The notes under the pieces are model-generated. The model ran no database searches. It had not been told where the DNA came from and was given only the letters and a program-made list of their open reading frames with translations. DNA of 64,000 nucleotides from Candidatus Staskawiczbacteria bacterium RIFOXYB1_FULL_38_37 (lineage in GTDB: Bacteria > Patescibacteriota > Minisyncoccia > Minisyncoccales > Staskawiczbacteraceae), in assembly GCA_001822075.1 (NCBI GenBank), contig MHPK01000004.1, positions 71,979-135,978 on the forward strand. The letters are read 5' to 3'. The position numbers and the translations under genes are program-made. Positions 1 through 64,000 of the stretch are shown piece after piece; positions within the stretch are counted from its first letter, which is position 1, and the number at the start of each line of letters is the position of its first letter.

Positions 1-2198
1 TTTTTAGGAGGAGTTGAAGGAGGATAGTTTATTTTTTCTTCTACCAAATCGCATGGGCATTCAGGGCATTTTGATGAAGCCGGGCATTTTGCTGTTTCAG
101 GATACAAATTTAAGCATGTAGTAAACGTTTTTGTTCCATCGCTATTTGTTATTGTTATGGGCGCATATGCGCTAGAGCATATTTGGTAGGCGTTGTATTG
201 TTTTATAAAAGATGCAGAATAATTGCCCTGCAAGGAATAAGGGGATTTTAAACAATCAGGGTATCCTGCGTATTGGTCTGAGCAATACGCGCATTTATAT
301 GCTGAATTTTCTATACAGCTTTTTATGCAGTCATTTGTATTTTGTTCACAGGTGGAGCCTGCGCAGTTTGACCGGCACTCTTGGCTGTTTGCGCATTTTT
401 GCAGTTGCGCAAAATCAACAAGACACGTGCTTTCATTGTCTATTAAGCATTGGGAGTCGTTAGCGCAATTTTTTACGCATTTCTTTTTTTCGTCTTCATT
501 CAAATATTCTTGGCATGATTCTGCGCATTGTTCTTTGCATACAGACATACAATTATAAAAGCTTGTAAACTTGCTTCCGGGAACACAGCTTCTGTAATCA
601 TAGCAACTTTTTACTTCTTCTATGGTTTTTGCCTTGCTGTAGCAGTTAAAGTCTACTTTGCTTGCGCCGGGGCATATGTCTTTACACTGGCTGTAACAAG
701 AAGAATTGTTAAATTCAAATCCCTGGCAATATTTTGCAGGATTAATTTTTTCTTGTGTTATGGGGTCTGAAAATGGCTTATCAACTAATATAATTTTTTC
801 ATCTTTGTCTGTTTTCTCAAAAGTCTTTATAAAATCAATATAGCTGTCTGCAAGATAGCATTGCCCAAGATAATTTTCGGTTTCTTTTAGCTTGTCAGAG
901 TCTTTTTTTACAGTCTCTTTTATTTCTTCAATTCTTCCCTGCAGATATATTAATTGGTCAATAAGCCTTAAATTATGCCAAGGGCTGGTTTTTTTCAGGC
1001 AATCTTGCCGATTTTGTTCGCAGTTAGCTTTTTGCTGTTCGCATTTTTGCTGTTCTGCTATGCAATTTGCGTAATCTTTTTGGATAGCATAGCATGCATG
1101 GCAATTATAAATGCATAGTTCGCAATTGCCAGGGTTTATAATTGTTATCTGCTGGCCATTAAGTTTTGCGGGAGGCTGAACTTCCACAGCATTTTTTATA
1201 AGCTGGTAGTTTTGGGAAAACTGCGACCTGAATTCATCTAATCCTAAATATTTTTTTTCAGTTTGAATATAATATTGGGGCAAGGGTTCATTTTTTTGCG
1301 GAATGTTTTCAATGGTAAGGTCTGTTTTTACAGATTTAAGCGGTATTGGCCCATGCTCAATTATTTCTTTTATGCCGCTAGGGCAGCAATCTGGGCCAGG
1401 CCCTGCGCACTTTCCCGGGCTGCATTTACCGTCGTTTTCTTTGCAGGTTGCGCTGCATTTTCCAGTGTCAGAGCATACGCATTGTTGCATTAATTTTACT
1501 ATTTCATCAGATAGCTTTTTAACTATTTCAGCTTTTCTGTCAGCTGCATGGGTTAGTTTCAAAATACAGTCAACTCTGTCGTTTTTTAAATAAGTGGGGC
1601 CCATAAAAACTCTTCCATCATCAGTTTTTATCTGCTCGCCTAAAATAGGGTTTCCATCGCCGTCAAAGTCATAGCAATCTATTTGCCGAGATAAAAGATT
1701 TTCAGTTAATTTTCCTATGGGTATTTCGCTGTAAAGTTGGACAGGAGGCTGGGGGCCAGGGGGATTAAAAAAATTAGCTAAAAAAGTAAGCGGAGGAAAT
1801 TTACTTAAGTCAAAAATTACAAGATACGGATTTATTGTATAAGCTATAAGATAGGAGCAGACAATTAAAAGCAGGCCTAAAATGCCTGCTTTTATCCAAG
1901 CCTTAGCTTCATCCGGCCCTCTTTTTCCTTTTTTGGGGTCAATCATTTTTCCCAATCCAAACGTGAACATATATTGTATTCCGCCCCATGCTATAACAAT
2001 AACAGCTAAAGCGCCGGCAATAGCTATTCCTATATTAAAGAAATATTTTGCGTATTCTGGCAGAGTGGGATCTGAACCAAGCGAAAACCCAAAAATTGAA
2101 GGATATTTAGCTTCAAGCGCATACGCAAAATTAGCGCCTGCCAAAAAAATACCGGCAAACAAAAAATAAAAAATAATTTTTTTTATCTTTTTTTTCAA
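1..2198 (-). CDS. Partial pilin-fusion protein: signal peptide plus T4SS-pilin-like (TrbC/VirB2-type) two-helix module fused to a >600-aa cysteine-rich extracellular region; C-terminus lies beyond the window start
   Basis: Absent from the ORF track because no stop codon lies inside the window. The minus-strand frame with codons at 3-5 ... 2196-2198 is open wherever I hand-translated it (1-130, 480-540, 1020-1075, 1860-1920, 2100-2198). TTG start at 2198: MKKKIKKIIFYFLFAGIFLAGANFAYA..IAIAGALAVIVIAWGGIQYMF..AKAWIKAGILGLLLIV.., then Cys-rich (..KCPASSKCPECPCD..). Only short antisense shadow ORFs are listed on the + strand. Confidence 0.8.
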   Translation of the reverse strand, partial: MKKKIKKIIFYFLFAGIFLAGANFAYALEAKYPSIFGFSLGSDPTLPEYAKYFFNIGIAIAGALAVIVIAWGGIQYMFTFGLGKMIDPKKGKRGPDEAKAWIKAGILGLLLIVCSYLIAYTINPYLVIFDLSKFPPLTFLANFFNPPGPQPPVQLYSEIPIGKLTENLLSRQIDCYDFDGDGNPILGEQIKTDDGRVFMGPTYLKNDRVDCILKLTHAADRKAEIVKKLSDEIVKLMQQCVCSDTGKCSATCKENDGKCSPGKCAGPGPDCCPSGIKEIIEHGPIPLKSVKTDLTIENIPQKNEPLPQYYIQTEKKYLGLDEFRSQFSQNYQLIKNAVEVQPPAKLNGQQITIINPGNCELCIYNCHACYAIQKDYANCIAEQQKCEQQKANCEQNRQDCLKKTSPWHNLRLIDQLIYLQGRIEEIKETVKKDSDKLKETENYLGQCYLADSYIDFIKTFEKTDKDEKIILVDKPFSDPITQEKINPAKYCQGFEFNNSSCYSQCKDICPGASKVDFNCYSKAKTIEEVKSCYDYRSCVPGSKFTSFYNCMSVCKEQCAESCQEYLNEDEKKKCVKNCANDSQCLIDNESTCLVDFAQLQKCANSQECRSNCAGSTCEQNTNDCIKSCIENSAYKCAYCSDQYAGYPDCLKSPYSLQGNYSASFIKQYNAYQICSSAYAPITITNSDGTKTFTTCLNLYPETAKCPASSKCPECPCDLVEEKINYPPSTPPK

Positions 2199-2211
2199 TG
2201 CAATTTTTTGT

Positions 2212-4017
2212 CTAATTTTCTGCAGAAATTATTTTTCTTTTTGCTTCTCTGGCTCTTAAAACTTCTTCTGGAGCTGTAGTTATTATCTGGTCTTCTGTTT
2301 GGCTGGCAACAACAGAAATTGCAACATGTTTTTTACCGGCAAAAAATAATCCTTCTCCTACGGCAGCTTCAAGCAAAAGGTATTTTTCCTGCTCTGTTAA
2401 ATTAAAGGTTTTTTGCACAATATCAATTGTGGCTGGAGACTGCTTCATTAAAAGCTGCAAAGAAGAGTTTGTAACAATTGCCTTTCCATAATCTGATTTC
2501 ATAAAATCAGCAACGTCTTGGGTGATTGTCGTAACCCCAAGCCAGTATTTTCTGCCTCTTTTTGCCAGCCCAAATAAAAATGAAGCCCCGTCTTCTGACT
2601 GCATAAGCCACCATGCCTCGTCAATCACAAGTATTCTCTTTTTTAAGCTTGTTCTAACAATATTCCAAACATACCTCATAATTATATATAAAGCTATTGG
2701 CCTTAAAGATTCTTCCATATCTCTTATTCCAAAAACAACAAGGCTTTTTTCTATTGAAATATTTGAGTGCTGATTAAAAAAATCTGCAAAAGTGCCCTTG
2801 GTGAATTTTTTAATTCTTTTTACCAAAGATTCGGTTCCTGTCATGCTTTCTAAAACTTCTTCAAAGTCAGACATCAAGGGCACATTGTTCTGCCATGTTG
2901 CAGGGTCAGCCTGGGCAGTAATATCTCTTATAGCATAGGTTTCTGTGAGAGCCTCGTCTAAAACACTATCTTCTTCTGCAGTAAGCCCGCCAAGCATAAT
3001 TCTTAAAAGCCCTACCAAGTTAATAATGTTTGAGCGCAAAATGTCTTCTGGGTTGTCATCTGGCCCTGGGGTTGGCAGGTCAAATGGATTTAAATGGTTG
3101 GGCGAGGTAAGTGAAATTTTTAAAAAAGCTCCTCCCACAGAATCAGCCAAAGCCTCATATTCATTTTCAGGGTCAATAATAATTACATCAACCCCCTGCA
3201 TTAAATATCTTAAAATTTCCAATTTTATAGCATATGATTTTCCCGAGCCGGCTTTTGCAAAAACAACTGAATTAGCGTTTTCCAAACTAAATCTGTCAAA
3301 CAACACCAAAGAATTGTTATGCCGGTTTATGCCGTATAAAATACCTTCGTTTGAGCTTAAGTCAAAAGACATAAAGGGAAACGAGGTTGAAAGGGGCTCT
3401 GTGTCCATTGGGGTGTGCACATCCAGTAAATCTAATCCATACGGGTTGCAGGAAATAAATCCTTCTTTTTGCTTGAACAAAGCAGGCTTTATATAAATTA
3501 GCCTTGATTCAAAAATTGACCTCAAGGTAAGTTCTGTGTCTCTTAATTCTTTTTCTGAATTTTCATAAACTGTTATATAAAGCCCGAACCTGAACATTTT
3601 TTCCTGGGCTGTCATAAGCTTATCCCTTAAGTTTTCAATATCCCTATAAGCTGTTTCAAGCGCAGGGTCTCTTACAAGCCCTTTTTCTTCTCTTTCTAAA
3701 ATTTCAGAAGACACCTCAGTAATTTTTTTTCTTAATTTTTTTAGAATAAGCTCTGAAGAAATTGGGTGCACAAAAAACGATATGTCCATTGGGCTGCTTA
3801 AGTCAATTACAGGCGTCAGCCAGCCTGTGTTTAAATATCTGGGGTATGAAAAAACAAAAAAAGATTTTGCGAACCTTTCGCCCAGTTTTATGTGGTCTTG
3901 GGTAATTCCAATATACGGGGGAGCAATAATGTCTTTTACATCAAAAGATTCCTCTTCAAATATCTTGTCTTCAATCTCGTTTTCTTTTTTCCCGAATAAA
4001 TTGTCTAAAAATTTCAT
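2212..4017 (-). CDS. virB4: VirB4/TrbE/PrgJ-type type IV secretion ATPase
   Basis: 601-aa ORF; Walker A AKAGSGKS, Walker B ILVIDEAWWL; stop lies 13 nt upstream of the pilin-fusion gene start. Confidence 0.9.
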   Translation of the reverse strand: MKFLDNLFGKKENEIEDKIFEEESFDVKDIIAPPYIGITQDHIKLGERFAKSFFVFSYPRYLNTGWLTPVIDLSSPMDISFFVHPISSELILKKLRKKITEVSSEILEREEKGLVRDPALETAYRDIENLRDKLMTAQEKMFRFGLYITVYENSEKELRDTELTLRSIFESRLIYIKPALFKQKEGFISCNPYGLDLLDVHTPMDTEPLSTSFPFMSFDLSSNEGILYGINRHNNSLVLFDRFSLENANSVVFAKAGSGKSYAIKLEILRYLMQGVDVIIIDPENEYEALADSVGGAFLKISLTSPNHLNPFDLPTPGPDDNPEDILRSNIINLVGLLRIMLGGLTAEEDSVLDEALTETYAIRDITAQADPATWQNNVPLMSDFEEVLESMTGTESLVKRIKKFTKGTFADFFNQHSNISIEKSLVVFGIRDMEESLRPIALYIIMRYVWNIVRTSLKKRILVIDEAWWLMQSEDGASFLFGLAKRGRKYWLGVTTITQDVADFMKSDYGKAIVTNSSLQLLMKQSPATIDIVQKTFNLTEQEKYLLLEAAVGEGLFFAGKKHVAISVVASQTEDQIITTAPEEVLRAREAKRKIISAEN

Positions 4018-4123
4018 AACAGAAATTTTAAATTATAAATTTTAAATGAAATTATAATGTTTAAATGTTTTAAAATTTAAGAATTTAGTTTTGAATTAAA
4101 ATTTAAAATTTGTTATTTAAAAT

Positions 4124-4789
4124 TTATTTTAGGAGTTCTGGCAATATTTCTGGATAATATCCCACCTCTGCCTGATCCGGATGGTGTATGGCCCAAAAAA
4201 GCTCTATAAGCTCTGGCGTTGTAAGGGGCACAGCCTCCAGCCCGCACCTTCTTAAACCCATTGCAACATATTCCATTCTTTGCCATATTTGAGTTTTGCA
4301 TCTTTGGAACTTGTCGTCATCTAATTTTTGATTTTGTTCTTTTTTACCTGAAAACTGGCTTAACAAATTGAAATTTTTTACAGCTGACCCCACGCCAAAA
4401 ATTTCCATTAAATTATAGGGAACTACCGCATAAAAGTTTTTTGTCATAACCACATCCCCCACAACCATATTTTTAATAAATTCCCTGTAAGAAGAAGTTT
4501 GTTTTCTCAGCAGTTCGTTCGTTTGTTTTTCTTCTAAATCTTTTATGCTGTCTAAATATGGAGTAATGTTTATATTTCTTGACTGAATGACAATTTGGCA
4601 GGAAAAATCCAAAGAATTCAAAAAGCTTTGAAAAGCATATACAATTGCCGTCTGCTCTTCTTCAGATTTTAACGCAAAATTTATTGAGGAAACCATTAAT
4701 ATTCCCCTTATAGAGCTATTTTTTAAAATCAAAACCCCCTCTCTTATATCCTGCACTTCCAAAAATGCTTGTGTTGCGCTCTCGGTCAT
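4124..4789 (-). CDS. Hypothetical T4SS-associated protein (resembles the non-ATPase N-terminal domain of Gram-positive-type VirB4)
   Basis: 221-aa ORF co-oriented with virB4. The N-terminus (FLEVQDIREGVLILKNSSIRGILMVSSINFALKSEEEQ) looks like VirB4 N-domain openings. Assigned by pattern memory only. Confidence 0.55.
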   Translation of the reverse strand: MTESATQAFLEVQDIREGVLILKNSSIRGILMVSSINFALKSEEEQTAIVYAFQSFLNSLDFSCQIVIQSRNINITPYLDSIKDLEEKQTNELLRKQTSSYREFIKNMVVGDVVMTKNFYAVVPYNLMEIFGVGSAVKNFNLLSQFSGKKEQNQKLDDDKFQRCKTQIWQRMEYVAMGLRRCGLEAVPLTTPELIELFWAIHHPDQAEVGYYPEILPELLK

Positions 4790-4857
4790 AATTTTACTAA
4801 TTATAAATTTTAAATTCTAAATTTTAATTGAAAAAACTAATTTTAAAATGTTTAAAT

Positions 4858-5229
4858 TTAATCAGAATTTTTATCCACAGAAGAAATTACTATTTTGGAA
4901 AAAATAAGCGTTAACTCTTGAGCTTCGTTCCAAAGTTTTCTGCACATGTCTGTTTTCTCTGGGTTAGCTTTGGCAATCATTCTTAACCAGTGTTTAGTTT
5001 CTCTTGTTTCTTTTTTGCAGATGCATATTTTATTTCTAAAGTCTTTTTTAGAGCTAGCCCCGTTTGCCTCCATATAATTTGCTCCAACACTCGTTGAAGA
5101 CCTTATTATCTGGCTTACGAGAGGACGGTTTATCTCGTTTTTTTCTAATGTTTTAATAAAGTCAATCATATCTTCGCCAAACCGAGCAGTCCTTTCTTCT
5201 AAGTCATATTTACAATTTGTTTTGTCCAT
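4858..5229 (-). CDS. Four-helix-bundle protein (23S rRNA intervening-sequence protein family)
   Basis: 123 aa with the family signature SSTSVGANYMEANGASSKKDFRNKICICKKETRETKHWL; flanked by inverted AT-rich repeats at 4797-4835 and 5243-5280. Confidence 0.85.
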   Translation of the reverse strand: MDKTNCKYDLEERTARFGEDMIDFIKTLEKNEINRPLVSQIIRSSTSVGANYMEANGASSKKDFRNKICICKKETRETKHWLRMIAKANPEKTDMCRKLWNEAQELTLIFSKIVISSVDKNSD

Positions 5230-5281
5230 TTAATCATTTAAATTTCATTTAAAATTGAAAATTTAAAATTTAAAATTAACT

Positions 5282-5689
5282 TTACTTCGTCCTCAGCTCT
5301 ACTTCTGTTTTTGTTTTTTTAAGCTGGCTTTGCTGAACTTTTAAAACAGGACCCTCTTCTATCTTTTTTATTTGGGCTCTTTTAATGGGCTTGAATGGAT
5401 AAAGTGATTCTTTCTTTTTCCATGTATAATTTTTTCCTCCTGCCATAAATCCTATTGAAGCTAATATCATATTTATTATCGGCACTCCGTTCACCTGCAC
5501 AAAGGCCAGCACCACAGAAACGGCTCCTATTAAAAAACTTGCTATTATAAAAAGAAAAAAGGGCAGCGCATAATACAAAATAAAGCAGATAACTCCTGCT
5601 CCCACCAGATAAAAAAACTGCCGGAAAGATATAAAGAAAGCAATTTTTCCTTCTGCTTCAATAAATTGCGGTATAGGATATTGTTCCAC
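5282..5689 (-). CDS. PrgI/VirB3-like small T4SS membrane protein
   Basis: 135 aa; PIPQFIEAEGKIAFFISFRQFFYLVG motif followed by two TM helices, typical of PrgI-family proteins. Confidence 0.7.
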   Translation of the reverse strand: MEQYPIPQFIEAEGKIAFFISFRQFFYLVGAGVICFILYYALPFFLFIIASFLIGAVSVVLAFVQVNGVPIINMILASIGFMAGGKNYTWKKKESLYPFKPIKRAQIKKIEEGPVLKVQQSQLKKTKTEVELRTK

Positions 5690-5857
5690 TTTTAAATAAT
5701 TTTAAATTATAAATTTTAATTGAAAAACCTAATTTTTAAATGTTTTAAACATTTTAACATTTAAAATTGATTTAAAATTTAAAATTTGTTATTTAAAATT
5801 TTATTCTATTATTATACCATGCAGAAAAAAGTAGTGATAACAAAAGTTTTCAACACC

Positions 5858-5886
5858 TTGACGCTGGTTTATCTTTATGATATAAT
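5858..5886 (+). promoter_or_regulatory. Near-consensus sigma70-type promoter of the SPFH-like gene
   Basis: TTGACG (5858-5863), 17-nt spacer, TATAAT (5881-5886) with TGA immediately upstream; AAGGAGA RBS at 5959-5965 and ATG at 5972. Confidence 0.6.
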
Positions 5887-5971
5887 AAAATATAGAGTTC
5901 GTTGTCAAAAATAGCCGGGGAGTTCTGGCTATCAACGATAGGTACACCTGTTTTCTTGAAGGAGAGAAAAG

Positions 5972-7222
5972 ATGAGAAATTTTTTGATTGGAGTGTTGCC
6001 CGTATGTTTTGTCGCGCTCGTTGTTGGGCTCGGGTTTGGTTTCTACTACCACCCAGTCATTATGACGATACTGGCGATTCTGTTGATCCTGGCGATTCCA
6101 CTTGCTTTACTGGTATGCTGGTTAATCGGTATTATCGGCTTCAAGCGGGTTCCGCCTAAGAAGTTGTTGCTGTTTACCTACGGCGATGATTTAGTCTATG
6201 GCGTAATGAACTTTCCGGGTCGCCATTTTGATCCGAATGGAAGAGTGGCACAGGGACAGGGACCTAGTGAATACTGGTATGGAGATTGCAGGTGGATTAT
6301 TCGCTGGAGGAGATGGGTCTTGTATTTTGGATGGTTTGTTTGGCCCGTATCATACGACGAAAACAACAATCCAGATGGCTTTGGTTTTGACATTTACGTC
6401 GATTTGTCAGATCACTTTGTGACTGTTAATGTCGAAGAAGCTGAGACCAAAGACAACATCCCAGACCCTGATAATCCCGGCGAGATGATTCCGGGCCCTG
6501 CTGCAAGTTACGATGCTCAATGCCCTGGAAGGGTTGTTGACCCTCGCCTGTTCGTCATTGGTTCGCCACCCAACGTTTTTCAGGATGGTATTGCCAGTGT
6601 GTTTGAGGCCATCATGCGCAAATGGGGACGCCTTAAGACCGAGTCAGAGCTGCTTAATGCAGGAGTGAGCGGAGGCGCCAGTGGAATTGGCGCTGAGCTT
6701 CAAGACCCTGCTAAAGTGGACGCCCAATCGGCGTTTGACATTATGTCAGAACGATGGGGCTTTGAGCTCGCGATAGAGGATATAACCATCAGGAGCATAA
6801 CCTTCAATAGATCTTACCAGGATGCTCGACAGGATGTTAGGCTGGAAGCTATGAAAGCTCAGGCTGCGGATGCCCGTATATACGGGCCCGTAAAAAGAGC
6901 GATTGCTGCTGGCATCGACCCCAAGGATGCAGTAAGATTACGCGGCTTGGATATGGGCGCCACGGCTGATCTGTCGGACAGAAAAGAGACGCTTAAGGTG
7001 GAGGGATTGGAGGGTATCCAGTATCTGTCCACTGGTGGCGCGGGTGGAATGGGAGTTATGCTTCCGGCCCCTCAACCGAAAGGAGGTAAAAATCCCGGCG
7101 GAAATCCGAAAGGAGGCAATCCCGGTGGTGGGCAAAAGGACGTGGCCCAACTGGCTGAAGAGCACTTCCGTCAGAATGGTAAATATCCCCCTTGGGATCC
7201 CTTGAAGCGAACGCCGAACTAA
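5972..7222 (+). CDS. SPFH/band-7-like membrane protein, compositionally foreign (about 50 percent GC)
   Basis: 416 aa; two N-terminal TM helices. SPFH-like blocks are present (GFKRVPPKK..; ETKDNIP..VVDPRLFV; WGFELAIEDITIRSITFNRSYQDARQDVRLEAMKAQA), with a Gly/Pro/Lys-rich tail. Codon usage (CTG, GCG, GGC) is unlike the neighbours. Opposite strand to the T4SS genes. Confidence 0.6.
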   Translation: MRNFLIGVLPVCFVALVVGLGFGFYYHPVIMTILAILLILAIPLALLVCWLIGIIGFKRVPPKKLLLFTYGDDLVYGVMNFPGRHFDPNGRVAQGQGPSEYWYGDCRWIIRWRRWVLYFGWFVWPVSYDENNNPDGFGFDIYVDLSDHFVTVNVEEAETKDNIPDPDNPGEMIPGPAASYDAQCPGRVVDPRLFVIGSPPNVFQDGIASVFEAIMRKWGRLKTESELLNAGVSGGASGIGAELQDPAKVDAQSAFDIMSERWGFELAIEDITIRSITFNRSYQDARQDVRLEAMKAQAADARIYGPVKRAIAAGIDPKDAVRLRGLDMGATADLSDRKETLKVEGLEGIQYLSTGGAGGMGVMLPAPQPKGGKNPGGNPKGGNPGGGQKDVAQLAEEHFRQNGKYPPWDPLKRTPN

Positions 7223-7244
7223 GGGTTCTGTTTATCAGAATCAA

Positions 7245-7275
7245 AAAGGGCAAGCACAATGTGTAATTGCCCTTT
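7245..7275. terminator. Hairpin between convergent genes (possible bidirectional terminator)
   Basis: AAAGGGCAA (7245-7253) pairs with TTGCCCTTT (7267-7275) around a 13-nt loop; T-rich on the 3' side. Confidence 0.45.
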
Positions 7276-7289
7276 TATCTTACAAATTT

Positions 7290-7775
7290 TTATTCAATTG
7301 ACTCCCTATATCTATCCGGCCCGTCAGATTTTTTATTTATAGTTAGCGCTGATAGTGGTGGCACTGATTTTTTAGGAAGTTCAGATTCAAGTCTAAGATT
7401 ATTTTCAATATCTGACGACATTGGCAATTTTTCCGATGTTGTTTTTTTTATTTCTTTTGGTTTCTCTTCCTGTTTTTTTGTATACAAAAGAGACCCTCTA
7501 TCTTTTTGTGACAAGTTATTCCATAGAGTTGGGATAAGGGTATTTTTAATTTCTTCAGCTATTTGTTTGGCCGTTTTTTGAGGAACGCCAAGTTCTTTTT
7601 GTATAGAATCTATCAATTCTTTTTCTGATATTTCAGATCGGGAAAAAAACATTGTTAATTTTTCTATCAAATATTTAACATCGGTATCATTCAAATTGTA
7701 TTTTTTGATTATATCGGCGAGCATCAAATCAGACTTAGGGCTAAATGTTGATGATATACTTTTTGTTATATCCAT
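7290..7775 (-). CDS. Hypothetical protein within the T4SS-like locus
   Basis: 161-aa ORF, AT-rich like the host genome, 13 nt downstream of the VirB6-like gene. No motif recognised. Confidence 0.6.
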   Translation of the reverse strand: MDITKSISSTFSPKSDLMLADIIKKYNLNDTDVKYLIEKLTMFFSRSEISEKELIDSIQKELGVPQKTAKQIAEEIKNTLIPTLWNNLSQKDRGSLLYTKKQEEKPKEIKKTTSEKLPMSSDIENNLRLESELPKKSVPPLSALTINKKSDGPDRYRESIE

Positions 7776-7788
7776 ATTATTTTATTTT

Positions 7789-9882
7789 TTAAAGTGTTCT
7801 CGCTTCGTCTAATACTTCTTTTAATCTTCTTTGTTTATTGGTATTACCAGCAGCGGCAGTATGAGCACTTTCTATAACCGACCCGGGTGTTACTACGTTG
7901 GACCCGGCCGTCATAAGCCCGGCCATTTGTCTTATTATCTCTCTATTAGGATGTGCCGCTCTTCCAGTAGCCACATCTCCTGCATCAAGCATCTTAAATA
8001 CTTTCATGTCATCGCCGGTTCGGCTTAAAAGGAATTCTTGAAGATCATCTGTGTGTAAGTTGCCCAAATTAGTATTTGCGCGGGCTTCTTCGTCCATACT
8101 TCCCCAGTTTTGCTTCAATTTTATGTAGTCTGCTTTTTGCTCGGCTCTTGTTATATCGGTTGCACTAAGAACTCTCCTGGCTGCAGCCATTCTTTCAGCT
8201 GGCGAAGCTGTTCCTGCGGTGCCTGCTGGTAAAGCGGCATCAATTGTGGCTTTATGTCCCAAAGTTGTTAAAGCTGCATCCACACCTTTATCGCCAAGTC
8301 CAGCTAACTCATAATATTTATCTTCGGCATCTTTTCTCATATTCTTTGGAGCCTTGCCGGATTTTTCTGCAGTTTCCAGAGCATCATTCATTCTATAATA
8401 ATCAATCTGTCCGGTTGCTTGATTTTTGAACGCATCATGGAGTTTACCCTCGCTGGTAGCCGCTATTATTGCAGCGGTTCTGTCTATACCTGTGCCATTA
8501 TGAATTTTATCAAAAACCCTTTGTTGGTCTTGTTTGTTTCCTGATTTAAGCGCAGCTGTTAATGCCTTTATTGCTTCTGCAAGAGCTTTGTCATCTTTAG
8601 CAGCTCGTGTGCCAACTGGTATTGCTCCTGCCCCCTCCAATCCACGGCCAAAAGCAGACCTTGTTTTTTCTAGTTTTCCTTTAAACACATCGGCCCTGGC
8701 TTGTTGTTTGTTTGCTGCTCCAGAAACTGCACCCAATATTCTTCCAACCCTCGTAGTGCTTCCCCCTGCCTTATTACCTGCCCATCCCGTAATTTTGCCT
8801 AAAGTACCTGCTGATTTTGTCAGTGCGCCAAGTCCCATTTTCATTGCTGTGCCTTTATGTTTGTTTGCAAAGTTTGTTATAACACTTGATCCCATCGCTG
8901 AAAATTGTAAAGACACCAAAAACCCGGCGATTAAAAACATAGAAGGAACTAAAATTATACTGAAAGCATTTGATATGTAACTAATGTAAGTTGAGGTATT
9001 TGCTAAGTCTAATTCACTATGCTTCGAGAATGAACTATGTATTAATGTCGATCCTATATGATAAAATAGTCCTGCTGGTAAAATAATAATACACCATTGA
9101 AAGAAGTTTTTCCACCACATTTGGAAAATACCTCGTGAAAAAGGAAATACATAACAAACAAAGGCTAAAGGAGATAATATCACCAACATCCAGAGGGCGA
9201 TTACTCTCATTAAAAGTAAGAAAAAATATAAGATGTTAACGAGACCCGCCGCAACCCAAAACAGCACTAATCCGATTATTTTTGCAGCAAAATTTAAAAC
9301 ATTATCAGTTCCCAAATTTGTTAATATGGTCCATAAGCCCGATATTTCTGGAAACCACCCTGCCCAAAAATTATTAGTTTTGAAAAAATATCTCATTAGA
9401 ATATTCGAGCCATCAATAAAAATTCCGCAGATCAATAGCGAGAAGTTTATCAAAATGGTAGCTATTATTAGATTGATCAAAACTTTTTTAGAGCCGTATG
9501 ATTCAATTCTCAAGGTAAAAGCAATACCGACGATAACAAAACCCAAAACAACAAACATATTGGCGAGGTCTCTTACAATCGGCCATCCGAGATTTACAGC
9601 ATCGCTGTATATATAGGGCGTTCCAGATATCGCAAAAGCTATCGCTGCCTGCAAAAGAATGTTTGATATTGTAACAAAGAGCAATGCGAAAAGTAGCGGA
9701 ACCCAAAAAAAATAAGCTAGAATGCCCGCTAAAATTCCGTTTGCTACTACATTTGTTACCGAATCTAAAAGACCCGCAGAAGCAAATTGTGGAATAATAA
9801 GAAAAAATCCAACAATAAGCACGATGTAAGGTAGTGGTTTATTCTTTACAATAAATTTTGAATCAGAATTAAGAGATTTCAT
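7789..9882 (-). CDS. VirB6/TrbL-like polytopic membrane protein with a long Ala/Gly-rich soluble C-terminal extension
   Basis: 697 aa. The first ~330 aa contain about 8 hydrophobic helices; the C-terminal ~360 aa are soluble and encoded by markedly more GC-rich DNA (7789-8900). Position is next to other T4SS genes. Confidence 0.55.
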   Translation of the reverse strand: MKSLNSDSKFIVKNKPLPYIVLIVGFFLIIPQFASAGLLDSVTNVVANGILAGILAYFFWVPLLFALLFVTISNILLQAAIAFAISGTPYIYSDAVNLGWPIVRDLANMFVVLGFVIVGIAFTLRIESYGSKKVLINLIIATILINFSLLICGIFIDGSNILMRYFFKTNNFWAGWFPEISGLWTILTNLGTDNVLNFAAKIIGLVLFWVAAGLVNILYFFLLLMRVIALWMLVILSPLAFVCYVFPFSRGIFQMWWKNFFQWCIIILPAGLFYHIGSTLIHSSFSKHSELDLANTSTYISYISNAFSIILVPSMFLIAGFLVSLQFSAMGSSVITNFANKHKGTAMKMGLGALTKSAGTLGKITGWAGNKAGGSTTRVGRILGAVSGAANKQQARADVFKGKLEKTRSAFGRGLEGAGAIPVGTRAAKDDKALAEAIKALTAALKSGNKQDQQRVFDKIHNGTGIDRTAAIIAATSEGKLHDAFKNQATGQIDYYRMNDALETAEKSGKAPKNMRKDAEDKYYELAGLGDKGVDAALTTLGHKATIDAALPAGTAGTASPAERMAAARRVLSATDITRAEQKADYIKLKQNWGSMDEEARANTNLGNLHTDDLQEFLLSRTGDDMKVFKMLDAGDVATGRAAHPNREIIRQMAGLMTAGSNVVTPGSVIESAHTAAAGNTNKQRRLKEVLDEARTL

Positions 9883-9884
9883 TT

Positions 9885-10286
9885 TTAGTTTTCTTTTAAT
9901 GTTTTATAAACAAACCATATCCATGTGGGCGAAGCCCCGCCTAAAAATGGAAATATTTCTATCATGGAAGTTGTGATAAATCTCCTTAAGCCCTTTTTAA
10001 CAACGTCTTTATTAAAACCAGACCTGAAAAAAACCCACCCTCCGATAATAGCTAATCCAACCGCATCTAATATTCCATAATCGTCTATAGCAAACCAAGT
10101 TCCAAGAATAAAAATAATAAAGCCAATTCCATCTAAAAGTCCGGCAATGCATAACATTAAAATTCCTTCGGGAGATGTCAAATTAGCATTTGCGCTTTTT
10201 TCTTCTGTGCCTTCGTCGGTTGTTTCATCTGAAGGGTTGCTATTATCTGTTGTACCTTCTTTTTTGTCTGTTGCATCTGCCATCAA
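9885..10286 (-). CDS. Small membrane protein with an acidic N-terminal tail, first gene of the T4SS-like cluster
   Basis: 133 aa with 3-4 predicted TM helices; its stop lies 2 nt before the VirB6-like start. Confidence 0.6.
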   Translation of the reverse strand: MMADATDKKEGTTDNSNPSDETTDEGTEEKSANANLTSPEGILMLCIAGLLDGIGFIIFILGTWFAIDDYGILDAVGLAIIGGWVFFRSGFNKDVVKKGLRRFITTSMIEIFPFLGGASPTWIWFVYKTLKEN

Positions 10287-10363
10287 TGTTGAACTTTTGT
10301 TTTGATTATATAAAATCGTTTTCTGCAGAAGCCCGGCATCTGCAGAAAAACAGAAATATTATT

Positions 10364-10409
10364 TAATTTTACATTATTTAAAGATTTCAAGGAAGCCAAG
10401 TTATTAACA
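10364..10409 (-). pseudogene. Fossil fragment of a ksgA 3' region (repeat R, copy 1)
   Basis: 46/46 nt identical to 11338-11383; the minus strand reads NNLASLKSLNNVKL. Confidence 0.6.
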
Positions 10410-10451
10410 GGCCATTTATTTTAATATAAAAATTTGTTATCATAAAGCCGT

Positions 10452-10859
10452 ATGGAAATAATAGCAGAACAAAAATTAAGTGTTGCAAAAGTTGCCAAAA
10501 AATTTAAGTTGAAATTAATTTTAATTTTTGGATCTTTTGCAAGCGGCAAACAACGAAAAGGCAGCGATTTAGATGTCGCTATTTTGGGTTTAAAGGGCAT
10601 TTCTTTTAATGAGGAAATTAAAATAGCTGGCGAATTGTCATTAATTTTTAGCAAAAATGTTGATATATCGGTTTTAAATACTGCTAATCCGCTGCTAACT
10701 TTTCAGGCAAGCAAAAATAGCATTTTACTTTATGGAAATAAAGAAGATTTTTTTAAGTTTAAAATATATGCGTTTAGCAGATATAATGATTATGCCCCTT
10801 ATTTTTTGATGGAGAGAGATTTAAACAAAAAAATAATAAACTCCTATGCCAGCCGATAA
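10452..10859 (+). CDS. mntA: MntA-type nucleotidyltransferase antitoxin
   Basis: 135 aa; minimal NTase motif GSFASGKQRKGSDLDVAIL; overlaps the downstream HEPN gene by 14 nt. Confidence 0.8.
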   Translation: MEIIAEQKLSVAKVAKKFKLKLILIFGSFASGKQRKGSDLDVAILGLKGISFNEEIKIAGELSLIFSKNVDISVLNTANPLLTFQASKNSILLYGNKEDFFKFKIYAFSRYNDYAPYFLMERDLNKKIINSYASR

Positions 10860-11268
10860 AGAGCTTGTAAATCGCAAAATAACCCTGATAAACGAAGACT
10901 TAAAGAGTTTAAAATTATTAAGCAAAGTTTCCCTTAAAACATATTTAAGTAAAACAGATTACGAAGTCTTGGCAGAAAGGTATTTAGAAAGAATCATTGG
11001 TCGCATGATTGACATTAACTACCACATTTTATCCGAGAACGATAACAAAATTCCTGTTGATTTTTATACATCTTTCATAGAATTGGGCAAAAAGAAATAT
11101 CTTTCGCTAAAATTGGCAAAAACTATGGCTAATTCCGCTGGTTTGAGAAATCGGCTTGCGCACGAATATGATGAAATTGATCCAAAAAAAGTTTATGGAG
11201 CGGTGAAGAGTTGTTTGAAAGATACTCCAAAATACTTAAAAAGTATAATAAAGTCATTGGGCTTGTAA
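10846..11268 (+). CDS. hepT: HepT (DUF86/HEPN) toxin
   Basis: 140 aa; HEPN Rx4-6H motif RNRLAHEYDEID near the C-terminus. Confidence 0.8.
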   Translation: MPADKELVNRKITLINEDLKSLKLLSKVSLKTYLSKTDYEVLAERYLERIIGRMIDINYHILSENDNKIPVDFYTSFIELGKKKYLSLKLAKTMANSAGLRNRLAHEYDEIDPKKVYGAVKSCLKDTPKYLKSIIKSLGL

Positions 11269-11277
11269 GCTATCTGC

Positions 11278-11383
11278 CAGATTTTTCCAATCTTTAATAG
11301 ATAGGGTTTCTGCGCGCTGGTTGGGATTAATGTTATCTAATTTTACATTATTTAAAGATTTCAAGGAAGCCAAGTTATTAACA
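11278..11383 (-). pseudogene. Fossil copy of the ksgA 3' end (about 35 codons)
   Basis: The minus strand reads NNLASLKSLNNVKLDNINPNQRAETLSIKDWKNLADS. Compare the real KsgA C-terminus NIDPKQRAETLSIEDWKNLANTPSKW. Confidence 0.75.
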
Positions 11384-11400
11384 TGTGATTAACATGTGAC

Positions 11401-11432
11401 GAGTTTGTAGTTGGTAGTGAGTAGTTGGTAGC
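11401..11432. repeat. Left inverted repeat (heptad TNNGTAG array) flanking the four-helix-bundle gene
   Basis: GAGTTTGTAGTTGGTAGTGAGTAGTTGGTAGC is about 25/28 complementary to 11832-11864. Confidence 0.7.
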
Positions 11433-11445
11433 AAATACTAAATAA

Positions 11446-11805
11446 TCAATCTTTCAACTCTTTTGTAAGTTTATTTAACATGCGCATTATTTGGCACAAG
11501 AGGTCTTCTATGTTTGGATAGATTTCTTTTTTACTAAACTGTAGTCTTTTGGCTATTTTTATTTGGGTTTCCAGCTCTGCGCCAGACCCATAAGCGTTTA
11601 AAAGAAAATTACGAAAATCTTTTCGTGAACTTCGACGGCTGCCTTCGGCAATATTAGAGGGAATAGAAACTGATGCTCTGCGCATTTGAGAAACCAATCC
11701 ATATATTTCTTCTTTTGGAAAATTTTGAGTTAATTCATAAACAAGAATAACCAAGTCCATTGACTTTTGCCAAACAATTAAATTTTCGTAAGATTCTATC
11801 CCCAT
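11446..11805 (-). CDS. Four-helix-bundle protein (23S rRNA intervening-sequence protein family)
   Basis: 119 aa; ASVSIPSNIAEGSRRSSRKDFRNFLLNAYGSGAELETQ signature. Confidence 0.85.
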   Translation of the reverse strand: MGIESYENLIVWQKSMDLVILVYELTQNFPKEEIYGLVSQMRRASVSIPSNIAEGSRRSSRKDFRNFLLNAYGSGAELETQIKIAKRLQFSKKEIYPNIEDLLCQIMRMLNKLTKELKD

Positions 11806-11831
11806 ATTTTTTAATTATGTTTCTGCGTCTT

Positions 11832-11864
11832 CTACAAACTACTCACTACAAACTACCAACTAAC
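11832..11864. repeat. Right inverted repeat flanking the four-helix-bundle gene
   Basis: CTACAAACTACTCACTACAAACTACCAACTAAC, the reverse-complement partner of 11401-11432. Confidence 0.7.
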
Positions 11865-11925
11865 TTGATCCAATCCTTGACCGATAAAGTTTCGGCTCGT
11901 TGGGTCGGTTTTAAGTTATTTTTTA
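11864..11925 (-). pseudogene. Second, more diverged fossil copy of the ksgA 3' end
   Basis: The minus strand reads NNLKPTQRAETLSVKDWIKLVGSL*, with an in-frame stop just upstream. Confidence 0.65.
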
Positions 11926-12015
11926 AAAGCTATATTTCTACTTCTTGTTTTTTAAGCACTTATTTAAAAATGAATGAGGCGGACGTCGAGCAGCCCCAAA
12001 TGTCTGAAACAACAA

Positions 12016-12702
12016 TTAAAAAAATGCTTTATACCCAATGTTTTTTTTAATTTCCAGAAGGAAAAAAGATTTTACGTCCTTCCATGTTGCCTTAAAATAA
12101 GTTTTGGGAGAGGGGTCTTCCTCGGCATCTTCAAAGTACGTAAGTGATTTTATAATGTGAGATAAATTTTGCTTTACAGAATATTGACTCATAGCCATAT
12201 CAATTGTTTTTTTTAATGGTTGAACATTTAAGGACAGCCAGTATAAATCAAAAAAATCGCGTTTCCTTCCGCGTTGGCTTATGGCTGCAATTTTCATTGC
12301 GGCAATGTCTTCTGGCGACATTATGGAAACAGCGCCGATTTTTAAAAAAGGTTTTGAAGCCTTAAAAAACGGGTATGAAATTAAACTTATTTTTGCTCTG
12401 TTAAGTTCTCCATATAATGTCCCTTCTTTAAGGAATGTTGTTTTCCAACCGCCGCCAATGCTTAAAATTTCTTCGGCATTTTTTTCATCAAACGATTTTT
12501 TAGGAGTAAAAAAATCCAAATCTATTGAACTGCGGTGTCCTTTTTGTATAGACAAAGCAGTCCCGCCGGCAAGGTACCAGCCGTTTTGCGCAAAAAAAGG
12601 AATTTCAATGCATCGTAGAAATGCTTTTTTAGTAGCTCTTGGAATTGCGCCCAAATACAATTTTTCCAATGCGGTTTTATCTATTTTAGAAAAAGAGACC
12701 AT
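12016..12702 (-). CDS. AbiEii/AbiGii-family nucleotidyltransferase toxin
   Basis: 228 aa; LAGGTALSIQKGHRSSIDLDFF motif typical of the family. Confidence 0.75.
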   Translation of the reverse strand: MVSFSKIDKTALEKLYLGAIPRATKKAFLRCIEIPFFAQNGWYLAGGTALSIQKGHRSSIDLDFFTPKKSFDEKNAEEILSIGGGWKTTFLKEGTLYGELNRAKISLISYPFFKASKPFLKIGAVSIMSPEDIAAMKIAAISQRGRKRDFFDLYWLSLNVQPLKKTIDMAMSQYSVKQNLSHIIKSLTYFEDAEEDPSPKTYFKATWKDVKSFFLLEIKKNIGYKAFF

Positions 12703-12905
12703 AAGGATTTTGATTTTTTGCTAATTTGGGCTCTTGGCAGATTCATCACTTTTTTTATTTTATTTTTAGAGTATGTTTTAAAAAGCCAGCGAACTTCATC
12801 CGGCTCTCCAAATTCTAATATTCGTTCAATTATATATCTAGCATTCTTTCCGACGTCGATATTTTTTGGATCGGTATCCCAAAAGAGGGTTTCTCTGAAC
12901 TTCAT
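12681..12905 (-). CDS. Small putative antitoxin partner of the AbiEii-like gene
   Basis: Start trimmed to ATG 12905 (MKFRETLFWDTDPKNIDVGKNARYIIERILEFG..), because the longer ORF overlaps the ksgA 3' end. Overlaps the toxin start by 22 nt. Confidence 0.6.
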   Translation of the reverse strand: MKFRETLFWDTDPKNIDVGKNARYIIERILEFGEPDEVRWLFKTYSKNKIKKVMNLPRAQISKKSKSLWSLFLK

Positions 12906-12915
12906 ATGTTTAATT

Positions 12916-13770
12916 TTACCATTTTGAAGGGGTGTTTGCAAGGTTTTTCCAATCTTCAATAGACAGAGTTTCTGCGCGTTGTTTGGGGTCAATGTTATTT
13001 TTTATTAGTATAGCATCCACTTGTTTTTTATCGATTTTTAAAATTTTTGATAAGTTACCAGCAAGTTGTTTTCTTGGATGAGAAAATCCGGCTTTAACAA
13101 TTTTAAAAAATAAAACTGGGTCAATTTTATTTTTATTCTCCCGTGGAATAATTTTTATTATTGCAGAATCAACTTTTGGAGAAGGCCAAAAACAATTTTT
13201 TGAAACATAAGAAATAATTTTAACATCTGCGTAAAATTGCACAGACACAGCCAGCAAGCTCATATCAGGAGGCTTTGAGCATATTCTTTGAGCAACTTCT
13301 TTTTGAACCATCAAAATTATTTCTGAAGGCTTGTTATCAGATTCTAAAAATTTTCTTATTAAGGGCGAGGTAAGGTAGTACGGTATGTTAGAGACGACTT
13401 TATAATTTGAAAATTGAGAAATTAAGTTTTGATTTAAAATTGAAAATTTAAAATTTAAAATTCTGAGAATATCGCCGTTTATAATTTCTATATTTTTATA
13501 ATCTTTTAATGTTTCACCCAAAATTTTTATCATTATTTTGTCTTTTTCCACGGCAATCACCTTTTTTGCATTTTTTGCAAGCTCCTGCGTTAAGGTGCCA
13601 ATTCCAGGCCCTACCTCCAGCACAACATCATTTTTATTTAAATCAGCAGCGCCAATAATTTTTTTAAGGACATTTTTATCAATTAAAAAATTTTGGCCAA
13701 GTCCTTTAGACGGCCGGGCGCTATATTTTGATAAAATTTCTTTAATTGTTGTTGGAGAAGTTAAATCCAT
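12916..13770 (-). CDS. rsmA: 16S rRNA (adenine1518/1519-N6)-dimethyltransferase
   Basis: 284 aa; SAM motif LEVGPGIGTLT and NIPYYLTSP. Contains an AT-rich repeat insertion at 13432-13462. Confidence 0.92.
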   Translation of the reverse strand: MDLTSPTTIKEILSKYSARPSKGLGQNFLIDKNVLKKIIGAADLNKNDVVLEVGPGIGTLTQELAKNAKKVIAVEKDKIMIKILGETLKDYKNIEIINGDILRILNFKFSILNQNLISQFSNYKVVSNIPYYLTSPLIRKFLESDNKPSEIILMVQKEVAQRICSKPPDMSLLAVSVQFYADVKIISYVSKNCFWPSPKVDSAIIKIIPRENKNKIDPVLFFKIVKAGFSHPRKQLAGNLSKILKIDKKQVDAILIKNNIDPKQRAETLSIEDWKNLANTPSKW

Positions 13771-13925
13771 TTTAAAATTATATCATATTTTTTAGTGTTT
13801 TGGTGTGCATAAACTGTCTTGACTTGGCTTCCTTGAAATGGTAAATTTGAATTAGGTTTTAAAATTAACCCGTAAAGGTTATTTCTAATATAACTAAAAA
13901 AATAAAACGGGCAAATCCAAGGGGG

Positions 13926-14987
13926 TTGTTTAAAAACCCTTCTTTTTACTTTGGGCTGGCAACCCTTGTTTTGTTTTTTGCAATGTGTTCTTCATGCAAT
14001 AATTTTGCAGCTGGCGCTGGTTTAGACGGCGGACACGTTGCGCTCTTTAATTCTTTTTTTGAAAATGTTGCAAATTTAAATGAAGATAGGTTATTTTATG
14101 GCCAAGATGACTCAATTCGGCTGGAAACGCCTGACTTAAAGATAGTTGGAGACAATTTTATTGGAGGCATCGCAGCTCCCCAAATTTTATCTACAAAAGT
14201 TTTAGGGGATGTGTTTGGCGGCTCCCCGCAAAGCAGAAAAGAAATTATTGAATATTCTGTGCAGCCTGGCGACACCCTGCAGTCTGTTGCAGCAGCTAAC
14301 GGCATATCTATAAATACATTGCTTTGGGCAAATGACCTGTCAAGTTCTTCAACAATAAAAGTGGGCCAAAGCTTGGTAATCTTGCCCGTAGACGGAGTTT
14401 TGCACATTGTAAAATCAGGAGATACCTTAAGCGGAATTTCCCAGATTTATAAATCAGATTCTGAAGACATATTAGCTTATAACAGCCTTGCTAACAGAGA
14501 CGATATTTATATTGGAGATATTTTGCTTGTTCCTGGAGGCGCAATGCCAAAAAAGGCAGCCCCAATAATAAACAACAACCAAGTTCCTTTAGCTGATAAT
14601 TTCTTTATTTATCCCACATCAGGCCGCGTATCCCAAGGGCTTCATTATTATAATGCAGTGGACGTTGCCAATAAATGCGGAACTCAGGTTTATGCCGTGG
14701 CTTCAGGGGTGGTGCAAAGGGTAAAATACGGGTATAACTATGGCGGAGGAAACCATGTAACAATTTTGCATTCAAACGGAATAGTAACTTATTACGGCCA
14801 CTTGATGACGATTTTTGTAAAGTCCGGAGACAAAGTTAATGTGGGCGACAGAATCGCTTTAATAGGAGGAGACACGGGAACTGCGGGAGATGGAATCTCA
14901 ACAGGGTGTCATTTGCACTTCCAGGTTATGGGGGCTAAAAATCCATTGGCAAGATATGCAGTGGGGACCACAATAAGCTTAAAATAA
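13926..14987 (+). CDS. Secreted LysM-domain M23 peptidase
   Basis: 353 aa; signal/lipobox-like LFFAMCSSC, two LysM repeats (YSVQPGDTLQSVAAANGIS; HIVKSGDTLSGISQIY), and the M23 HxH motif CHLHFQV. TTG start. Confidence 0.85.
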   Translation: MFKNPSFYFGLATLVLFFAMCSSCNNFAAGAGLDGGHVALFNSFFENVANLNEDRLFYGQDDSIRLETPDLKIVGDNFIGGIAAPQILSTKVLGDVFGGSPQSRKEIIEYSVQPGDTLQSVAAANGISINTLLWANDLSSSSTIKVGQSLVILPVDGVLHIVKSGDTLSGISQIYKSDSEDILAYNSLANRDDIYIGDILLVPGGAMPKKAAPIINNNQVPLADNFFIYPTSGRVSQGLHYYNAVDVANKCGTQVYAVASGVVQRVKYGYNYGGGNHVTILHSNGIVTYYGHLMTIFVKSGDKVNVGDRIALIGGDTGTAGDGISTGCHLHFQVMGAKNPLARYAVGTTISLK

Positions 14988-14992
14988 ATAAT

Positions 14993-15023
14993 AAAAAACC
15001 ACGGGCTATGCCCGTGGTTTTTA
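14993..15023. terminator. Bidirectional intrinsic terminator
   Basis: CCACGGGC-TAT-GCCCGTGG (14999-15017), flanked by an A-run and a T-run, between convergent genes. Confidence 0.8.
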
Positions 15024-15029
15024 CTTGCT

Positions 15030-15386
15030 TTATTTATTGTGCTCTATGCAGAACTTTGCTTCGGGAGCTGCCATTAGCCTTTCTTCTTCTATTTCTTTTT
15101 TGCATTTTTCACAAAGGCCGTACCTGCCTTTATCAATTTTTTCTAAAGCCGCATTAACGTCCCTCAGCTTCAGTTCCAAGCTGTGTTCCACTGAAAGCAT
15201 ATTATCATACTCCTGCATCTCGTCTGCCTCTTCCTCCATGCTTCCGTTTTCACGGTTAGGATATTTCGTTTCCCAGTCTCCTTTTGGCGCATCGTCTTTT
15301 TTTGCAAATGTTTCTAACTCTTTGGTTATAGAATTTTTTTGCGACTCTAATCTATTTTTTAATTCTTCAATTAATTTTGTATTCAT
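15030..15386 (-). CDS. DksA/TraR-family C4 zinc-finger protein
   Basis: Start trimmed to ATG 15386 (MNTKLIEELKNRL..). C-terminal CEKCKKEIEEERLMAAPEAKFCIEH. Confidence 0.75.
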   Translation of the reverse strand: MNTKLIEELKNRLESQKNSITKELETFAKKDDAPKGDWETKYPNRENGSMEEEADEMQEYDNMLSVEHSLELKLRDVNAALEKIDKGRYGLCEKCKKEIEEERLMAAPEAKFCIEHNK

Positions 15387-15399
15387 GTAATTTATATTA

Positions 15400-16455
15400 T
15401 TATTTTTTGGGCGCTGGCGGAACCCCTGGCACCTGCTGCCTTTGCATGGTATTTTTTCCGCTTCCTTCAGCCCATGTTTCAACATCTTGTATAAACTTTT
15501 TTCTTTGCTCATCCTCTGACGTAGCAGACTTCAAAATACTCTCTTTTACAGGTACAGGTATTTCTTTAAAGAAGTTTTTATTTTCAGCTAGCCCTTTGCC
15601 CGCCCATTGCTGCCTTTGAATTTTTTCTTTTTCTTCTGTCCTTGCTTTTGAAAGCGCTTCTTTTGAATATTTTTGCTCTTGTTCTTCGCCTCTTCTTTTT
15701 TCTTCCACCCTTGCTATTATAGCAGAATATATTTCTCTGAGCTGTTTGTCTATGCCTAATATCTTTTGATTTAAGGCATTTCTTTCCTCCACCAATTGCT
15801 GCAAAGTTCTGTCTATTTGCTGTATCCTCTTTTTAAGGTTTTCTATTTGGTTATCTGCTTCCCATTCTTTTTTTTCAAGATTTTGTATGTCTTTATCAAT
15901 GTCCCACCTTCTTTGCTCAAACCCTTTTTTTTCAGCTGTTATATTGCTTTGCTGGGCTTTTTGAGCCACAAAATTTTGTTCGCCTTCCAGCTTTTTTTTC
16001 TGGTCTAAAACAGACTTAAGCTTCAGCTCCAAATCTTTTATTTGGATTAGAATTTCATTTTTTTGCAATTTTAAAGAAGGGCTTTTATCTTTATCTATTG
16101 CATCTGTTTGTTTTTTAAAGTCGAGCCTTTTGGCCTCTAACTGAAAAATCTGCTGCCTTTCCTGCTCTGTTGCATATTCTTTCAGGTCTTTTTCTGCCAT
16201 TCTTTCTTCTTCGGCTCCTCTTTCAAGCACTTGTTCTCTTTTAAATTTATCCTCTGACTGCCTTGCGCTTTCTTTTTGCTCTAACTTTTTTTGAGCTTCA
16301 GCTTCCTGTTCTTCAAGAGTTTTTACTTTTACAATCCTATTTCTTTCTTTTAAGGCATCGGCCTCGCGAAGGGCGCGCAGGTCCTTTTTCATTGTTTTTA
16401 TTTCAGCCCTTTTTAAAAACTCTTTGACTTGTAATTCTTCTTGTTGCGTCGGCAT
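15400..16455 (-). CDS. Highly charged coiled-coil protein, function unknown
   Basis: 351 aa, rich in Glu/Lys/Gln with heptad-like character. No enzymatic motif. Confidence 0.65.
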   Translation of the reverse strand: MPTQQEELQVKEFLKRAEIKTMKKDLRALREADALKERNRIVKVKTLEEQEAEAQKKLEQKESARQSEDKFKREQVLERGAEEERMAEKDLKEYATEQERQQIFQLEAKRLDFKKQTDAIDKDKSPSLKLQKNEILIQIKDLELKLKSVLDQKKKLEGEQNFVAQKAQQSNITAEKKGFEQRRWDIDKDIQNLEKKEWEADNQIENLKKRIQQIDRTLQQLVEERNALNQKILGIDKQLREIYSAIIARVEEKRRGEEQEQKYSKEALSKARTEEKEKIQRQQWAGKGLAENKNFFKEIPVPVKESILKSATSEDEQRKKFIQDVETWAEGSGKNTMQRQQVPGVPPAPKK

Positions 16456-16523
16456 GTTTTGCTACTGAGCTTGCTGCTGAACAAATTCAGTAATTAATTA
16501 CGTAATTAATTCAGTAATAATTT

Positions 16524-17036
16524 TTATTTTTCTTTAAAGCCGATTTCAGAATTAGTTTTATTCTCGTCAGCCAATAAAAGCCGCAAAATATCAAAAACTT
16601 TTTTTATTTTTGCATCATACTTTCTTTCTATTTGCATTATTTTTCTTTGCAAGGCTTCATTTGTTGCCAGCAACTCCCTAATTTTTACAAAAGTCCTTAT
16701 TATTTGGATATTTACATTTATCGCTCTGTTGCTATTTAGTACGCTAGCCAACATGGCTACGCCCTGTTCTGTAAAAACATATGGTTCATATCTCGCTCCA
16801 CCCCAACTTGAGGTTTCAAATTGAAACCTCAAGTTTTTAAACTCTTGTTTTGATAATCGGAACATAAAATCTTCTGGAAATCTTTTAATGTTCCTTTTTA
16901 CAGCGAGATTTAAAGATTTTGTTGGCACATTATAAAGTTGTGCCAAATCTTTATCTATCATAACTTTTTTATTGTGGATAATATATATTTTGTTAGCAAT
17001 CCTTTCGCTTGGAATTAGGTTTAAATTTTTATCCAT
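16524..17036 (-). CDS. ORF6N-domain (KilA-N-like) DNA-binding protein, paralog 1
   Basis: 170 aa; IYIIHNKKVMIDKDLAQLY..FTEQGVAMLASVLNSNRAINVNIQIIRTF. Roughly 60 percent identical to 20259-20786 by eye. Confidence 0.8.
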   Translation of the reverse strand: MDKNLNLIPSERIANKIYIIHNKKVMIDKDLAQLYNVPTKSLNLAVKRNIKRFPEDFMFRLSKQEFKNLRFQFETSSWGGARYEPYVFTEQGVAMLASVLNSNRAINVNIQIIRTFVKIRELLATNEALQRKIMQIERKYDAKIKKVFDILRLLLADENKTNSEIGFKEK

Positions 17037-17068
17037 AGTTTTGATATTACAATTTGTGACCTCAAGCC

Positions 17069-19255
17069 TTATCTTTTGAAGAATCCTTTTTTATAGGGTT
17101 TTTCTTCAGCTCCCGTGTGCTTGCTCTTGGGCTTGAATCCTGCCTCAATTGCTGAAAGATTTATTCTGCCCATGTCATCAATTGAAATAACTTTTACAGG
17201 AATTTTATCTCCCTCTCTTACAACATCTGCAACCTTATCTATATGCTGGGGTACGAATCTTGATATGTGCACCAGCCCTGATTGTCCGGGCAAAATGTCA
17301 ACAAATGCGCCAAAGTCCATAATTTTTCTGACGGTTCCCGTAAAAGTTTCGCCAATTTCAACTTCTTTTACAATTCCTTTTATCCAGCTGACTGCTTTTT
17401 CAACCCCTGCTTCATCTGTGCCGGTAATAAATACAATTCCAGTATCTTCTATATCAATTGTAACTCCGCATTCTTCAATAATTTTATTTATTACACTTCC
17501 TTTTGGTCCCACAACTTCTCCAATCTTTGAAGGATTAATCGTCATTGTAAATATTTTTGGAGCAAAAGAAGACAAAGATTTTCTGGGTTCTGAAATCTGT
17601 TCCTTTATTATATCAAGTATTTTAAATCTTGCATCTTTTGCCCTGTCTAAAGCTTCTTGCATTATGTTTTTATCAATGCCGTCTGTCTTAATATCCATTT
17701 GAATTGCTGTAATTCCGTTTTTGGTTCCTGCCACTTTAAAATCCATGTGTCCATAGTGGTCTTCCGGGCCCTGAATATCAGTTAACACTTTATATTTTCC
17801 GCTATCTTCATCTTTTGCCAAACCAATTGAAATTCCGGCCACAGGTTCTTTTATAGGCACTCCTGCATCCATTAAAGCAATGCAGGCAGCGCACACAGAA
17901 GCCTGCGAAGTAGAACCGTTGGAAGACACAACTTCAGAAACAATTCTTATTGTGTAAGGAAATTTTTCAACATCCGGAAGTATTGGCGACAATGCTTTTT
18001 CAACCAAAGCTCCGTGCCCAATTTCCCTTCTTTTCGGGCCTCTCATAGGAGCTGTTTCTCCGGAAGAAAATGGAGGAAAATTATAATGGTGCAAGAATCT
18101 TTTTTTGCCAACAAATTCCATACCCTCCAATACCTGCTGGTCGCCGGGTCCTCCTAAAGTTAAAATTGAAAGCACCCTTGTCAGTCCTCTAAAAAATACT
18201 CCGCTTCCATGAGCCCTCGGCAATACCGCAACCTCGCAAGACAAAGGCCTTATTTCAGTTGATTTTCTGCCGTCGGGCCTTTTATCTTTTTCAATTATAT
18301 TTTTAATAATTATTTTTTCTATTTCTTTTTCAAAAAAAGCCAGCGCTTGTTTTTCTTTGCCCTCGCCCGGATATTTTTCTTCTAAATATTTTATTAAGTC
18401 ATCTTTTAAGGATTCGGCAACTGCAAGATTTTTTTCTCTAGCCGGCGCTTCGTTTATTGCTTTTTCTAATTTATCGCCAAGCCATTCTTTTATTTCGTTT
18501 TCAATATCTGATTCAACGGCCGGTTCAAAAATATCTTTTTGCTTTCCGATTTTTTTAACTGCCTGAATTTGAACATCAATAATTTTTTTGAGCTCTTTTT
18601 TGGCAGATTCATAAGCTTCTAAAACATCTTTTTCTAAAACTTCTTTAGCTCCCATTTCAATCATGTTTACCAAAATATCTCCATCCCTTTCTATGGCAGA
18701 TAAAGTTAAGTCCATTTCGCTTTCTTTTCTCTGGCTGTAGCTTGAATTAAATTTCCATTCGCCTGCCTGCGCAGGCAGGCCATTTTTTGTAACTCTGATT
18801 GCCCCCAACGGGCCTGACCACGGAATGTTTGAAACAGCTAAAGCAAATGAAGCTCCAATCATTCCTAAAATATCAGGGTCGTTTTCTCCGTCCCACGAAA
18901 GGCAGGTTACAACAACCTGCACCTCTTTTTTAAAATCTTTTGGAAACAACGGCCTTATAGCTCGGTCAATCATACGGGCAGTTAAAATTGCGTCTTCTGT
19001 CGGCCTTGATTCTCTTTTCATAAACCTTGAGCCGAAAATTTTTCCTGCGGCATAAAACCTTTCCTCGTATTCAACAGTTAAAGGAAAATAATCTATGTCG
19101 GGCCTGGAAAATGGAGAAAGAACAGCGGTTACTAAAACCTCTGTTTCTCCGCACGAAACCAAACAAGAGCCAGATGCCTGCTCTGTCCAGTTTGTAGTTT
19201 TGATTATTATGGGCTTTTCACCCACTTTTATCTCGAATGTATCTTTTACCGCCAT
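17069..19255 (-). CDS. pnp: Polynucleotide phosphorylase
   Basis: Start trimmed to ATG 19255 (MAVKDTFEIKVGEKPI). Two RNase PH domains, a KH domain (GPKGSVINKIIEECG) and an S1 domain (FGAFVDILPGQSGLVHISR). Confidence 0.93.
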   Translation of the reverse strand: MAVKDTFEIKVGEKPIIIKTTNWTEQASGSCLVSCGETEVLVTAVLSPFSRPDIDYFPLTVEYEERFYAAGKIFGSRFMKRESRPTEDAILTARMIDRAIRPLFPKDFKKEVQVVVTCLSWDGENDPDILGMIGASFALAVSNIPWSGPLGAIRVTKNGLPAQAGEWKFNSSYSQRKESEMDLTLSAIERDGDILVNMIEMGAKEVLEKDVLEAYESAKKELKKIIDVQIQAVKKIGKQKDIFEPAVESDIENEIKEWLGDKLEKAINEAPAREKNLAVAESLKDDLIKYLEEKYPGEGKEKQALAFFEKEIEKIIIKNIIEKDKRPDGRKSTEIRPLSCEVAVLPRAHGSGVFFRGLTRVLSILTLGGPGDQQVLEGMEFVGKKRFLHHYNFPPFSSGETAPMRGPKRREIGHGALVEKALSPILPDVEKFPYTIRIVSEVVSSNGSTSQASVCAACIALMDAGVPIKEPVAGISIGLAKDEDSGKYKVLTDIQGPEDHYGHMDFKVAGTKNGITAIQMDIKTDGIDKNIMQEALDRAKDARFKILDIIKEQISEPRKSLSSFAPKIFTMTINPSKIGEVVGPKGSVINKIIEECGVTIDIEDTGIVFITGTDEAGVEKAVSWIKGIVKEVEIGETFTGTVRKIMDFGAFVDILPGQSGLVHISRFVPQHIDKVADVVREGDKIPVKVISIDDMGRINLSAIEAGFKPKSKHTGAEEKPYKKGFFKR
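18761..18780. repeat. 20-bp perfect GC-rich palindrome inside pnp
   Basis: GCCTGCCTGC|GCAGGCAGGC; encodes LPAQAGE within ..VTKNGLPAQAGEWKFN.. Confidence 0.9.
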
Positions 19256-19368
19256 ATTATTTGGCGAGACCGATATACGAATGCATGCCGTTAACACAAA
19301 TTTTTATTTGTATCATCAGTATGAATTAGTATATCTATCCCCGCAATTAATTACTTATTTTTTTAAAA

Positions 19369-20226
19369 TTACTTTAAAAGTTGTTGAACATACTTAATGC
19401 AATCTTCTCTTTCAGTAGAATTTCCATATTTTGAAGGCATTATTTTGTCACATAGAGAAGTATCTTTTTTTTGTATGGCGATTTCTCCGTAACACGTATT
19501 TTTCCTTGCTATCTCTGCTTGTTCATTATCATAAACAGTTCTATTCAAATAATTAGATGAAAAATAAATTTTTTCACAAAAAGCTACATCTGACTTTTCT
19601 CTGGCACACCGTATATAACATTCATTTTTTTCTCCCTCATTAAGTGTTTTTTCACAAGCTACAGAACAGTCAAGCTGACCCATATTCACTGATAGCCTGA
19701 TACATTGGTTATAATAAAAGTTTTCAGGAGTATCTCTTTTTTTTATTTTTTCGCATATCGAAACATCCCCCTTGCTCTTAGATATCTCCACATAACACAT
19801 GGATGCTTTATCATTATCTTTTACATAGCCACACAAATTTTCATCGTTGAGTTTTATAGCTATACTGTAGTAACATTGGCTGTATATCGAATTGTCATTT
19901 ATTTTTTCGCAAATTTTAGGGTTTTCTAACTCTGTAGCCACTCTGCCGTAACAATAATCAATTAATAAAGAATCGTTCAGTCTTTTGCACATAGAAGGGT
20001 CTTCTTCAGAGACGGCATAAGAACTAATTACCTCTAATTCACAGGTTTGTTTTTCAACTTCGGAAAATTTTTCGCAGCCGAAATTTTTTATCATTAAATT
20101 TATTTCCCGATCTTTTTCAATTTTTGGCACAAAGTAATTTTGATATATAAAATACCCCGCTCCTCCCAGCAGAGCGACAACCACAACAGTTAAAATAATT
20201 ATAATGTATAAATATTTTTTGTTCAT
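19369..20226 (-). CDS. Membrane-anchored protein built of repeated Cys-pair modules
   Basis: 285 aa; N-terminal TM helix, then about 8 repeats of the type C-x(8-14)-C-Y/E-x-I/V-A (e.g. ICEKINDNSIYSQCYYSIAIK, LCGYVKDNDKASMCYVEISKS). Confidence 0.65.
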   Translation of the reverse strand: MNKKYLYIIIILTVVVVALLGGAGYFIYQNYFVPKIEKDREINLMIKNFGCEKFSEVEKQTCELEVISSYAVSEEDPSMCKRLNDSLLIDYCYGRVATELENPKICEKINDNSIYSQCYYSIAIKLNDENLCGYVKDNDKASMCYVEISKSKGDVSICEKIKKRDTPENFYYNQCIRLSVNMGQLDCSVACEKTLNEGEKNECYIRCAREKSDVAFCEKIYFSSNYLNRTVYDNEQAEIARKNTCYGEIAIQKKDTSLCDKIMPSKYGNSTEREDCIKYVQQLLK

Positions 20227-20258
20227 AGAATTATTTTTTTAATAAAAATTTTGGCTGA

Positions 20259-20786
20259 TTATTTTTTAAAGCCGATTTCGGATTTTGGTTCAGTTTTATT
20301 ATCGCCTGCTTGCAAAAGTCCTAATATGTAAAAAATCTTTTTTATTTTATCATTTTGGCTCCCGTATTTTTTCTCTAATTCCATTATTTTTCTTTGCATA
20401 ATTTCATTCGTTGCCATAAGTTCGCGGATTTTCACAAATGTGCGAATAATCTGTAGGTTTACATTTATTGCTCGGTCATTGTTTAGCACGCTTGATAACA
20501 TTGCCACACCCTGTTCAGTAAAACAAAATGGAAGTTTTCTTAATCCCATCTTTTCAGAATTGGATATTTCAATTTGCAATATCCAATTTTTCATTTCTTT
20601 TTTGCTCATCTGGAACATAAAGTCTTCAGGGAATCTCTTTATATTTCTTTTCACAGCTAAATTTAAATTTCCTGTTGTGACCCCATAGAGTTCAGCTAAA
20701 TCTCTGTCCAGCATCACTTTCCTGTTGCGGAGAATATAAATTTTATTAACAATTCTTTCGCTTGGAATTATAATTGAATTTTTCAT
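20259..20786 (-). CDS. ORF6N-domain (KilA-N-like) DNA-binding protein, paralog 2
   Basis: 175 aa; FTEQGVAMLSSVLNNDRAINVNLQIIRTF. Bracketed by 26-bp direct repeats at 20230-20255 and 20785-20810. Confidence 0.8.
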   Translation of the reverse strand: MKNSIIIPSERIVNKIYILRNRKVMLDRDLAELYGVTTGNLNLAVKRNIKRFPEDFMFQMSKKEMKNWILQIEISNSEKMGLRKLPFCFTEQGVAMLSSVLNNDRAINVNLQIIRTFVKIRELMATNEIMQRKIMELEKKYGSQNDKIKKIFYILGLLQAGDNKTEPKSEIGFKK

Positions 20787-21289
20787 TATTTCTTCAATAA
20801 AAATTTTGGCAGGCCTTCGTCTATGTCAATAAATTCGTCTGCGATTTCTTTTAATTTTGAAGAGGTTGTTTTTCCAAATGCCATTACCTCAACCCGTTTG
20901 CCCTGGTTTTTTAGATATTCCACCAAAGCAATAAAATCTCCGTCTCCAGAGCATAAAACAATAACATCAAGCCCCGGAGAGGTTCTGATTGCATCAATAA
21001 CAATACCCACATCCCAGTCTGCTTTTTTAGCTCCGCCATACCATTCCTGCAAATCCCTTACCCTTGTTTCAATGCCGATTTTTGAAAGAGCATCAAAAAA
21101 AGGCGCTTCTTCGCCAGTTTTTGTGCGCACAACATAGCCAAAAGCTCTGATAAACTTTCTTCCTGCTATCGCGTTTTTTAAAACTTCCTGATAATTTACC
21201 TTTGCGTGGTAAAGGTTTTTTGCCGAATGGTACAGATTTTGCACATCAATCAGCACCTCTACTCTTTGTTCTTTTGGTTTTGGCTGCAT
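20786..21289 (-). CDS. NYN/LabA-like (PIN-related) putative RNase
   Basis: 167 aa; VEVLIDVQNLYHSAK..VLCSGDGDFIALVEYLK, typical of LabA/NYN proteins. TAATG overlaps at both ends. Confidence 0.7.
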   Translation of the reverse strand: MQPKPKEQRVEVLIDVQNLYHSAKNLYHAKVNYQEVLKNAIAGRKFIRAFGYVVRTKTGEEAPFFDALSKIGIETRVRDLQEWYGGAKKADWDVGIVIDAIRTSPGLDVIVLCSGDGDFIALVEYLKNQGKRVEVMAFGKTTSSKLKEIADEFIDIDEGLPKFLLKK

Positions 21290-21558
21290 TATTTTTTAAG
21301 TCCTATTTTTTTAACGATAGCAGAATATCTTTTTTCAGAATTTTTTTTAAGATATGCTAAAAGTTTTTTTCTTGTAATGACCATTTTAATCAGCCCCTTT
21401 TTTGAATGCAGGTCTTTTGGGTGTTTTCTTAAATGCAAAGCCAGCTTATCAATTTCTTTTGACAGCAAGGCAATTTGCACCTCAGAAGACCCGGTGTCTT
21501 TTTCATGGATGCTCGCTTCTTTTATTATTTTTGTTTTTTCTTTGGTTTTTAAAGCCAT
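21289..21558 (-). CDS. rpsO: 30S ribosomal protein S15
   Basis: 89 aa; GSSEVQIALLSKEIDKLALHLRKHPKDLHSKKGL. Confidence 0.95.
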   Translation of the reverse strand: MALKTKEKTKIIKEASIHEKDTGSSEVQIALLSKEIDKLALHLRKHPKDLHSKKGLIKMVITRKKLLAYLKKNSEKRYSAIVKKIGLKK

Positions 21559-21596
21559 ATTCGCTAATTTTTAATTTTAAATTTAAAATTTTAATT

Positions 21597-21736
21597 GAAT
21601 GCCCTAATCTCAAATGTTTAAAACATTCTATCATTTAGATTTCATTTAAAATTTAAAATTTGTTATGAATGCCCTAATCTCAAATGTTTAAAACATTCTA
21701 TCATTTAGATTTCATTTAAAATTTAAAATTTGTTAT
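21597..21736. repeat. Perfect tandem duplication (2 x 70 bp) of an AT-rich hairpin element
   Basis: 21597-21666 is identical to 21667-21736 (GAATGCCCTAATCTCAAATGTTTAAAACATTCTATCATTTAGATTTCATTTAAAATTTAAAATTTGTTAT). Confidence 0.95.
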
Positions 21737-21744
21737 TTAAAATT

Positions 21745-21775
21745 TACAATAAAAGGCTTTTAGCCTTTTATTGTA
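21745..21775 (-). terminator. 13-bp AT-rich hairpin downstream of tRNA-Lys
   Basis: TACAATAAAAGGC-TTTTA-GCCTTTTATTGTA. Confidence 0.45.
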
Positions 21776-21827
21776 GTATACTCTATTTTATCTGTTTTGT
21801 AAAGCTTGCCCTGAGTTTATCAAAGGG

Positions 21828-21898
21828 TGCCCCCACTCAGAATCGGACTGAGATAGGATGCTTAAGAGGCATCTACTTTACCATTAAGTTATGGGGGC
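21828..21898 (-). tRNA. tRNA-Lys (anticodon CUU), no encoded CCA
   Basis: Hand-folded cloverleaf: acceptor GCCCCCA/TGGGGGC, D stem ACTT/AAGT, anticodon loop CTCTTAA, T stem CTCAG/CTGAG. Confidence 0.85.
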
Positions 21899-21903
21899 GA
21901 TAA

Positions 21904-22311
21904 TTAATTGCAATTCATCTGCGGGTTCCACCATGTTCCCATTTGGTACCCAATCACTGAAAGAATAGTGTTGATAATAACCCACGAAGCAAATACTAAA
22001 AATAAGCCGATAATTGCAGAATATAAAATCTTTTTTCCGCTACCCATTAAATTGGGATTGCCGGCAGATATAAGTATAAATACTCCGCCTATTGTTACTC
22101 CCACAATTGCCAAAGGAGTAGCTATGCTCAAGACAAGAAAGTTATAAATATAAATGAGCGTTGCAAAAAAATCGCAAATATCACAGGCATGATAGCCGGG
22201 TTTTGTTGGATCTCCATTTCCGCATCGCACAAACGGCGCTTGGGCTAATGCTAATACAGGAATTAAAATTAATAAAATCAAAACTCCGGATATTAAAAAA
22301 TATGTTTTCAT
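21904..22311 (-). CDS. T4SS-pilin-domain protein (CPR-type TrbC/VirB2-like pilin)
   Basis: Start trimmed to ATG 22311, because the longer ORF runs into tRNA-Arg. Signal peptide MKTYFLISGVLILLILIPVLALA, Cys-containing mature N-terminus, C-terminal ..ISAGNPNLMGSGKKILYSAIIGLFLVFASWVIIN. Confidence 0.75.
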   Translation of the reverse strand: MKTYFLISGVLILLILIPVLALAQAPFVRCGNGDPTKPGYHACDICDFFATLIYIYNFLVLSIATPLAIVGVTIGGVFILISAGNPNLMGSGKKILYSAIIGLFLVFASWVIINTILSVIGYQMGTWWNPQMNCN

Positions 22312-22322
22312 CTTTTTCTTTG

Positions 22323-22395
22323 TGCCCTCGCCAGGACTCGAACCCGGAATCCTCGGTTCGAAGCCGAGCGTGATATCCAGTTTCACCACGAGGGC
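22323..22395 (-). tRNA. tRNA-Arg (anticodon UCG), no encoded CCA
   Basis: Acceptor GCCCTCG/CGAGGGC, D stem GTGA/TCAC, anticodon loop CTTCGAA, T loop TTCGAGT. Confidence 0.88.
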
Positions 22396-22466
22396 ACGCG
22401 GTTAATTTGTTAAATTATACCAAATTTATTGAAAAATATCAATTTTTAAAGTAATATAGAAAAATC

Positions 22467-23969
22467 ATGACAATACCAAAAGAGGTCAAAATCATTATCG
22501 AAAAACTGCAAAAGGCGAAGTTTGAGGCATATATCGTGGGCGGATGCGTGCGCGATTTTTTAATTGGCATTAATCCTAAAGACTGGGACATAACCACAAA
22601 TGCCAAGCCCGAAGAAATCCAAAAAGTTTTTCCGGATAGTTTTTATGAAAATAATTTTTTAACTGTCACCGCGCGCACAGGCAGTAAAAAAATTCCGGAG
22701 GTTGAAATTACTACTTACAGATTAGAAGCAAAATATTCTGACAAGCGTCATCCAGACGAAATAAAATATGCAAAAACATTAGAAGAGGATTTAAGCCGCA
22801 GGGATTTTACCATAAATGCAATGGCCCTTCGCCTCGGCTCAGGGCCTTCGGCCAAAAAAGAAGTTGTTGATTTGTTTGAAGGGCAGAAAGATTTAAAAAA
22901 TAAGATAATCAAGACAGTTGGAAATCCTGAAGAAAGATTTTCAGAAGATGCTTTAAGAATGTTAAGGGCAGTAAGGTTTGCAGCAACTTTGGAAGATGGT
23001 TTTTCCCGCCAAGAGGCGGGACCCCGCCAGAGGCGGTGGAAAATTGAAGAAAATACTGCAGAAGCTATTAAAAAAAATAGCATCTGGCTGGAAGCGATTT
23101 CACAGGAAAGAATAAAAGATGAATTTTTAAAAATAATTATGTCAGATAAAGCTGAAGAAGGAATTGAGCTTTTAAGAGAGCTTAGCTTATTAAAATACAT
23201 AATTCCTGAATTATTGGATAATTACGGCGTAAGCCAAAGCAAACATCATATTTATGACTGCTACCAGCATGCAATAAAATCTTTGGGATATGCTGCAAAG
23301 AAAAAATTTAATATGCATGTAAGATTGGCGGCTCTTTTGCATGATATTGCCAAGCCAAAAGTAAAAATTGGAGAGGGCGAGGAAGCTACTTTTTATAATC
23401 ACGAAATAGTTGGAGCTAAAATAACTTTCCAGCTTCTAAACAGATTAAAATTTTCCAAAAAAGATGTTGAAAAAATAACAAAACTGGTAAGATTCCATTT
23501 GTTTTATTATAATGTTGACGAGGTTGGAGAATCGTCTGTAAGAAGACTGGTAAAAAATGTGGGGCCGGAAAACATAGAAGAGCTTTTGCAGGTAAGGCAG
23601 GCAGACAGGATTGGTTCTGGCGTGCCGAAAGCAGAGCCCTATAAATTAAGGCATTTAAAATATCTGATTGATAAAGTTTCACAGGACCCAATTTCAGCTA
23701 AAATGCTGGAAATTGACGGAAACGATTTGATGAAAATTTTAAAAATAAAACCCGGTCCAAAAATCGGCCAGATTTTAGATATTCTTTTGGGATATGTTTT
23801 AGACGACCCCCAAAAAAATAGCAAAGAATTTTTGCGCAAAGAAGCTGATAAATTGGGCAAATTAAGCCAAAAAGAATTGCAAAAATTGGCGGAAAAATCA
23901 AAGCAGGAAAAACAGGAAGTTGAAACCAAAAAAGACGAAATGACCAAGCAAAAATATTGGGTAACATAA
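22467..23969 (+). CDS. cca: CCA-adding tRNA nucleotidyltransferase with HD domain
   Basis: 500 aa; GGCVRDFLIG..DWDITT head domain and HD motif LLHDIAKP. Carries GC hairpins at 22823-22853 and 23005-23036. Confidence 0.9.
   Translation: MTIPKEVKIIIEKLQKAKFEAYIVGGCVRDFLIGINPKDWDITTNAKPEEIQKVFPDSFYENNFLTVTARTGSKKIPEVEITTYRLEAKYSDKRHPDEIKYAKTLEEDLSRRDFTINAMALRLGSGPSAKKEVVDLFEGQKDLKNKIIKTVGNPEERFSEDALRMLRAVRFAATLEDGFSRQEAGPRQRRWKIEENTAEAIKKNSIWLEAISQERIKDEFLKIIMSDKAEEGIELLRELSLLKYIIPELLDNYGVSQSKHHIYDCYQHAIKSLGYAAKKKFNMHVRLAALLHDIAKPKVKIGEGEEATFYNHEIVGAKITFQLLNRLKFSKKDVEKITKLVRFHLFYYNVDEVGESSVRRLVKNVGPENIEELLQVRQADRIGSGVPKAEPYKLRHLKYLIDKVSQDPISAKMLEIDGNDLMKILKIKPGPKIGQILDILLGYVLDDPQKNSKEFLRKEADKLGKLSQKELQKLAEKSKQEKQEVETKKDEMTKQKYWVT
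23005..23036. repeat. Two tandem GC hairpins inside cca
   Basis: CCCGCC-AAGA-GGCGGG (23005-23020) and CCGCC-AGA-GGCGG (23024-23036); together they encode SRQEAGPRQRR. Confidence 0.85.
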
Positions 23970-23986
23970 TGAAAATTTTAAAACAA

Positions 23987-24057
23987 CGGGGCGTAGTATA
24001 GCAGCAGTATGCACCCTTCGGGAGGGTGTGGCCCGAGTGCAAATCTCGGCGCCCCGA
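23987..24057 (+). tRNA. tRNA-Pro (anticodon CGG), atypical D and T loops, no encoded CCA
   Basis: Acceptor CGGGGCG/CGCCCCG, anticodon loop TTCGGGA, T stem CCGAG/CTCGG. However, the T loop is TGCAAAT and the D loop lacks GG. Confidence 0.7.
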
Positions 24058-24095
24058 CATAATGGGATAAAAAGGGTCTGTAGTAAAGCGGTATT

Positions 24096-24113
24096 ACCTG
24101 CCTGTCGGCAGGC
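24096..24113. repeat. GC hairpin in the tRNA-Pro/tRNA-Ala spacer
   Basis: ACCTGCC-TGTC-GGCAGGC; shares CGGCAGGCAGGC with the element at 41329-41349. Confidence 0.7.
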
Positions 24114-24147
24114 AGGCGCGTCATTTTTACCCCGTTAGAAAATTCAC

Positions 24148-24218
24148 GGGCTTATAGTACAGTGGTAGTACGCCGCATTCGCATTGCGGAGACGCGAGTT
24201 CGACTCTCGCTAAGTCCA
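24148..24218 (+). tRNA. tRNA-Ala (anticodon CGC), no encoded CCA
   Basis: Acceptor GGGCTTA/TAAGTCC with the G3:U70 identity pair, anticodon loop TTCGCAT, T loop TTCGACT. Confidence 0.88.
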
Positions 24219-24225
24219 CAAATTT

Positions 24226-26151
24226 ATGAAAATTTACAGATATTGGGAAAAACAAAAAATAAATATTTCTAATGGGGTAAAACTCAAAGATGTTTTGAGG
24301 GCTTTTTGGCATGGAATAAAGCCGCAAAAATGGGGGCTGTTTTTTCTAGCGCTCTCTATTATTTTAGCTAACATTGCAGGAATTATTTCTCCAATTTTTT
24401 ATAAGCAGTTTTTTGATATTATTTCAGCTGGCGGGGATAAAACAGCAATTGCCAATCAATTATTAATAATAATAATCCAAATAGCTTTTTTGAACTTGCT
24501 TGTCTGGTTATTTTATAGGTCAGCCACTATTTTTAATAATACATATCAGACAGCAACTATCGCCAGGTTAAAACAGCAGGCATATGATTATTTGATAGAG
24601 CATTCTTATAGTTTTTTCAGCAATAATTTTACCGGCTCTCTTGTCCAGCGGGTTAACCGCTTTGCCAGGGCATTTGAAACTTTAAGCGACAGATTAATCT
24701 GGGATGTTCTGCCCCTGCTTGTAAGAATTGTTTCGGTGATTGTTATTGTTTATTTTATAAATAAATGGATTGCTTTAATTATTTTTGTCTGGATAATTAT
24801 ATTTTTAATGTTTAACATATTATTTTCCCGCTGGAAATTAAAATATGATATTTCAGTTGCTGAAATTGATTCTAAAACAACAGGATATTTGGCAGATACA
24901 ATAACAAACCAAAATACAATACAGCTTTTTTCAGGCCAAAAGTTTGAGTCAAAAGGATATAAATCTGTGACAAACGAGCAGGCAAAGATGACAAAAACCA
25001 GCTGGAATTTGGATGCAATAATGGAAGCCGGCCAGGCATTTTTGGGCTTTGCAATCCAATTTTTATTATTTTATTTTGCTATTAAGTATTGGGGCCAAGG
25101 ATTAATAACCATTGGAGTTTTTGTTTTATTGCAGGTATATATAATAGGCTTAATTGACCAGCTTTGGGGATTTACCCGCGTGGTTAGAAACGCATATCAG
25201 GCATATGCCGACGCAAAAGAAATGACTGAAATTTTGCTTTTACCCCATGAAATAAAAAATAAACCGGAGGCAAAAGAACTCTTAGTTGATAAAGGAAAAA
25301 TTGAATTTAAAGATTTAACTTTTAGTTTTAACCAAACTAGAAAAGTTTTGGAAGATATTAATTTAATAATTCAGCCGGGAGAAAAAGTGGCGCTGGTTGG
25401 ACCGTCGGGAGCTGGAAAAACAACTTTTGTAAAATTGCTTTTAAGATTATATTCGCCTGCTTCTGGAAAAATTTTAATTGACGGCCAGGATATTTCAGGA
25501 GTCACTCAAAAAAGCTTAAGAGATGGAGTCTCAATGGTTCCGCAGGACCCGATTTTGTTTCATAGAACTTTAGCTGAGAACATAGCTTATGGAAAAAGAG
25601 ACGCCGAAAAACAAGAAATAGAAAAAGTGGCTAAGCTTGCCCATTGCGATGAATTTGTAAAAGATCTGCCATATGGATTGGAAACTTATGTCGGCGAGCG
25701 GGGAATAAAATTATCCGGAGGAGAACGTCAGCGGGTGGCAATTGCCAGGGCAATTTTAAAAAACGCCCCGATTTTAATTTTAGACGAGGCAACCTCAAGT
25801 TTGGATTCTAATTCTGAAATGTTAATTCAAGACGCTTTAAATACTTTAATGCAAGGCAGGACCACAATTGTAATCGCCCACCGCCTGTCAACAATACAAA
25901 AAATGGATAGGATAATTGTAATTGACCAGGGAAAAATTATTGAACAGGGAAGCCACCAGAAATTACTGGAAAATGAAAATAGTTTGTATAAAAAACTTTG
26001 GGAATTGCAGGCCGGCGGATTTTTAGAAGATGAAGAAGATGAAGATAATGGTGAAAATGAGGATTTAAATTCTATTGAAGATTTGAGCGCGCCAAAACAG
26101 GAAAAAGAGAAAGAGGGCGGAGCGCCAAAAGCAAAAATGGCAAATTTTTAA
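24226..26151 (+). CDS. ABC exporter, fused permease/ATPase (MsbA/MdlB-like)
   Basis: 641 aa; 6-TM domain, Walker A GPSGAGKTT, signature LSGGERQR, Walker B ILILDEATS; acidic tail. Confidence 0.9.
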   Translation: MKIYRYWEKQKINISNGVKLKDVLRAFWHGIKPQKWGLFFLALSIILANIAGIISPIFYKQFFDIISAGGDKTAIANQLLIIIIQIAFLNLLVWLFYRSATIFNNTYQTATIARLKQQAYDYLIEHSYSFFSNNFTGSLVQRVNRFARAFETLSDRLIWDVLPLLVRIVSVIVIVYFINKWIALIIFVWIIIFLMFNILFSRWKLKYDISVAEIDSKTTGYLADTITNQNTIQLFSGQKFESKGYKSVTNEQAKMTKTSWNLDAIMEAGQAFLGFAIQFLLFYFAIKYWGQGLITIGVFVLLQVYIIGLIDQLWGFTRVVRNAYQAYADAKEMTEILLLPHEIKNKPEAKELLVDKGKIEFKDLTFSFNQTRKVLEDINLIIQPGEKVALVGPSGAGKTTFVKLLLRLYSPASGKILIDGQDISGVTQKSLRDGVSMVPQDPILFHRTLAENIAYGKRDAEKQEIEKVAKLAHCDEFVKDLPYGLETYVGERGIKLSGGERQRVAIARAILKNAPILILDEATSSLDSNSEMLIQDALNTLMQGRTTIVIAHRLSTIQKMDRIIVIDQGKIIEQGSHQKLLENENSLYKKLWELQAGGFLEDEEDEDNGENEDLNSIEDLSAPKQEKEKEGGAPKAKMANF

Positions 26152-26185
26152 ATACGTATTCAAATACGTATTCAAATACGTATTT
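26150..26185. promoter_or_regulatory. Three tandem 10-bp palindromes AATACGTATT at 12-bp spacing (candidate operator array)
   Basis: Copies at 26151-26160, 26163-26172 and 26175-26184, overlapping the ABC gene stop. They lie 27-60 nt upstream of TGGTATAAT (26209-26217), ahead of the 26252 gene. Confidence 0.55.
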
Positions 26186-26251
26186 CGATATGGAATATCA
26201 AGATAAGGTGGTATAATAAAAAAAGCAAAATATTATTAAAAAATAAAAAAC

Positions 26252-27208
26252 ATGGATAATAACATTTTACCCAAAAGAAATATACCAAGGGATTTGTTTT
26301 TGCATCTTTTGGCAATAGTCACGCTTTATTGGTCTGCAATAAGCTTTGTAACTCTTTTGTGGCAATTTATAAACAAATTTTTGCCAGATGCCTTAACGCA
26401 ATGGTATTCTTATGATTATTCATTGGAACTGATAAGGTTTTCAGTTTCTTCTTTGTTTATTGTTTTTCCGCTTTTTATTTTTGTGTCTTGGTATTTAAAT
26501 AAAATTTATGCCAGAGAAGCTGTTGTGCGTGAATCAAAAATAAGGAAATGGCTTTTGTATTTAACGCTTTTTATTGCAGCCATAGTTGTTATTGTTGACC
26601 TTGTTACTGTTATAAACAGTCTTTTAGGAGGAGAAACAACTTTAAAATTTATTTTAAAGGCATTGTCTGTGCTTGTGGTTGCTGGATTTGTTTTTGGATA
26701 TTATTTAGATGACGTCAGGCGCGACACTCCTGCAAAATCAGGAAAATATTTTGCCATAGTGACAGGCATATTGGTTGCTACAGCAATTATTGTTTCATTT
26801 TTTATAATCGGTTCTCCGCAGACAGCCAGGCTTGTGCAATTTGACCAGCAAAAAATAAGTGATTTGCAGAACATCCAATATCAAATTGTAAATTATTGGC
26901 AGAGTAAAGAAGTGCTTCCCACTTCCCTGTCTGATTTGAATGATCCAATTTCAGGTTTTATGGTTCCATTAGACCCTCAGACAGGCCAAAGCTATGAATA
27001 CAATATAATAGATGCAGAAAATTTAAGTTTTGAGCTTTGCGCTGAATTTAACAAAGAAGGCAATGATCAATATGGTCAGTATCGATATTCGAGCATTCCT
27101 GTTCCTGCGAAAGGAATTGCAGATAATTGGCAGCACACAGCTGGCAGAGTTTGCTTTGAAAGAACAATAGACAAGCAGTTATACCCGCCTTTTACCAAAA
27201 CAAAATAA
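26252..27208 (+). CDS. Polytopic membrane protein with C-terminal extracellular domain (DUF5671-like)
   Basis: 318 aa with about 6 TM helices and a soluble C-terminal ~110 aa. Family name is from memory only. Confidence 0.6.
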   Translation: MDNNILPKRNIPRDLFLHLLAIVTLYWSAISFVTLLWQFINKFLPDALTQWYSYDYSLELIRFSVSSLFIVFPLFIFVSWYLNKIYAREAVVRESKIRKWLLYLTLFIAAIVVIVDLVTVINSLLGGETTLKFILKALSVLVVAGFVFGYYLDDVRRDTPAKSGKYFAIVTGILVATAIIVSFFIIGSPQTARLVQFDQQKISDLQNIQYQIVNYWQSKEVLPTSLSDLNDPISGFMVPLDPQTGQSYEYNIIDAENLSFELCAEFNKEGNDQYGQYRYSSIPVPAKGIADNWQHTAGRVCFERTIDKQLYPPFTKTK

Positions 27209-27268
27209 CTGTTGCCTTGCTATTTGTGGATAAATTGTTGAAAAGAGCATGATAAGCATGAAAATAAA

Positions 27269-28189
27269 ATGTCAAAAGAGAGTGGAGTAATTGAAATAAC
27301 TAATAAAAAGTATCCGAAAGCGCTGAAACAGGCGCTTTCGGTTTTGGTGCCAAGCTCTGGCCCGAAAAAATTGTATTACAAAGGAAATTGGTCAGATGAT
27401 ATTTTCAAAAATTGCCTGGCAGTTGTTGGCTCCAGGCATTTAACTTATTATGGCAGAAAGGCCACAGAGCAAATTGTAACAGAATGCGCAGCAGCTGGCA
27501 TTACAATAGTTTCAGGTTTTATGTATGGCGGAGATGAAGCGGCTCATTTAGCTGCTGTAAAATGCGGAGGAAAAACAATTGCTGTTATGCCTTGCGGCAT
27601 AGACTTAATACACCCCGCAAATCAAAAAAATCTATATCAGGAAATTTTAAACAACAACGGCCTTGTAGTTTCAGAATACGAAGGCTCCGCCCAGCCTCAA
27701 AATTTTACCTATGTGCAAAGGGACCGGCTTGTGGCAGGGCTTTCAAAAGCAGTTTTGGTCACGGAGGCTGCTTTAAATTCCGGCTCTTTGATTACGGCCA
27801 GCTATGCCAAAAAATATAACAGAAAAGTTTTTGCTGTGCCAGGGCAAATTACTTCAGAAGTTTCAAGAGGAACTTTAAAATTGATAAAAGAGGGAGCTGA
27901 ACCTGTGGCTGACGCAAGCGATATTTTAAGCTATTTTAAAGTTTTGGTGAATCAAGGAGTTAATCAAGTTGATCGAGCCCCGAGCTCACAAAATTTTGTG
28001 AGCTCGGGGCTCACAAAAACTGGCTCGTTAGAGCAAAAAATAATTGCCCAGTTAAAAAGAGAGGCTTTAAGAGCAGATGAAATGGCAAGAATTTTTAATG
28101 TGCCTGTTGCCCAACTTGGCACAACGTTGTCTTTAATGCAGCTTAAAGGCCAAATTTTACAGGATTTTGGAAAATATTACATCAGTTAA
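27269..28189 (+). CDS. dprA: DNA-processing protein DprA
   Basis: 306 aa; AVVGSRHLTYYGRKAT..GGDEAAH..VSEYEG Rossmann-type DprA core. The linker contains the 38-bp REP palindrome. Confidence 0.88.
   Translation: MSKESGVIEITNKKYPKALKQALSVLVPSSGPKKLYYKGNWSDDIFKNCLAVVGSRHLTYYGRKATEQIVTECAAAGITIVSGFMYGGDEAAHLAAVKCGGKTIAVMPCGIDLIHPANQKNLYQEILNNNGLVVSEYEGSAQPQNFTYVQRDRLVAGLSKAVLVTEAALNSGSLITASYAKKYNRKVFAVPGQITSEVSRGTLKLIKEGAEPVADASDILSYFKVLVNQGVNQVDRAPSSQNFVSSGLTKTGSLEQKIIAQLKREALRADEMARIFNVPVAQLGTTLSLMQLKGQILQDFGKYYIS
27975..28012. repeat. 38-bp perfect palindrome (head-to-head REP pair) inside dprA
   Basis: GAGCCCCGAGCTCACAAAA|TTTTGTGAGCTCGGGGCTC; the same GTGAGC-N5-GCTCAC unit that flanks the RAYT gene. 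Confidence 0.9.
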
Positions 28190-28240
28190 TTTTTTGTTTA
28201 ATTTTATGTTAAAATTATGATAATATAAGAAAATGTAGTC

Positions 28241-28260
28241 AGGTTGTCCTACGACAACCT
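28241..28260. repeat. Hairpin repeat GGTTGTC-CTAC-GACAACC, copy 1
   Basis: AGGTTGTC-CTAC-GACAACCT. Confidence 0.8.
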
Positions 28261-28281
28261 AAAATAAAAAGCAAAGTAAGA

Positions 28282-28458
28282 ATGGAAAAAGATTTCTATA
28301 CAATAAAAGAATTGGCAGATATTCTGAAAATTAGCAAACAGTCTGTGCTAAAGCGCGTACACCGAGGAAACATAGGGTCGCAAAAAATCGGCCGAGATTT
28401 CATAGTTTTTAAAAAGGACATTGATTTAAAAAAGTTAGCCGTCGAAATAAAAAATTAA
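28282..28458 (+). CDS. Excisionase-family/MerR-like helix-turn-helix protein (58 aa, below the ORF-track cutoff)
   Basis: Hand translation: MEKDFYTIKELADILKISKQSVLKRVHRGNIGSQKIGRDFIVFKKDIDLKKLAVEIKN*. This is the HTH_17/excisionase pattern (lt.kEaA..L.vs..tv.r....G.i...kiGr.w.i). Confidence 0.65.
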   Translation: MEKDFYTIKELADILKISKQSVLKRVHRGNIGSQKIGRDFIVFKKDIDLKKLAVEIKN

Positions 28459-28490
28459 AATTAGCGTTGGTTGTTACATGACAACCTGAA
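28447..28490. repeat. 44-bp cassette-end repeat with hairpin, copy 2
   Basis: ATAAAAAATTAAAATTAGCGTTGGTTGTTACATGACAACCTGAA; supplies the last codons IKN* of the HTH gene. Confidence 0.8.
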
Positions 28491-28525
28491 ACAGGAAAGA
28501 TAAAAATATTATTAAATATAAAGAT

Positions 28526-28852
28526 ATGTTTTGGAAAAATTGGCCATATTGGCTAAAAGGAGGAATAATTTTATTTCTTTATTCATTGTCGGCTGTCGTA
28601 ATGTTCGCTAATTTAAATCATGCTCTTCCTGTTTTTGTTTCAGTAATATTTTTACCAGTTTTCATCCCGGCATGGTTTTGTCTAACTTGGTTGTGCGGGA
28701 TAGGCGGATTGAGCCATGGAGTTTTGGCTTCTTGTTATACATCTGGGATTTGGATTTTTATATATTCTTTGCCTGTAATAATTTTTTTCTTCGTATTCGG
28801 TGCAATTATTGGTTTAATTTATGGAAAAATAAAAAATATTATTAAGAAATGA
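28526..28852 (+). CDS. Small 3-4 TM membrane protein (tandem paralog A)
   Basis: 108 aa; the C-terminus FGAIIGLIYGKIKNIIKK matches the next gene. Confidence 0.6.
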   Translation: MFWKNWPYWLKGGIILFLYSLSAVVMFANLNHALPVFVSVIFLPVFIPAWFCLTWLCGIGGLSHGVLASCYTSGIWIFIYSLPVIIFFFVFGAIIGLIYGKIKNIIKK

Positions 28853-28856
28853 AAAT

Positions 28857-29177
28857 ATGCAAAAATTTTTAAAATTTTCGTTATATGGTTTTTGTTTCGG
28901 AATTGTATACTCGATTTTTTCTATGGGGATTTTTTTGTTGTGTAAATTTACTGACATAGGTCAAACATTTGAATTGAGGATACATAGCTGTAATGTCAAT
29001 TTATTATTAAAACCATTTGCAATCTTTTACCAATCACTTGCCAGAGGAAAAGGATTATTTTTTACCGCCACTAATTTTGTTTTAGTTGGAGAGATCATTA
29101 TTATTCTTCTGACATTTACTATTGTGGGTACAATTATTGGTTTAATTTATGGAAAAATTAAACCAATAAAAAATTAA
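28857..29177 (+). CDS. Small membrane protein (tandem paralog B)
   Basis: 106 aa; C-terminus VGTIIGLIYGKIKPIKN. Confidence 0.6.
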   Translation: MQKFLKFSLYGFCFGIVYSIFSMGIFLLCKFTDIGQTFELRIHSCNVNLLLKPFAIFYQSLARGKGLFFTATNFVLVGEIIIILLTFTIVGTIIGLIYGKIKPIKN

Positions 29178-29210
29178 AATTAGCCTTGGTTGTCCTACGA
29201 CAACCTGAAT
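29167..29210. repeat. 44-bp cassette-end repeat with hairpin, copy 3
   Basis: ATAAAAAATTAAAATTAGCCTTGGTTGTCCTACGACAACCTGAA; supplies IKN* of paralog B. Confidence 0.8.
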
Positions 29211-29246
29211 AAAAACTAAAATCCAAAATTGCAAAATTTTTAAATT

Positions 29247-30782
29247 ATGCTGATTAAAATTCCATCGGTGGCGAATTTGGGGTTAGAGACTATTAAGGTT
29301 GACATTGAAATAAATTTGGCAAACAAGGGTTTGCCTGGTTTTGAAATTGTGGGGCTTCCAGACAAAGCTGTAGGTGAAAGCAAAGAAAGGGTGAGGACCG
29401 CTATTTCAAGCTCTGGCATTGATTTTCCCGCGAAAAAAATTATGGTCAATATGGCCCCGGCCGACGTTCCAAAAGAGGGATCAGTTTATGACCTGCCCAT
29501 TGCTGTTGGAATTTTAAGCAGTATTTTAGAGTTTTCCGTGCCTTCAAAATCATTATTTTTAGGAGAACTATCGTTTGACGGCTCTCTAAGGCATACAAAG
29601 GGAGCTTTTTTAATGGCTTTGTTTGCTAAGGAGTTCGGTTTTACAAGCTTGTATGTGCCAAAAGATTCTGCCAATGAGGCAGCAGCTATAAAAGGCCTTA
29701 AAGTTTATGCTGTTGAAAATTTAACCCAGATATGCCAGCACTTTTTGGGACGCGAAAAGATTTTCCCAGTTGATTACAAAGAAGTTTCAGAAAATATTGA
29801 AAGCCCGGCTGAATTTGACATGAAAGAAGTTTTGGGCCAAGAGCAGGCAAAAAGAGCCATGGAAATTGCTGCTGCCGGAGGCCACAACATTATTATGATT
29901 GGCTCTCCAGGGTCTGGCAAAACAATGCTGGCGCGCGCCTTGCCCGGAATTTTACCCCCCTTAAATGAAGAGGAGTCTCTGGAGGTAACTAAAATTTATT
30001 CAGCCTCTGGCGACATTCCTCCGGGCGGCTCTTTAATTGTAAAAAGGCAGTTCAGAACGCCCCACCACACAGCCTCTTTGGCTGGCTTGGTTGGAGGCGG
30101 GTCTAAGCCAAGGCCCGGAGAAATCAGCTTGGCTCATAGGGGCGTTTTATTTTTAGACGAATTCAACGAGTTCCAGCGCTCAATTATGGAAGCTATGCGC
30201 CAGCCGTTAGAAGACGGATGCCTGACCATTTCAAGGGCAAAACAAAGAATAAAATACCCGGCCGATTTTATGCTTGTGGCTTCCGCCAACCCATGCCCCT
30301 GCGGATATGCCATGCACCCTAAAAAGAGCTGCGCGTGTTCTCTTAGCCAGATTTCAAAATACCAAAAAAGAATTTCAGGTCCTATTTTAGACAGAATTGA
30401 TTTGCATATTCAGGTAATGCCCGTGGACACGGATGCCTTTTCAGACAACCAAAAAAATTCTGAGTTTTTAGAGGCATCAGAAAAAATCCGCCAGCGGGTA
30501 ATGATAGCCCGTAAAAAGCAGGAGGCAAGATTTGCTTTTGAAAGCATTTGCTCAAACAATCAGATGAAAAACAGCCACATTAAAAAGTATTGCAAGCTTT
30601 TAAAAGAAGTTGAGCAAATTTTAAGGCAGGCGGCAATGAAGTTCCAGCTTTCAGCCAGGTCTTATATGAAAATGATAAAAGTGGCCCGCACAATTGCGGA
30701 CTTGGACAGCTCAGAAGAAGTTTTACCAGCCCATATGCTGGAAGCCTTGCAATACCGTCCTAAAAACTATGAATCGTCTTAA
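29247..30782 (+). CDS. comM: Mg-chelatase-like AAA+ protein ComM/YifB
   Basis: 511 aa; Lon-like N-domain, Walker A MIGSPGSGKTM, LFLDEFNEF. Confidence 0.9.
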   Translation: MLIKIPSVANLGLETIKVDIEINLANKGLPGFEIVGLPDKAVGESKERVRTAISSSGIDFPAKKIMVNMAPADVPKEGSVYDLPIAVGILSSILEFSVPSKSLFLGELSFDGSLRHTKGAFLMALFAKEFGFTSLYVPKDSANEAAAIKGLKVYAVENLTQICQHFLGREKIFPVDYKEVSENIESPAEFDMKEVLGQEQAKRAMEIAAAGGHNIIMIGSPGSGKTMLARALPGILPPLNEEESLEVTKIYSASGDIPPGGSLIVKRQFRTPHHTASLAGLVGGGSKPRPGEISLAHRGVLFLDEFNEFQRSIMEAMRQPLEDGCLTISRAKQRIKYPADFMLVASANPCPCGYAMHPKKSCACSLSQISKYQKRISGPILDRIDLHIQVMPVDTDAFSDNQKNSEFLEASEKIRQRVMIARKKQEARFAFESICSNNQMKNSHIKKYCKLLKEVEQILRQAAMKFQLSARSYMKMIKVARTIADLDSSEEVLPAHMLEALQYRPKNYESS

Positions 30783-30800
30783 AAATTTTGTATAATAAAT

Positions 30801-31694
30801 ATGAATCAGGAAAGACTGCTAATTATTGACTCTAACGCTTTATTGCACAGGGCTTTTCATGCATTGCCTCCTTTGGCAACAAAGTCAGGCCAAACCACGG
30901 GAGCTGTTTACGGGTTCTTGCTGACTTTATTCAAGGCAATAAAAGACTTGGGAAAAGACTGCAATTTGTATGTTGTTGCCTGCTTTGATACAAAGGCAAA
31001 AACATTCAGGCACGAAAAATTTCAGGACTACAAAGCCCAAAGGCCGCAGACTCCCGATGGCATTATTTCGCAAATACCTGTTGCAAAAGAAGTTCTCCAA
31101 ACTTTAAAGATTCCGGTTTTTGCAAAAGAAGGGTTTGAAGCAGATGATTTAATAGCCACAATTTGCGCTGTTTCAAAAAAAGAAAACAAGGATTTAGAAA
31201 TTTACATTTTAAGCGGAGATTTAGATAATTTACAATTAGTTGACGATAAGGTTAAGGTTTACACTTTGGGCAAGGGCATCAAAGACACGGTAATTTATGA
31301 TATAAATAAGGTAGTAGGGCGGTTCGGCGTAAAACCTTTGCAGATGAATGATTTTAAAGCTCTTGTGGGAGATGCATCTGACAATGTTCCCGGAGTCAAA
31401 GGCATTGGAAATAAAACCGCAGCTGAAATAATTCAAAAATACGGCACCATAAAAAATCTTTATCAAGAGCTTGCAACAGACACAGCTGTTTTAAAACCCA
31501 AAATAAAAGAAGCTTTAAAAAATAACAAAGATTCTGCATTTATGTCTTTGGAGCTGGTTGAAACAAAGAAAGACATTGATATAAATTTTAACCTTCAAGA
31601 GTGCAAGTTCGGTGATTTTTTTAAAGAGCAAGTTGAAGAAAAATTTAAAAAATTAGAATTTGATTCTTTAATAAACAGACTTTTATCATTATAA
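30801..31694 (+). CDS. 5'-3' exonuclease (stand-alone Pol I N-terminal/FEN domain)
   Basis: 297 aa; LLIIDSNALLHRAFHALP and GDASDNVPGVKGIGNKTAAEII. Confidence 0.88.
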   Translation: MNQERLLIIDSNALLHRAFHALPPLATKSGQTTGAVYGFLLTLFKAIKDLGKDCNLYVVACFDTKAKTFRHEKFQDYKAQRPQTPDGIISQIPVAKEVLQTLKIPVFAKEGFEADDLIATICAVSKKENKDLEIYILSGDLDNLQLVDDKVKVYTLGKGIKDTVIYDINKVVGRFGVKPLQMNDFKALVGDASDNVPGVKGIGNKTAAEIIQKYGTIKNLYQELATDTAVLKPKIKEALKNNKDSAFMSLELVETKKDIDINFNLQECKFGDFFKEQVEEKFKKLEFDSLINRLLSL

Positions 31695-31698
31695 TATA

Positions 31699-32427
31699 AT
31701 GACAAAGATTTCATATAAAATATCTGTTCCCGTTATTCTGGCAGGCTTTTTTGCTGTCGTGGCTTTTTTGGCGCTAGACTATAAAAATATAAACTTCAGT
31801 TTTTACATACTTCTTTTGTTTATAGCTATATATGTCTTTTTCTTTGGATTTGCCACAGGCCAAAGGTTTGCATCTCCTGTCAAAAAATTATTAGACAGGG
31901 CTACAGAAATGAGCAAAGGAAACTTATCTACCAGGGTGTATTTGGAAACCAAAGACGAAATTGCAGAATTAGCAAAAGTTTTTAACAAGCTGGCAGGGGA
32001 CCTCGAAGAGAGCAGAAATAAAGAAGAATCTACAGAAAAATCAGTGGATATAAAGGTAAAAGCAAAAACCCAGGGGCTGGAAGAAACAATAAATGCTTTA
32101 GAGCAAAAAGTGCAGAACAGGACAATAGAGCTGCAAAGGGTTATTGGGGATTTAAACAAATTTAAGGAAGAGGCTATAACAAAAGACTCAGAAGTGGTTA
32201 GGCTAAAAGAGGATGTCCAAAAATTAGAAAAGAGGGTTAAAAACAGGGCCCCTCAAAAACCAGTAAAAAATAAACAAATTAAGCCAAAAAATCCGAAAAA
32301 AACAAACGTCGCAGAGCTTAAAAAAATAGCAGAAGATTTAGAAGCTCTCCAAAAACAGACAAAAGAAAGAGAAGAAAAAACAGAAGAGCTAATAAGCGAA
32401 ATAAGAAAAATAAAAGAGCCAGGATAA
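31699..32427 (+). CDS. Membrane protein with HAMP domain and long coiled-coil tail
   Basis: 242 aa; two TM helices, HAMP (PVKKLLDRATEMSKGNLSTRVYLETKDEIAELAKVFNKLAGDL), no output domain. Confidence 0.7.
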   Translation: MTKISYKISVPVILAGFFAVVAFLALDYKNINFSFYILLLFIAIYVFFFGFATGQRFASPVKKLLDRATEMSKGNLSTRVYLETKDEIAELAKVFNKLAGDLEESRNKEESTEKSVDIKVKAKTQGLEETINALEQKVQNRTIELQRVIGDLNKFKEEAITKDSEVVRLKEDVQKLEKRVKNRAPQKPVKNKQIKPKNPKKTNVAELKKIAEDLEALQKQTKEREEKTEELISEIRKIKEPG

Positions 32428-32440
32428 AATTTTATATAGT

Positions 32441-33316
32441 ATGCCTGAATTGCCGGAAGTTGAAACCACAGTCAAAGGCTTAAAATCAAAGGTCCTGAAC
32501 AGGGCCTTTGTTGATGTGTGGTCAGACTGGGAAAAAACAATTAAAAAACCAAAATTATTTAAAGATTTTAAAAAGCATATAAAAGGCAAAAAAATATTAA
32601 AAATTTGGCGTCGCGCCAAAAATATAATTTTTGACTTGTCGGGCGGATATTCCCTTTTAGTGCACCAAAAAATGACAGGACATCTTCTCTATGGAACATG
32701 GAACATAAAACATGGAACATGGGCGCCAGCTGGAAACAAAAATTTAGAAGACCCGATGAATAAATTTTTGCATTTAATATTTTTTTTGAATGATGGAAAA
32801 ATGCTTGCCTTGTCGGATTTAAGGAAATTCGCCAAAGTTGAATTACAAAAAACTGATGAATTATTAAATTCAAAAGAATTTAAAAATTTGGGGCCCGAAC
32901 CATTAGAAAAAGATTTTACTTTTAAGAAATTTAAATCCTGCCTCGCCGCTAGGCGAGGCAGGATAAAGCAGGTTTTAATGGACCCTTACATAATAGCTGG
33001 CATAGGAAACATTTATTCTTCTGAAGCATTGTGGCAGGCAAAAATACATCCTGAAAAAAGTGTTGCAAAATTAAGTGAAAAAGAGTTAAAATTGCTTTAT
33101 AATGCAATTAAAAAGGTTTTGACCATTTCTGTTAAATTGGGTGGAGAAAGTTTTTCTGATTATAGAAAAGTTGACGGAAGCAAGGGGAATTTTGACGCAG
33201 AAAGAAAAGCGTATAAAAGAGAAGGCCAAAAATGCCAAAGATGCAAAACCCTAATTAAACGTTTAAAATTTGCAGGCAGAAGCGCCTTTTTCTGCCCCAA
33301 CTGCCAAAAATTGTGA
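32441..33316 (+). CDS. mutM: Formamidopyrimidine-DNA glycosylase
   Basis: 291 aa; N-terminal MPELPEVET and C-terminal zinc finger CQRCKTLIKRLKFAGRSAFFCPNCQK. The TGA stop lies inside a REP hairpin. Confidence 0.9.
   Translation: MPELPEVETTVKGLKSKVLNRAFVDVWSDWEKTIKKPKLFKDFKKHIKGKKILKIWRRAKNIIFDLSGGYSLLVHQKMTGHLLYGTWNIKHGTWAPAGNKNLEDPMNKFLHLIFFLNDGKMLALSDLRKFAKVELQKTDELLNSKEFKNLGPEPLEKDFTFKKFKSCLAARRGRIKQVLMDPYIIAGIGNIYSSEALWQAKIHPEKSVAKLSEKELKLLYNAIKKVLTISVKLGGESFSDYRKVDGSKGNFDAERKAYKREGQKCQRCKTLIKRLKFAGRSAFFCPNCQKL
32935..32964. repeat. 30-bp GC palindrome (13-bp perfect arms) inside mutM
   Basis: ATCCTGCCTCGCC-GCTA-GGCGAGGCAGGAT; encodes ..SCLAARRGRI.. Confidence 0.9.
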
Positions 33317-34146
33317 GCCCCGAGCTCACAAGAGTTTGTAAAACTAAAAAATGACTATATTAGACCATGCCGCGGAGAAAAGAACAATTTGTAACCGGCG
33401 AGATTTATCATATTGTAATACGAGCGATTGATAATAACTTGATTTTTAAGGACTTAAACGATTATTATCGCGGCATTTTTTCTATTTACGAGTTTAATAA
33501 CGCCATCCCTGTGAATATTTTTAATCGACGATTAGCCAGGACCGCTGAAAAGAAAAAAGAAAAATTTTGTGAGCTCGGGGCTCACAAAATTTTAGTAGAA
33601 GATGCAAGAGATAAATTTATTAAAGTTTTAGCTTTTTGCTTTATGCCAAACCACGTTCATCTTCTGACAAAACAAATAAAAGACGGGGGAATATCCAAAT
33701 TTATGCAAAAAGTTGGAGGCGGATACGGAGGATATTTTAACAGAAAATATCAGAGGAAGGGTCATGTTTTTCAAAACGAATTTAAATCGGTTCATGTGGA
33801 TACAGATAATCAGCTTATAGCGACAGCTTCGTATATTTTTACAAACCCTATTGCACTTATTGAACCCAGTTGGAAGGAAAAAGGAATTCAAAAACATTCT
33901 GTAAAGGAGGTCTCAAAGTTTTTGGAAGACTATAAATGGTCAAGTTATCAAGACTGCATTGGCGTTAAAAATTTCCCTTCTGTTACAGAAAGAGAATTTC
34001 TTTTAGAAACAATGGGCGGAATAAATGGCTTGAATGGAGTTGTAAAAGATTGGATAGAGCATAAAAAAGACATTGCAAAATACACAGACTTATTTTTAGA
34101 GTAAATCTTGTGAGCTCGGAGCTCACAAGATTTTGTGAGCTCACAA
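33313..34146 (+). mobile_element. REP-RAYT unit: Y1 transposase gene bracketed by GTGAGC-N5-GCTCAC hairpins
   Basis: REP copies at 33313-33329 (loop CCCGA), 33561-33593 (inside the gene), 34104-34132 (loop TCGGA, opposite orientation) and 34133-34146 (loop-less). Confidence 0.75.
33367..34104 (+). CDS. REP-associated tyrosine transposase (IS200/IS605-type Y1 HUH transposase-like)
   Basis: 245 aa; HUH motif MPNHVHLL and catalytic Tyr context ASYIFTNP. Confidence 0.8.
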   Translation: MPRRKEQFVTGEIYHIVIRAIDNNLIFKDLNDYYRGIFSIYEFNNAIPVNIFNRRLARTAEKKKEKFCELGAHKILVEDARDKFIKVLAFCFMPNHVHLLTKQIKDGGISKFMQKVGGGYGGYFNRKYQRKGHVFQNEFKSVHVDTDNQLIATASYIFTNPIALIEPSWKEKGIQKHSVKEVSKFLEDYKWSSYQDCIGVKNFPSVTEREFLLETMGGINGLNGVVKDWIEHKKDIAKYTDLFLE

Positions 34147-34326
34147 GATTTTTTGAGCTTTTTTGTGCTAATTATTACTCAAAAAATAGAAAACAAAGAA
34201 TCAGAGCTAAAAGATTGTATAATTACAAAAAAATGCTTTAATCAAACAATACAGTCATATTTGGGGGTTTTAAAGCATTGTAATAGTTATAAAATTAAAG
34301 AAAATGTATTTAATAAATTTTTGGGA

Positions 34327-35277
34327 ATGATTATATTTTTGTACGGAGAAGATTCTTATAGATCCAAGGAAAAATTAAATGAAATAATAGGGCACTATAA
34401 AAAAGTCCACAAAAGCGGACTGAATTTGATTTTTATTGATGCTATAGAAAAAACGTTTAATGATTTTTTTGACAGCCTTAAAATTGTTTCAATGTTTGCA
34501 GAAAAAAAACTGGTGGTTGTGAAAAATGTATTTTCCGCCAAAGGCGGACCAGCCCCGGGCTGGCAGGAAGAATTTTTAAAAGAAGTTAATAATTTTAAAA
34601 ATATAAAAGATATTATTGTTATTTATGAAAATGATAAAGTTGATGAGAGGCCAAAACTTTTTAAACAGCTAAAAACTCATGCAAAATGCCAGGAGTTTAA
34701 TTTGCTTCAGCCAGCCATGCTGAAAAAGTGGATAGACAAAGAATTTGAAAAGTACGGCTCAAAAATTGATCTGCCAGCAAAAGATCTGTTATCAGCATAT
34801 ACTGGAGATGATTTATGGAAAATGGCAAATGAAATTAAAAAGCTGGCAAATTATAAAAGGGAAGGCATAGTAAAAAAAGAAGATGTTGAGCTTCACATTA
34901 GACCTAAAATTGAAAACGATATTTTTAAAACAATTGATGCTATTTCGCAGAAAAATAAAGGCCAGGCAGTAGGGCTGCTTCACAAGCATTTAGATAACGG
35001 AGACGCTCCCTTGTATATGCTTTCTATGATAGCTTATCAATTCAAAAATCTTTTGATTATAAAAGAACTGGCTGAAAAAGAAGCTGGCTATCAGGCGATT
35101 GTAAAAAAAAGCGGGCTTCACCCGTTTGTAGTTCAAAAGAATTATTATTTGTGCCAGCGCTTTACATCAAGCCAGTTAAAAAAAATCTACCAGAAAATTT
35201 TTCAGGCAGATTCAGATATTAAAACAGGCAAGATAGATCCGGAGCTGGCTTTGGATATGCTGGTGGCTGAAATTTAA
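34327..35277 (+). CDS. holA: DNA polymerase III delta subunit
   Basis: Start trimmed to ATG 34327 (MIIFLYGEDSYRSKEKLNEI), because the upstream extension is REP-derived sequence. Typical HolA length and N-terminus. Confidence 0.8.
   Translation: MIIFLYGEDSYRSKEKLNEIIGHYKKVHKSGLNLIFIDAIEKTFNDFFDSLKIVSMFAEKKLVVVKNVFSAKGGPAPGWQEEFLKEVNNFKNIKDIIVIYENDKVDERPKLFKQLKTHAKCQEFNLLQPAMLKKWIDKEFEKYGSKIDLPAKDLLSAYTGDDLWKMANEIKKLANYKREGIVKKEDVELHIRPKIENDIFKTIDAISQKNKGQAVGLLHKHLDNGDAPLYMLSMIAYQFKNLLIIKELAEKEAGYQAIVKKSGLHPFVVQKNYYLCQRFTSSQLKKIYQKIFQADSDIKTGKIDPELALDMLVAEI
34534..34563. repeat. Exactly 30-nt (10-codon) double GC hairpin inside holA
   Basis: TCCGCC-AAA-GGCGGA followed by CCAGCCCCGGGCTGG; starts on a codon boundary and encodes SAKGGPAPGW. 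Confidence 0.9.
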
Positions 35278-35537
35278 GCTTTTTTGCCGACTAATTTGGA
35301 AATTCTTGATTTTTTTCTTGAAGCGTTATTCTTTTTTATAACGCCAACCTTAGCGGCTTTGTCTAATGCCCGGTAGAGCTTTGGCAGAAGAGCTTCTGCT
35401 TCCTTATTTTTTTTGGCAGACACTAAACTGCGAGCCTCTTTCAAGAGGGCTTTTATTTTATCTTTATAAATAATATTTATAGCTTTTCGCCTTTCATTCT
35501 GGCGGATAGCTTTTTTTGCCGATTTTGTTATTGCCAT
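35274..35537 (-). CDS. rpsT: 30S ribosomal protein S20
   Basis: Start trimmed to ATG 35537 (MAITKSAKKAIRQNERRKAIN). Confidence 0.9.
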   Translation of the reverse strand: MAITKSAKKAIRQNERRKAINIIYKDKIKALLKEARSLVSAKKNKEAEALLPKLYRALDKAAKVGVIKKNNASRKKSRISKLVGKKA

Positions 35538-35568
35538 AATATTATAATGATAGCAAATTATTTTAAAA

Positions 35569-35597
35569 TTGTAAATAGCCAAGTTTTGTGCTATAGT
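35569..35597 (+). promoter_or_regulatory. Candidate promoter of the radical-SAM gene
   Basis: TTGTAA, 17 nt, TGcTATAGT (extended -10). The leader has the hairpin ATTCAGC-TGTTT-GCTGAAT and an AAGGAG RBS. Confidence 0.4.
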
Positions 35598-35672
35598 ATT
35601 ATAAACGTTTTTTGTTTTTTGACCTTTAACATAGATTCAGCTGTTTGCTGAATCAACATAAGGAGTAACCCG

Positions 35673-37172
35673 ATGAACATACTATTAGTGTACCCCGAAT
35701 TTTTGGCAACTTTTTGGAGCTGGAAGCATCTTTTGAAATTTGTGGCTAAAAAATCGGCATTTCCTCCTTTAGGATTGTTGACTATAGCTGCTATGCTTCC
35801 TGAAGACTGGGAAAAAAGAGTTGTTGATTTGAATGTCAGAAAGCTCACAGATGAGGATATTAAATGGGCAGACTTTGTTTTTGTAAGCGCTATGATAGCG
35901 CAAAAAAATTCGGCAGTCGAGATTATAGAGCGGTGTCAGGTATTGGGCGCGCCTGTAGTTCTTGGCGGCCCAATTTTAGAAACCGAAGACTCTTGCAAAG
36001 AGTTTCCGAGCGTAGAACACTTTTTTCTGGGCGAAGCAGAAGAAACTCTGCCTGGATTTTTGAGCGACCTTCAAGCTTCACAGGAAAAAAGGGTCTACAG
36101 TTCAGAAAGGTTCCCTGACATAGAAATTTCTCCCATACCCCTGTATAGACTGATTGACCCGAAAGATTACGCATCCGGATTTGCGCAATTCAGCAGGGGA
36201 TGCCCCTTTGAATGCACTTTTTGCAACATCGCGCATCTGAACGGCCGTAAATGGAGGTCAAAATCTCCAAACAGGTTTTTGGCAGGAATTGATGCAATGC
36301 ATCAAGCCGGTTTTCGCGGCGCTGTGCAAATTGCAGATGATAATTTTGTGGGCAAGATAGCAAAAACAAAAGAAATGCTTTCAGCGCTTATTCTTTGGCA
36401 AAATGCCCGCGGGTATCCGTTTGAATTTACAATTGAAGCCCCTGTAATAATTGCTGACGATGCCGAACTGATGGATTTAATGGCGCAGGCAAATGTCAAA
36501 AAAGTTTTTCTGGGGCTGGAAACAGACAATCCTGAATGTCTTGCAGAGTGCCAAAAAAAGCAAAATTTGCATCGCGATTTGGTGGCTGACGTAAAAAGAA
36601 TCCAGAGCAGCGGTCTTATTCCGATGTCTGGATTTATCGTGGGTTTTGACAGCGACCATCCCGACAGCTTTGTTGAAAAAATGATTGACTTCATCGGGCA
36701 GTCAGGGATTTGCATGGCCATGGTTGACGTGCTTCAGGCCCAGCCTGGCACAAAGCTATATGAAAAACTAAAGCAACAAGGAAGGCTTTTAAGGGCATCT
36801 GTGAGCAATACTGATTGCTACCCTAACTTTATTCCCATGATGCCGGTTGAAACTCTTGCTAATGGCTATAAAAAAATTCTACAGAAGATTTATTCTCCCA
36901 AAGAGTACTATAAAAGAATCCGTGAGTTTGTAAGCGAGTATGATTCTTCCAAGCGGCCCAGAATAAAGATCACTATGTGGGATTTCAGAGCTTTTATGCG
37001 GGCAAACGTTTGGATAGGCATACTTGGAGGGCCAAAAGTCAGCTATTACTATTGGCTGTCTATTTTCACCACTGTTTTTTCCAAAAAATGGCGCGCGTTA
37101 TCCGATGTCGTTGCTTTACAAATTTACAGGTTTCACTTTGGAAAAGTTACAGAGGAAATCGTGAACGCATAA
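35673..37172 (+). CDS. B12-binding-domain radical SAM enzyme (DUF4070-type C-terminus), compositionally atypical
   Basis: 499 aa; cobalamin-binding N-domain (LGLLTIAAMLP..FVFVSAM), radical SAM cluster motif CPFECTFC. GC is clearly above the flanks. Confidence 0.85.
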   Translation: MNILLVYPEFLATFWSWKHLLKFVAKKSAFPPLGLLTIAAMLPEDWEKRVVDLNVRKLTDEDIKWADFVFVSAMIAQKNSAVEIIERCQVLGAPVVLGGPILETEDSCKEFPSVEHFFLGEAEETLPGFLSDLQASQEKRVYSSERFPDIEISPIPLYRLIDPKDYASGFAQFSRGCPFECTFCNIAHLNGRKWRSKSPNRFLAGIDAMHQAGFRGAVQIADDNFVGKIAKTKEMLSALILWQNARGYPFEFTIEAPVIIADDAELMDLMAQANVKKVFLGLETDNPECLAECQKKQNLHRDLVADVKRIQSSGLIPMSGFIVGFDSDHPDSFVEKMIDFIGQSGICMAMVDVLQAQPGTKLYEKLKQQGRLLRASVSNTDCYPNFIPMMPVETLANGYKKILQKIYSPKEYYKRIREFVSEYDSSKRPRIKITMWDFRAFMRANVWIGILGGPKVSYYYWLSIFTTVFSKKWRALSDVVALQIYRFHFGKVTEEIVNA

Positions 37173-37204
37173 ACGTTTTTGATAAGGCTTTTTGCGAGCC
37201 GCAT

Positions 37205-37230
37205 AGGACGAGAAATCGTCCTTTTTATTT
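37205..37230 (+). terminator. Intrinsic terminator of the radical-SAM gene
   Basis: AGGACGA-GAAA-TCGTCCT followed by TTTTATTT. Confidence 0.7.
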
Positions 37231-37402
37231 AGCATCATTAATAAAAAAATAAATAAAAGCTAAATAACCCCTCACTAATTTAAATAGCAAACTCGAACTA
37301 CAGCAGATGACAGCCGAAGGCGCTTCGCCCGATAAACTTTATAATTTTAAAAAGCATCTTTGAAATTGGTGATGGGGTTTGCATCAAATTTTGGGTGAAG
37401 AC

Positions 37403-37431
37403 TTGACATATTTTGTAAAAAAGAATACAAT
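37403..37431 (+). promoter_or_regulatory. Candidate rpoB promoter
   Basis: TTGACA (37403-37408), 17 nt, TACAAT (37426-37431). Confidence 0.55.
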
Positions 37432-37666
37432 AGCTATATATAAAAAGAAGTGGCCATTTTACTCTAAATAAAATTAAATACCCTCGTCTGGCGGTTTTAA
37501 ATTGCGCTGGAAATTTTTTGTAATAGAATATAGTTTGGACGGGGGAAATACCCTAAAGGCAATAGGGTATTTTGTGTTTATAAAATCACATAACACATAG
37601 CATAGAACACATAACAGAAACGTTTTTGTCATGTTCCATGTTCCATGTTTTATGTTTCATGCGCTA

Positions 37667-40600
37667 ATGGCTGAAATAATTAGCAAGGTAAAAAATTTTT
37701 CAAAATCTAAACTCTCTTTTTCCACCCCGCATCTTTTAACCATGCAAAGGCAGACATGGGAGGATTTTTGGCAGGTTAGAGTAAAAGAGCTTTTAGAAGA
37801 AATTTCTCCCATACGCGATTACACCGGCAAAGAATTGGAGCTTTGGTTTGAAGATTACAAGCTTGGAAAGCAAAATTATAAAAACGGGCTGGAGGCTAAA
37901 AAAAATAATGATTCTCTTGAAGCTCCATTAAGAGCAAAAGTAAAGCTTGTAAATCTTAAAACAAAAGAAGTAAAAGAGCAGGAAGTGTTTTTGGCGGATT
38001 TTCCCATAATGACAGAAAGGGGCACTTTTGTGGTAAACGGAGTAGAAAGGGTTGTTGTTTCACAGCTTATCAGGTCTCCGGGAGCTTTTTTTACAACAAG
38101 GTCATGGAGAGGCAAAAATTATTTTGGAGCTAAAATAATTCCAAACAGGGGCGCATGGCTGGAATTTGAAACTGAGGACTCGGGATTTATTGGAGTAAAA
38201 ATAAACAGAAAAAGAAAAGTTCCTGCCACCACTTTGTTAATGGCTTTGGGCTTGGACGGAGTAGACAAAGTTGAAAAAGAATTTAAAGACACAGATACAG
38301 GAGAAATAAAATATATAAAAGAAACCCTTAAAAGAGAAACATGCAAAGACCAAAAAGAAGCTTTGGTTGAAGTTTACCGCAGGCTAAGGCCCGGCGATTT
38401 GGTTACTCCAGACACTGCCCAGGACTTGATATTTAATATGTTCTTTAATTTTGACAGGTATGACTTGTCAAAAGTGGGCAGATGGAAAACATGGCAGAGG
38501 CTGCCTCAGTTGGCTCCGAAAAAAATAGATAAAGATATTTTGAAAGAAGACAGAATATTAAAGCTGGAAGATATTATTGAAGTTATAAAAGAAGTTATAA
38601 GGTTAAACAACAAGCCCGATGCAAAACCAGACCAGGTTGACCACTTGGGAAACAGAAGGGTAAGAACTTTATCTGAGCTTTTGCAAAACAGAATGAGAGT
38701 TGGCTTGATGCGCATGGAAAGAATTATAAAAGATAAAATGTCTACTTTGGATGTTGCCACTATAACCCCGATACAGCTTATAAACCCAAGGCCGCTGATG
38801 GCAGTGGTAAAGGAATTTTTCACTTCCTCCCAATTCTCGCAATTCATGGACAATGAAAACCCATTGGCAGAATTAGAGCACAAAAGAAGGCTCACAACAA
38901 CAGGCCCCGGAGGATTAACAAGAGAAAGGGCAGGGTTTGAGGTAAGAGATGTGCAGCCTTCACACTATGGAAGAATTTGCCCCATTGAAACTCCAGAAGG
39001 CCCTAATGTGGGGCTTGTGGGGCACTTGGCTTCTTTTGCAAGAATAAACCCTTATGGGTTTATTGAGGCCCCTTATTTTAAAGTAAAAAACGGAAAAGTT
39101 ACAGACGAAATTCATTATCTTTCAGCCCAAGACGAAGAGAGGTACAGCATTGCCCCGGCTTCTGTTCCCTTGACAGAATCTGGAAAAATTCTTCCTGAAA
39201 TTCCCCCAGACAAAGTTGAGGCAAGAGTGAAAGGAGAGCCAGAGGAAGTGCAAATTTCAAAAATTGACTATATAGATGTTTCTTCAAAGCAATTTATTTC
39301 AGTTGCAACATCTTTGATTCCTTTTTTGCAAAACGATGATGCATCTAGGGCATTAATGGGTTCTAACATGCAAAGGCAGGCGGTTCCTTTAATAAGGCCA
39401 GAGCCACCATTAGTGGGAACAGGAGCTGAAAGGAATGTTGCCCGCGATTCAGGGCAGGTAATTTTAGCTAAAGGCCATGGAGTTGTAAAAGAGGCAGACG
39501 CCCAGCACATAAAAGTGCAGTATGATATTTCGGGCAAAAAATCAGAAGAAAATTACGAGCTTCAAACTTTTGTTAGAACAAACCAGTATTCATGTTTTCA
39601 CCAAAAGCCAATAGTTGAGAAAGGAGAAGAAGTAAAGAAAGGAGATGTTTTAGCTGACGGAGCCGCTATTTCACAAGGAAGATTGGCTTTGGGAAGAAAT
39701 ATTTTAATGTGTTTTTTGCCTTTAAGAGGAGGCGGATTTGAAGACGCGCTTACTATTTCAGAAAAATTAGTTAAAGAAGACGAATTTACTTCAATACACA
39801 TTGAAGACTTTAAGTGCGACGTCAGGGAAACAAAGCTTGGGCCGGAAGTTACAACTTCTGATATTCCCAATGTTGGCGAAGAAAAATTAAAAGATTTAGA
39901 CGAAGAAGGAATTGTAAGAATCGGGGCTGAAGTCGGACCTAACGATATTTTGGTTGGAAAAATTTCGCCAAAAGGGGAAGCCGAATTAACTCCGGAAGAA
40001 AGATTGCTAAGGGCAATTTTCGGCGAAAAAGCAAAAGATGTAAAAGACAGCTCTTTGCGCATGGAGCACGGAAAGAAAGGAAAAGTTGTAAATGTAAAAA
40101 TATTTTCAAGAGAGCTTGGACACAAGCTAGAGCCCGGAGTAATAAAAAGGGTGCAGGTTGAGGTTGCAGAATGCAGAAAAATAAAAGTTGGAGACAAGCT
40201 GGTGGGCAGGCACGGAAACAAAGGAGTTGTTTCAAAAATTCTGTCTGAAGCTGAAATGCCGTTTTTAGCTGACGGAACTCCTATTGATTTGGTAATGTCT
40301 CCATTGTCTGTTCCTTCCCGTATGAACATCGGGCAGATTTTAGAAACTCATCTTGGATGGGCAGCCCACGAATTAAATTATATTGCAATTTCTCCAGCCT
40401 TATTGGGAGCTGATAAAACAGATGTTAAAAAAGAACTAAAAGAAGCAGGATTGCCAGAGTCAGGGCAGATTACAGTTTATGACGGCAGAACGGGTCTTCC
40501 TTTTCCAAAGCCGATTACTGTGGGTTATATGTATATAATGAAGCTGATACATATGGTGGACGATAAAGTGCACGCCAGGTCTATTGGGCCATATTCGTTA

Positions 40601-40930
40601 ATTACGCAACAGCCGTTGGGAGGAAAGGCTCAGTTCGGAGGCCAAAGATTTGGAGAAATGGAAGTATGGGCTTTGGAAGGATACGGGGTGGCTCACACTT
40701 TGCAAGAAATGCTTACAATAAAATCTGACGACGTTGCAGGAAGAGCCGCAACTTACGAAGCCATATTAAAAGGCGAGCCCATAAGAAACCCCAACATTCC
40801 AGCTTCATTTAATTTGCTTGTTGCTGAATTGAAATCTTTGGGAATGTCAGTAGAAGTAAAAGAAAAACCAAGATTAATAAAAGACGACACCAGAGAAGAC
40901 AGAAGAGACAACCGCGGAGAAAGAAAATAA
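37667..40930 (+). CDS. rpoB: DNA-directed RNA polymerase beta subunit
   Basis: Start trimmed to ATG 37667 (MAEIISKVKNFSKSKLSF..PHLLTMQRQTWEDFW). GDKLVGRHGNKGVVSKIL and other universal blocks are present. Confidence 0.95.
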   Translation: MAEIISKVKNFSKSKLSFSTPHLLTMQRQTWEDFWQVRVKELLEEISPIRDYTGKELELWFEDYKLGKQNYKNGLEAKKNNDSLEAPLRAKVKLVNLKTKEVKEQEVFLADFPIMTERGTFVVNGVERVVVSQLIRSPGAFFTTRSWRGKNYFGAKIIPNRGAWLEFETEDSGFIGVKINRKRKVPATTLLMALGLDGVDKVEKEFKDTDTGEIKYIKETLKRETCKDQKEALVEVYRRLRPGDLVTPDTAQDLIFNMFFNFDRYDLSKVGRWKTWQRLPQLAPKKIDKDILKEDRILKLEDIIEVIKEVIRLNNKPDAKPDQVDHLGNRRVRTLSELLQNRMRVGLMRMERIIKDKMSTLDVATITPIQLINPRPLMAVVKEFFTSSQFSQFMDNENPLAELEHKRRLTTTGPGGLTRERAGFEVRDVQPSHYGRICPIETPEGPNVGLVGHLASFARINPYGFIEAPYFKVKNGKVTDEIHYLSAQDEERYSIAPASVPLTESGKILPEIPPDKVEARVKGEPEEVQISKIDYIDVSSKQFISVATSLIPFLQNDDASRALMGSNMQRQAVPLIRPEPPLVGTGAERNVARDSGQVILAKGHGVVKEADAQHIKVQYDISGKKSEENYELQTFVRTNQYSCFHQKPIVEKGEEVKKGDVLADGAAISQGRLALGRNILMCFLPLRGGGFEDALTISEKLVKEDEFTSIHIEDFKCDVRETKLGPEVTTSDIPNVGEEKLKDLDEEGIVRIGAEVGPNDILVGKISPKGEAELTPEERLLRAIFGEKAKDVKDSSLRMEHGKKGKVVNVKIFSRELGHKLEPGVIKRVQVEVAECRKIKVGDKLVGRHGNKGVVSKILSEAEMPFLADGTPIDLVMSPLSVPSRMNIGQILETHLGWAAHELNYIAISPALLGADKTDVKKELKEAGLPESGQITVYDGRTGLPFPKPITVGYMYIMKLIHMVDDKVHARSIGPYSLITQQPLGGKAQFGGQRFGEMEVWALEGYGVAHTLQEMLTIKSDDVAGRAATYEAILKGEPIRNPNIPASFNLLVAELKSLGMSVEVKEKPRLIKDDTREDRRDNRGERK

Positions 40931-40940
40931 AAATAAAAAA

Positions 40941-40962
40941 CCGTCCCGCCATGGCGGGACGG
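40941..40962. terminator. GC hairpin between rpoB and a convergent small gene
   Basis: CCGTCCCGC-CATG-GCGGGACGG. The A-run on the + strand side gives a U-tract for the minus-strand gene; there is no U-tract for rpoB. Confidence 0.6.
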
Positions 40963-40973
40963 AGTAATGAAAT

Positions 40974-41198
40974 TTAGTGTTTTTTAGCAGGCAGATTAAG
41001 CACATTTTCTAGATATTCAACCCTGCTTTCCAATTTATCAAAATCAGGCCTGTAAACCACGCCAGCAAGTTGACTCTTGATTATTGATAGATCTTTTTCT
41101 ACCTTGTCAAACCTTTTATTAACAATTTCTGCTTGACCGTCAAAACTATTTTTCATCATTACCGCTAAGTTGTCGATAGTTAAATTTTTCTTTGCCAT
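40974..41198 (-). CDS. Small coiled-coil protein, antisense to the rpoBC direction
   Basis: Start trimmed to ATG 41198 (MAKKNLTIDNLAVMMKNSFDGQAEIVNKRFDKVEKDL..); 74 aa. Confidence 0.5.
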   Translation of the reverse strand: MAKKNLTIDNLAVMMKNSFDGQAEIVNKRFDKVEKDLSIIKSQLAGVVYRPDFDKLESRVEYLENVLNLPAKKH

Positions 41199-41308
41199 AT
41201 AATTTATATTTATATTTCTATTATAGCCATTCAAAAAATCGTGTCAAATTTGTAAAAAATTAACATCTTATAATTTTAAAAGCTTTTAAAATTGTAAGAC
41301 ATAAATTC

Positions 41309-41992
41309 ATGAAAAACCAAAAAGACCATGCCTCCCGGCAGGCAGGCATTTCAACATTAATTGGCATAATGGTTATTGTCGCTGTGACAGTTTTAACCTT
41401 CGGCGGAGTTTTTGCATATCAATATTTTTCGACACCAAAAGAAAAAAATCAGCAGCAGATTGAGGACCAAACCGCTGGCTGGAAAACATATAAAAATAAT
41501 GAATATGGTTTTGAAATAAAATATCCAGCTGATTTTAAAATAAACGAAAATTATTACTATGATCTTTCTGCAGGAACAAGCAATAGCGGTTCATTAAATC
41601 TTCCTGGAGTTTCGTTCTCGATTCCGGTTTCTTACACAGACGGAACAAATTTATCTCCTGACACAAAAATATCTGTTGAAATGAATGCGAAGTCAAAAAA
41701 TTGTCTGGTTACGGAATTTTTAAATTCTCCAAACCCCGTTATAGATATCACAGATGAAATTATAAATAAAATTATCTTTAATAGAGGAACAACGGGCGAT
41801 GCAGGCATGGGAAACTATTATAACGAAACTGTTTATAGTACGAAAGGTTTAACTCCTTGCTATGGAATCCGTTTGTTCGTACACAGCACATCTTTAGGAA
41901 ATTATGAACCAGAGACAAGGGTGGCGTATGATTCGGAAAAATTACAATCAGTTTTTAAACAAATTATTTCTACTTTTAAATTTATAAAATAA
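41309..41992 (+). CDS. Membrane-anchored secreted hypothetical protein
   Basis: 227 aa; N-terminal TM helix ISTLIGIMVIVAVTVLTFGGVFAY, then AGWKTYKNNEYGFEIKYPADF. A GC hairpin at 41329-41349 encodes ASRQAGI. Confidence 0.65.
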   Translation: MKNQKDHASRQAGISTLIGIMVIVAVTVLTFGGVFAYQYFSTPKEKNQQQIEDQTAGWKTYKNNEYGFEIKYPADFKINENYYYDLSAGTSNSGSLNLPGVSFSIPVSYTDGTNLSPDTKISVEMNAKSKNCLVTEFLNSPNPVIDITDEIINKIIFNRGTTGDAGMGNYYNETVYSTKGLTPCYGIRLFVHSTSLGNYEPETRVAYDSEKLQSVFKQIISTFKFIK

Positions 41993-42014
41993 ATAATAAC
42001 TAAAACCAAAACCA

Positions 42015-45000
42015 ATGCGTGTACTTGACCTTGAATCAATAAGAATAAAACTGGCTTCGCCCGATGACATTATGTCATGGTCTCACGGAGAGGTGATAAA
42101 GCCAGAAACAATTAACTACAGAACCCAAAAGCCTGAAAAGGACGGGCTTTTTGATGAAAGAATTTTTGGACCTGAAAAAGATTACGAGTGCGCCTGCGGA
42201 AAATATAAAAGAATAAGGTACAAAGGAGTTGTTTGCGACAGGTGCGGAGTTGAAGTTACAAAATCTTCTGTAAGAAGAGAAAGAATGGGGCATATTAAAT
42301 TGTATGCGCCGGTTTCGCATATTTGGTTTTTAAGAGGAGTTCCATCAAGAATGGGCTTGGTTTTAGATAAATCTTCACAGCAGTTGGAAAAAGTTATTTA
42401 TTTTTCTTCTTATATTGTTACAAAAGTTGATTCTGAAGCCAGAGACAGAATTTTAGATGCTATTGAAGAGGAATACAAAACAAAAGTTAAGAAAGAGAAG
42501 ACAGAAGCCGCAAAAAACGAATTGAGAATTGCCAGGGAAAAAGCGAAAGAAGAAGTTTTGGAAATAAAGCCGCTTAAAATTTTGTCTGAAGTTGTTTATC
42601 ACGCTCTTTCTATGAAATACGGCGAAGTATTTGAAGCGGGAACAGGAGCTGAAGTGGTAAGAGAGATATTTTCTAAAGTTGATTTGAAAAAAGGAGTTGA
42701 AGAATTATCAAAAGAAGCCAAAGAAGCTCCGCCAGCAATGAAGAAAAAAGTTTTGAGAAGATTAAAACTTTTTCAGGGAATGTTAAAAGCCGGCGTAAGG
42801 CCGGAATGGATGTTTTTGGAAATTCTGCCAGTTTTGCCTCCTGACTTAAGGCCGATGGTTCAGTTAGACGGAGGAAGATATGCTTCTTCTGATTTAAATG
42901 ATTTATATAGAAGGGTGATAAACAGAAATAACCGATTAAAATATCTGCAGGAAATTTCAGCCCCATCTGTTATTGTAAGAAATGAAAAAAGAATGCTGCA
43001 GGAAGCGGTTGATGCTTTAATTGACAACGAAATGAGAAAGGGGGTAACAACCACCGCCACCACCGGAGGAAAAAGATTGCTTAAGTCTTTGGCTGCCATG
43101 CTGGCCGGAAAACAGGGAAGGTTTAGGCAGAACCTTTTGGGAAAACGCGTGGATTATTCTGGCAGGTCTGTTATTGCTGTGGGCCCTGAACTGCATTTTT
43201 CGCAGTGCGGTTTGCCAAAAACTTTGGCTTTGGAAATTTTCAAGCCTTTTGTGGTAAAAAGAGTTTTAGACAAAGAGTTAGCTTACAATATTCGCGGAGC
43301 ATCCAGGCTTATTGAGGAAAAAGTTCCTGAAGTCTGGGCTATTTTGGAAGAAATAGTAAAAGAAAAATTGGTTTTGCTAAACCGCGCTCCAACTTTGCAC
43401 AGGCTTGGAATACAGGCATTCAGGCCTGTATTAACAGAGGGCGAAACAATAAAACTGCACCCTTTGGTTTGCGAGGCGTTTAATGCTGACTTTGACGGCG
43501 ACCAGATGGCAGTTTACCTTCCTTTGTCAGACGAGGCTCAAAAAGAAGCAAAAGAAATAATGCTTTCAACTTTGAATCTTTTAAGGCCGGCCACAGGTTT
43601 GCCCGTAATGGGGCCATTCAGAGACATTGCTTTGGGGTGTTACTTTTTGACCAAGTTAAATGCCGTTGAAGATAAAAAACAGCTTAAAGTATATTCCTCT
43701 GGTTCAGAAGCTATTACAGCTTACGAGTATGGATTTTTGGGGCTTAACGACGTTATAAAAGTGCAAAATCCAAAGTCAGACAAGGACGAACTTATTGAAA
43801 CTTCTGTGGGAAGATTAATTTTAAATTCCAGTCTGCCCCATGATTATTTTTATATAAATAAATTAGTAGACAACAAGGGGTTAAAACAGCTTGTAAGGGA
43901 GGTTATTGAAAAATATCCGAACGAAGAGGCCGTTGTTATTTTAGATAAAATAAAACATCTTGGATTTGAATACTGCACTTTGTCTGGAATCAGCTGGGGT
44001 ATGGATGACTTGATAGTCCCTCCAGAAAAGGGAAAGCTTATAGGAGAAGCAGAAGAAGAAGTAAGGCGCATAGATAGCCATTTTGAAAAAGGGCTTTTGT
44101 CTTCCGAAGAAAAAACTTCGCAGAAAATTTTAGTATGGCAGTCAGTAAAAACAAAAATAGAAGCATTGTTAAAAGATACTCTTCCAGCCGAGGGCCCTGT
44201 GATGTCAATTATTAATGCTGGAGCCAGAGGGACATGGGCGCAGCCCGTGCAGATGGCAGGTATGAAAGGTTTAGTGAACAATCCGGCAGGAGACATTATA
44301 GAATTGCCCATTAAATCATCTTTTGCTGAAGGATTTAATGTTTTGGAATATTTTATTTCAACTCACGGAGCCAGAAAAGGAACAGCTGACACAGCTTTAA
44401 GGACTTCTTCGGCAGGATATCTTACAAGAAGGCTTGTTGATGTGGCCCATGATGTTATTATTACAGAAGAAGACTGCGGAGACAAAACAGGGTTTGTGGT
44501 TTATAAAAAAGATGCTGAAGCTATAGACCAGGATTTTATTTTCAAAATAGTTGGCAGGACAACTGTAGAAAATATTGAAACAAAAGCCGAAGGTTCTGAA
44601 CGTGGCCGAAGAATTTTAGCAAAAAAAGGCGAGCTGATCGACTGGAAAACAGCAGATGAAATTTTAAAATCAGGAATTGAGAGGGTTGTTGTGCGCTCTC
44701 CTTTAGCCTGCAAATTGGGCCAGGGAGTTTGCCAAAAATGCTATGGCTGGGATTTGGGTAAAAATAAATTAGTAAAGCTTGGCGAAGCAGTAGGAATTGT
44801 GGCGGCTCAAGCAATTGGAGAACCAGGCACCCAGCTTACATTAAGAACCCACCACTTGGGAGGAATTGTGGGAGCAGGGGATATTACACAGGGTCTGCCA
44901 AGAATTGAAGAAATTTTTGAATCCAGAGCTCCAAAAGGAGAAGCAATAATGTCTTTAACCGATGGAAAAGTGATTGCTATTGACGAAGAAAAAAGGATTG

Positions 45001-45620
45001 TAAAGATTCAGCCCGCCTCGCGTCAAGGCGGGCCAGAGAACAAGAAAGCTGCCAAGAAGGGTATAATGGAATATAAAATTCCTGGCAGAATTGCCATGCT
45101 TGTTGAAAAAGGCCAGGATATAAAAGAAAACCAGCCTTTGTGCGAAGGTTCGCTTGATTTAAAAAAGCTGTACAAATCAGCAGGAGTTGAGGAAACCCAG
45201 AGGTATATTTTGAAGGAAGTGCAAAAAATTTATTCTTCGCAGGGGGTTGATATTCATGACAAACATATTGAAACTATAATTCAAAAAATGTTTTCAAGAA
45301 TAAGAGTGAAAGAAGAAGGAGATTCTGATTGGATAAGAGGAGAGGTTGTTGAAAAAGCTATTTTTGAAGAAGAGGCGGATGCTCTCAAAAAATCCAAGAA
45401 AACTCCGCCGGCAGGAACTCAAATATTACTTGGAATTTCAGAAGTTGCATTAAATTCGGAATCATTTTTGTCAGCAGCTTCCTTTCAGCAGACTTCAAGG
45501 GTTTTGATTAAAGCATCTTTAGAAGGCAAGGAAGACAGGTTGCGCGGATTAAAAGAAAACGTAATTATAGGAAAACTTATACCTGTTGGAACAGGATTTA
45601 TCCCGAAAGAAAAAAAATAA
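42015..45620 (+). CDS. rpoC: DNA-directed RNA polymerase beta-prime subunit
   Basis: 1201 aa; zinc motif CACGKYKRIRYKGVVCDRCGV and catalytic NADFDGDQMAV. Confidence 0.95.
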   Translation: MRVLDLESIRIKLASPDDIMSWSHGEVIKPETINYRTQKPEKDGLFDERIFGPEKDYECACGKYKRIRYKGVVCDRCGVEVTKSSVRRERMGHIKLYAPVSHIWFLRGVPSRMGLVLDKSSQQLEKVIYFSSYIVTKVDSEARDRILDAIEEEYKTKVKKEKTEAAKNELRIAREKAKEEVLEIKPLKILSEVVYHALSMKYGEVFEAGTGAEVVREIFSKVDLKKGVEELSKEAKEAPPAMKKKVLRRLKLFQGMLKAGVRPEWMFLEILPVLPPDLRPMVQLDGGRYASSDLNDLYRRVINRNNRLKYLQEISAPSVIVRNEKRMLQEAVDALIDNEMRKGVTTTATTGGKRLLKSLAAMLAGKQGRFRQNLLGKRVDYSGRSVIAVGPELHFSQCGLPKTLALEIFKPFVVKRVLDKELAYNIRGASRLIEEKVPEVWAILEEIVKEKLVLLNRAPTLHRLGIQAFRPVLTEGETIKLHPLVCEAFNADFDGDQMAVYLPLSDEAQKEAKEIMLSTLNLLRPATGLPVMGPFRDIALGCYFLTKLNAVEDKKQLKVYSSGSEAITAYEYGFLGLNDVIKVQNPKSDKDELIETSVGRLILNSSLPHDYFYINKLVDNKGLKQLVREVIEKYPNEEAVVILDKIKHLGFEYCTLSGISWGMDDLIVPPEKGKLIGEAEEEVRRIDSHFEKGLLSSEEKTSQKILVWQSVKTKIEALLKDTLPAEGPVMSIINAGARGTWAQPVQMAGMKGLVNNPAGDIIELPIKSSFAEGFNVLEYFISTHGARKGTADTALRTSSAGYLTRRLVDVAHDVIITEEDCGDKTGFVVYKKDAEAIDQDFIFKIVGRTTVENIETKAEGSERGRRILAKKGELIDWKTADEILKSGIERVVVRSPLACKLGQGVCQKCYGWDLGKNKLVKLGEAVGIVAAQAIGEPGTQLTLRTHHLGGIVGAGDITQGLPRIEEIFESRAPKGEAIMSLTDGKVIAIDEEKRIVKIQPASRQGGPENKKAAKKGIMEYKIPGRIAMLVEKGQDIKENQPLCEGSLDLKKLYKSAGVEETQRYILKEVQKIYSSQGVDIHDKHIETIIQKMFSRIRVKEEGDSDWIRGEVVEKAIFEEEADALKKSKKTPPAGTQILLGISEVALNSESFLSAASFQQTSRVLIKASLEGKEDRLRGLKENVIIGKLIPVGTGFIPKEKK
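45011..45033. repeat. GC hairpin inside rpoC
   Basis: GCCCGCC-TCGCGTCAA-GGCGGGC; encodes PASRQGGP. Confidence 0.85.
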
Positions 45621-45633
45621 TTAGTAATTAGAA

Positions 45634-45675
45634 ACAAAAACAGCCCCGCCAAGGCGGGGCTGTTTTTGTTTTGGT
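45634..45675 (+). terminator. rpoC intrinsic terminator
   Basis: ACAAAAACAGCCCCGCC-AA-GGCGGGGCTGTTTTTGT followed by TTTT. Confidence 0.85.
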
Positions 45676-45685
45676 AAAACATACC

Positions 45686-45735
45686 AGTCGGTGGGGTGTC
45701 CGACACCCCACCGACTCACGTGATGAGTCACGTGA
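45686..45735. promoter_or_regulatory. 14-bp perfect hairpin plus two TCACGTGA palindromes upstream of the orphan gene promoter
   Basis: AGTCGGTGGGGTGT-CCG-ACACCCCACCGACT (45686-45716), then TCACGTGA at 45716-45723 and 45728-45735, 12 bp centre to centre. Confidence 0.55.
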
Positions 45736-45766
45736 GGGCGTGCGAGGCGAGAGCAGGTTTGAATAC

Positions 45767-45795
45767 TTGACAAGGTGGTTGATATATGATATAAT
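45767..45795 (+). promoter_or_regulatory. Consensus sigma70-type promoter of the orphan gene
   Basis: TTGACA, 17 nt, TATAAT. The -10 context TATGATATAAT..ATATAG is nearly the same as at 5876-5895. AAAGGAG RBS at 45847-45853. Confidence 0.65.
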
Positions 45796-45859
45796 TAATA
45801 TAGTAAGGTAAAGAATGTTTCTTTGCCGTTTGACAACCTTTTTTTTAAAGGAGCTGACA

Positions 45860-46360
45860 ATGGATACGTCCAACAGCACCGCCCTGCACGTGAGGCCGTT
45901 AGACCTGAGATTTTCCGAGGACCCCCAAGACCAGGTCATTGCAGAAGACTGCAAGAGGGTTGTGGGGCTGATTATGGAGCAGCTCAGACCGATACTCCGT
46001 TACATGTGTATTCCAATGGGATTCAATGGCGAGAAGAGAGCTAAAACTATTCGTTGTGTAAGAGTCATTGACTTTGTTTCTTCCGGAGTAATTTTTTCTG
46101 CTGGTTTTGTGCTCAACCTTTTTTTGGATGAAAAAGGGATATTTTTTCTGGCATCCTGTCCAAAAAATGAAAAGCCGACATTGTGGAACAGAGTAAATGG
46201 CAACCCCGAAGAATGGGAGGAAGCGCCTTTTGACGAATTGTTGGGGGGTCTGCAAGAGCTTCTCCGTCGGGCAACGGAAAAACACCAAGAGCACGTTAAG
46301 GTTACCGCAAAGCGCAAAGAGCTTTTCGACAAATTGATCGCTGTCCTGAAGCAAGGCTGA
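45860..46360 (+). CDS. 166-aa orphan protein, compositionally foreign (about 47 percent GC)
   Basis: ATG 45860 was chosen because of the RBS (MDTSNSTALHVRPLDLRF..). No motif recognised. The overlapping antisense ORFs are GC-driven shadows. Confidence 0.65.
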   Translation: MDTSNSTALHVRPLDLRFSEDPQDQVIAEDCKRVVGLIMEQLRPILRYMCIPMGFNGEKRAKTIRCVRVIDFVSSGVIFSAGFVLNLFLDEKGIFFLASCPKNEKPTLWNRVNGNPEEWEEAPFDELLGGLQELLRRATEKHQEHVKVTAKRKELFDKLIAVLKQG

Positions 46361-46388
46361 TAGGACCTAGGCTCACGGCGAGCTCTAT

Positions 46389-46436
46389 GCCGCTTCTGGA
46401 TTCTTCAGAATCTGGAAGCGGCTTTTTTTTTTTTTT
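46389..46436 (+). terminator. Strong intrinsic terminator of the orphan gene
   Basis: GCCGCTTCTGGATT / AATCTGGAAGCGGC stem (two G-U pairs) followed by 14 T. Confidence 0.85.
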
Positions 46437-46602
46437 ATTGTTTGTTAGCAGAAGATAAACAAGGCATAACCGACTAAATTGGTCGGTTATGAATGTAAAG
46501 CATAATCTTCTCTATAATTAAAATTAAAAAGTTAAAATTAAGAAAAAATAACATGACTTAAACTTGTTTTTTTAGCTCTAACAGGGTAAACTTAAAATAA
46601 TT

Positions 46603-47286
46603 ATGGCTTCAAGCAAAGAGACAATTATTATTTCGCTGGGCGGGAGCTTGGTGGCTCCCAATGACATTGATATAGGGTTTTTGAAAAATTTTAAGCATTC
46701 TTTAAAAAAATATATTGGATCAAGAAGATTTTTTATTTTAGTAGGAGGAGGAAAAATATGCAGAAATTACCAGAAAGCGCTTTTGGAGTTTGGAGCTAAA
46801 TCAGCTGACAGAGATTGGATTGGCATTAATGTTTCAAAATTAAATGCAGAAGTTGTAAAACAATTATTTTCTGGATATTCTTATGAAAAAATTATTACAG
46901 ACCCGAATAAAAAAGTAAAAACAAATAAAAATATAATAGTGGGAGCTGGCTGGAAGCCGGGCTGGTCAACAGATTACGATGCTGTTTTAATGGCAAAAAA
47001 TAATAAAGCAGATACTATTATAAATCTTACAAACATAGATTATGTTTATGATAAAAATCCCAGCCAGTTTTCTGATGCAAAACCTTTAAAAGAAATTGAT
47101 TGGAAAAGCTTTAAACATATTGTGGGGGATAAATGGACTCCCGGGCTTTCAATGCCTTTTGACCCAAAAGCCTCAAAACTTGCTGAAAAGTTTAAATTGA
47201 AAGTAGCTATTATAAACGGAAAATATTTAGATCGGCTGGAAGATTTTTTAAACAACAAGCCGTTTGTTGGAACTATAATTAGTTAA
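46603..47286 (+). CDS. pyrH: UMP kinase, archaeal-type
   Basis: 227 aa; amino-acid-kinase fold (IIISLGGSLVAP..FFILVGGGKICRNY..GWKPGWSTDYDAVLMA). Confidence 0.8.
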   Translation: MASSKETIIISLGGSLVAPNDIDIGFLKNFKHSLKKYIGSRRFFILVGGGKICRNYQKALLEFGAKSADRDWIGINVSKLNAEVVKQLFSGYSYEKIITDPNKKVKTNKNIIVGAGWKPGWSTDYDAVLMAKNNKADTIINLTNIDYVYDKNPSQFSDAKPLKEIDWKSFKHIVGDKWTPGLSMPFDPKASKLAEKFKLKVAIINGKYLDRLEDFLNNKPFVGTIIS

Positions 47287-47295
47287 AATAAGATT

Positions 47296-47736
47296 ATGGA
47301 TAAAAGGCTTTTATTATTAGTCATTATATTAACATCATTAATTATAATTTTAATTATCAATATGGGTATATTCTCATTTATAAAAAATAAAAAAACTAAA
47401 ACTTTTTTGAATTATCAAAAAGTGACTTTGCAACAAATTGAACAAGAAAAAGATAAACTTAATGGCAAAAAAGTTGAATATACTGGTGAATGCGAATTGG
47501 CTTTTGAAATTTCTTTATTAGACCGAAAAATTTGGATAGAACCATCGGTAAATTATGTAACTGGAGAAGGATTGCCTAATTTTCACAATGGCTCTTATCA
47601 TGCAAAAATAAGAGTTTTTGGAACATTGTTAGCAGAAAAAGGTGCTCATTACGGACATCTTGGCATGGAGTTATACCAAATAAATGCAGACAAGATAGAA
47701 CTTTTAGAAAGATTACCAATAATTCCGCAAGAGTAA
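47296..47736 (+). CDS. Small N-terminally anchored protein (cassette ORF A)
   Basis: 146 aa; anchor MDKRLLLLVIILTSLIIILIINMGIFSF. Confidence 0.6.
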   Translation: MDKRLLLLVIILTSLIIILIINMGIFSFIKNKKTKTFLNYQKVTLQQIEQEKDKLNGKKVEYTGECELAFEISLLDRKIWIEPSVNYVTGEGLPNFHNGSYHAKIRVFGTLLAEKGAHYGHLGMELYQINADKIELLERLPIIPQE

Positions 47737-47766
47737 ATTATAATAAACAAAATTAATAAAGATTTA

Positions 47767-47886
47767 ATGCCCAAACAAGAAATTAAAATTTTAATAGAGA
47801 AAGCAATCAAAAATTTGATAAAACAGGAGGAGTATAAAGGTATCTCTATTGCAGATATTTTAGTTGAACGCCCCGATGAAAAGTAG
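47767..47886 (+). pseudogene. Truncated argS 5' fragment (39 codons)
   Basis: MPKQEIKILIEKAIKNLIKQEEYKGISIADILVERPDEK*. Compare the real ArgRS N-terminus MKEEIKKLIEKAIKDLQKEKKL. Confidence 0.75.
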
Positions 47887-47966
47887 CCGTTATCAACGGA
47901 AAATATTTAGACCGGCTGGAATATTTTTTAAACAACAAGCTGTTCATCGGTACAACCATTAATTAA
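47883..47966 (+). pseudogene. Duplicated pyrH 3' fragment (27 codons plus stop)
   Basis: VAVINGKYLDRLEYFLNNKLFIGTTIN*; 70/84 nt identical to 47203-47286. Confidence 0.8.
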
Positions 47967-47972
47967 ATTTGT

Positions 47973-48410
47973 ATGAGCACAAGGCTTTTGATTTTAGCCA
48001 TTATATTATCAATATTGATTATAATTTTAATAACTATGGGAATATTTTCATTTTTAAATAAAAATAAAGAGAAGGCATCAGAAACATTTAAGTTTGGTTC
48101 TTCTCCAGAATCAAAGGGCTATAAACTTTTAACAAATGTTTCTGAATTTTCAAAAGAATATCAGGAAGCTTTGAATACAGTGATAGCCAAATTAAAAAGC
48201 GAAAAAGATAATCCAAATGATTATTATGTAAAGATAAAACAAGCAGAAGAATATAATACTAATACCATAATAGTCTCTATTATTCACAAAAATACTTTTG
48301 AGACAAAAGACCCGAACAAAGTTATAGCTGGCAACCCAAGCGGTAAAGACAGGAATATTTATTATAATTTAGATGTTAAAATAATTACAAAAGATTTATT
48401 GACACGATAA
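47973..48410 (+). CDS. Small N-terminally anchored protein (cassette ORF B)
   Basis: 145 aa; the anchor MSTRLLILAIILSILIIILITMGIFSF is similar to ORF A, and the rest is unrelated. Confidence 0.6.
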   Translation: MSTRLLILAIILSILIIILITMGIFSFLNKNKEKASETFKFGSSPESKGYKLLTNVSEFSKEYQEALNTVIAKLKSEKDNPNDYYVKIKQAEEYNTNTIIVSIIHKNTFETKDPNKVIAGNPSGKDRNIYYNLDVKIITKDLLTR

Positions 48411-50068
48411 TGAAAGAAGAAATAAAAAAACTAATTGAAAAAGCAATAAAAGACTTGCAGAAAGAGAAAAAATTGCCGGAATTTCAAATTCCAAATATTT
48501 CGATTTTTAATTCAAAAATTTTGTCGTACGGAGATTATAATACAGACATACTTTTTAAATTAAATAAAATATACAATATATCACCAGAAGTAATTGTTAA
48601 ACCATTGTTTAAAAAAATTACTAGCAGTAATACTTACGATAAATTTGATGATGTTGAGCTACTTAACGGCTTTATCAATTTTTTTATTAAAGATGAGTAT
48701 CTGCAAAATCAGCTGGAAGTAATTTTAAAGGAAAAAGATAAATTTGGAAATTTAAATTTAGAAGAAAAAGTTCACCCAGTTAAATCCGCCAAAGGCGGTA
48801 CTTCGCTAAAAGCGAAGCAATTTAACCGGGTAAATATAGAATTTATTTCAGCAAATCCGACAGGGCCTTTGACCTTGGGAAACGGAAGGGGCGGATTTTG
48901 CGGAGATGCTCTGGCAAATATTTTAGAAAAAGCAGGATATAAAGTTTCAAGAGAATATTATGTTAACGATACGGGAAATCAAATTAACAAATTAGGACAT
49001 TCTGTAATTGGAGACGCAGAAGCTGTTTATAAAGGAGAATATATAAATGAATTGCAGAAAAAAATAAAAGGCAATAACCCGCAGGACATTGGAGAAAAAG
49101 CGTCAAAAGTTATTTTTGAAAAAATGATAAAGCCGTCTGTAAAAAAAATGGGAGTTAAATTTGACACATGGTTTTCAGAAAAAACTTTGTATAAAAACAA
49201 AGAAGTGGATGAGGCCATAAACGAATTATCAAAAAAAGGATTTACTTATGAAAGCGAGGGCGCTTTGTGGTTTAGATCAAAAGATTTGGGGGACGACAAA
49301 GACAGGGTTTTAATAAGAGCCGATGGGATTAAAACTTATTTCGCTTCGGATATTGCCTATTTAAAAAACAAATTTAAAAGAGATTTTAACAAATTAATTA
49401 TATTTTTGGGGGCTGACCATTACGGCTATGTGGCTCGCTTAAAAGCTGCCTCGCACGCTTTAGGTTTTGGCGAAGACAGCATTGATGCTATTGTAATGCA
49501 GTTGGTTCGTCTTTTTGAAAAAGGCAAAGAAGTTAGAATGTCAAAAAGAAGCGGCATTTATGTGACAATAGACGAATTAATAGATGAGGTTGGGTTGGAT
49601 GTTGCCAGATTTTTCTTTTTAATGATAGGCCCAAACACGCATTTAAATTTTAATTTGGATTTAGCTAAAGAAAAATCAGAGAAAAATCCGGTTTTTAAGG
49701 TTCAGTACGCATATGCTCGGATTTGCTCAATTATTCGCAAATCCAAGAATTTTCAATTTTCAATTTTTAATTTTCAATCAAATTATAACTTAAAATTATT
49801 AAATGAAAAAAGCGAATTGGAATTGATCAAGCAATTAATTAGGTTTCCGGAAATTGTTGAGGACATTGCCAAAGATTATCAAGTTCAAAGATTGCCGAAA
49901 TATGCCATGGAATTAGCCGACTCTTTTCATAAATTTTATGAAAATTGCCAGGTAATTTCAAAAAATAAAGAATTAACAAAAGCCCGGCTTTCTCTTATTT
50001 CGGCAACAAAAATTGTTTCAAAAAATACTTTAGATTTAATGGGTATATCAACGCCCGAGAGAATGTAA
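48410..50068 (+). CDS. argS: Arginyl-tRNA synthetase
   Basis: 552 aa; EFISANPTGPLTLGNGRG, MSKRSG, C-terminal anticodon-binding domain. Contains repeat insertions at 48775-48830 and about 49745-49790. Confidence 0.93.
   Translation: MKEEIKKLIEKAIKDLQKEKKLPEFQIPNISIFNSKILSYGDYNTDILFKLNKIYNISPEVIVKPLFKKITSSNTYDKFDDVELLNGFINFFIKDEYLQNQLEVILKEKDKFGNLNLEEKVHPVKSAKGGTSLKAKQFNRVNIEFISANPTGPLTLGNGRGGFCGDALANILEKAGYKVSREYYVNDTGNQINKLGHSVIGDAEAVYKGEYINELQKKIKGNNPQDIGEKASKVIFEKMIKPSVKKMGVKFDTWFSEKTLYKNKEVDEAINELSKKGFTYESEGALWFRSKDLGDDKDRVLIRADGIKTYFASDIAYLKNKFKRDFNKLIIFLGADHYGYVARLKAASHALGFGEDSIDAIVMQLVRLFEKGKEVRMSKRSGIYVTIDELIDEVGLDVARFFFLMIGPNTHLNFNLDLAKEKSEKNPVFKVQYAYARICSIIRKSKNFQFSIFNFQSNYNLKLLNEKSELELIKQLIRFPEIVEDIAKDYQVQRLPKYAMELADSFHKFYENCQVISKNKELTKARLSLISATKIVSKNTLDLMGISTPERM
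48775..48830. repeat. 56-nt composite structured element inside argS
   Basis: Outer stem CCCAGTTAAA/TTTAACCGGG (9 of 10 pairs) encloses the hairpins TCCGCC-AAA-GGCGG and CTTCGC-TAAAA-GCGAAG; encodes HPVKSAKGGTSLKAKQFNR. Confidence 0.85.
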
Positions 50069-50652
50069 TGAAACTTAATAATAAATATTTTTTATTGAGG
50101 CACGGACAGACAATTTATCAAAAAAACGGCATAAAGGTAAATTATCCTGCAGGGTCTGACCCCACTTTGTCTATTACCCCGGAAGGAGAAGAAATGATAA
50201 AAAAAGCTGCTGAAGATTTAAAAACAAAAAATATAAGCATGATTTTTTCTTCTCCTGCTTTGCGAACAAAACAGTCATCAGAAATTGCAGGAAAGATATT
50301 GGCCGTTAAAGAAATAAATTATGACAGCAGGCTGGTAGATATTAATATGGGAGTGTTTGCAGGCAAAACTCACAAAGAATACGAGGACTTTTTTTCAAGC
50401 AAAATGGAAAGGTTTGAAAAAAAGCCTGAAGGCGGGGAAAACTGGACAGATATTTTAGCCAGATTAAGGTCTTTTTTTGATGACGTTGAAAAAAAATATA
50501 AAGGAGAAACAATTTTGATTGTAAGCCATGCAGACCCTTTATGGCTTTTGGCTGGCTTGATAAAAGGTTTCAAAACAAATGAGGAATTTTTTTCGACCAG
50601 AAAATCCGGGGATAATTTGTACCCAGATGTGGGAGAATTAATAAGGATATAA
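50068..50652 (+). CDS. Histidine phosphatase (phosphoglycerate mutase superfamily)
   Basis: 194 aa; RHG motif LLRHGQT and SHADPL. Confidence 0.8.
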   Translation: MKLNNKYFLLRHGQTIYQKNGIKVNYPAGSDPTLSITPEGEEMIKKAAEDLKTKNISMIFSSPALRTKQSSEIAGKILAVKEINYDSRLVDINMGVFAGKTHKEYEDFFSSKMERFEKKPEGGENWTDILARLRSFFDDVEKKYKGETILIVSHADPLWLLAGLIKGFKTNEEFFSTRKSGDNLYPDVGELIRI

Positions 50653-50655
50653 AAT

Positions 50656-53556
50656 ATGTATAATTTTCCTCAAAAAGAACAAAAAATACTGAAATTTTGG
50701 CAAGAGAATAAAATTTTTGAAAAGCTGAGAGAAAAAAATAAAGGCAAAGAGCGCTGGTCGTTTTTGGACGGTCCGATTACAGCTAATAATCCAATGGGCG
50801 CGCACCATGCATGGGGCAGAAGCTACAAAGACATATTTCAGAGATATAAGGCAATGCAGGGGTATGAGCAACGGTATCAAAACGGCTTTGACTGCCAGGG
50901 GCTTTGGGTTGAAGTGGAAGTTGAAAAAGAGCTTGGATTTAAAAATAAAAAAGATATTGAAAAATACGGAATTGATAAGTTTGTTGAAAAATGCAAAGAA
51001 AGAGTTAAAAAATATTCAGCAATTCAAACCCAGCAGTCAATAAGGTTGGGCCAGTGCATGGATTGGGAAAATTCTTACTACACAATGTCTGATGAAAATA
51101 ATTATGCTATTTGGCACTTTTTAAAGAAATGCTGGCAGGACGGATATTTGTATAAGGGGAGAGATTCTGTTCCATGGTGCCCAAGATGCGGGACCGCAAT
51201 TTCACAGCACGAAATTTTAACAGAAGAATATAAAGAGATTACCCATAAAGCGATTTATTTTAAGCTTTTTATTATAGATGGAAAACTAAAAGGAAAAAAA
51301 TTTTTGGTTTGGACAACTACCCCGTGGACTATGCCGGCTAATGTTGCTTTAATTGTAAACCCTGATTTTGAATATGGAATTTATAAAGGCAATGGCGAAG
51401 AATTAATTTTATTGAAATCGCTTGCAGAAAAGATTTTAGGCAAAGGCTATGTTTTAGAAAAGAAAATTAAAGGCAAGGATTTAAAGGGAACAAAATATGA
51501 GGCTCCCTTTGATGATTTGCCGAGGGTTGGAAAAGCAAAACAAGAAAATCCAAAAACATTTCATACGGTTGTTTTAGACAAAGATTTGGTAACCGAGGTT
51601 GAAGGCACAGGAATTGTGCATTGCGCTCCGGGAGCCGGAGAAGAAGATTTTAAAATAGGGCAAAAAGAAAATTTAGCGGTAATAGATGTTATTGACGAAT
51701 CAGCTGTTTATTTAGACCTTATGCAAGAATTTTCCGGGAAAAATGCGAAAGAAAATCCTGAAATAATTTTTGATTATCTTAAAAAATATAAAAATGGCGA
51801 GTTTTTATTTAAGACAGAAAATTATGCCCACAGATATCCGACTTGCTGGAGATGCAAGACAGAATTAGTTTGGAGGGTTGTTGACGAGTGGTATATTTCA
51901 ATGAAAAAGCTGAGAAAACCGCTGGTTGAAATAACTAAAAAAATAAACTGGGTTCCTTTTTTTGGCAAAGAAAGAGAGTTAGACTGGTTAAAAAATATGC
52001 ACGACTGGCTGATTTCAAAAAAAAGATATTGGGGATTAGCTTTGCCTATTTTTGAATGCCCAAAATGCCAGAATTTTGAAGTTATAGGGTCTAAAGAAGA
52101 ATTAAAAAAGCGGTCCGTAGAAGGCTGGAATAAGTTTGAGGGCAATTCTCCCCACAAGCCATGGATAGACAATGTAAAAATAAAATGTAAAAAATGCGGT
52201 GAATTAATTTCTAGGATACCGGATGTTGGAAATCCATGGCTGGATGCGGGCATAGTGCCGTATTCTACTATGAGATATTTTTCAGACAAAAAATATTGGA
52301 AAAAATGGTTTCCTGCAGAATTGGTTTGCGAATCATTTCCCGGACAATTTAAAAACTGGTTTTATTCTTTGCTTGTGATGTCAGCTGTTTTGGAAAATAC
52401 AGCTCCTGCAAAAACAATTTTTGGCTTTGCATCAGTAAGAGATGAAAAAGGAGAGGAAATGCACAAGTCAAAGGGCAATGCAATTTGGTTTGACGAGGCA
52501 GTAGAAAAAATCGGAGCAGACCCAATGAGGTGGATGTATTCAAGGCAGAACCCGGCAGAAAATCTTAACTTTGGATACAACACAGCCGAAGAAATAAAAA
52601 GAAAACTGCTCACTTTATACAACTCTTATGTGTTTTTTAATACTTATGTAAAAAAAGAAGAATTATCGGAAAAATTGCTTGAAGCAAAATCAGAAAATAT
52701 TTTAGATAAATGGATTTTGTCTAAAATCGACCATTTAACCAGCGCATCAGAATTTAATTTAGACAAGTATGATGCTGCCAGAGCAGTCTTAGCTATTGAA
52801 GATTTTTTTATTAATGATTTATCTTTATGGTATATAAGACGTTCAAGAAAAAGGTTTCGCGAGGACAGCTTAGAAAAGCTTCAAGCCGTTGCCACGTTTT
52901 ATCACATTCTTTTGCATACGACAAAATTAATAGCTCCGATAATGCCGTTTTTTGCGGAAGAAATGTATCAAAATTTGAAAATAAATAATATGCCAGAATC
53001 TGTTCATTTGTGCGATTGGCCGAAATTGGAAGAAGACAACCGCACCGATATAGAATTAGAAAATAAAATGGAAGAAGCAAGGTCTGTTGTCAGTTTAGCT
53101 TTAGCTGAAAGGACTAAACATCAAATAAAGGTAAAACAGCCTCTTTTGCAATTGACAATTAAAAATGAAAAATTAAAAATAAAAGCAAGCAGCGAATTGC
53201 TTGGATTGATTAAAGACGAAGTAAATGTTAGAGAGATTATATTCAACTCAGGCATAGAAAATGAGGTTGAGCTTGATTTGAACATAACAGGCGAACTTAA
53301 AGAAGAAGGCATTGTGAGAGAAATTGTCCGCAATATACAGGGCATGAGAAAGCAGGCAGGCCTGACCCCAGAAGACAGAATTTCCGTGAGCATTACAGGA
53401 GACGATTATTTAGTTGAAATTATAAAAAAGAATGAGAAAATTTTACTGAAAGAGTTCAGGGCCGCAGAAATTATTTTTAGCAATACAAATTTTAAAGAAG
53501 AAAAAGAAGTTTTAATAGACAGCAAAAACGCATTATTTAAAATTAAAAAAAAATAA
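50656..53556 (+). CDS. ileS: Isoleucyl-tRNA synthetase (type 2)
   Basis: 966 aa; PMGAHHAWGRS (HIGH region), WTTTPWTMPAN editing domain, MHKSKGN (KMSKS). Confidence 0.95.
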   Translation: MYNFPQKEQKILKFWQENKIFEKLREKNKGKERWSFLDGPITANNPMGAHHAWGRSYKDIFQRYKAMQGYEQRYQNGFDCQGLWVEVEVEKELGFKNKKDIEKYGIDKFVEKCKERVKKYSAIQTQQSIRLGQCMDWENSYYTMSDENNYAIWHFLKKCWQDGYLYKGRDSVPWCPRCGTAISQHEILTEEYKEITHKAIYFKLFIIDGKLKGKKFLVWTTTPWTMPANVALIVNPDFEYGIYKGNGEELILLKSLAEKILGKGYVLEKKIKGKDLKGTKYEAPFDDLPRVGKAKQENPKTFHTVVLDKDLVTEVEGTGIVHCAPGAGEEDFKIGQKENLAVIDVIDESAVYLDLMQEFSGKNAKENPEIIFDYLKKYKNGEFLFKTENYAHRYPTCWRCKTELVWRVVDEWYISMKKLRKPLVEITKKINWVPFFGKERELDWLKNMHDWLISKKRYWGLALPIFECPKCQNFEVIGSKEELKKRSVEGWNKFEGNSPHKPWIDNVKIKCKKCGELISRIPDVGNPWLDAGIVPYSTMRYFSDKKYWKKWFPAELVCESFPGQFKNWFYSLLVMSAVLENTAPAKTIFGFASVRDEKGEEMHKSKGNAIWFDEAVEKIGADPMRWMYSRQNPAENLNFGYNTAEEIKRKLLTLYNSYVFFNTYVKKEELSEKLLEAKSENILDKWILSKIDHLTSASEFNLDKYDAARAVLAIEDFFINDLSLWYIRRSRKRFREDSLEKLQAVATFYHILLHTTKLIAPIMPFFAEEMYQNLKINNMPESVHLCDWPKLEEDNRTDIELENKMEEARSVVSLALAERTKHQIKVKQPLLQLTIKNEKLKIKASSELLGLIKDEVNVREIIFNSGIENEVELDLNITGELKEEGIVREIVRNIQGMRKQAGLTPEDRISVSITGDDYLVEIIKKNEKILLKEFRAAEIIFSNTNFKEEKEVLIDSKNALFKIKKK

Positions 53557-53560
53557 TTTT

Positions 53561-54049
53561 ATGGCTCTGCCTTTACCGGGAAATAATTCTCCCATACAAA
53601 ACAATAGATTAGATATGCTAAAAAAAAGTTCCAGTTTTGCGCCCCAGAAGTCCGAAAAATCTCTTGGAGCTAGTTTTATAAAAAAAGGAACCAGTCTTTT
53701 GCCAAAGAAAAAAGAAGAAACTAAAAAAGAAGCGCCGAAAAGCCCTGCTGACACTTCAATTTTTGGCGGAAAATCTGAGATTTCAAGAATTGAGCTGAGG
53801 CAAAAATTAAGGAAAGATGCCAACGTGTGGAATGCAGAAAGGCAGGTTGGCCTTTCTTTGAGCCCGTCAGAAAGAGCGAGCTTGGAAAAAGAGGTCTTTT
53901 CACAGGCTTTGGGCAGAGATATTTCAAAGAGAGATTTAAATTTTGCAATTAAGAAAATGAATCAAAAAAGAATCTCTGCAAATAGTTTTGCCGAAAAGGA
54001 AAAATTGAGAAAGCAAATAAATTTTTTTAAGAAAATAGGGGGAATATAA
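53561..54049 (+). CDS. Basic hypothetical protein
   Basis: 162-aa ORF starting 4 nt after ileS. No motif recognised. Confidence 0.5.
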   Translation: MALPLPGNNSPIQNNRLDMLKKSSSFAPQKSEKSLGASFIKKGTSLLPKKKEETKKEAPKSPADTSIFGGKSEISRIELRQKLRKDANVWNAERQVGLSLSPSERASLEKEVFSQALGRDISKRDLNFAIKKMNQKRISANSFAEKEKLRKQINFFKKIGGI

Positions 54050-54059
54050 AACAGAAACT

Positions 54060-54794
54060 ATGGCAGTTCATTACAGAACAAAAGCCATTATTTTTAAGAA
54101 ACAAGACTTATCAGACTTTGACAGAGTTTTTGGCATTTTTGCTTTTGATTTCGGAAGATTAGACTTGCATGCAAAGGCAATAAGAAAGATAAATTCAAAA
54201 TTAAAATCAGGAATAGATATATTTTATCTGTCTGAAGTCGAGTTTATACGCGGCAGAAGCAAAAGAATGCTTACAGATGCCGGTGTTTTAGAAAAAAATA
54301 ATAATATAATCCAGGACGTCCAAAAACTTAAAATAGCTTTTCAAATTTCAGAAATACTGGATAAATTTATAAAAGGGCAGCAACAGGACAAAGAAATTTG
54401 GGAGTTTTTAATTGATGTTTTTGGCAAATTAAATAACCCGCAGTTATCAATTAACAATAAACAGCTTATTCTTTGCTATTTTATTTGGAATTTTTTTGCT
54501 GTGTTAGGATATAAGCCTGAAATTTCAAAATGCGCTGTATGCCAAGGAAAGCTTAATCCGTATAATATCTATTTTTCTAACAAAGAGGGGGGTGTTATTT
54601 GCAAAAAATGCTTGTATGCTGATAAGGAGGCCGAAAAAATAAATTCAGACGTTGTAAAAATTTTAAGACTGATTCTTAAAAAAGACTGGCAGGTTGTTTC
54701 CAAATTAAAAATTGAGCCGGCCTCCCAGAACCTGTTTGATATAATGTCTAATAATTATTATAATCATATTTTATCCATATTCTCTTTCAAATAA
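54060..54794 (+). CDS. recO: DNA repair protein RecO
   Basis: 244 aa; OB-fold N-terminus (KAIIFKKQDLSDFDRVF) and zinc motif CAVCQGKL..CKKC. Confidence 0.8.
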   Translation: MAVHYRTKAIIFKKQDLSDFDRVFGIFAFDFGRLDLHAKAIRKINSKLKSGIDIFYLSEVEFIRGRSKRMLTDAGVLEKNNNIIQDVQKLKIAFQISEILDKFIKGQQQDKEIWEFLIDVFGKLNNPQLSINNKQLILCYFIWNFFAVLGYKPEISKCAVCQGKLNPYNIYFSNKEGGVICKKCLYADKEAEKINSDVVKILRLILKKDWQVVSKLKIEPASQNLFDIMSNNYYNHILSIFSFK

Positions 54795-54815
54795 TTTATT
54801 GTATAATATAAACAT

Positions 54816-56471
54816 ATGCCAAAAAAATTTTTAATTTTAATTTTAATCATAATTATCGGATTTGTCGGATATTGGTTTTGGAGAGAAAGCATATTTTCAA
54901 AAGAGATATTGCGTTTGGAAATTTTAGGTCCGGAGAAAGCTACAGTGGGAGAGGAAATAGAGTATACGGTAAAATACAAAAACAATGGAAATTTTGTTTT
55001 GGAAAACCCCAAGCTTACTTTTAATATGCCAGAAAATTCTCTTACTGAAGACAGCAGAACCAGAATTACCCAAGATTTAAATGATATATATCCAGGAGAT
55101 GAAGAATTTGTAAAATTTAAAACTCGGCTTTTAGGCAAAGAGGGCGACCTAAAAGCAGCAAGAGTTTCTCTTTCTTACACGCCTAAGAATTTAACAGCTC
55201 CCTTTGAATCAAGCACTACTTTTACCACGAAAATTGAAACAGTACCCATTACTCTAGATTTTGATTTGCCTTCAAAGGTTGAGAGGGGGAAAGATTTACG
55301 TTATTCAATTAATTATTTTTCTAACGTAGATTATCCCTTAGAAAATCTTAGCATTAAAATAGGCTCTGTTTCGGGTTTTAATTTAAAATTTTCAGACCCT
55401 TTGTCTTTGGATAATTCTGAATGGAAACTTAATACTTTGAATAAAGCGCAAGGCGGAAGAATAAATATTACAGGTGAAATTTCAGCTGATATAGACCAAA
55501 ATTTATTTTTTTCAGCTAAGCTTGGAATGTGGCAAAACGGCGTTTTTGTCGTTATAAAAGAGGCTGAAACTGAAGTTCAGGCAATACAGCCCTTGTTGTA
55601 TATTTCTCAACTTGTGAATGGCTCTGCTGATTATATCGCTTCTCCAGGCGAAACTTTGCATTATCAGATTTCTTTTAGGAATATAGGCTCCACGCCTTTT
55701 GATAATCTATTTATGGTGGTAAAATTGGACGGCTCTGCCATAGATATGCCTACTTTAAATTCAAACTATGGCCAGGTCCAGCAGGATGGCAGCATGATTG
55801 TCTGGGATTCAGACAGAACTCCGCAACTGAGGCATTTAGATGTGCAGCAATCAGGCGAAGTCAATTTTTACGTTAAGGTAAGAAGCGATTGGGTGCCTTC
55901 CTCGTCAGAGCCGAATAATTCTGTAATAAACGATATGGTGAACATATCTCAAATTACGCAGAAATTTAGCATAAAAGTTAATTCCGGGCTGGCTATTTCC
56001 CAGAAAGCTTATTATAAAGATTCAAGCATTTCAAATTCGGGGCCTATTCCGCCAAAAGTTGGAGAGACAACAACATATGCAATAGCATGGAATATCACAA
56101 ATTACGGCAGCGAAGCAAAGAATGTTAAGGCGCGGGCAACCTTGCCAGATAATGTGAATTTAACAGGCCAGATTTTGCCGCAAAATGAATTTTCTAATTT
56201 TTCGTTTGATTCTGCAAGCCGCGAAATTGTATGGTCAGCAGGAGATGTTTCAGCTGGAACAGGAGTAAATGGAGATCCAGTTTTTCTTTCATTCCAAATT
56301 TCTTTAACTCCTCAAAGCTCCCAAAAAGGATATGTTGCCTCTTTAATAGGCCAGGCTTATATTTCAGGCGAAAACCAGTTTACAGGAACTATAATTACAA
56401 CGAGCGATTTTTCAATAAACACCAGCCTTCCGGATGATTTTGCCAATTCAGGCGGAGGCATAGTGCAATAA
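54816..56471 (+). CDS. Large secreted/anchored protein with repeated beta-sandwich (DUF11-like) modules
   Basis: 551 aa; N-terminal anchor, with a recurring ..Y.I.Y.N.G....N.. pattern (TVKYKNNGNFVLENP; YQISFRNIGSTPFDN; YAIAWNITNYGSEAKNV). Confidence 0.65.
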   Translation: MPKKFLILILIIIIGFVGYWFWRESIFSKEILRLEILGPEKATVGEEIEYTVKYKNNGNFVLENPKLTFNMPENSLTEDSRTRITQDLNDIYPGDEEFVKFKTRLLGKEGDLKAARVSLSYTPKNLTAPFESSTTFTTKIETVPITLDFDLPSKVERGKDLRYSINYFSNVDYPLENLSIKIGSVSGFNLKFSDPLSLDNSEWKLNTLNKAQGGRINITGEISADIDQNLFFSAKLGMWQNGVFVVIKEAETEVQAIQPLLYISQLVNGSADYIASPGETLHYQISFRNIGSTPFDNLFMVVKLDGSAIDMPTLNSNYGQVQQDGSMIVWDSDRTPQLRHLDVQQSGEVNFYVKVRSDWVPSSSEPNNSVINDMVNISQITQKFSIKVNSGLAISQKAYYKDSSISNSGPIPPKVGETTTYAIAWNITNYGSEAKNVKARATLPDNVNLTGQILPQNEFSNFSFDSASREIVWSAGDVSAGTGVNGDPVFLSFQISLTPQSSQKGYVASLIGQAYISGENQFTGTIITTSDFSINTSLPDDFANSGGGIVQ

Positions 56472-56507
56472 TAAAATTAATAATAAAATTAATAACAGAA
56501 TATTTAT

Positions 56508-57062
56508 ATGGTTCCAGCTAAAATGTTTTTTACAAAAGGCGTGGGGACAGCCAAACAGCAATTAATGTCATTTGAAATGGCATTAAGAGATGCTGGTATA
56601 GAAAAATTTAATTTGGTTACCGTGTCTAGCATACTTCCTCCGGGATGCAAGAGAATTACCCGGGAAAAAGGATTGGAAATGTTAAAGCCGGGAGAAGTTG
56701 TGTATTGCGTTATGGCAAGGAATGCCACAAACGAGCCCAATAGATTAGTAGCAGCCTCTATTGGATGCGCAGTGCCGGCTGGAAACGACCAGCAATACGG
56801 ATATTTGTCAGAACACCATCCCTATGGCGAAACAGACGAAAAAACATCAGATTGCGCCGAAGATCTGGCAGCTACAATGCTGGCTACAACTTTGGGCATT
56901 GAGTTTGACCCAAATACCGCATGGGACGAGAGAGAAAAGGTTTACAAGCTTTCAGGCAAAATTGTTACAACAACAAATATAACACAATCAGCCCAGGGTA
57001 ATAAAGACGGGCTTTGGACAACAGTGGTTGCCGCAGCCATATTTGTTCCTCCAGAGGCTTAA
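56508..57062 (+). CDS. pdaD: Pyruvoyl-dependent arginine decarboxylase
   Basis: 184 aa; [39 protein letters not shown], including the Ser-Ser self-cleavage site context. Confidence 0.85.
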
Positions 57063-57066
57063 TTTT

Positions 57067-58098
57067 ATGGCAAAACAAAATAAGAAAAAATTGCTTAAAG
57101 AAATTGTAAAGCATATAGATATAAAATCTTTTGATTCAACAAAAATCATAAATGCAATGTCTGATATGTCTTTTACAGCCCGCGACTTGGCAAGAGCTTC
57201 TGAAATTTATGATATGATGCTTAAAGATAAAAAATGCGCGATTTTTTTGGCAATAGCAGGTTCCACAAGCAGCGCCGGATGCATGCAGATATATGTTGAT
57301 TTGGTTAAGAACAATATGGTTGACGCAATAATTGCAACGGGTGCCAGCATTGTTGACATGGATTTTTTTGAAGCTTTAGGATTTAAGCATTATAAAGGAA
57401 GCCCGAATGTTGATGATAATCTTTTAAGAAGCCTTTATATAGACAGAATTTACGACACTTTTATTGACGAGGAAGAACTGCAGGTTTGCGACCAAACAGT
57501 AAAAAAAATTGCAGACAGCCTTGAGCACAGGCCTTATTCTTCAAGAGAATTTATTTTTGAAATGGGCAAGTATCTTACAAAGCGCTCAAAGAAAAAAGAC
57601 TCTCTTATAGAAACAGCTTTCAAAAAAAATGTTCCTATTTTTTGCCCGGCTTTTTCTGATTCAAGCGCGGGATTTGGGCTGGTATGCCACCAATGGGAAA
57701 ATCCAAAAGAGCATGTTTCAATCGATTCTGTAAAAGATTTTTTAGAGCTTACAAAAATTAAAATTTCAGCTGGAATTTCAGGAGTTTTAATGATAGGGGG
57801 AGGCGTTCCAAAAAACTTTATACAAGACACTGTGGTTGCAGCCGAAGTTTTAGGCTATGAGGCGCCTATGCATAAGTACGCAATTCAAATTACAGTAGCT
57901 GACGCAAGGGATGGAGCATGTTCATCTTCCACTTTAAAAGAAGCCAGCTCTTGGGGAAAAGTAAAGCAGGGGTATGACCAAATGGTTTATGCAGAAGCAA
58001 CTTCTGTTTTGCCATTGCTGGCAAGCTATGCCTATCACCAAAAGAGCTGGAAAAACAGAAAGCCAAAAAATTTCAGCAAGATTTTAGACAAAGCATGA
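57067..58098 (+). CDS. Deoxyhypusine synthase-family protein
   Basis: Start trimmed to ATG 57067 (MAKQNKKKLL). AGSTSSAGC, IIATGASIVDMD and GGGVPKNF are DHS-family blocks. Confidence 0.8.
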   Translation: MAKQNKKKLLKEIVKHIDIKSFDSTKIINAMSDMSFTARDLARASEIYDMMLKDKKCAIFLAIAGSTSSAGCMQIYVDLVKNNMVDAIIATGASIVDMDFFEALGFKHYKGSPNVDDNLLRSLYIDRIYDTFIDEEELQVCDQTVKKIADSLEHRPYSSREFIFEMGKYLTKRSKKKDSLIETAFKKNVPIFCPAFSDSSAGFGLVCHQWENPKEHVSIDSVKDFLELTKIKISAGISGVLMIGGGVPKNFIQDTVVAAEVLGYEAPMHKYAIQITVADARDGACSSSTLKEASSWGKVKQGYDQMVYAEATSVLPLLASYAYHQKSWKNRKPKNFSKILDKA

Positions 58099-58991
58099 AG
58101 CAATATAATAATTTTTTAAATATTGAACCGCAATATTCAGAGCTTGATAAATCAAGGGCAGTGATTGTTCCTTTTGGATACGAAGCATCTACTACTTACG
58201 GGAGCGGGACAAAAAAGGGGCCCAAAGCCATAATTTTGGCATCTTCCCAAGTAGAATTGTTTGATGAAGAATTAGAAAAAGAAGTTTATAAAGAAACAGG
58301 CATCTGCACTATCCCGGAATTAAAATATAAAACAGGTACTGATTTTTATCTACCCTTGTCAGAAAAAACAGCTGAAATGCTGGCTTTGAAAAAGTTTCCG
58401 GTTATTCTGGGAGGAGAGCATACAATTACTTTTGGCGGAATAATGGGAGCCAAAGAAAAATACAAAAATTTTTCTATGCTTCATTTTGATGCCCACGCTG
58501 ATTTAAGAGATACATACGAGGGCAATAAATTTTCTCACGCCTGCGTTATGCGCCGCGTGCAAGAATTGCCAGAAGTTAAAAATCTGGTTCAAATAGGCAT
58601 AAGAAATATAAGCAATGAAGAAAGCGAGGGCGGCGAGTTTAATTTTTATAAGGCAAACCAAGATAAAATAAAAATATTTTGGGCAGATAAAAAAGATGAA
58701 TGGGATACAAAAGATATATTGCAAAACCTTTTAGAAAACGTTTATTTGACTTTTGATGTAGATGTTTTTGACCCGTCAATAATGCCTTCAACCGGAACTC
58801 CCGAGCCCGGCGGATTATATTGGAATGAAGTTTTAAGAATTTTAAAACAGGTTTTTTTGAAAAAAAATGTTATTGCTGAAGATTTTGTGGAATTAAGCCC
58901 TTTAAAGAATTTTCCAGCCCCTGACTTTATGGTTGCCAAATTAATTTATAAAACAATAGGCTATAAATTTTTACTTAATAAGAAAAAATAA
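58095..58991 (+). CDS. speB: Agmatinase/ureohydrolase
   Basis: 298 aa; HFDAHADLRD, GGEHTIT and TFDVDVFDPS metal-binding motifs. Its ATG overlaps the DHS stop (ATGA). Confidence 0.85.
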   Translation: MKQYNNFLNIEPQYSELDKSRAVIVPFGYEASTTYGSGTKKGPKAIILASSQVELFDEELEKEVYKETGICTIPELKYKTGTDFYLPLSEKTAEMLALKKFPVILGGEHTITFGGIMGAKEKYKNFSMLHFDAHADLRDTYEGNKFSHACVMRRVQELPEVKNLVQIGIRNISNEESEGGEFNFYKANQDKIKIFWADKKDEWDTKDILQNLLENVYLTFDVDVFDPSIMPSTGTPEPGGLYWNEVLRILKQVFLKKNVIAEDFVELSPLKNFPAPDFMVAKLIYKTIGYKFLLNKKK

Positions 58992-58992
58992 T

Positions 58993-60333
58993 ATGGCAAA
59001 AAAAGAAGAAAATAATTTATTAAATAAATTAGTCTCGTTTACAAAACGGAGAGGTTTTGTATTTCAGTCATCTGAAATTTACGGCGGATTTTCGTCATGC
59101 TATGATTTTGGACCCTTAGGGGTTGAATTGAAAAATAATATAAAAAAGGAATGGTGGAAAAAAATGACAAGAATGCACGATAATATTGTGGGCATTGATG
59201 CGTCTGTTTTAATGAGTCCTAAAGTTTGGGAAGCTTCGGGACATTTAACCGCCGGATTTGCAGATGAATTAGTTGAATGTAAAAAATGCCATCACAGATT
59301 TAGAAAAGATCTGTTGGAAAAAAATAAATGTCCTGATTGCGGGGGAGAATTAACAAATCCAAAAAAGTTTAATTTAATGCTTAAAACTTTTGTGGGGCCC
59401 GTTGAAGATGATTCTGCAATAACATATTTAAGGCCCGAAACCTGCCAGGGAATTTATGTTAATTTTAAAAATGTTTTACAATCAATGCGCGCGAAGCTCC
59501 CTTTTGGCATTGCTCAGATAGGAAAATCTTTTAGAAATGAAATAACTCCCAAGGATTTTATTTTTCGCACAAGAGAATTTGAGCAAATGGAAATGCAGTG
59601 GTTTTGCGACCCAAAAGACGCGGACAAGTTTTTTGAATATTGGCTTGAAGAAAGAATGAATTGGTACATAAAACTGGGAATTAAAAAAGAAAATTTAAGG
59701 GCAAAAGAAACTGAAAAAAATGAATTAGCCCATTATGCAAAAAGGGCGGTTGATATTGAGTATAAATTTCCTTTTGGATGGAAAGAAATTGAAGGCGTGC
59801 ACAACAGAGGAGAATGGGATTTGTTAAATCATTCAAAACATTCAGGACAAGATTTAAGCTATACAAACGACGAAGGCAAAAAATTTACGCCATATATAAT
59901 AGAAACATCAGCGGGAGCCGACAGAGCTTTGTTTACTTTATTGTGCGAGGGATTTAAAGAAATAGAGGGCGGGCGGACAGAAACAACAGATTCAACAAAA
60001 GAAGTTGAAACAGTATTAGACATTAACAAAAAATTAGCTCCGGTTAAAATTGCTGTTTTGCCTTTGGTTAAAAATAAAGAAGAAATAACAAAAACTGCAA
60101 AAGAAATTTTTGATATGCTGAAAGTTCATTTTGACTGCCAATATGATGAGTCGGGTTCAATTGGCAGAAGATATAGAAGACAAGATGAAATAGGAACCCC
60201 TTATTGCATAACGGTTGATTTTGAGACATTAGACAACAAAGATGTTACATTAAGGGACCGCGATACAATGAAACAAGAAAGAGTAAAAATATCAGAATTA
60301 GGTGGAAAAATTTTTAACCTTTTAACCAGTTAA
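58993..60333 (+). CDS. glyQS: Glycyl-tRNA synthetase (alpha2 type)
   Basis: 446 aa; RPETCQGIYVNF, FRNEITP and SAGADRALF class II motifs. Confidence 0.92.
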   Translation: MAKKEENNLLNKLVSFTKRRGFVFQSSEIYGGFSSCYDFGPLGVELKNNIKKEWWKKMTRMHDNIVGIDASVLMSPKVWEASGHLTAGFADELVECKKCHHRFRKDLLEKNKCPDCGGELTNPKKFNLMLKTFVGPVEDDSAITYLRPETCQGIYVNFKNVLQSMRAKLPFGIAQIGKSFRNEITPKDFIFRTREFEQMEMQWFCDPKDADKFFEYWLEERMNWYIKLGIKKENLRAKETEKNELAHYAKRAVDIEYKFPFGWKEIEGVHNRGEWDLLNHSKHSGQDLSYTNDEGKKFTPYIIETSAGADRALFTLLCEGFKEIEGGRTETTDSTKEVETVLDINKKLAPVKIAVLPLVKNKEEITKTAKEIFDMLKVHFDCQYDESGSIGRRYRRQDEIGTPYCITVDFETLDNKDVTLRDRDTMKQERVKISELGGKIFNLLTS

Positions 60334-60342
60334 ATATAAAAA

Positions 60343-61620
60343 ATGCATAAAAAAACTGAACTAAAAAACAAATTAAGGGTTATTACAGCTCCTATAAAAA
60401 ACGCAAATAGCATTACTTTTTTAGTGCTTGTGGGAACAGGTTCAAAGTATGAGTCAAAAGACGTGAACGGGATATCTCATTTTTTAGAGCACATGTTTTT
60501 TAAGGGCACGCAAAAAAGGCCCAGTACTTTGAAAATTGCTGAAACTTTGGATATGGTGGGCGGCGAATATAATGCCTTTACTTCAAAAGAAGTAACTGGT
60601 TTCTGGGCGAAAGTAGACAAATCACATAAAGATGTGGCTTTAGACTGGATTTCTGATATATTTTTAAATTCTAAATTTGAAGAAAAAGAAATACAAAGGG
60701 AAAAGGGCGTTATAATAGAAGAGCTTAATATGTATTTGGATACGCCCCAAATATATGTTTCAGAATTATGGGAAAAGCTTTTGTACGGAGACCAGCCTGC
60801 CGGCTGGCCTGTTATTGGAGAAAAAGAAATTATAATAAGCTTTAACAGGCAAAAAATTATAGATTATCGAGAAAATCATTATTCCTCCTCTAACACAATA
60901 GTTTGCGTTGCAGGAGACATAATTTCGGAAGAAATAGAAGAAAAAATAAAAAATGTTTTTGGCGCTATGGCAGAAAAAAAAGTTGGAGACAAAGCAAAGA
61001 CAGAAGAATTTCAAAAGAAGCCTGAAGTTTTAATCCATAATAAAAAAACAGACCAGACTCATTTTTGCCTGGGCGTAAGGGGTTATAATTTATTTCACCC
61101 CAAAAGATATGCTTTAGCATTGCTTGCCATTATTTTGGGAGGAAACATGAGTTCTCGGCTTTTTATAAAGGTGAGGGAAAGAAATAGCTTGGCATATTCC
61201 ATACACACCTCTGCTGACAGTTTTACAGATACAGGATATTTAGTTACGCAGGCTGGAATTGACCATAAAAATTTGGAAAAGTCTGTAAGATTAATTTTAA
61301 AAGAATATAAAGATTTAAAAGAAAAAGAAGTTAGCCCAAAAGAATTGCAAAAAGCAAAAGATTATTTAAAGGGGACAATGTCTTTGTCTTTAGACAGTTC
61401 TGACGCCCTATCATCTTTTTTTGCCTTGCAAGAATCGCTAGAAGGAAAGATATTATCGGTTGAAGAAAAATTTAAAAAAATAGACCAAGTTGCTTCAGAA
61501 GACGTTAAAAAAACAGCAGAAGAAATATTTTTACCAGAGAAATTAAATCTTGCTGTAATAGGGCCTATTGCCCAAAATGAGAAAAAAGAGTTAAACTTAA
61601 GTAATTTATTAGAAATTTAA
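60343..61620 (+). CDS. M16-family zinc peptidase
   Basis: 425 aa; inverted zinc motif HFLEHMFFKGT. Confidence 0.88.
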   Translation: MHKKTELKNKLRVITAPIKNANSITFLVLVGTGSKYESKDVNGISHFLEHMFFKGTQKRPSTLKIAETLDMVGGEYNAFTSKEVTGFWAKVDKSHKDVALDWISDIFLNSKFEEKEIQREKGVIIEELNMYLDTPQIYVSELWEKLLYGDQPAGWPVIGEKEIIISFNRQKIIDYRENHYSSSNTIVCVAGDIISEEIEEKIKNVFGAMAEKKVGDKAKTEEFQKKPEVLIHNKKTDQTHFCLGVRGYNLFHPKRYALALLAIILGGNMSSRLFIKVRERNSLAYSIHTSADSFTDTGYLVTQAGIDHKNLEKSVRLILKEYKDLKEKEVSPKELQKAKDYLKGTMSLSLDSSDALSSFFALQESLEGKILSVEEKFKKIDQVASEDVKKTAEEIFLPEKLNLAVIGPIAQNEKKELNLSNLLEI

Positions 61621-62654
61621 TGCAAAGAGAACAGGTTTTAGACATTTCTTGGGAGGCAATAATTAAAATTTCCATAACAATTCTTGCCTTGTATTTTATT
61701 TATCTCACAAGAGAGGTGGCCCTCTGGTTCTTTTTTGGTTTGGCAACCTCTATTATTTTAGACCCCGCAATTAATTTTTTAAGAAAACTTTGGGTGCCGA
61801 AAATGATAGCTATTTTAACTGTTTATCTTTCTATTTTTGGGATGTTAGGGCTGGTTATTTATCTTACAGCCCCAATATTTATTATTGAATTGAAGCAATT
61901 TTCATTAAATTTGCCCGACTATTTCGTTAAAATTAGTCCGCTTTTACAAAGTTTGGGGTTGGATGCGGCCAACAGCTTTAATGAATTCACCAGTTTTTTA
62001 TTAGGAGGATTAGAACAAAGCTCAAAGAGTGTTTTTCGGGCAATAATAGCGTTTTTTGGAGGCGTTTCTTCAGCTATATTTATTTTGACTGTCGCGCTTT
62101 TTTTATCAATGGAGGGCAATGGCGCAGAAAAATTTTTAATTTTAATTACGCCTAAAAAATACGAAGACCAAATATCTTCCTTTTTTAAAACTTCCCAGCA
62201 AAAAGTAGCGGGCTGGTTCGGAGCACGGATATTGGCTTGCGCATTTGTAGGAATCGCCTGTTTTATTGTATTTTATATATTTAGTATAAAATATGCCTTT
62301 CTTTTGTCTTTAATTTCGGGTATTTTGAATTTTGTGCCTTATATAGGACCGGTTTTGAATGTCATGGTGATGGTGGTTTTTACCGCAGTTTCCTCTGAAT
62401 CATGGATTATTGTTGCATACGTGCTGATTGCATTTTTTATTATACAAAGCATAGAAAATTTTCTTTTAACTCCTTTATTAATGAAAAGAATGATAAATTT
62501 GCCCCCGGTGCTGGTATTAGTTTCTTTATTGGTGGGAGCCAAGCTTTTTGGATTTTTAGGCACAATATTCGCGGTTCCTGTTTTTGGGATAATTTATGAG
62601 TTTCTAAAAGAATTTTTAGAAAAAAGAAGAGAAAGCCTGTCCCAGCTGGAATAG
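61620..62654 (+). CDS. AI-2E/PerM-family transporter
   Basis: 344 aa with about 8 TM helices; the C-terminal GLFG..FAVP-like block (AKLFGFLGTIFAVPVFGI). Confidence 0.75.
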   Translation: MQREQVLDISWEAIIKISITILALYFIYLTREVALWFFFGLATSIILDPAINFLRKLWVPKMIAILTVYLSIFGMLGLVIYLTAPIFIIELKQFSLNLPDYFVKISPLLQSLGLDAANSFNEFTSFLLGGLEQSSKSVFRAIIAFFGGVSSAIFILTVALFLSMEGNGAEKFLILITPKKYEDQISSFFKTSQQKVAGWFGARILACAFVGIACFIVFYIFSIKYAFLLSLISGILNFVPYIGPVLNVMVMVVFTAVSSESWIIVAYVLIAFFIIQSIENFLLTPLLMKRMINLPPVLVLVSLLVGAKLFGFLGTIFAVPVFGIIYEFLKEFLEKRRESLSQLE

Positions 62655-62846
62655 AGTTTTAATATAATAACAGAAATAAGAATGATTAAAATTTGGCTTG
62701 AAAATTTCCAGAACACTGGGATTTTTTTTATACTGCAAAAAATAAGTTCGGCATTTTAGACTTAATTGCGGCTCCCAAAAGCATATGAACCAAAAGTATC
62801 ATTGTTTTTTAGAATAATTTTGATAGTATTAAGTAATTATAATAAT

Positions 62847-64000
62847 ATGTTCGGAAAAAAGCATGCCCGCCATAATGCCGCATCCGCCGAAAGGGCAAAG
62901 CCCATTGAGGCGGACAGGGTTTTAGGCGGGAAAAAATTTTATATTACGACCACGCTTCCTTATGTAAATGCTGACCCGCATATTGGTTTTGCCTTAGAAA
63001 TTATTCAGGCTGATGTTTTGGCGCGCTACCATAAAAATTTGGGAGAGGACGTGTTTTTTAACACAGGAGTTGATGAACACGGCTTAAAAATTTTTCGCAA
63101 GGCGCAGGAAAGCAATATGGATGCCCATGCATATTGCGATGTTTATGCTAAAAAGTTTGATGATTTAAAGCGGGCGCTTAACTTAAGCTATAATAATTTT
63201 ATAAGAACAACAGACGAGCGCCATATTAAGGCAGCTCAGGAGTTTTGGCTAAGGTGCCAGACAAACGGAGATATTTATAAAAAAAATTATAAAAGTAAAT
63301 ATTGCGTGGGTTGCGAAATGGAAAAAACAAATTCTGAATTAGAAAACGGCAGATGCCCGGTTCATCCTAATTTAGAATTAGAAATAATCGACGAAGAGAA
63401 TTATTTTTTTAAGCTTTCTAAATATCAAGATAAGCTTATAGAGCTTTATAAAAAAAATTATGATTTTGTAATACCGCAATCTAAGCTGAATGAAATAAGC
63501 GAGTTTGCAAAGAGAGGATTGCAAGATTTTAGCATTTCAAGGTTAAAAGAAAAACTGCCCTGGGGCGTGCCAGTGCCAGGAGATGATAAGCATGTAATGT
63601 ATGTTTGGTTTGATGCTTTGGTAAATTATATTTCCTGCTTAGGGTGGCCAAAAGACCAGAAAAAATTTAAAGATTTTTGGCCGGGCACGCAAATTGCAGG
63701 AAAAGATAATTTGCGCCACCAAGCTTTAATGTGGCAGGCAATGTTAATGTCAGCTGGACTGCCTAATTCAAAACAAGTTTTTATACATGGATTTATAACA
63801 GCAGGTGGGCAAAAGATGTCAAAATCATTGGGAAACGTTATAAATCCTTTTGAGCTTGTAGAAAAATATGGAGCTGATGCAGTTAGATATTATTTGTTAA
63901 GAGAAATACCATCTGCAGAAGACGGCGATTTTACTTATGAAAAATTTGAAGCAAGGTATAATTCTGATTTAGCCGGCGGTATTGGAAATCTTGTGGCAAG
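62847..64000 (+). CDS. metG: Methionyl-tRNA synthetase (partial; continues past the window end)
   Basis: Not in the ORF track (no stop in the window). Hand translation: MFGKKHARHNAASAERAKPIEADRVLGGKKFYITTTLPYVNADPHIGFALE..CVGCEME..CPVH..GQKMSKSLGN. The first ~28 codons are GC-rich hairpin sequence. Confidence 0.9.
   Translation, partial: MFGKKHARHNAASAERAKPIEADRVLGGKKFYITTTLPYVNADPHIGFALEIIQADVLARYHKNLGEDVFFNTGVDEHGLKIFRKAQESNMDAHAYCDVYAKKFDDLKRALNLSYNNFIRTTDERHIKAAQEFWLRCQTNGDIYKKNYKSKYCVGCEMEKTNSELENGRCPVHPNLELEIIDEENYFFKLSKYQDKLIELYKKNYDFVIPQSKLNEISEFAKRGLQDFSISRLKEKLPWGVPVPGDDKHVMYVWFDALVNYISCLGWPKDQKKFKDFWPGTQIAGKDNLRHQALMWQAMLMSAGLPNSKQVFIHGFITAGGQKMSKSLGNVINPFELVEKYGADAVRYYLLREIPSAEDGDFTYEKFEARYNSDLAGGIGNLVA

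Follow-up and report, generated by a model that had tools for sequence, protein, structure and literature searches.

Evidence for successive insertion of small cassettes behind ksgA in a Candidatus Staskawiczbacteria genome

Introduction

In rhs and CDI systems a constant gene body carries exchangeable 3' tips, each tied to a small downstream gene, and older tips accumulate downstream as same-orientation orphans with matches among the attached tips of other genomes; homologous recombination via a circular intermediate, with no integrase, has been proposed for this C-terminal displacement (Jackson et al. 2009, PMC2935791). In the effector-immunity arrays of the Vibrio cholerae T6SS the newest module lies beside a conserved upstream gene, older modules are shifted downstream and 3'-end remnants are kept; the route proposed there is homology-facilitated illegitimate recombination after natural transformation (Kirchberger et al. 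2017, PMC5361080). SCC elements rely on serine recombinases (Ccr) and on an integration-site sequence that is fixed and about 15-18 bp long, and islands targeting tRNA or tmRNA genes have an integrase and an exact att core in attL and attR.

Candidatus Staskawiczbacteria is a small-genome CPR bacterium, and the window analysed here (a whole stretch of 64,000 nt, contig MHPK01000004.1) carries two decayed ksgA 3' ends, hereafter fossils. An earlier note on this DNA had read them as the footprint of elements that repeatedly integrate into the end of ksgA, each bringing a replacement end, as tRNA- or tmRNA-targeting islands do. Our analyses support the first part of this reading, namely that small selfish cassettes were inserted successively behind ksgA, each bringing a new gene end and displacing the old end downstream, but not the island-like integrase mechanism; the insertion route was most likely ordinary homologous recombination.

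Results

A tblastn search of the window with KsgA returned two extra matches on the ksgA strand (Table 1), followed by a next best match with E 0.06. The additional 3'-end copies reported in the earlier note are real, its coordinates are correct to within a few bases, and the 46/46 identity that it gave between 10364-10409 and 11338-11383 is exact. Pfam identifies RrnaAD, DUF6922 with AbiEii, 23S_rRNA_IVP, and MntA (Polbeta/NTP_transf_2) with HepT at the locus.

Table 1. Features of the ksgA locus, in window coordinates.
Feature	Position	Strand	Evidence
memb133, small membrane-protein gene, conserved downstream flank	9885..10286	-	synteny in relatives
Hairpin CTGCAGA-N8-TCTGCAG, then T-rich run	10325..10347	-	read from sequence
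Copy A', first 56 nt of displaced native ksgA tail	10355..10410	-	46 nt exact with copy A
Cassette 1 (oldest), MntA/HepT module	10411..11328	+	Pfam; homology to L094
mntA	10452-10859	+	Pfam
hepT	10846-11268	+	Pfam
Fossil 1, full extent	11254..11390	-	tblastn 11269-11376, 48% over 42 aa, E 9e-7
Direct-repeat copy A, within fossil 1	11329-11390	-	repeat of 10355-10416
Cassette 2, IVS-like element	11402..11861	-	inverted arms; Pfam; fold
23S_rRNA_IVP four-helix-bundle gene in cassette 2	11446-11805	-	Pfam 1.3e-39
Fossil 2, displaced ksgA tail, LKKQEVEI-stop-LLKNNLKPTQRAETLSVKDWIKL...	11852..11956	-	tblastn 49% over 35 aa, E 1e-6
Cassette 3 (newest), DUF6922 and AbiEii-like nucleotidyltransferase	12016..12905	-	Pfam; PADLOC
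AbiEii-like nucleotidyltransferase gene	12016-12702	-	Pfam AbiEii 4.4e-19; PADLOC AbiEii
DUF6922 gene	12681-12905	-	Pfam DUF6922 6.7e-21
Predicted promoter of DUF6922/AbiEii operon, TTGCAA-17-TGgTAAAAT	12913..12941	-	promoter scan
Present ksgA tail, residues 237-284, AGNLSK...NLANTPSKW-stop	12916..13062	-	imported; linked to DUF6922/AbiEii cassette
ksgA/rsmA, intact, 284 aa	12916..13770	-	Pfam RrnaAD 1.2e-61, residues 22-279
ksgA body up to PRKQL codons, native to lineage	13063-13770	-	85-97% nt identity to L110 ksgA
Conserved promoter of divergent LysM/M23 peptidase gene, TTGACT-17-TGgTAAATT	13819..13847	+	promoter scan; relatives

The present end of ksgA is imported, because identity to the corresponding gene in relatives (whose loci bear L numbers) drops from 85-97% to 52-63% (L110 and L112) past the conserved motif PRKQL, whereas L110 and L112 remain 83-100% identical to each other there. 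KsgA variants P0130 and P0131 have the same body and different tails. L141 (protein P0129) combines a tail identical to that of the window with a partly divergent body; its 100% identity over 2.4 kb is broken by a foreign patch of ~400 bp within ksgA, and it could be an assembly chimera. The last nine ksgA codons and the stop (...NLANTPSKW-stop) contain the predicted, and presumably functional, promoter of the DUF6922/AbiEii operon, and L004 has a promoter of the same design with the same ...KW-stop ending.

Fossil 2, which is 85% identical in nucleotides to the real ksgA tail of L138, has a single in-frame stop (a nonsense change, TGG to TAG), and its final codons and stop are supplied by an arm of the IVS-like element. 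The inverted arms of this element (11402-11431 and 11832-11861; 30 nt, 90% complementarity) form a terminal stem that is present in the MFE and centroid folds alike (z -2.9). In L008, an equivalent element provides the stop codon of the real ksgA.

In fossil 1 the lineage's native 'A-type' tail (VNNLASLKSLNNVKL...), which has lost 36 nt internally, runs at about ETL into the tail brought by the MntA/HepT module (SIKDWKNLADSLQAQ-stop); the fossil keeps its own stop codon, overlapping the convergent hepT stop. It represents the native tail of the closest relatives, whose slot behind ksgA is empty: over 51-54 nt it shares 96% of nucleotides with the real ksgA of L110/L112/L127, and its distal part has homology to the ksgA tail of L094. 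The 46-bp match belongs to a longer direct repeat (10355-10416 and 11329-11390; 62 nt, 92% identity), whose copies A and A' have the 36-nt deletion in common and differ by 2 mismatches in 56 nt. The 46-bp piece is a copy of a ksgA tail, as had been claimed, but it covers the native tail only (A'). Cassette 1 comprises a promoter region, mntA and hepT, along with the final 20-odd codons of a ksgA tail encoded on the other strand; from one repeat to the other (10411-11329) there is 84.8% nucleotide homology to L094, and in L094/L095/L142 the module is convergent with the real ksgA. Every tail abuts its own cassette, as shown by the TA promoter inside the present tail, the overlap of the fossil 1 and hepT stops, and the end of fossil 2 that derives from the IVS arm. 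This physical linkage and the imported present tail bear out the proposal that the cassettes came serially, with replacement ends.

Relatives have a fixed order of LysM/M23, ksgA, a variable slot, memb133 and VirB6. The slot is empty in L007, L043, L012, L110 and L112, and is otherwise occupied by an IVS-like element (L008), GIY-YIG (L005), Fic/RhuM (L010), MntA/HepT (L085, L138, L094, L142), DUF6922/AbiEii with a second TA and ORF6N (L004), or a 6.4-kb sugar island (L017). Cassette content thus varies between fixed flanks, as the earlier note had predicted, and the slot that separates ksgA from the T4SS-like genes is a hotspot of turnover. The T4SS-like block itself (VirB6/PrgI/TraC/VirB4, opened by memb133), which had been placed beyond the last copy, belongs to the conserved chromosomal synteny rather than to the cargo. 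Displaced ksgA tails occur in five other lineages (L004, L017, L085, L094 and L138/L121), and fossils start at variable points (KsgA residues about 157, 237, 246, 256, 257 and 274). Differences between the real and fossil tails of L004 fall 7/5/24 across the three codon positions (chi-square p 1e-4); 22 of the affected codons are synonymous and 9 are non-synonymous. The corresponding distribution in the window is 2/0/7. Given this third-position bias, the copies are once-functional alleles that diverged in separate lineages.

The 18-mer ACTTGGCTTCCTTGAAAT occurs exactly three times, at 10384-10401 (-), 11358-11375 (-) and 13822-13839 (+), and three matches were seen in 0/100 shuffles, even with 3 mismatches allowed. 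The inverted occurrence lies in the promoter spacer of the LysM/M23 gene, where relatives already match 13 of the 18 bases, and is not an element boundary; moreover, the orientation of ksgA is identical in every relative. The suggestion that inverted repeats bracket ksgA and its cassettes as a mobile unit is not sustained. A hairpin between copy A' and memb133 may be a terminator or processing site; among the fetched loci it has no homolog except a similar hairpin ending L143. No tRNA or tmRNA is present near the locus.

Discussion

We think it probable, on balance, that the locus reflects serial 'tail displacement' at the housekeeping gene ksgA, without an integrase. A module in which a small self-contained cassette is joined to a ksgA 3' tail would enter between the conserved ksgA body and the resident tail, such that the incoming tail preserves an intact ksgA and the old tail, still joined to the older cassette, moves downstream and decays. 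At least three rounds would have occurred in the window: linkage of the native A-type tail to the MntA/HepT module, arrival of a tail carrying the IVS-like four-helix-bundle element, and arrival of the present tail, the last codons of which would double as the DUF6922/AbiEii promoter. As for pathway and route of entry, we infer that the host most likely took up DNA from related lineages and recombined it with its own machinery, the conserved ksgA body serving as homologous anchor; the window encodes DprA, a ComM-like protein and RecO. The other end would be joined illegitimately (homology-facilitated illegitimate recombination) or via a single crossover of a circularised fragment, and an existing displaced tail could act as a second homology arm, allowing tail-plus-cassette blocks to be swapped between relatives by plain double crossover. 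Against tail displacement, the left edge of the A-type fossil, at TGTTAATAACTTGG, the first codon after PRKQL, is nucleotide-identical in window A/A', L138 and L121, while its upstream neighbour differs between loci; this edge could be a site-specific cut rather than the product of descent and homologous spread. Furthermore, a single crossover would duplicate the crossover segment, yet the PRKQL block is unduplicated for the A-type fossil, and an extra deletion must be assumed to explain why the remainder of the native tail is missing from copy A'. Neither an excision variant nor an intermediate came to light within the species, whose KsgA 90% cluster has a single member, and the JGI contigs lack the predicted junction without MntA/HepT. 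Homology-facilitated illegitimate recombination, moreover, has proved rare where measured (PMC5361080).

Site-specific integration, by elements with an attP including the ksgA 3' end and a tyrosine or serine recombinase that possibly acted in trans or was lost, is unlikely. The fossils would be attR sites, resembling those of tRNA/tmRNA islands or SCC at rlmH, and such integration would accommodate the identical A-type boundary, the reuse of one gene end by six or more lineages, the order (intact gene, cassette, 5'-truncated copy) that att recombination should give, and the 41-nt near-identical core of L085, which lies between arms divergent on both sides. However, no tyrosine or serine recombinase was found among window ORFs of at least 100 aa (2.2-37 kb and 45.8-64 kb), consistent with the earlier note, or in the inserts of relatives. 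This result and the differing breakpoints weigh against the analogy with islands, which implies an integrase together with an att core in common. Each cassette is one operon, shorter than 1 kb and equipped with its own promoter. The MntA/HepT module, 70-89% identical across CPR phyla, adjoins ksgA in both orientations, and elsewhere it lies between unrelated local repeats (in L091, 94 nt from the 5' end of the downstream gene, at 77%) or is free of repeats (L088). In addition, the pyrH-B-argS locus of the window (46.6-50.1 kb) holds fossils derived from both of its neighbours, a pattern that no integrase specific for 3' ends can produce.

Somewhat more doubtful is a nuclease-driven hotspot, in which small GIY-YIG endonuclease genes residing in the ksgA tail cut naive alleles, donor repair co-converts the flanks with cassettes hitch-hiking (intron-less homing), and sloppy repair leaves duplications. 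An intact GIY-YIG gene overlaps the ksgA end in L005, a decayed one (Pfam 8e-14) interrupts the displaced L138/L121 tail between WLLKN and NINP, a further one sits between AbiEii and MntA/HepT in L091, and the 36-nt deletion of copies A/A' abuts the L138/L121 insertion point. The window ksgA locus, however, has neither a GIY-YIG gene nor a remnant, and the proteins, of 85-101 aa, consist of the catalytic domain alone and show no recognisable DNA-binding domain, which makes homing activity conjectural; these genes may be just more passengers. Nuclease cutting is nevertheless compatible with tail displacement as its initiating step.

Local tandem duplication of the ksgA 3' end, with neutral decay and later independent insertion of cassettes, is very improbable as a general account and is largely refuted by the codon-position and mosaic analyses: the near-identity and common derived deletion of A and A' mark that one pair as a local duplication, but other copies differ mainly at synonymous third positions and match real tails in other genomes, and the gene body now carries a foreign tail. 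Concatenation of co-assembled strain variants is scarcely credible, for although chimeric or questionable contigs do occur among the related ones (L084; possibly L141 and L143), the arrangement is the same in 24/24 contigs read with identical KsgA, including independent assemblies from ENA, NCBI and JGI, records place the protein on 53 contigs (longest 422 kb), and unrelated MAGs have analogous structures.

The closest analogue of the proposed serial tail displacement at ksgA is the rhs/T6SS type of C-terminal displacement by homology-driven recombination. The locus resembles rhs/CDI in its constant body, its exchangeable ends tied to small downstream genes and its same-orientation orphans matching attached ends elsewhere, but the constant part here belongs to a CPR bacterium's housekeeping gene for an rRNA methyltransferase rather than to a polymorphic toxin, its tail has no toxin function, and in place of cognate immunity genes it has TA pairs, an IVS-like element or a sugar island as passengers. 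Like the V. cholerae arrays it has its newest module beside the conserved upstream gene, older ones further downstream and retained 3'-end remnants; selection retains old immunity genes there, whereas TA addiction or neutrality may operate here, and the anchor gene is unrelated to the cargo. As at rlmH (orfX) in SCCmec and SCC composite islands, the target is the 3' end of a gene for an rRNA methyltransferase and tandem elements are bounded by direct repeats copying the gene end, some SCC units also being without a recombinase; the ksgA locus, however, shows neither a recombinase nor a fixed core, and its repeats are divergent and 56-430 nt long. As in tRNA/tmRNA-targeting islands, incoming DNA restores the target 3' end and the displaced end remains at the far junction, although neither integrase nor exact core was found. 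Integron arrays likewise stack small, mostly single-operon cassettes at one locus with the newest at the entry point; the ksgA locus differs in having no intI, attI or attC, and in cassettes that carry their own promoters and lie in both orientations.

The displaced ends of ksgA

Downstream of ksgA, on the same strand, lie decayed and displaced copies of its own 3' end (hereafter fossils), while the gene itself is intact and ends in a tail that is foreign to its body. The window (36% GC) is identical to other contigs of Candidatus Staskawiczbacteria (e.g. GCA_003518025.1), a lineage of the CPR/Patescibacteria. An earlier note on this DNA had read the copies as boundaries between small gene modules, or cassettes, inserted one after another at the 3' end of ksgA; the slot that they occupy runs from ksgA to the memb133/VirB6 block. 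The copies are real: tblastn of KsgA against the 64-kb window returned its own gene and two extra matches (E 9e-7 and 1e-6; next best E 0.06), and the 46-bp identity between fossil 1 and its partial copy A' is exact, within a 62-nt repeat of 92% identity. The arrangement was the same in 24/24 contigs read with an identical KsgA (ENA, NCBI and JGI assemblies) and is therefore not an assembly artefact.

Features of the ksgA locus and of related loci (slot parts, from DUF6922 to the hairpin, are listed downstream along the ksgA strand)
Feature	Locus	Position	Remarks
ksgA (rsmA)	window	12916-13770	minus strand; intact; RrnaAD 1.2e-61 (Pfam)
PRKQL, conserved KsgA motif	window	residues 232-236	
DUF6922	window	12681-12905	first after ksgA
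AbiEii-like gene	window	12016-12702	after DUF6922
ksgA-like fragment (fossil 2)	window	11852-11956	
23S_rRNA_IVP four-helix-bundle gene	window	11446-11805	flanked by 30-nt inverted arms, 11402-11431 / 11832-11861
Second ksgA-like fragment (fossil 1)	window	11254-11390	
A, other copy of direct repeat	window	11329-11390	
hepT + mntA	window	10452-11268	strand opposite to ksgA
A', 56-nt partial copy of fossil 1	window	10355-10410	
Hairpin	window	10325-10347	between A' and memb133
memb133, 133-aa membrane-protein gene	window	9885-10286	first gene of VirB6/PrgI/TraC/VirB4 block
Two ORF6N paralogs and 285-aa ORF	window	16524-17036, 19369-20226, 20259-20786	
DprA	window	27269-28189	
ComM-like Mg-chelatase-family ATPase	window	29247-30782	
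Y1_Tnp-like ORF	window	33367-34104	
RpoB	window	37631-40930	no record by exact look-up
RecO	window	54060-54794	
pyrH-like kinase gene	window	46603-47286	
Small membrane ORF B	window	47296-47736	
argS 5'-end fossil	window	47770-47865	
pyrH 3'-end fossil	window	47880-47966	14 differences in 87 nt, 3/3/8 by codon position
B', divergent paralog of B	window	47973-48410	
argS	window	48410-50068	
23S_rRNA_IVP elements	window	4798-5278, 11402-11861	
23S_rRNA_IVP element	L008	10757-11193	
23S_rRNA_IVP element	L005	14726-15177	
Mini GIY-YIG	L005	8885-9190	overlaps ksgA end
Mini GIY-YIG	L091	1482-1739	between AbiEii and MntA/HepT
Decayed GIY-YIG	L138	~3365-3620	inside displaced ksgA tail
Decayed GIY-YIG	L121	~450-700	inside displaced ksgA tail
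ksgA fossil	L004		ksgA 3' half, residues 157-end, one frameshift; immediately after DUF6922/AbiEii
ksgA fossil	L017		26-codon tail; 6.4 kb downstream of ksgA
ksgA fossil	L085		'KNNISPTQRAETLSVEDWLKLNKNFK*'; immediately after hepT
ksgA fossil	L094		'(D)W*KNLAESFPQPID*'; after mntA
ksgA fossil	L138, L121		long A-type tail enclosing decayed GIY-YIG gene

Exact-protein look-up for strain-level variants found a single member in the 90% cluster of KsgA, and neither this look-up nor a search of JGI contigs for a junction lacking MntA/HepT yielded a within-species intermediate; the MntA/HepT-less product predicted from recombination between the 56-nt repeats had 0 matches in the JGI contigs. The sole HepT variant (L084) was rejected as a strain variant, being a chimeric contig that changes over to high-GC foreign DNA. 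Another contig, L143 (4587-4845), is 99.8% identical to the window up to ksgA residue ~205, continues for ~17 codons as another ksgA allele and then enters a hairpin resembling that of the window; it may be a deletion or recombinant variant, which at a contig end is indistinguishable from a chimera. The window's hairpin segment (10287-10354) and the short spacers beside the fossils had no homolog in any fetched locus, and a promoter scan of the direct repeat found no convincing sigma-70 -35/-10 pair to drive memb133/VirB6. An 11-nt tandem duplication (TTAACATGTGA twice, 11378-11399) coincides with the left boundary of fossil 1 and adjoins an arm of the IVS-like element.

An 18-mer occurs in exactly three copies in the window, two in the direct repeat (10384-10401 and 11358-11375) and one inverted (13822-13839), which the earlier note took for inverted repeats bracketing ksgA and its cassettes. 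This part of its proposal is not supported: the inverted copy falls within the LysM/M23 promoter (TTGACT-17-TGgTAAATT), in its spacer, the relatives show no change in the -35 box of that promoter, and the orientation of ksgA is the same in every relative, so that there is no hint of inversion. The spacer agrees with the reverse complement of ksgA tail codons at 18/18 positions, against 13/18 in the closest relatives, and the window's 5 spacer differences all raise identity to the reverse complement of the A-type codons NLASLK (A-type, VNNLASLKS..., being the native tail of those relatives); the promoter copy was found only in the window's species. On the simplest reading, we suspect a short gene-conversion patch between partial inverted repeats. 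As a cross-genome recombination core or regulatory motif the 18-mer was rejected, since only 5/44 metagenome matches were related, all inside ksgA tails, and the rest were unrelated. Copies of it stand 50 nt before the start codon of mntA and 51 nt before that of ksgA, oriented alike relative to each gene. A DnaA-box-like TTATNCACA (TTATGCACA in the window, 13803-13811) stands between the divergent ksgA and LysM/M23 promoters, and the motif is kept at the same position in L007, L010, L110, L112, L138 and L085.

Cassette turnover between fixed flanks

The order conserved in relatives is NYN, PNPase, (a hypothetical gene), DksA, a divergent LysM/M23 gene, ksgA, the variable slot, (memb133), and VirB6 onwards to PrgI, TraC and VirB4; the T4SS-like block thus belongs to the chromosomal synteny and is no cargo. 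Empty in L007, L043, L012, L110 and L112, the slot is otherwise occupied by an IVS-like element (L008), a GIY-YIG mini-gene (L005), a Fic/RhuM gene (L010), MntA/HepT (L085, L138, L094/L095 and L142), DUF6922/AbiEii followed by a second NTase/HEPN pair and ORF6N (L004), or a 6.4-kb carbamoyltransferase/NDK-Nudix/glycosyltransferase/epimerase island (L017). Cassette content varies and the flanks stay fixed in this cross-genome comparison, as the earlier note had anticipated. Two ORF6N paralogs (67% identical, with strong PADLOC assignment to PDC-S05) and a 285-aa ORF sit between NYN, PNPase and the next core gene in the window; they are missing from L007 and for this reason resemble additional insertions of cassettes. 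Around the paralogs (16524-20786), fossils of gene ends were not detected.

Each tail is joined to its own cassette. The predicted promoter of DUF6922/AbiEii (TTGCAA-17-TGgTAAAAT; promoter scan) spans the last nine ksgA codons and the stop, and L004 has the same ...KW* end and the same TGGTAAAAT at the same spacing as the window's ksgA end. Fossil 1 keeps its natural stop, which shares bases with the stop of the convergent hepT; a real ksgA stands in exactly this stop-to-stop arrangement with hepT in L094, L095 and L142, and nucleotide homology between L094 and the window covers 10411-11329, the interval between the two repeats. The last codons and the stop of fossil 2 come from the arm of the IVS-like element, and in L008 such an arm ends the real KsgA (...NLAQGAEGLGDRV*). 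This linkage was found for 3/3 window modules and also in L004, L085, L094, L138 and L142, so that the moving unit is the tail plus its cassette, and the array runs from newest to oldest away from ksgA.

The MntA/HepT pair (Pfam Polbeta 1.6e-19 and HepT-like 1.7e-18) has 70-89% protein identity across Moranbacteria, Paceibacterota, Buchananbacteria, Falkowbacteria and Staskawiczbacteria (loci L085-L096), against 45-68% for KsgA across CPR phyla, which points to a pair that has probably been transferred horizontally, and frequently, among these phyla; it is found in both orientations beside ksgA. The AbiEii domain was assigned by Pfam (4.4e-19) and PADLOC. All 4/4 checked 23S_rRNA_IVP genes are enclosed by 23-43-nt inverted arms within a protein-coding operon, and the terminal stem of the IVS-like element is predicted to fold (z -2.9); a literature search on the IVP family of proteins was uninformative.

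An imported tail and once-functional alleles

A metagenome scan for the 18-mer recovered closer relatives (L110, L112 and L127) in which it lies inside the real ksgA, whose native tail (...PRKQLVNNLASLKSLNDVKLNKEKISEWLLKNNINPNQRAETLSVSDWIKLLDNFK*) has memb133 directly after it. Fossil 1 and A' are this A-type tail, with 96% nucleotide identity over 51-54 nt, and share one 36-nt deletion between two AATAA repeats; A' breaks off after 56 nt of the native tail, so that an extra deletion must be assumed. For fossil 2, the real tail of L138 gives 85% identity. Compared with L110, the window's own ksgA keeps 85-97% identity as far as the PRKQL codons and falls to 52-63% beyond, where L110 and L112 are still 83-100% identical, and the present tail (residues 237-284) was therefore imported. 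This tail and that of L138 are both of AGN type, so named from their first residues, AGN.... Serial insertion with replacement ksgA ends, as the earlier note proposed, is thus borne out by the tail-cassette linkage, by the imported present tail and by fossils that match the real tails of other genomes.

Three KsgA variants from a large protein collection show the same tail exchange among close relatives: P0130 has the window's ksgA body with an L138-type tail, P0131 carries the same L138-type tail, and P0129 has much of the body of P0131, yet the window's exact tail. The contig encoding P0129 (L141, equivalent to window 14084-11596) agrees with the window at 100% along 2.4 kb, apart from a ~400-bp foreign patch inside ksgA (window 13285-13685; 51-93% identity, a 30-nt indel). 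The patch matches the lineage of P0131 and comes either from natural recombination or from a chimeric assembly; the abiEii of this contig has a 10-nt deletion.

Real and fossil ksgA of L004 differ at 7/5/24 sites in codon positions 1/2/3 over 294 nt (chi-square p 1e-4), with 22 codons synonymous-only and 9 non-synonymous, and the window's real tail and fossil 1 differ at 2/0/7. Local duplication followed by neutral decay was largely rejected, since this third-position bias is not expected from it; the copies diverged under selection in separate lineages and were later brought together.

Fossil starts vary by lineage (KsgA residues ~157, 237, 246, 256, 257 and 274), and the identical stretches differ in place: L004 has a 95-nt insert, L085 has PTQRAETLSVEDW, the window has VNNLASLK... 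and L091 has a different gene. In L004 (~10690-10790 and 12140-12240) ksgA contains in-frame GC-rich inserts (e.g. ...GVIARSLQVADPARATWQSRVRE...); the 95-nt stretch, 100% identical between gene and fossil with flanks of 83-90%, looks like a repeat element within coding sequence and is a likely crossover site. A second stacked locus, pyrH-argS (46603-50068), holds the fossils of both flanking genes at one junction.

How the cassettes may have entered

We regard displacement of the ksgA tail by host recombination as the rather probable explanation of the whole. Imported DNA would be recombined by the host with the conserved ksgA body as anchor; the far end would join illegitimately, or a circularised fragment would enter by a single crossover; and a displaced tail, once present, would act as second homology arm for plain double-crossover exchange. 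Homologous or homology-facilitated insertion would fit the third-position divergence, the mosaic breakpoints and the window's genes for DNA uptake and recombination (DprA, the ComM-like ATPase, RecO), as it would the variable fossil starts, the pyrH/argS fossils, the L141 patch, and the recombinase scan and MntA/HepT contexts described below. Nuclease-triggered repair by small GIY-YIG genes stays live as a sub-hypothesis because these mini-genes (85-101 aa, catalytic domain only) recur at exactly these hotspots.

The earlier note had favoured the footprint of islands integrating at a gene 3' end, and an integrase model predicts a recombinase gene and a single core common to all junctions. With Pfam, no tyrosine or serine recombinase turned up among the window's ORFs of 100 aa or longer at 2.2-37 kb and 45.8-64 kb, or in the inserts carried by L004, L017, L085, L091 and L138. 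The sole candidate was a Y1_Tnp-like ORF 20 kb from the ksgA locus; this IS200-like Y1 transposase-domain ORF sits between fpg and holA. The two largest ORFs between 37.6 and 45.6 kb are probably both RNA polymerase subunits, since precomputed annotation gives Rpb1 domains in the second. No tRNA, tmRNA or known RNA that could be a hidden target was found near ksgA. MntA/HepT also occurs without repeats, between secY and adk, and in L091 it is flanked by 94-nt repeats that copy the downstream gene's 5' end. What would suit a site-specific cut is the start of the A-type fossils, nucleotide-identical (TGTTAATAACTTGG, the first codon past PRKQL) in A, A', L138 and L121 with differing upstream neighbours. 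Such a cut is a possibility; descent from one event followed by homologous spread is one explanation of the same identity. With no recombinase in the scanned ORFs and inserts, no common core and variable starts, an integrase-type mechanism is not supported.

Significance of the locus

Genomes of CPR/Patescibacteria are small and syntenic, few classical mobile elements are visible in this case, and to our knowledge the acquisition and exchange of defence and TA genes in these bacteria is poorly understood. The locus is an unusually legible, ordered record of at least three acquisitions and points to host recombination of taken-up DNA as their vehicle, suggesting that streamlined genomes may in general gain accessory genes without an integrase. 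More tentatively, and against our own expectation on balance, small defence/TA and other selfish cassettes of CPR bacteria might need no mobile-element enzyme to spread, being fused to a conserved gene's 3' tail, with the displaced tail as second arm; a predicted cassette promoter built into the last ksgA codons is one case. If this is true, any relative that takes up such DNA could put the cassette in place through its own recombination machinery, the displaced tail would make the block freely exchangeable, accessory genes would flow through streamlined genomes generally without integrases, and the pyrH/argS locus, like the secY/adk and M50/mreB contexts, would count as a further instance. 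In metagenome-assembled genomes, fossils of gene ends can serve to mark insertion hotspots and the order of events, and the mosaicism of tail and body cautions against phylogenies of these lineages that rest on full-length ksgA.

Comparison with known systems

Among the cassettes, the overlap of 14 nt between a minimal nucleotidyltransferase gene and a HEPN/HepT gene is as in type VII TA MntA/HepT, which the pair would appear to be from its sequence. In AbiE the AbiEii toxin pairs with the AbiEi antitoxin, whereas here the partner of the AbiEii-like gene is DUF6922. The 23S rRNA IVS has an IVP gene and a terminal stem inside 23S rRNA; here gene and ~30-bp stem lie outside rRNA.

Integrons comprise intI, attI and promoterless cassettes bounded by attC, but there is no IntI in the scanned ORFs, and the window's cassettes, which lie in opposite orientations, are each predicted to have a promoter of their own. 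As in tRNA, tmRNA and SCC-type islands, the incoming DNA restores its target and leaves the old end distal; unlike them, the locus has no recombinase in or next to the element among scanned ORFs and inserts, and no single short core common to every junction.

The closest likeness is to C-terminal displacement, in which a conserved body bears alternative 3' tips linked to their own downstream genes and orphan tips downstream match the attached tips of other genomes, as fossil 1 matches L110/L112/L127 and fossil 2 approximates L138. A literature search on ksgA as an integration site found only incidental mentions and nothing relevant, so that the setting appears new; the principle itself is known. 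The same recombination logic has been proposed for rhs (PMC2935791) and for the T6SS immunity arrays of V. cholerae (PMC5361080). The locus is best filed as a variant of C-terminal displacement in a CPR host, in which a housekeeping rRNA-methylase gene takes the role of the proteobacterial rhs/T6SS effector genes and the passengers are TA, IVS-like and other small cassettes.

Follow-up and report, generated by a model that had tools for sequence, protein, structure and literature searches.

Several families of short palindromes lie within unrelated genes of the 64,000-nucleotide stretch of DNA analyzed here (the window), and they are probably selfish elements of the REP/RPE kind that persist only at in-frame positions within loops of the encoded proteins. 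Sequence comparison shows that the elements are extra DNA relative to orthologs, that close relatives differ in whether they have them, that one and the same element recurs in unrelated genes and across many organisms, and that compensatory changes keep the stems paired. Structure models place them in predicted disordered loops or linkers. The host is Candidatus Staskawiczbacteria, a tiny-genome groundwater bacterium of the Parcubacteria/CPR, and the GC content of the 64-kb window is 36%.

A first-pass annotation of this DNA had listed 12 hairpins as one family. When the coordinates were rechecked in the window, all 12 were found where claimed, but they fall into several sequence families, and five elements had been omitted (27314 to 27341, 27975 to 28012, 33311 to 33331, 33561 to 33593, and 34103 to 34150). 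Host genes identified by Pfam encode PNPase, the CCA-adding enzyme, Fpg/MutM, Pol III delta, ArgRS, and MetRS; the identity of RpoC is backed by 80 homologous loci. Perfect stems of 6 bp or longer were counted at two thresholds, 6 or more and 5 or more G:C pairs. At the stricter one, 11 loci were found in the window, compared with 0.6 in dinucleotide shuffles; 6 stems were intragenic, whereas shuffling synonymous codons or codon order yielded approximately 0.6. At the looser one, 16 stems were intragenic, versus approximately 3.4 in the codon shuffles. Sixteen of the 24 GC-stem loci in the window lie inside coding sequence. Every element had a better folding energy than its own shuffles (z-scores of -2.6 to -11). 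The elements are 20 to 56 nt long (15 to 56 nt in the widest range) with stems of 6 to 17 bp, sizes that match the short palindromes of the REP/RAYT system, and each family has 1 to 5 copies within the window, the 64 kb of this genome that the analysis covered; REP/RAYT systems have tens to thousands of copies per genome. An Rfam scan of the window returned tRNAs only.

The expectation that the hairpins encode extra residues held for rpoC, ORF41309, argS, cca (two sites), pnp, and holA, where alignment with orthologs revealed sharp-edged, lineage-specific inserts; it failed for mutM, in which the hairpin is a same-length replacement. Each net insertion that was measured has a length divisible by three and no stop in the host frame. 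The holA element (34531 to 34563, plus strand, defined by alignment) is a 30-nt double hairpin, TTT TCCGCC-AAA-GGCGGA CCAGCC-CCG-GGCTGG, that encodes FSAKGGPAPGW and amounts to a net insertion of 5 amino acids. It is missing from the L210 ortholog, is present with a different loop in L149, and differs only in two loop bases from an element in cca of another species, L086. Its TCCGCCAAAGGCGG core is shared with argS in a common reading frame that gives SAKGG in both proteins, as had been noted. A wider scan showed that this one element recurs in differing genes and species: the general form, TCCGCC-N3-GGCGGA/CCAGCC-N3-GGCTGG, was present on at least 120 metagenome contigs when sought with a pattern of 24 specified bases. 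Its host genes there include those for MurE-like/Mur ligase, RNase R, ArgRS, GluRS, UvrD, RecG, a MiaB-like protein, and PurD. ORFs of 150 or more amino acids contain 94 of the 126 copies; all six frames occur, yet a single frame (SAxGGPAxGW) accounts for 65 of the 94 (P = 2e-29). The TTT at the 5' flank is kept irrespective of frame. The stems are identical across many organisms, on contigs of 31 to 58% GC and over, and variant stem families (TCAGCC/GGCTGA, TCGGCC/GGCCGA, and CTAGCC/GGCTAG) are related by compensatory change. In approximately 1.9 Mb of loci preselected for the pattern, we counted 147 TCCGCC and 108 CCAGCC stems.

The cca gene carries elements at two sites. The site 1 hairpin (22823 to 22853, plus strand, alignment) encodes ALRLGSGPSA and is an 18-nt (6-amino-acid) insertion relative to L082, L086, and L087; at this site, RLGSGQA-type inserts turn up in at least 10 clades dispersed across the CCA tree. 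Site 2 (23002 to 23039, plus strand, alignment) contains a double hairpin, TTT TCCCGCC-AAGA-GGCGGGA CCCCGCC-AGA-GGCGG TGG (FSRQEAGPRQRRW), a net insertion of 42 nt (14 amino acids) into the empty site AAT TTT/AAA ATT. L083, with a gene of 78% nucleotide identity, has the identical 36-nt core, and the core of L087 is 1 nt off; the element is missing from L081 and L082, which are closer relatives. For three non-sister lineages to have the identical 36-nt element at a shared cca site would require extreme target specificity or recombinational lateral transfer. At this site, the one at which empty and filled alleles were comparable, we found no target-site duplication (empty TTT/AAA versus filled TTT-30 nt-AAA in L086). 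Inserts are patchy in the CCA tree, with type a in 3 clades and type b in at least 3. Between L085 and L086, the orthologous site shows a compensatory stem change that turns GGA into AGA (G to R) in L085.

Further insertions are found in genes of other functions. The rpoC hairpin, GCCCGCCT-loop-AGGCGGGC (45011 to 45033, plus strand, alignment), encodes ASRQGGP; of the RpoC sequences nearest to it, more than 10 are shorter by exactly 7 amino acids (21 nt) at this site, a variable K-rich linker. The hairpin at the 5' end of ORF41309, TGCCTCCCGGCAGGCAGGCAT (41329 to 41349, plus strand, z = -2.8), encodes HASRQAG, a 7-amino-acid insertion relative to the L004 homolog (MKNQR-------GISTL). The composite element of argS (48775 to 48830, plus strand) is 56 nt long and has an outer 11-bp stem around TCCGCC-AAA-GGCGG and ACTTCGC-TAAA-GCGAAG (three-way fold, z = -5.2). 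The 18 amino acids that it adds are missing in 59 of the 59 nearest ArgRS sequences. Loop or linker locations had been proposed for the inserts, and AlphaFold models agree for cca and argS: pLDDT is below 50 at residues 126 to 128 (cca site 1), 180 to 188 (cca site 2), and 119 to 138 of ArgRS, whose model is otherwise confident (mean of 88). The pnp hairpin, GCCTGCCTGCGCAGGCAGGC (18761 to 18780, minus strand, 8-bp stem, z = -3.7), encodes LPAQAG, an insertion of 5 to 6 amino acids (5 relative to L083, L084, and L085). It is missing (-GLPAQA) in P0386 and P0387, members of the same 90%-identity cluster; together with the cca tree, this cluster shows that the elements are polymorphic between close relatives. 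The identical 20-mer lies inside ORFs of L058, with near variants in L006 and L055, and the same stem family provides the hairpin of the tRNA-Pro/tRNA-Ala spacer, CCTGCCTG-TCGG-CAGGCAGG (24096 to 24117, plus strand, sequence and folding). The metG element (62883 to 62914, plus strand, sequence and folding) has a TCCGCC...GGCGGA outer stem and an inner GGGC-AAA-GCCC hairpin. Unlike the insertions above, it lies within a 28-amino-acid N-terminal extension, upstream of the start of all solved MetRS structures, which align from query residue ~29.

Related stems after rpoB and rpoC had been described as terminators, a description that suits only the latter. The intergenic hairpin 3' of rpoB, CCGTCCCGCC-ATGG... 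(40941 to 40962, 9-bp stem), has a T-tract solely on the minus strand and is therefore not a canonical rpoB terminator. The hairpin after rpoC (45632 to 45671, 18-bp stem, z = -10), whose core stem is related to the CCCGCC family, has an A-tract before it and a T-tract after it and is likely a bidirectional intrinsic terminator, with the fit on both strands judged by eye (TTTTTGTTT after the stem) and a scan returning only a short internal minus-strand stem. On the sense strand, no T-run follows the stem in the intragenic copies, which thus do not have the form of intrinsic terminators.

The mutM hairpin (32935 to 32964, plus strand, alignment), with a 13-bp stem, ATCCTGCCTCGCC-GCTA-GGCGAGGCAGGAT, encodes KSCLAARRGRI. 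Here the length is unchanged: the nearest relative has DILKDKKGR where the window encodes SCLAARRGR, 16 of the 27 nt differ, and the swap is conservative in residues (KK to RR, with L and G kept). Simple insertion is therefore no explanation at this site. Carriers of the hairpin (SCLA[AV]RRG) are patchy, and in L209 and L210 the stem stays intact via a compensatory C-G to T-A change.

Between mutM and holA lies a gene (33367 to 34104, plus strand), overlooked in the first-pass annotation, for a 245-amino-acid IS200/RAYT-like HUH-Y1 transposase (Pfam Y1_Tnp, 44 bits against a cutoff of 23, E = 2.7e-11), which is missing from that position in L210. Nine homologs share its PNHxH and YxxxN motifs. 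The protein scored 39.6 bits against the curated RAYT model (NCBIfam REP_Tyr_transpos, NF047646), below the cutoff of 80, and had no match among PDB sequences. The gene is flanked on the 5' side by the palindrome TTGTGAGC-CCCGA-GCTCACAA (33311 to 33331, plus strand), which adjoins the mutM stop, and on the 3' side by ATCTTGTGAGCTCGGAGCTCACAAGAT and then TTGTGAGCTCACAA (34103 to 34150, plus strand), which overlap the holA start. The loop of the 5' copy is the reverse complement of that of the 3' copy. Seven of nine homologous transposase loci have their own palindrome on both flanks, with reverse-complementary loops where these are asymmetric. A cognate hairpin also lies in frame within the transposase ORF (33561 to 33593, plus strand, encoding FCELGAHK, from sequence and folding), and the L002 and L054 transposases contain an equivalent internal hairpin in the same variable loop. 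The same unit occurs in dprA, where an inverted, REPIN-like doublet of TTGTGAGCTCGGGGCTC lies in frame in a linker (27975 to 28012, plus strand, 17-bp stem, z = -11.4) and matches the transposase-flanking hairpins exactly. This doublet follows the DNA_processg_A domain (amino acids 6 to 214), and comparison with PDB 3MAJ gave no clear extra segment. The 5' region of dprA has another hairpin, CCGAAAGCGC-loop-GCGCTTTCGG (27314 to 27341, plus strand, z = -6.1). The arrangement that marks a REPtron, a Y1 gene with inverted cognate palindromes, was found for the TTGTGAGC family only. No cognate enzyme or transposase was linked to the GC-rich families (the TCCGCC/CCAGCC double hairpin, CCTGCCTG, and CCCGCC) in the DNA examined, in which 9 RAYT-like genes are flanked by other palindromes.

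If the elements are selfish palindromes, the hairpins would spread as single-stranded DNA, with Y1 transposases acting in trans to cut and paste them, a mechanism already put forward for REP/REPIN elements. With approximately 87% of the genome coding, most insertions would hit genes, and the survivors would be those that preserve the frame, bring no new stop codon, and lie in surface loops that tolerate them. Survival restricted in this way would produce the strong bias toward the SAxGGPAxGW frame. From their frame and length, we infer that the segments are translated as extra loop residues.

Alternatively, the hairpins might be functional mRNA or DNA structures under selection, evolved or recruited at each site, that serve in transcript stabilization, pausing, processing, antisense blocking, or protein binding. 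Such selection would fit the compensation that occurs even at the cost of an amino acid (G to R in L085, and in the mutM carriers), the equal-length, residue-conserving mutM replacement, the plus-strand T-runs after the pnp and tRNA-spacer hairpins, and the retention of the cognate hairpin in the same loop of transposase ORFs in three genomes. We consider it unlikely, since an identical 30-nt sequence is found in more than 100 unrelated genes, in six frames and at no set distance from gene ends, no functional change was seen to accompany presence or absence between close relatives, and the intragenic copies have no sense-strand U-tracts. Moreover, intrastrand template switching (palindrome correction) could mimic compensation without selection. 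We give rather little weight to spread chiefly by natural transformation and homologous recombination between CPR lineages, an uptake-signal-like molecular drive by which orthologs in other species acquire a hairpin already present in a conserved gene. This would account for the 36-nt cca element, shared with the adjacent GAA GAT codons by three non-sister lineages whose flanks are 77 to 78% identical, and for the similarly patchy SCLA[AV]RRG of mutM; the hosts are conserved housekeeping genes, and DprA and a ComM-like Mg-chelatase-family protein, which have competence and recombination functions, are encoded in the window. It leaves the first arrival of one element in unrelated genes unexplained. 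Known uptake sequences are also far denser than the approximately one element per 5 to 10 kb seen here, a density divided among several families, and these elements are palindromes rather than oriented 9- to 12-mers.

It is very improbable that the segments are untranslated, being bypassed by the ribosome or removed from RNA or protein. The byp elements of Magnusiomyces mitochondria, which are bypassed by the ribosome, are likewise GC-rich hairpin inserts in AT-rich genes, but the multiple-of-three, stop-free insertions found here do not share the features that define byp, and the bias toward one frame matches what selection on a translated peptide predicts. The chance that the hairpins reflect codon usage or faulty assembly, with GC-rich linker codons (Gly, Ala, Pro, and Arg) pairing by accident, is negligible. 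The peptides are indeed rich in G, A, P, R, and S, as those from any GC-rich DNA would be, but real intragenic GC-rich stems were 5 to 10 times commoner than in synonymous-codon and codon-order shuffles, and each element outdid its own shuffles. Insert-bearing host proteins are recorded from 36 to 52 contigs in NCBI, JGI, ENA, and Logan, and orthologous copies vary by loop substitutions and compensatory stem changes. The shuffles, the public records, and the variation among orthologs together refute this reading.

The selfish-palindrome reading relates the elements to several known systems. Behavior like that of Rickettsia palindromic elements (RPEs) had been proposed for them, which is apt in that both are in-frame palindromes, but the closest relatives are intragenic REPs with RAYT, not the 100- to 150-bp RPE-1 type. 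Summaries of Ogata et al. (2000) in PMC10969869 and PMC3733652 describe RPEs as palindromic repeats that lie in frame in unrelated Rickettsia genes, are translated, and are predicted to be compatible with the protein fold. The elements here similarly occupy unrelated housekeeping genes of a reduced genome and would add peptide segments. RPE-1-type elements are approximately 100 to 150 bp long and restricted to Rickettsia, whereas ours are 15 to 56 nt long, unrelated in sequence, hosted by another phylum, and much GC-richer than their own genome; they are thus not members of the RPE family. RPE-4 and RPE-6 have been classed as short CGTC REPs, and intragenic REPs, many in replication and repair genes, have already been reported (Di Nocera 2013, PMC3733652). 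REP/REPIN-RAYT systems (REPtrons) likewise consist of dispersed palindromes of 20 to 40 nt, whose dimers form larger hairpins like the dprA doublet, with a Y1 HUH transposase gene between inverted cognate palindromes. The unpaired GTAG or CGTC tag at one end of a REP is not evident here: the consensus of 120 double-hairpin copies has neither GTAG nor CGTC, and CGTC adjoins the tRNA-spacer hairpin and occurs inside the rpoC loop without being consistent across elements. Our system differs in that the transposase scores under the curated RAYT cutoff, our GC-rich families are without an identified cognate enzyme, and our copies are mostly intragenic, whereas REPs are predominantly extragenic. REP families are often species specific; one 30-nt family here spans many organisms with identical stems. 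CPR/Patescibacteria did not appear as a host in the REP/RAYT literature searched, and a full-text literature search found no description of these elements for CPR/Patescibacteria, in line with the first-pass annotation.

The mitochondrial GC clusters of yeast and the double-hairpin elements of Allomyces mtDNA, the latter reportedly described by Paquin et al. in 2000, are short, G+C-rich organellar sequences in A+T-rich genomes. They resemble the elements here in their presence or absence between close relatives, in having two adjacent hairpins, and in being tolerated within coding sequence or rRNA. There is no sequence relationship, and one family here is associated with a transposase; we know of no such association for the mitochondrial elements. 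MITEs are also small and nonautonomous and can form in-frame fusions, but the elements here are several times shorter, have no terminal inverted repeats apart from the hairpin, and have no target-site duplication at cca site 2. On the best reading, short in-frame palindromes of the REP/RPE kind are an already-known type of element, from which those described here differ in their CPR host and their GC-rich families.

All 12 of the GC-rich hairpins listed in the first-pass annotation are present in the sequence where they had been placed, and Pfam agrees with the naming of their host genes. The window is 36% GC and approximately 87% coding. We scanned it for perfect stems 6 bp or longer that contain six or more G:C pairs and a loop of 3 to 12 nt and obtained 11 loci, compared with 0.6 in dinucleotide shuffles. 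Six such stems are intragenic, versus approximately 0.6 when either synonymous codons or whole codons were shuffled per gene; lowering the threshold to five G:C pairs gave 16 versus approximately 3.4. Every element also folds much better than its own shuffles (z from -2.6 to -11). The scan added hairpins at 27314-27341, 27975-28012, 33311-33331, 33561-33593, and 34103-34150, while Rfam, applied to the whole window at gathering thresholds, returned four tRNAs and nothing else. The MAG "Candidatus Staskawiczbacteria bacterium RIFOXYC1_FULL_37_43" encodes proteins identical to ArgRS, the CCA-adding enzyme, Pol III delta, RpoC, PNPase, and DprA of the window, and these six proteins are on record from 36 to 52 contigs from several public sources. 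The shuffle controls, the folding of each element against its own shuffles, and this recurrence exclude chance, codon usage, and assembly artefact as explanations.

The hairpins had been proposed to be in-frame insertions into their host genes. Comparison with orthologues bore this out for rpoC, ORF41309, argS, pnp, holA, and two sites in cca, but not for mutM, where a block of unchanged length was replaced (DILKDKKGR to SCLAARRGR, with 16 of 27 nt differing from the closest relative); carriers of the mutM block are scattered among relatives. The rpoC insert comprises exactly seven residues, ASRQGGP, in a variable K-rich linker and is missing in more than 10 of the nearest RpoC sequences. The homologue of ORF41309 at the related locus L004 reads MKNQR-------GISTL, without the insert. 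In argS, 18 residues are missing in 59 of the 59 nearest homologues, including those that are 75 to 76% identical. LPAQA of pnp is missing in three relatives, and GLPAQA is missing in two sequences from the same 90%-identity cluster. Presence/absence polymorphism, for which a check between strains had been suggested, thus does occur among close relatives at pnp; argS, holA, rpoC, and mutM showed no such variation among 90%-identity cluster members. For holA, we compared two loci: the orthologue at L210 lacks the element (net +5 codons), and that at L149 carries it with a different second loop. A chimeric MutM-HolA protein query retrieved almost only MutM and zero holA relatives, and tblastn for mutM, holA, and argS found none in 80 rpoC genome loci, around which synteny is poorly conserved. 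The metG hairpin lies within a 28-residue N-terminal extension relative to solved MetRS structures, all of which align from approximately residue 29. The first-pass annotation had also expected the encoded residues in loops or linkers, and AlphaFold models built on homologue alignments are consistent with this for CCA and ArgRS: the predicted low-confidence, unstructured stretches at the inserts (CCA residues 126-128 and 180-188; ArgRS 119-138, in a model whose overall mean pLDDT is 88) are the only ones nearby.

Comparison of 120 CCA homologues and six DNA loci defined the two sites in cca. Site 1 has an insertion of 18 nt and site 2 a net insertion of 42 nt; the empty allele of site 2 reads ACT TTA AAT TTT|AAA ATT, and the filled allele carries TTT TCCCGCCAAGAGGCGGGA CCCCGCCAGAGGCGG TGG. 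The window and the related locus L083 share an identical 36-nt core at site 2 despite gene identities of 78% overall and 57% at third codon positions; the core is missing in the two closest relatives. To account for this distribution, the element must have been gained more than once at a single site, lost precisely more than once, or transferred laterally. In a neighbor-joining tree of the 120 CCA proteins, drawn without support values, three separate clades carry the window-type site-2 insert and at least three carry the holA-type insert, also at site 2; at least 10 have the site-1 insert. Two further, unrelated inserts, GPALSGSK and IPTRDESGSRIHDGIG, are found at or beside site 2 in the CCA homologues P0134/P0136 and P0165/P0182, suggesting that site 2 is a hot spot for small inserts in general.

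The hairpins had been described as a single family. They are indeed recurrent repeats, but they belong to several families, the clearest of which is a 30-nt double hairpin. Its copy in holA (34531-34563) reads TTT TCC GCC AAA GGC GGA CCA GCC CCG GGC TGG, and a copy at cca site 2 of another Staskawiczbacteria species reads TTT TCC GCC CAA GGC GGA CCA GCC TCG GGC TGG; they share the same frame and differ by one base per loop and nothing else. The pattern TCCGCCNNNGGCGGACCAGCCNNNGGCTGG, which has 24 fixed bases, occurs in at least 120 public metagenome contigs, with a GC content of 31 to 70% (median, 41%). Among the matches listed, 94 of 126 distinct copies lie in ORFs of at least 150 amino acids, and 65 of these 94 are read in one sense frame as [F/I]-SAxGGPAxGW (binomial p = 2e-29), the others being spread over four of the five remaining frames. 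Pfam-checked hosts include a Mur ligase, RNase R, ArgRS, a PMT-type glycosyltransferase, PurD, a MiaB-like enzyme, UvrD, RecG, and GluRS. Upstream, T occupies positions -3, -2, and -1 in 78, 111, and 95 of the 120 copies listed, and by eye the TTT flank recurs in most copies that are not in the main frame; T is avoided at +1. The loops are variable, and loop 1 and loop 2 are often partly complementary. A target-site duplication was considered and rejected: apparent GAyTTT repeats mostly fell in G/F-rich repeats of the DnaJ type, and no duplication is present at the clean cca site. Only one match was found when viral contigs were scanned for the element, giving no sign of a phage vector. The ArgRS of another organism (L106) has an N-terminal double-hairpin peptide, SALGGPASGW, and a variant copy, SAQGGSAWGG, ahead of the anticodon-binding domain, both elsewhere than the argS site of the window. 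Short tandem clusters of two to three copies, 50 to 90 nt apart, also occur (L103, 12-180; L143; L116, 725-922; L167), some in contigs of 58 to 61% GC and one in a DnaJ-like protein, within its G/F-rich region. Other stems that recur in approximately 1.9 Mb of related DNA are CCTGCC(TG)..(CA)GGCAGG, the type found in pnp and the tRNA spacer, TCCCGC-TAAG-CGGGA, and CCCGCC..GGCGGG.

An ORF between mutM and holA that the first-pass annotation had missed (33367-34104, 245 amino acids) is IS200/RAYT-like. It scored 44 bits against Pfam Y1_Tnp (IS200-like; cutoff, 23) and 39.6 bits, under the cutoff of 80, against the NCBIfam model for REP-associated tyrosine transposases; a PDB sequence search gave nothing meaningful. 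The motifs YH..R, PNHxH (HUH), and YxxxN are common to nine homologues. At L210, holA directly follows mutM, indicating that the transposase gene is an insertion in the window. It is preceded by the palindrome TTGTGAGC-CCCGA-GCTCACAA (33311-33331) and followed by TTGTGAGC-TCGGA-GCTCACAA and a further copy (34103-34150), the CCCGA and TCGGA loops being reverse complements. The ORF itself contains an exact, in-frame copy (33561-33593), and an in-frame inverted doublet of the palindrome lies in the dprA linker (27975-28012); the 5' end of dprA has a second, unrelated hairpin with a 10-bp stem (27314-27341). Seven of nine homologous loci have their own palindrome on both flanks of the gene, and in three genomes a cognate hairpin lies in frame in the same variable protein loop (the window; L002, 12129-12145; L054, 1931-1949). 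These internal hairpins could serve autoregulation or mark a recurrent self-insertion hot spot. None of the nine RAYT-like genes is flanked by hairpins of the GC-rich families (TCCGCC/CCAGCC, CCTGCCTG, and CCCGCC), and an iterated profile search for Y1 genes near double-hairpin copies (4,715 ORFs in 2.3 Mb) recovered the same nine genes and no others.

Elsewhere in the window, a mobile-element-type cluster at 2212-13000 contains a TraG/VirB4-like ATPase, a PrgI-family protein, MNT/HepT and AbiEii toxin-antitoxin pairs, and two "23S rRNA intervening sequence" proteins, and two ORF6N proteins and an NYN nuclease lie at 16.5 to 21.3 kb. In the region of approximately 21300-22470, the GC skew changes sign and gene orientation switches from minus to plus, both at approximately 22 kb, beside tRNA-Lys and tRNA-Arg; this may be a replication origin or terminus. 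Just past the rpoC terminator are the palindromes AGTCGGTGGGGTGTC..GACACCCCACCGACT and CACGTGA..TCACGTG (45686-45736 and 45767-45795), with a perfect TTGACA-17-TATAAT promoter match with an extended -10 TG on their 3' side.

We think that the elements are REP/RPE-like selfish palindromes, one family having a visible cognate Y1 transposase and the GC-rich families behaving alike, with no enzyme found for them in the 2.3 Mb examined. Insertions would mostly strike genes because the genome is 87% coding, and the visible remainder would be in-frame, stop-free inserts in tolerant loops, which are presumably translated. Survival of this subset would produce both the frame bias and the loop location. 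Translational bypass of the inserts is unlikely, since all net insertions are multiples of three and open in frame.

Two further processes may be layered on selfish spread. The hairpins may be selected as RNA or DNA structures, as the mutM replacement and the compensatory changes suggest. Variant double hairpins keep their pairing by two-sided changes (TCAGCC/GGCTGA, TCGGCC/GGCCGA, CTAGCC/GGCTAG, and TGCGCC/GGCGCA); in cca, at the orthologous site, TCC..GGA in L086 corresponds to TCT..AGA in L085 at the price of a Gly-to-Arg change; and the mutM carriers L209 and L210 keep a 13-bp stem via a C-G to T-A change. Such changes fit selection acting on the hairpin and mechanical correction of the palindrome equally well. 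Spread may also be driven by transformation, as suggested by non-sister lineages that carry an identical element at a single site. A bolder and rather doubtful reading of the selfish palindromes is that the 30-nt double hairpin is a single, still-active mobile "coding mini-cassette," moving among genes and many Patescibacteria lineages, its structure recognized by a conserved enzyme or an uptake bias, and repeatedly adding the 10-residue loop SAxGGPAxGW to core enzymes. If so, no smaller element would be known to spread horizontally and shape protein sequences throughout a superphylum.

Genomes of CPR/Patescibacteria are usually described as streamlined and repeat-poor. Judging from the sequences, even these genomes would carry selfish palindromes which, given almost no intergenic space, may persist in essential genes as translated loops, a concrete source for many small lineage-specific insertions of CPR proteins. 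Annotation and structure prediction should treat such segments as disordered insertions rather than as conserved motifs. SAxGGPAxGW and the 30-nt motif would offer a ready marker with which to type strains and follow DNA exchange from one lineage to another, and the transposases with their own flanking hairpins provide several natural candidate enzyme-substrate pairs for in vitro work. In the literature searched, queries for double-hairpin elements returned mitochondrial papers only, GGPASGW had no match, no report described in-frame palindromes in CPR, as the first-pass annotation had anticipated, and none linked RAYT to Patescibacteria, a phylum in which the present finding would place REP/RAYT-type HUH transposition. 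The novelty lies in the phylum of the host, in how small the elements are and how their GC content contrasts with that of the genome, in their mainly intragenic location, in one 30-nt family whose stems stay fixed across many organisms, and in the cognate hairpin inside transposase ORFs. REPs inside genes, frequently those for replication and repair, have already been published, as has the equivalence of Rickettsia RPE-4/6 to short CGTC-tagged REPs (PMC3733652), and in-frame RPEs have been reviewed (PMC10969869). The transposase gene with its own flanking palindromes has the same layout as the REPtron, a RAYT gene with its REPs (PMC3733652).

What the first reader, a model, noticed from the sequence alone, without database searches (positions are those of the whole stretch)
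33313..34146. REP-RAYT system whose REP hairpins invade coding sequence, including the transposase gene itself
33367-34104 encodes a Y1 HUH transposase of the IS200/RAYT type (HUH PNHVHLL; Tyr in ASYIFTNP). It is bracketed by one hairpin family, GTGAGC-N5-GCTCAC. The left copy is 33313-33329 (loop CCCGA). The right copy is 34104-34132 (loop TCGGA, opposite orientation), followed by a loop-less copy at 34133-34146. A further copy lies inside the transposase ORF (33561-33593, coding KFCELGAHKIL). A head-to-head pair forms a 38-bp perfect palindrome in dprA (27975-28012). The left copy supplies the TGA stop of mutM (33314-33316), and the right copy begins at the RAYT stop codon. A RAYT flanked by inverted REPs is the established architecture in E. 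coli and Pseudomonas. The unusual points here are the in-frame intragenic REPs and a RAYT hit by its own REP.
Basis: partly seen in the sequence, partly recalled or inferred. Interest (0 to 1): 0.7.

Follow-up and report, generated by a model that had tools for sequence, protein, structure and literature searches.

The report
Y1 nuclease gene carrying its own hairpin
A domesticated hairpin-cutting (Y1 HUH) gene of a tiny CPR bacterium is bracketed by copies of one short DNA hairpin and carries a third copy in frame inside itself; this three-hairpin layout is shared by most relatives across the group, so it is a new variant of the known REP/RAYT kind and not a one-off accident.

Summary
The ORF at 33367-34104 is a Y1 HUH protein whose best structural match is E. 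coli TnpA-REP (RAYT). The hairpin GTGAGC-N5-GCTCAC lies 38 nt upstream, in frame inside the gene, and just after the stop. A head-to-head pair sits in frame in dprA.

The interpretation needs three corrections.
- **The internal copy is a family trait, not a chance self-hit.** In 45 of 62 Patescibacteria homologues the most stable hairpin of the whole gene lies at nt 180-239. In 47 of 61 that sequence recurs in the gene's own flanks. Outer stems differ between species while a 13-nt core, GAGN-WCGGR-NCTC, is kept.
- **The gene is vertically inherited and the system is atypical.** It sits between mutM and holA in at least 13 species. The repeat has no GT[AG]G foot, the protein scores below NCBI's RAYT cut-off, and I found only two hairpin loci in about 80 kb.
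- **Both "unusual points" have precedent.** Quentin et al. 2018 described in-frame REPs inside subclass 2.4 tnpA-REP genes. Di Nocera et al. 2013 and the Rickettsia RPE work described in-frame REPs in other genes.

Verdict: a real, previously undescribed CPR variant of a known kind, of moderate interest.

The parts
27269..28189 (+). dprA, the host gene of the intragenic hairpin doublet
   Evidence: ORF. TIGR00732 dprA scores 227 bits against a cut-off of 191. In 22 homologues the linker between the DprA domain and the C-terminal winged helix varies in length and sequence.
27975..28012 (.). Perfect 38-bp palindrome made of two hairpin units head to head (REPIN-like doublet), in frame in the dprA linker. 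The left unit has loop CCCGA and lacks the outer GT. The right unit, GTGAGC-TCGGG-GCTCAC, is at 27998-28014.
   Evidence: Sequence and motif hits. 27990-28018 is 29/29 identical to the internal copy at 33561-33589 (family D13). A related metagenome contig (L086) has the doublet at the same dprA site. Another species carries GTTAAG-TCGGA-CTTAAC at that site (L089).
32441..33316 (+). fpg/mutM, the conserved upstream neighbour; its TGA stop (33314-33316) lies inside the upstream hairpin
   Evidence: ORF. TIGR00577 fpg scores 270.9 bits. The order mutM-Y1-holA is found in at least 13 related loci.
33311..33331 (.). Upstream hairpin (U): TTGTGAGC-CCCGA-GCTCACAA, ending 35 nt before the Y1 start codon (38 nt from the 6-bp stem core), with its loop inverted relative to the downstream copy
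33367..34104 (+). Y1 HUH (TnpA-Y1 class 2, RAYT-like) gene of 245 aa
   Evidence: Pfam Y1_Tnp, E 2.7e-11. The AF2 model has pLDDT 77.5. The best PDB fold match is 4er8_A, E. coli TnpA-REP, with E 6e-7. There are over 1,800 homologues, mostly full length, and 335 clusters at 50% identity with E<=1e-30.
33646..33666 (+). HUH motif PNHVHLL (residues 94-100)
   Evidence: N95, H96, H98 and L99 are invariant in alignment A1.
33832..33834 (+). Codon of the presumed catalytic Tyr156, in YIFTNP (class 2 signature Y---NP)
   Evidence: Y156, N160 and P161 are invariant. The Y---NP signature of class 2 is given in PMC6006769.
33561..33593 (.). Internal hairpin (I): AAAATTTTGTGAGC-TCGGG-GCTCACAAAATTTT, in frame, encoding KFCELGAHKIL (residues 66-76)
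   Evidence: The peptide falls in the only long internal low-confidence loop of the model (residues 65-79, pLDDT below 50). The position is conserved in homologues.
34104..34132 (.). Downstream hairpin (D): AATCTTGTGAGC-TCGGA-GCTCACAAGATT, starting at the last base of the TAA stop
34133..34146 (.). Loop-less derivative TTGTGAGCTCACAA, next to the downstream hairpin
34327..35277 (+). holA-like gene, the conserved downstream neighbour (probable start MIIFLYGEDSYR)
   Evidence: ORF. tblastn synteny in related loci.

Best explanation
This is a REPtron-like locus of a domesticated, vertically inherited class-2 Y1 HUH endonuclease. The enzyme is RAYT-like and the family is typical of Staskawiczbacteria and other Patescibacteria.

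**The cognate element.** It is a short perfect hairpin. It has a conserved core, GAGN-WCGGR-NCTC (inner stem plus loop), and an outer stem that differs between species. One copy lies upstream of the gene. One lies in frame in a disordered loop between an extra helix and the strand that leads into the HUH motif. One lies just after the stop. The upstream and downstream copies are usually in inverted orientation.

**Inferred mechanism.**
- The enzyme binds the hairpin when the DNA is single-stranded. It cuts and rejoins there through Tyr156 and the HUH-bound metal, as E. coli TnpA-REP does in vitro.
- This copying or replacement, or gene conversion helped by it, keeps all copies in one genome identical while outer stems drift between species.
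- It occasionally seeds new copies nearby.

**Why copies end up in genes.** These genomes have almost no intergenic space. Two of the three reading frames of the hairpin are open on both strands. Surviving copies therefore often sit in frame in tolerant protein linkers (dprA, the enzyme's own loop, RecG, RNase HII, TsaC). The third frame supplies a TGA, which serves here as the mutM stop.

**Shown and inferred.** Shown: the sequences, positions, covariation, synteny, fold and conserved catalytic residues. Inferred: enzymatic activity on these hairpins, the way copies are homogenised, and any benefit to the host.
For: **Identity of the protein.**
- It matches Pfam Y1_Tnp.
- HUH, Y156 and NP are invariant in 29 homologues.
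- The best PDB fold match is 4er8_A, TnpA-REP bound to a REP hairpin (E 6.2e-7, TM 0.70 on the target). IS608 and ISDra2 TnpA score about 7e-4.
- The best PDB sequence match with the family profile is also 4er8.

**Three-hairpin layout is family-wide.**
- 42 of 62 genes have a perfect GC-rich hairpin centred at nt 200-252, and 40 of those lie at 200-228.
- Without any hairpin criterion, the most stable 40-nt window of the whole gene lies at nt 180-239 in 45 of 62 genes. Mean MFE there is about -9.1 to -9.4 kcal/mol, against about -2 to -4.7 elsewhere.
- A 17-mer from the linker matches at least 16/17 in the gene's own upstream flank in 37 of 61 genes, in its own downstream flank in 39 of 61, in either in 47 of 61, and in both in 29 of 61. 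Between loci the rate is 1.3-1.7%.

**Stems covary and the core is fixed.**
- 10 of 12 stem pairs change on both sides. The covariation score is 0.71 against 0.19 in shuffles (0 of 500 reach it).
- Pairs G9-C21 and A10-T20, and loop bases C14 and G16, are invariant.
- The core motif is found in 44 of 92 fetched loci, mostly at the upstream, internal and downstream positions.

**The constraint is on nucleic acid, not peptide.** All three reading frames are used (20, 15 and 7 genes) and both orientations occur. The encoded peptide is a low-confidence loop.

**Domesticated, not a hopping insertion sequence.**
- The order mutM-Y1-holA is kept in at least 13 loci, with Y1 identities to the window protein from 53% to 80%, while stems differ.
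- Paralogues within one genome are divergent, and those examined carry their own hairpins.

**Flanking copies are inverted** in 15 of 18 informative loci.

**Copying rather than independent selection.** In L008 the upstream and internal copies share the same imperfect left arm, while the downstream copy is perfect.

**Dispersal.**
- The dprA doublet is 29/29 identical to the internal copy.
- The exact hairpin occurs at 7 further sites in metagenome contigs, 6 of them inside ORFs of at least 182 aa.
- Core hits outside Y1 loci number 37 in 871 kb, against about 4 in shuffled sequence.
Against: - No biochemical evidence exists for this family.
- NCBIfam's RAYT equivalog scores 39.6 bits, below its cut-off of 80.
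- There is no GT[AG]G guide at the hairpin foot, so the recognition and cleavage logic of E. coli TnpA-REP cannot simply be transferred.
- Copy number is very low. About 80 kb of this genome holds only the Y1 locus and one doublet 5.4 kb away. The exact hairpin occurs in only 9 metagenome contigs. Activity as a disperser is therefore weak or local.
- Homogenisation could be ordinary short-range gene conversion with no role for the enzyme.
- In one genome the hairpin at the dprA site does not match that genome's Y1 hairpin (L090 against L008).
- About a quarter of the genes lack a recognisable internal hairpin.
Confidence: 0.72

Rival explanations
1. The internal hairpin is a selected cis-regulatory element of the Y1 gene. 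The enzyme would bind it in single-stranded DNA or in its own mRNA, or the hairpin would pause or attenuate transcription or translation, and this would hold expression of a potentially dangerous nuclease low. On this view the hairpin is not a tolerated passenger copy. This reading can coexist with the main explanation.
For: - The internal copy is at least as persistent as the flanking ones. It is present in 45 of 62 genes, against own-flank matches upstream in 37 of 61 and downstream in 39 of 61.
- Its position is nearly fixed, with centres at nt 200-228 in 40 of 42 genes.
- Some genes keep a strong internal hairpin without flanking copies, for example L014, the first gene of L021, and L026.
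- It is the most stable structure in the gene.
Against: - Loop orientation relative to transcription flips freely. About 22 genes have a G-rich loop on the coding strand and about 12 have a C-rich one (my tally). This argues against recognition of a specific RNA loop.
- It is not scored as a plus-strand terminator; only the minus strand looks terminator-like.
- About a quarter of the genes lack it.
- No expression data exist.
Confidence: 0.25
2. The hairpins are host structural or regulatory palindromes, such as terminators, mRNA stabilisers or protein-binding sites. They would be kept identical by ordinary local gene conversion or template switching, and the Y1 protein would play no catalytic part.
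For: - The upstream and downstream copies sit at gene ends, and two copies score as terminator-like on the minus strand.
- Copies cluster within a few kb of each other, as short-range conversion would predict.
- Hairpins at the same dprA and TsaC sites in different species have different stems. In-situ evolution that preserves the palindrome could produce this.
Against: - The same conserved core accompanies this one gene family across many species and paralogues, and paralogues examined within one genome carry their own outer stems.
- Flanking copies are inverted in 15 of 18 loci, as in REPtrons.
- The catalytic residues of the enzyme are invariant.
- Copies lie inside coding regions, where a terminator would be harmful.
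Confidence: 0.1
3. The locus is an active IS200/IS605-type insertion sequence whose left and right ends are the flanking hairpins.
For: - The protein has the Y1 fold and the gene has hairpins near both ends.
- Some genomes hold 2 to 5 copies of the family.
Against: - The chromosomal position between mutM and holA is conserved, with Y1 identities to the window protein from 53% to 80%.
- Paralogues are divergent rather than near-identical.
- The tyrosine motif is Y---NP, not the Y---Q of IS200 transposases.
- The flanking hairpins are inverted. My recollection is that IS608 ends lie in direct orientation on one strand.
- There is only one copy in this window.
Confidence: 0.04
4. The internal copy is a one-off insertion in this genome: a RAYT accidentally hit by its own REP.
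For: The copy is 29/29 identical to the dprA copy, which is compatible with recent copying.
Against: The same position carries a hairpin in 45 of 62 homologues from many species. Outer stems differ between species and match each gene's own flanks.
Confidence: 0.03

Closest known systems
REPtron of E. coli: TnpA-REP (RAYT, subclass 2.2) with REP/BIME (Nunvar 2010 PMC2817692; Ton-Hoang 2012 PMC3333891; Messing 2012 PMC3479197, PDB 4ER8; Corneloup 2021 PMC8266576)
   Same: - A single Y1 HUH gene flanked by its cognate hairpins in inverted orientation.
- Low copy number of the gene and vertical inheritance.
- Hairpins coevolve with the enzyme.
- It is the best structural match for this protein.
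   Different: - There is no GT[AG]G foot and no bulge. The conserved part here is the loop plus inner stem, GAGN-WCGGR-NCTC.
- A handful of copies were seen in the sequence examined, not the high copy numbers described for REPs.
- The protein has an extra segment of about 35 aa before the HUH strand and a C-terminal tail of about 80 aa.
- NCBIfam's RAYT model scores below its cut-off.
- A third hairpin lies inside the gene.
TnpA-Y1 subclass 2.4 (Bertels Group 4) with REPs inserted in frame inside tnpA-REP (Quentin et al. 2018, PMC6006769)
   Same: - The enzyme's own gene carries its cognate REP in frame, and this predominates across a subclass.
- The insertion lies in a peripheral region of the protein.
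- The flanking repeats have low genomic frequency (Bertels 2017).
   Different: [quoted passage not shown] Here the site is fixed and lies before the HuH motif, at nt 200-228.
- Subclass 2.4 REPs are long or "double-foot" GT[AG]G REPs.
- Subclass 2.4 proteins have a median of 194 aa, a WQ motif and YIxNNP, and occur mainly in Cyanobacteria and Bacteroidetes.
- This protein has 245 aa, FQ, YIFTNP and WSSY, and occurs in Patescibacteria.
TnpA-Y1 subclass 2.1 / TIRYT (Di Nocera 2013 PMC3733652; Quentin 2018 Table 1)
   Same: The key motifs match: NHVH, FQ and Y..xNP, a length near 238 aa, and a C-terminal tail with an SS motif (here YKWSSY).
   Different: - Subclass 2.1 was reported to have no REP-like hairpins and to be flanked by terminal inverted repeats (GGGGWSAS).
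- Its distal tail resembles an HTH (Bac_DnaA_C), which is not detected here.
- Membership was judged from motifs only, not tested with the authors' profiles.
Rickettsia palindromic elements (RPE), as cited in PMC3733652
   Same: Palindromic repeats inserted in frame in genes that likely still encode functional proteins.
   Different: From my own knowledge, RPEs are much longer (about 100-150 bp) and have no known dedicated Y1 enzyme next to them. Here the unit is 17-33 bp and is tied to a Y1 gene.
IS200/IS605 transposase TnpA (IS608, ISDra2)
   Same: The HUH/Y1 fold and small hairpins near the ends of the gene unit. Recognition of these hairpins in single-stranded DNA is established for IS608.
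   Different: - The tyrosine motif there is Y---Q.
- Those elements occur as many near-identical mobile copies, often with tnpB.
- The present gene is syntenic and its paralogues are divergent.

Membership tests
Y1 HUH endonuclease superfamily (Pfam PF01797 Y1_Tnp) | Profile match above the gathering score | tested here: met
   44.1 bits against a cut-off of 23, E 2.7e-11. All 29 aligned homologues match.
Y1 HUH endonuclease superfamily (Pfam PF01797 Y1_Tnp) | HUH metal-binding motif and catalytic tyrosine are conserved | tested here: met
   PNHVHLL and YIFTNP. H96, H98 and Y156 are invariant.
TnpA-Y1 class 2 (TnpA-REP/RAYT sensu lato; Quentin 2018) | Tyrosine motif of the form Y---NP, not the Y---Q of IS200 transposases | tested here: met
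   YIFTNP, with N160 and P161 invariant. The criterion comes from PMC6006769.
TnpA-Y1 class 2 (TnpA-REP/RAYT sensu lato; Quentin 2018) | Low copy number, divergent paralogues and vertical inheritance | tested here: met
   One copy in the window. The order mutM-Y1-holA holds in at least 13 loci. Paralogues within one genome (e.g. L003, L006, L007, L022) differ in identity to the query (59-71%) and, where examined, carry different hairpins.
TnpA-Y1 class 2 (TnpA-REP/RAYT sensu lato; Quentin 2018) | Fold closest to the solved TnpA-REP structure | tested here: met
   4er8_A ranks first, E 6.2e-7, TM 0.70 on the target. The model has pLDDT 77.5.
Canonical REP/RAYT (REPtron) | Gene flanked by cognate hairpins in inverted orientation | tested here: met
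   In the window the upstream loop is CCCGA and the downstream loop is TCGGA. The arrangement is inverted in 15 of 18 informative loci. Both flanks carry the gene's own hairpin in 29 of 61 genes.
Canonical REP/RAYT (REPtron) | GT[AG]G tetranucleotide at the 5' foot of the hairpin | tested here: not met
   Feet differ from locus to locus. The conserved positions are the inner stem and loop, GAGN-WCGGR-NCTC.
Canonical REP/RAYT (REPtron) | Same repeat dispersed at high copy number (above 100 per genome in Nunvar 2010), mostly between genes | tested here: not met
   Two loci in about 80 kb of this genome. Nine metagenome contigs hold the exact hairpin. Core hits outside Y1 loci run at about 1 per 24 kb, which is 37 observed against about 4 by chance. 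Many copies lie inside genes. The whole genome was not available.
Canonical REP/RAYT (REPtron) | NCBIfam NF047646 REP_Tyr_transpos equivalog score above its cut-off | tested here: not met
   39.6 bits against a cut-off of 80.
Canonical REP/RAYT (REPtron) | Enzyme cleaves and rejoins its cognate single-stranded hairpin | not testable with these tools
   Needs biochemistry. It has been shown only for E. coli, S. maltophilia and Marinomonas enzymes (PMC8266576).
Subclass 2.4 (REP inside tnpA-REP) | [quoted passage not shown] | tested here: not met
   An in-frame hairpin is present, but it encodes residues 66-76, upstream of HuH at residues 96-98.
Subclass 2.1 / TIRYT | Motifs NHVH, FQ and Y..xNP, about 238 aa, tail with SS motif | tested here: met
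   PNHVH, HVFQ, YIFTNP, YKWSSY and 245 aa, compared with Table 1 of PMC6006769. This is a motif comparison only.
Subclass 2.1 / TIRYT | No REP-like hairpins; flanked by terminal inverted repeats; distal HTH-like tail | tested here: not met
   Hairpins flank and enter the gene. No Bac_DnaA_C or HTH Pfam hit appears even at E up to 1.
IS200/IS605 insertion sequence | Multiple near-identical mobile copies, Y---Q motif, often tnpB | tested here: not met
   No tnpB-like ORF lies next to the gene.

The most novel reading that the evidence does not exclude
The three hairpins form one functional unit, and the in-frame internal copy is an obligatory cis site of the system. The enzyme would act on a hairpin inside its own gene, in single-stranded DNA or in mRNA, either to throttle its own production or to seed and repair the other copies. 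These CPR loci would then be self-referential nuclease-substrate modules in which a coding sequence doubles as the enzyme's substrate. They would have been maintained in this way across a large part of the Patescibacteria.
Probability: 0.2. Interest if true: 0.75.

Novelty: new variant of a known kind. Interest (0 to 1): 0.55.

Why it matters
**REP/RAYT biology.** How REP/RAYT systems persist, and what they do for the host, are open questions. This locus offers a minimal natural version in very small genomes. It has one enzyme, three copies of its substrate at fixed places within 1 kb, and a few satellites.

**A ready-made comparative series.** The locus sits at an orthologous position in many species. 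It therefore shows how an enzyme and its hairpin coevolve and how copies are kept identical. The conserved 13-nt core set against the free outer stem gives a direct prediction of what the protein reads.

**Protein evolution in CPR.** In-frame hairpin copies turn up in CPR proteins such as DprA, RecG, RNase HII and TsaC. They are a possible source of the extra loops seen in those proteins.

**Annotation.** These short GC-rich palindromes inside genes of an AT-rich genome should not be mistaken for terminators or assembly errors. A stop codon can be donated by a repeat, as in mutM here.

Tried and rejected
- **Genome-wide count for the source genome.** Extending the window by look-ups added 16.4 kb and no new copy. 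Enrichment in this genome therefore remains untested beyond about 80 kb.\n- **\"Master copy\" idea.** I asked whether dispersed copies resemble the internal copy more than the upstream or downstream copy. They do not. The tally was internal 5, upstream 4, downstream 3, and the rest ties.\n- **Does the dprA-site hairpin always match the Y1 hairpin of the same genome?** It does in the window. It does not in the one other genome I could pair, where the dprA site is a decayed palindrome (L090 against L008). L089 had no Y1 gene within 10 kb.\n- **Clean empty-site comparison.** RNase HII and TsaC with and without the window-type hairpin differ by only +4 aa, not by the full unit. The \"empty\" TsaC turned out to carry its own hairpin at the same place. 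The inserted unit and any target duplication could therefore not be defined.\n- **Sequence search of the PDB.** The single protein found nothing relevant. The family profile gave only a marginal 4er8 hit, E 0.08. The fold search was needed.\n- **Domain search for the C-terminal 80 aa.** No Pfam hit.\n- **Terminator reading.** None of the three hairpins scores as a plus-strand terminator.\n- **Peptide-level selection on the hairpin-coded segment.** Rejected, because three frames and two orientations are in use.\n- **Restriction-site or uptake-sequence reading of GAGCTC.** Rejected, because outer stems differ between species and copies are few.\n- **Literature.** Searches for a CPR/Patescibacteria REP or RAYT description found none in the held library. 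The first of these searches was poorly specified and uninformative.


Full report
**1.

The window is AT-rich, at 36% G+C. The motif GTGAGC-N5-GCTCAC occurs exactly four times, at 27998, 33313, 33569 and 34110. Shuffles give 0.05. Reading the sequence confirms every detail of the finding.

- The upstream unit is TTGTGAGC-CCCGA-GCTCACAA at 33311-33331. Its TGA closes the fpg/mutM ORF 32441-33316.
- The internal unit is a 14-bp perfect stem with loop TCGGG at 33561-33593. It encodes KFCELGAHKIL.
- The downstream unit at 34104-34132 has loop TCGGA and begins at the last base of the stop codon.
- A loop-less TTGTGAGCTCACAA follows at 34133-34146.
- A perfect 38-bp palindrome at 27975-28012 is formed by two units head to head. 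It lies in frame in the dprA linker.

The ORF at 33367-34104 matches Pfam Y1_Tnp with E 2.7e-11. The source is Candidatus Staskawiczbacteria RIFOXYC1_FULL_37, a CPR (Patescibacteria) bacterium, identified by a 100% protein match.

**2. The protein**

There are more than 1,800 homologues, and the listed ones are nearly all full length at about 245 aa and from Patescibacteria. A profile search of 1.84 billion representatives found 335 clusters at E<=1e-30.

- In 29 aligned members N95, H96, H98, Y156, N160 and P161 are invariant.
- The motifs NHVH, FQ, YIFTNP and WSSY, and the length, resemble subclass 2.1 in Table 1 of Quentin et al. 2018 (PMC6006769). The Y---NP signature places the protein in their class 2.
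- An AlphaFold2 model reaches pLDDT 77.5.
- Its best match among solved structures is 4er8_A, E. coli TnpA-REP bound to a REP hairpin (E 6.2e-7). IS608 and ISDra2 transposases score about 7e-4.
- NCBIfam's REP_Tyr_transpos equivalog scores 39.6 bits, below its cut-off of 80.
- No Pfam domain is found in the C-terminal 80 residues.
- Residues 65-79, which the hairpin encodes, form the only long internal stretch with pLDDT below 50. They make a loop between an extra helix (51-67) and the strand (85-92) that leads into the HUH motif.

**3. The internal hairpin is a family trait**

I fetched 79 loci encoding relatives at 49-80% identity from species-representative genomes.

- In 42 of 62 genes with a clear start, the linker holds a perfect GC-rich hairpin centred at nt 200-252. 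In 40 of those 42 the centre lies at nt 200-228.
- A test with no hairpin criterion agrees. The most stable 40-nt window of the whole gene lies at nt 180-239 in 45 of 62 genes. Mean MFE there is about -9.1 to -9.4 kcal/mol, against about -2 to -4.7 elsewhere.
- Stems differ from locus to locus: GTGAGC, GGGGGAC, CCGAGC, CGGAGG, AGAGAC, ACGAGGT and others.
- A 17-mer from the linker recurs at 16/17 or better in the gene's own upstream flank in 37 of 61 genes, in its own downstream flank in 39 of 61, in either in 47 of 61, and in both in 29 of 61. Between loci the rate is 1.3-1.7%, and those cases are related hairpins.
- The upstream copy lies 24-123 nt before the start, and the downstream copy lies from -2 to +62 nt around the stop.
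- Upstream and downstream loops are inverted relative to each other in 15 of 18 informative loci, as in a REPtron. The internal copy takes either orientation.

**4. What is conserved in the hairpin**

I oriented the 5-nt-loop hairpins by their loops and compared them.

- The loop is WCGGG.
- The third and fourth pairs from the loop are invariant (A-T and G-C).
- The outer pairs take all four Watson-Crick types.
- In total 10 of 12 pairs change on both sides. The covariation score is 0.71 against 0.19 in shuffles, and 0 of 500 shuffles reach it.
- One caveat applies. The six inner pairs were selected to pair; the outer six were not.

The 3-nt and 7-nt loops fit the same scheme, as CCGGG and N-TCGGR-N. 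The core GAGN-WCGGR-NCTC is found in 44 of the 92 loci held, mostly at the three expected positions. In the window it occurs only at the known copies, apart from one 1-mismatch hit at 41607.

All three reading frames are used by the internal hairpin, in 20, 15 and 7 genes. The constraint is therefore on the nucleic acid and not on the peptide. For the window's hairpin, two frames are open on both strands and the third contains TGA. This explains both the in-frame survivors and the mutM stop.

**5. The gene is domesticated, not a hopping element**

- The gene lies between mutM and holA in at least 13 loci (L001-L004, L008, L011, L016, L019, L021, L026, L029, L036, L046). Their Y1 identities to the window protein range from 53% to 80%.
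- Hairpin stems nevertheless differ among these orthologous loci. The three copies have therefore changed together in place.
- Some genomes hold two to five divergent paralogues. Those examined each carry their own hairpin, for example the two genes in L021 and in L041.
- In L008 the upstream and internal copies share the same imperfect left arm, while the downstream copy is perfect. This points to copying between sites and away from independent selection for pairing.

**6. Dispersed copies**

- In the window plus 16.4 kb of added flank from the same strain, the only other site is the dprA doublet 5.4 kb upstream. It is 29/29 identical to the internal copy.
- A scan of the metagenome collection for the exact hairpin found 9 contigs.
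- Two of them are Y1 loci with all three copies.
- One is dprA with the doublet at the same site.
- Five are single or double copies in frame in long ORFs, which I recognise as RecG-, RNase HII-, TsaC-, NagZ- and phosphoesterase-like.
- One follows a mutM stop.
- In other species the dprA linker and TsaC carry hairpins at the same sites with other outer stems and the same loop. Examples are GTTAAG-TCGGA-CTTAAC and GCACG-GTCGGAG-CGTGC.
- Outside the Y1 loci, core hits run at about 1 per 24 kb in the fetched flanks. That is 37 hits against about 4 in shuffled sequence.

The family is therefore real and enriched, but of low copy number.

**7. Comparison with what is known**

- A Y1 gene flanked by inverted cognate hairpins is the REPtron of Nunvar 2010 and Ton-Hoang 2012.
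- Quentin et al. [quoted passage not shown]
- Di Nocera et al. 2013 described intragenic REPs, many of them in DNA repair and replication genes, and recalled the in-frame Rickettsia RPEs.
- Bertels et al. 2017 found low-frequency flanking repeats for Groups 1 and 4.

Four things differ here:

- The lineage: no CPR or Patescibacteria REP/RAYT paper was found in the held library.
- The fixed site before the HUH motif, in a protein that looks like subclass 2.1, which was reported to lack REPs.
- The absence of a GT[AG]G foot, with conservation in the loop and inner stem instead.
- The tight three-copy unit that evolves in concert at an orthologous chromosomal position.

**8. Mechanism**

The most likely reading, at confidence about 0.7, has three parts.

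- The enzyme recognises the conserved loop and inner stem of the hairpin in single-stranded DNA.
- It cleaves and rejoins there.
- This activity, or gene conversion aided by it, keeps the copies identical and occasionally seeds nearby copies, which survive mainly in tolerant protein linkers.

The steps shown are the anatomy, covariation, synteny, fold and catalytic residues. The steps inferred are catalysis on these hairpins and the way copies are homogenised.

A regulatory role for the internal copy is possible. I give it about 0.2-0.25. The free flipping of loop orientation speaks against a specific RNA signal. No "master copy" signal was found.

**9. Verdict**

This is a new variant of a known kind, of moderate interest.

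Noticed in passing
window 4025-4125, 4809-4909, 5178-5278, 5701-5801, 13406-13462, 21575-21745: A second, unrelated repeat family. The units are AT-rich and intergenic, 50-100 nt long, with phased A/T tracts (ATTTAAAATTTAAAATTTGTTATTTAAAATT). Several lie between short minus-strand ORFs next to a VirB4/TraG-like ATPase gene at 2212-4017.
   Followed up: partly
L091 (same strain, extends about 7.8 kb beyond window coordinate 1): dnaA-dnaN and rnpA-yidC-jag lie 5-7 kb before the start of the window. The window therefore begins next to the probable replication origin, and its plus strand should be the lagging-strand template. The hairpin loops show no consistent orientation with respect to it.
   Followed up: partly
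dprA homologues, alignment A2 columns 54-76 (corresponds to window about 27420): Other Staskawiczbacteria DprA proteins have a second variable insertion spot after YYKGNW. One has a tandem EGTCPEPAEGTCPEPAEG. These look like further in-frame repeat insertions.
   Followed up: no
window 28446-28490 and 29165-29209: A 45-nt direct repeat, 89% identical, containing a hairpin of the form GGTTGT-N4-ACAACC. One copy lies upstream of the small membrane ORF 28526-28852 and the other overlaps the end of the ORF 28857-29177.
   Followed up: no
L085 (metagenome contig, 958-978): A mutM-like gene end is followed by one copy of the window-type hairpin and then a different gene start, with no Y1 gene in the 100 nt that remain. 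This may be a relative that lost the Y1 gene and kept one hairpin.
   Followed up: no
L059 5198 (765 nt into its Y1 gene); L084 1388-1440: Some relatives carry additional or partial hairpin copies. L059 has a second in-frame copy near the 3' end of its Y1 gene. The RecG-like ORF of L084 has half-copies next to full copies. The loop-less unit at window 34133-34146 is comparable.
   Followed up: no
window 47200-47287 and 47880-47967: An 88-nt direct repeat, 84% identical, spaced 680 nt apart. It suggests two tandem paralogous genes (D12).
   Followed up: no
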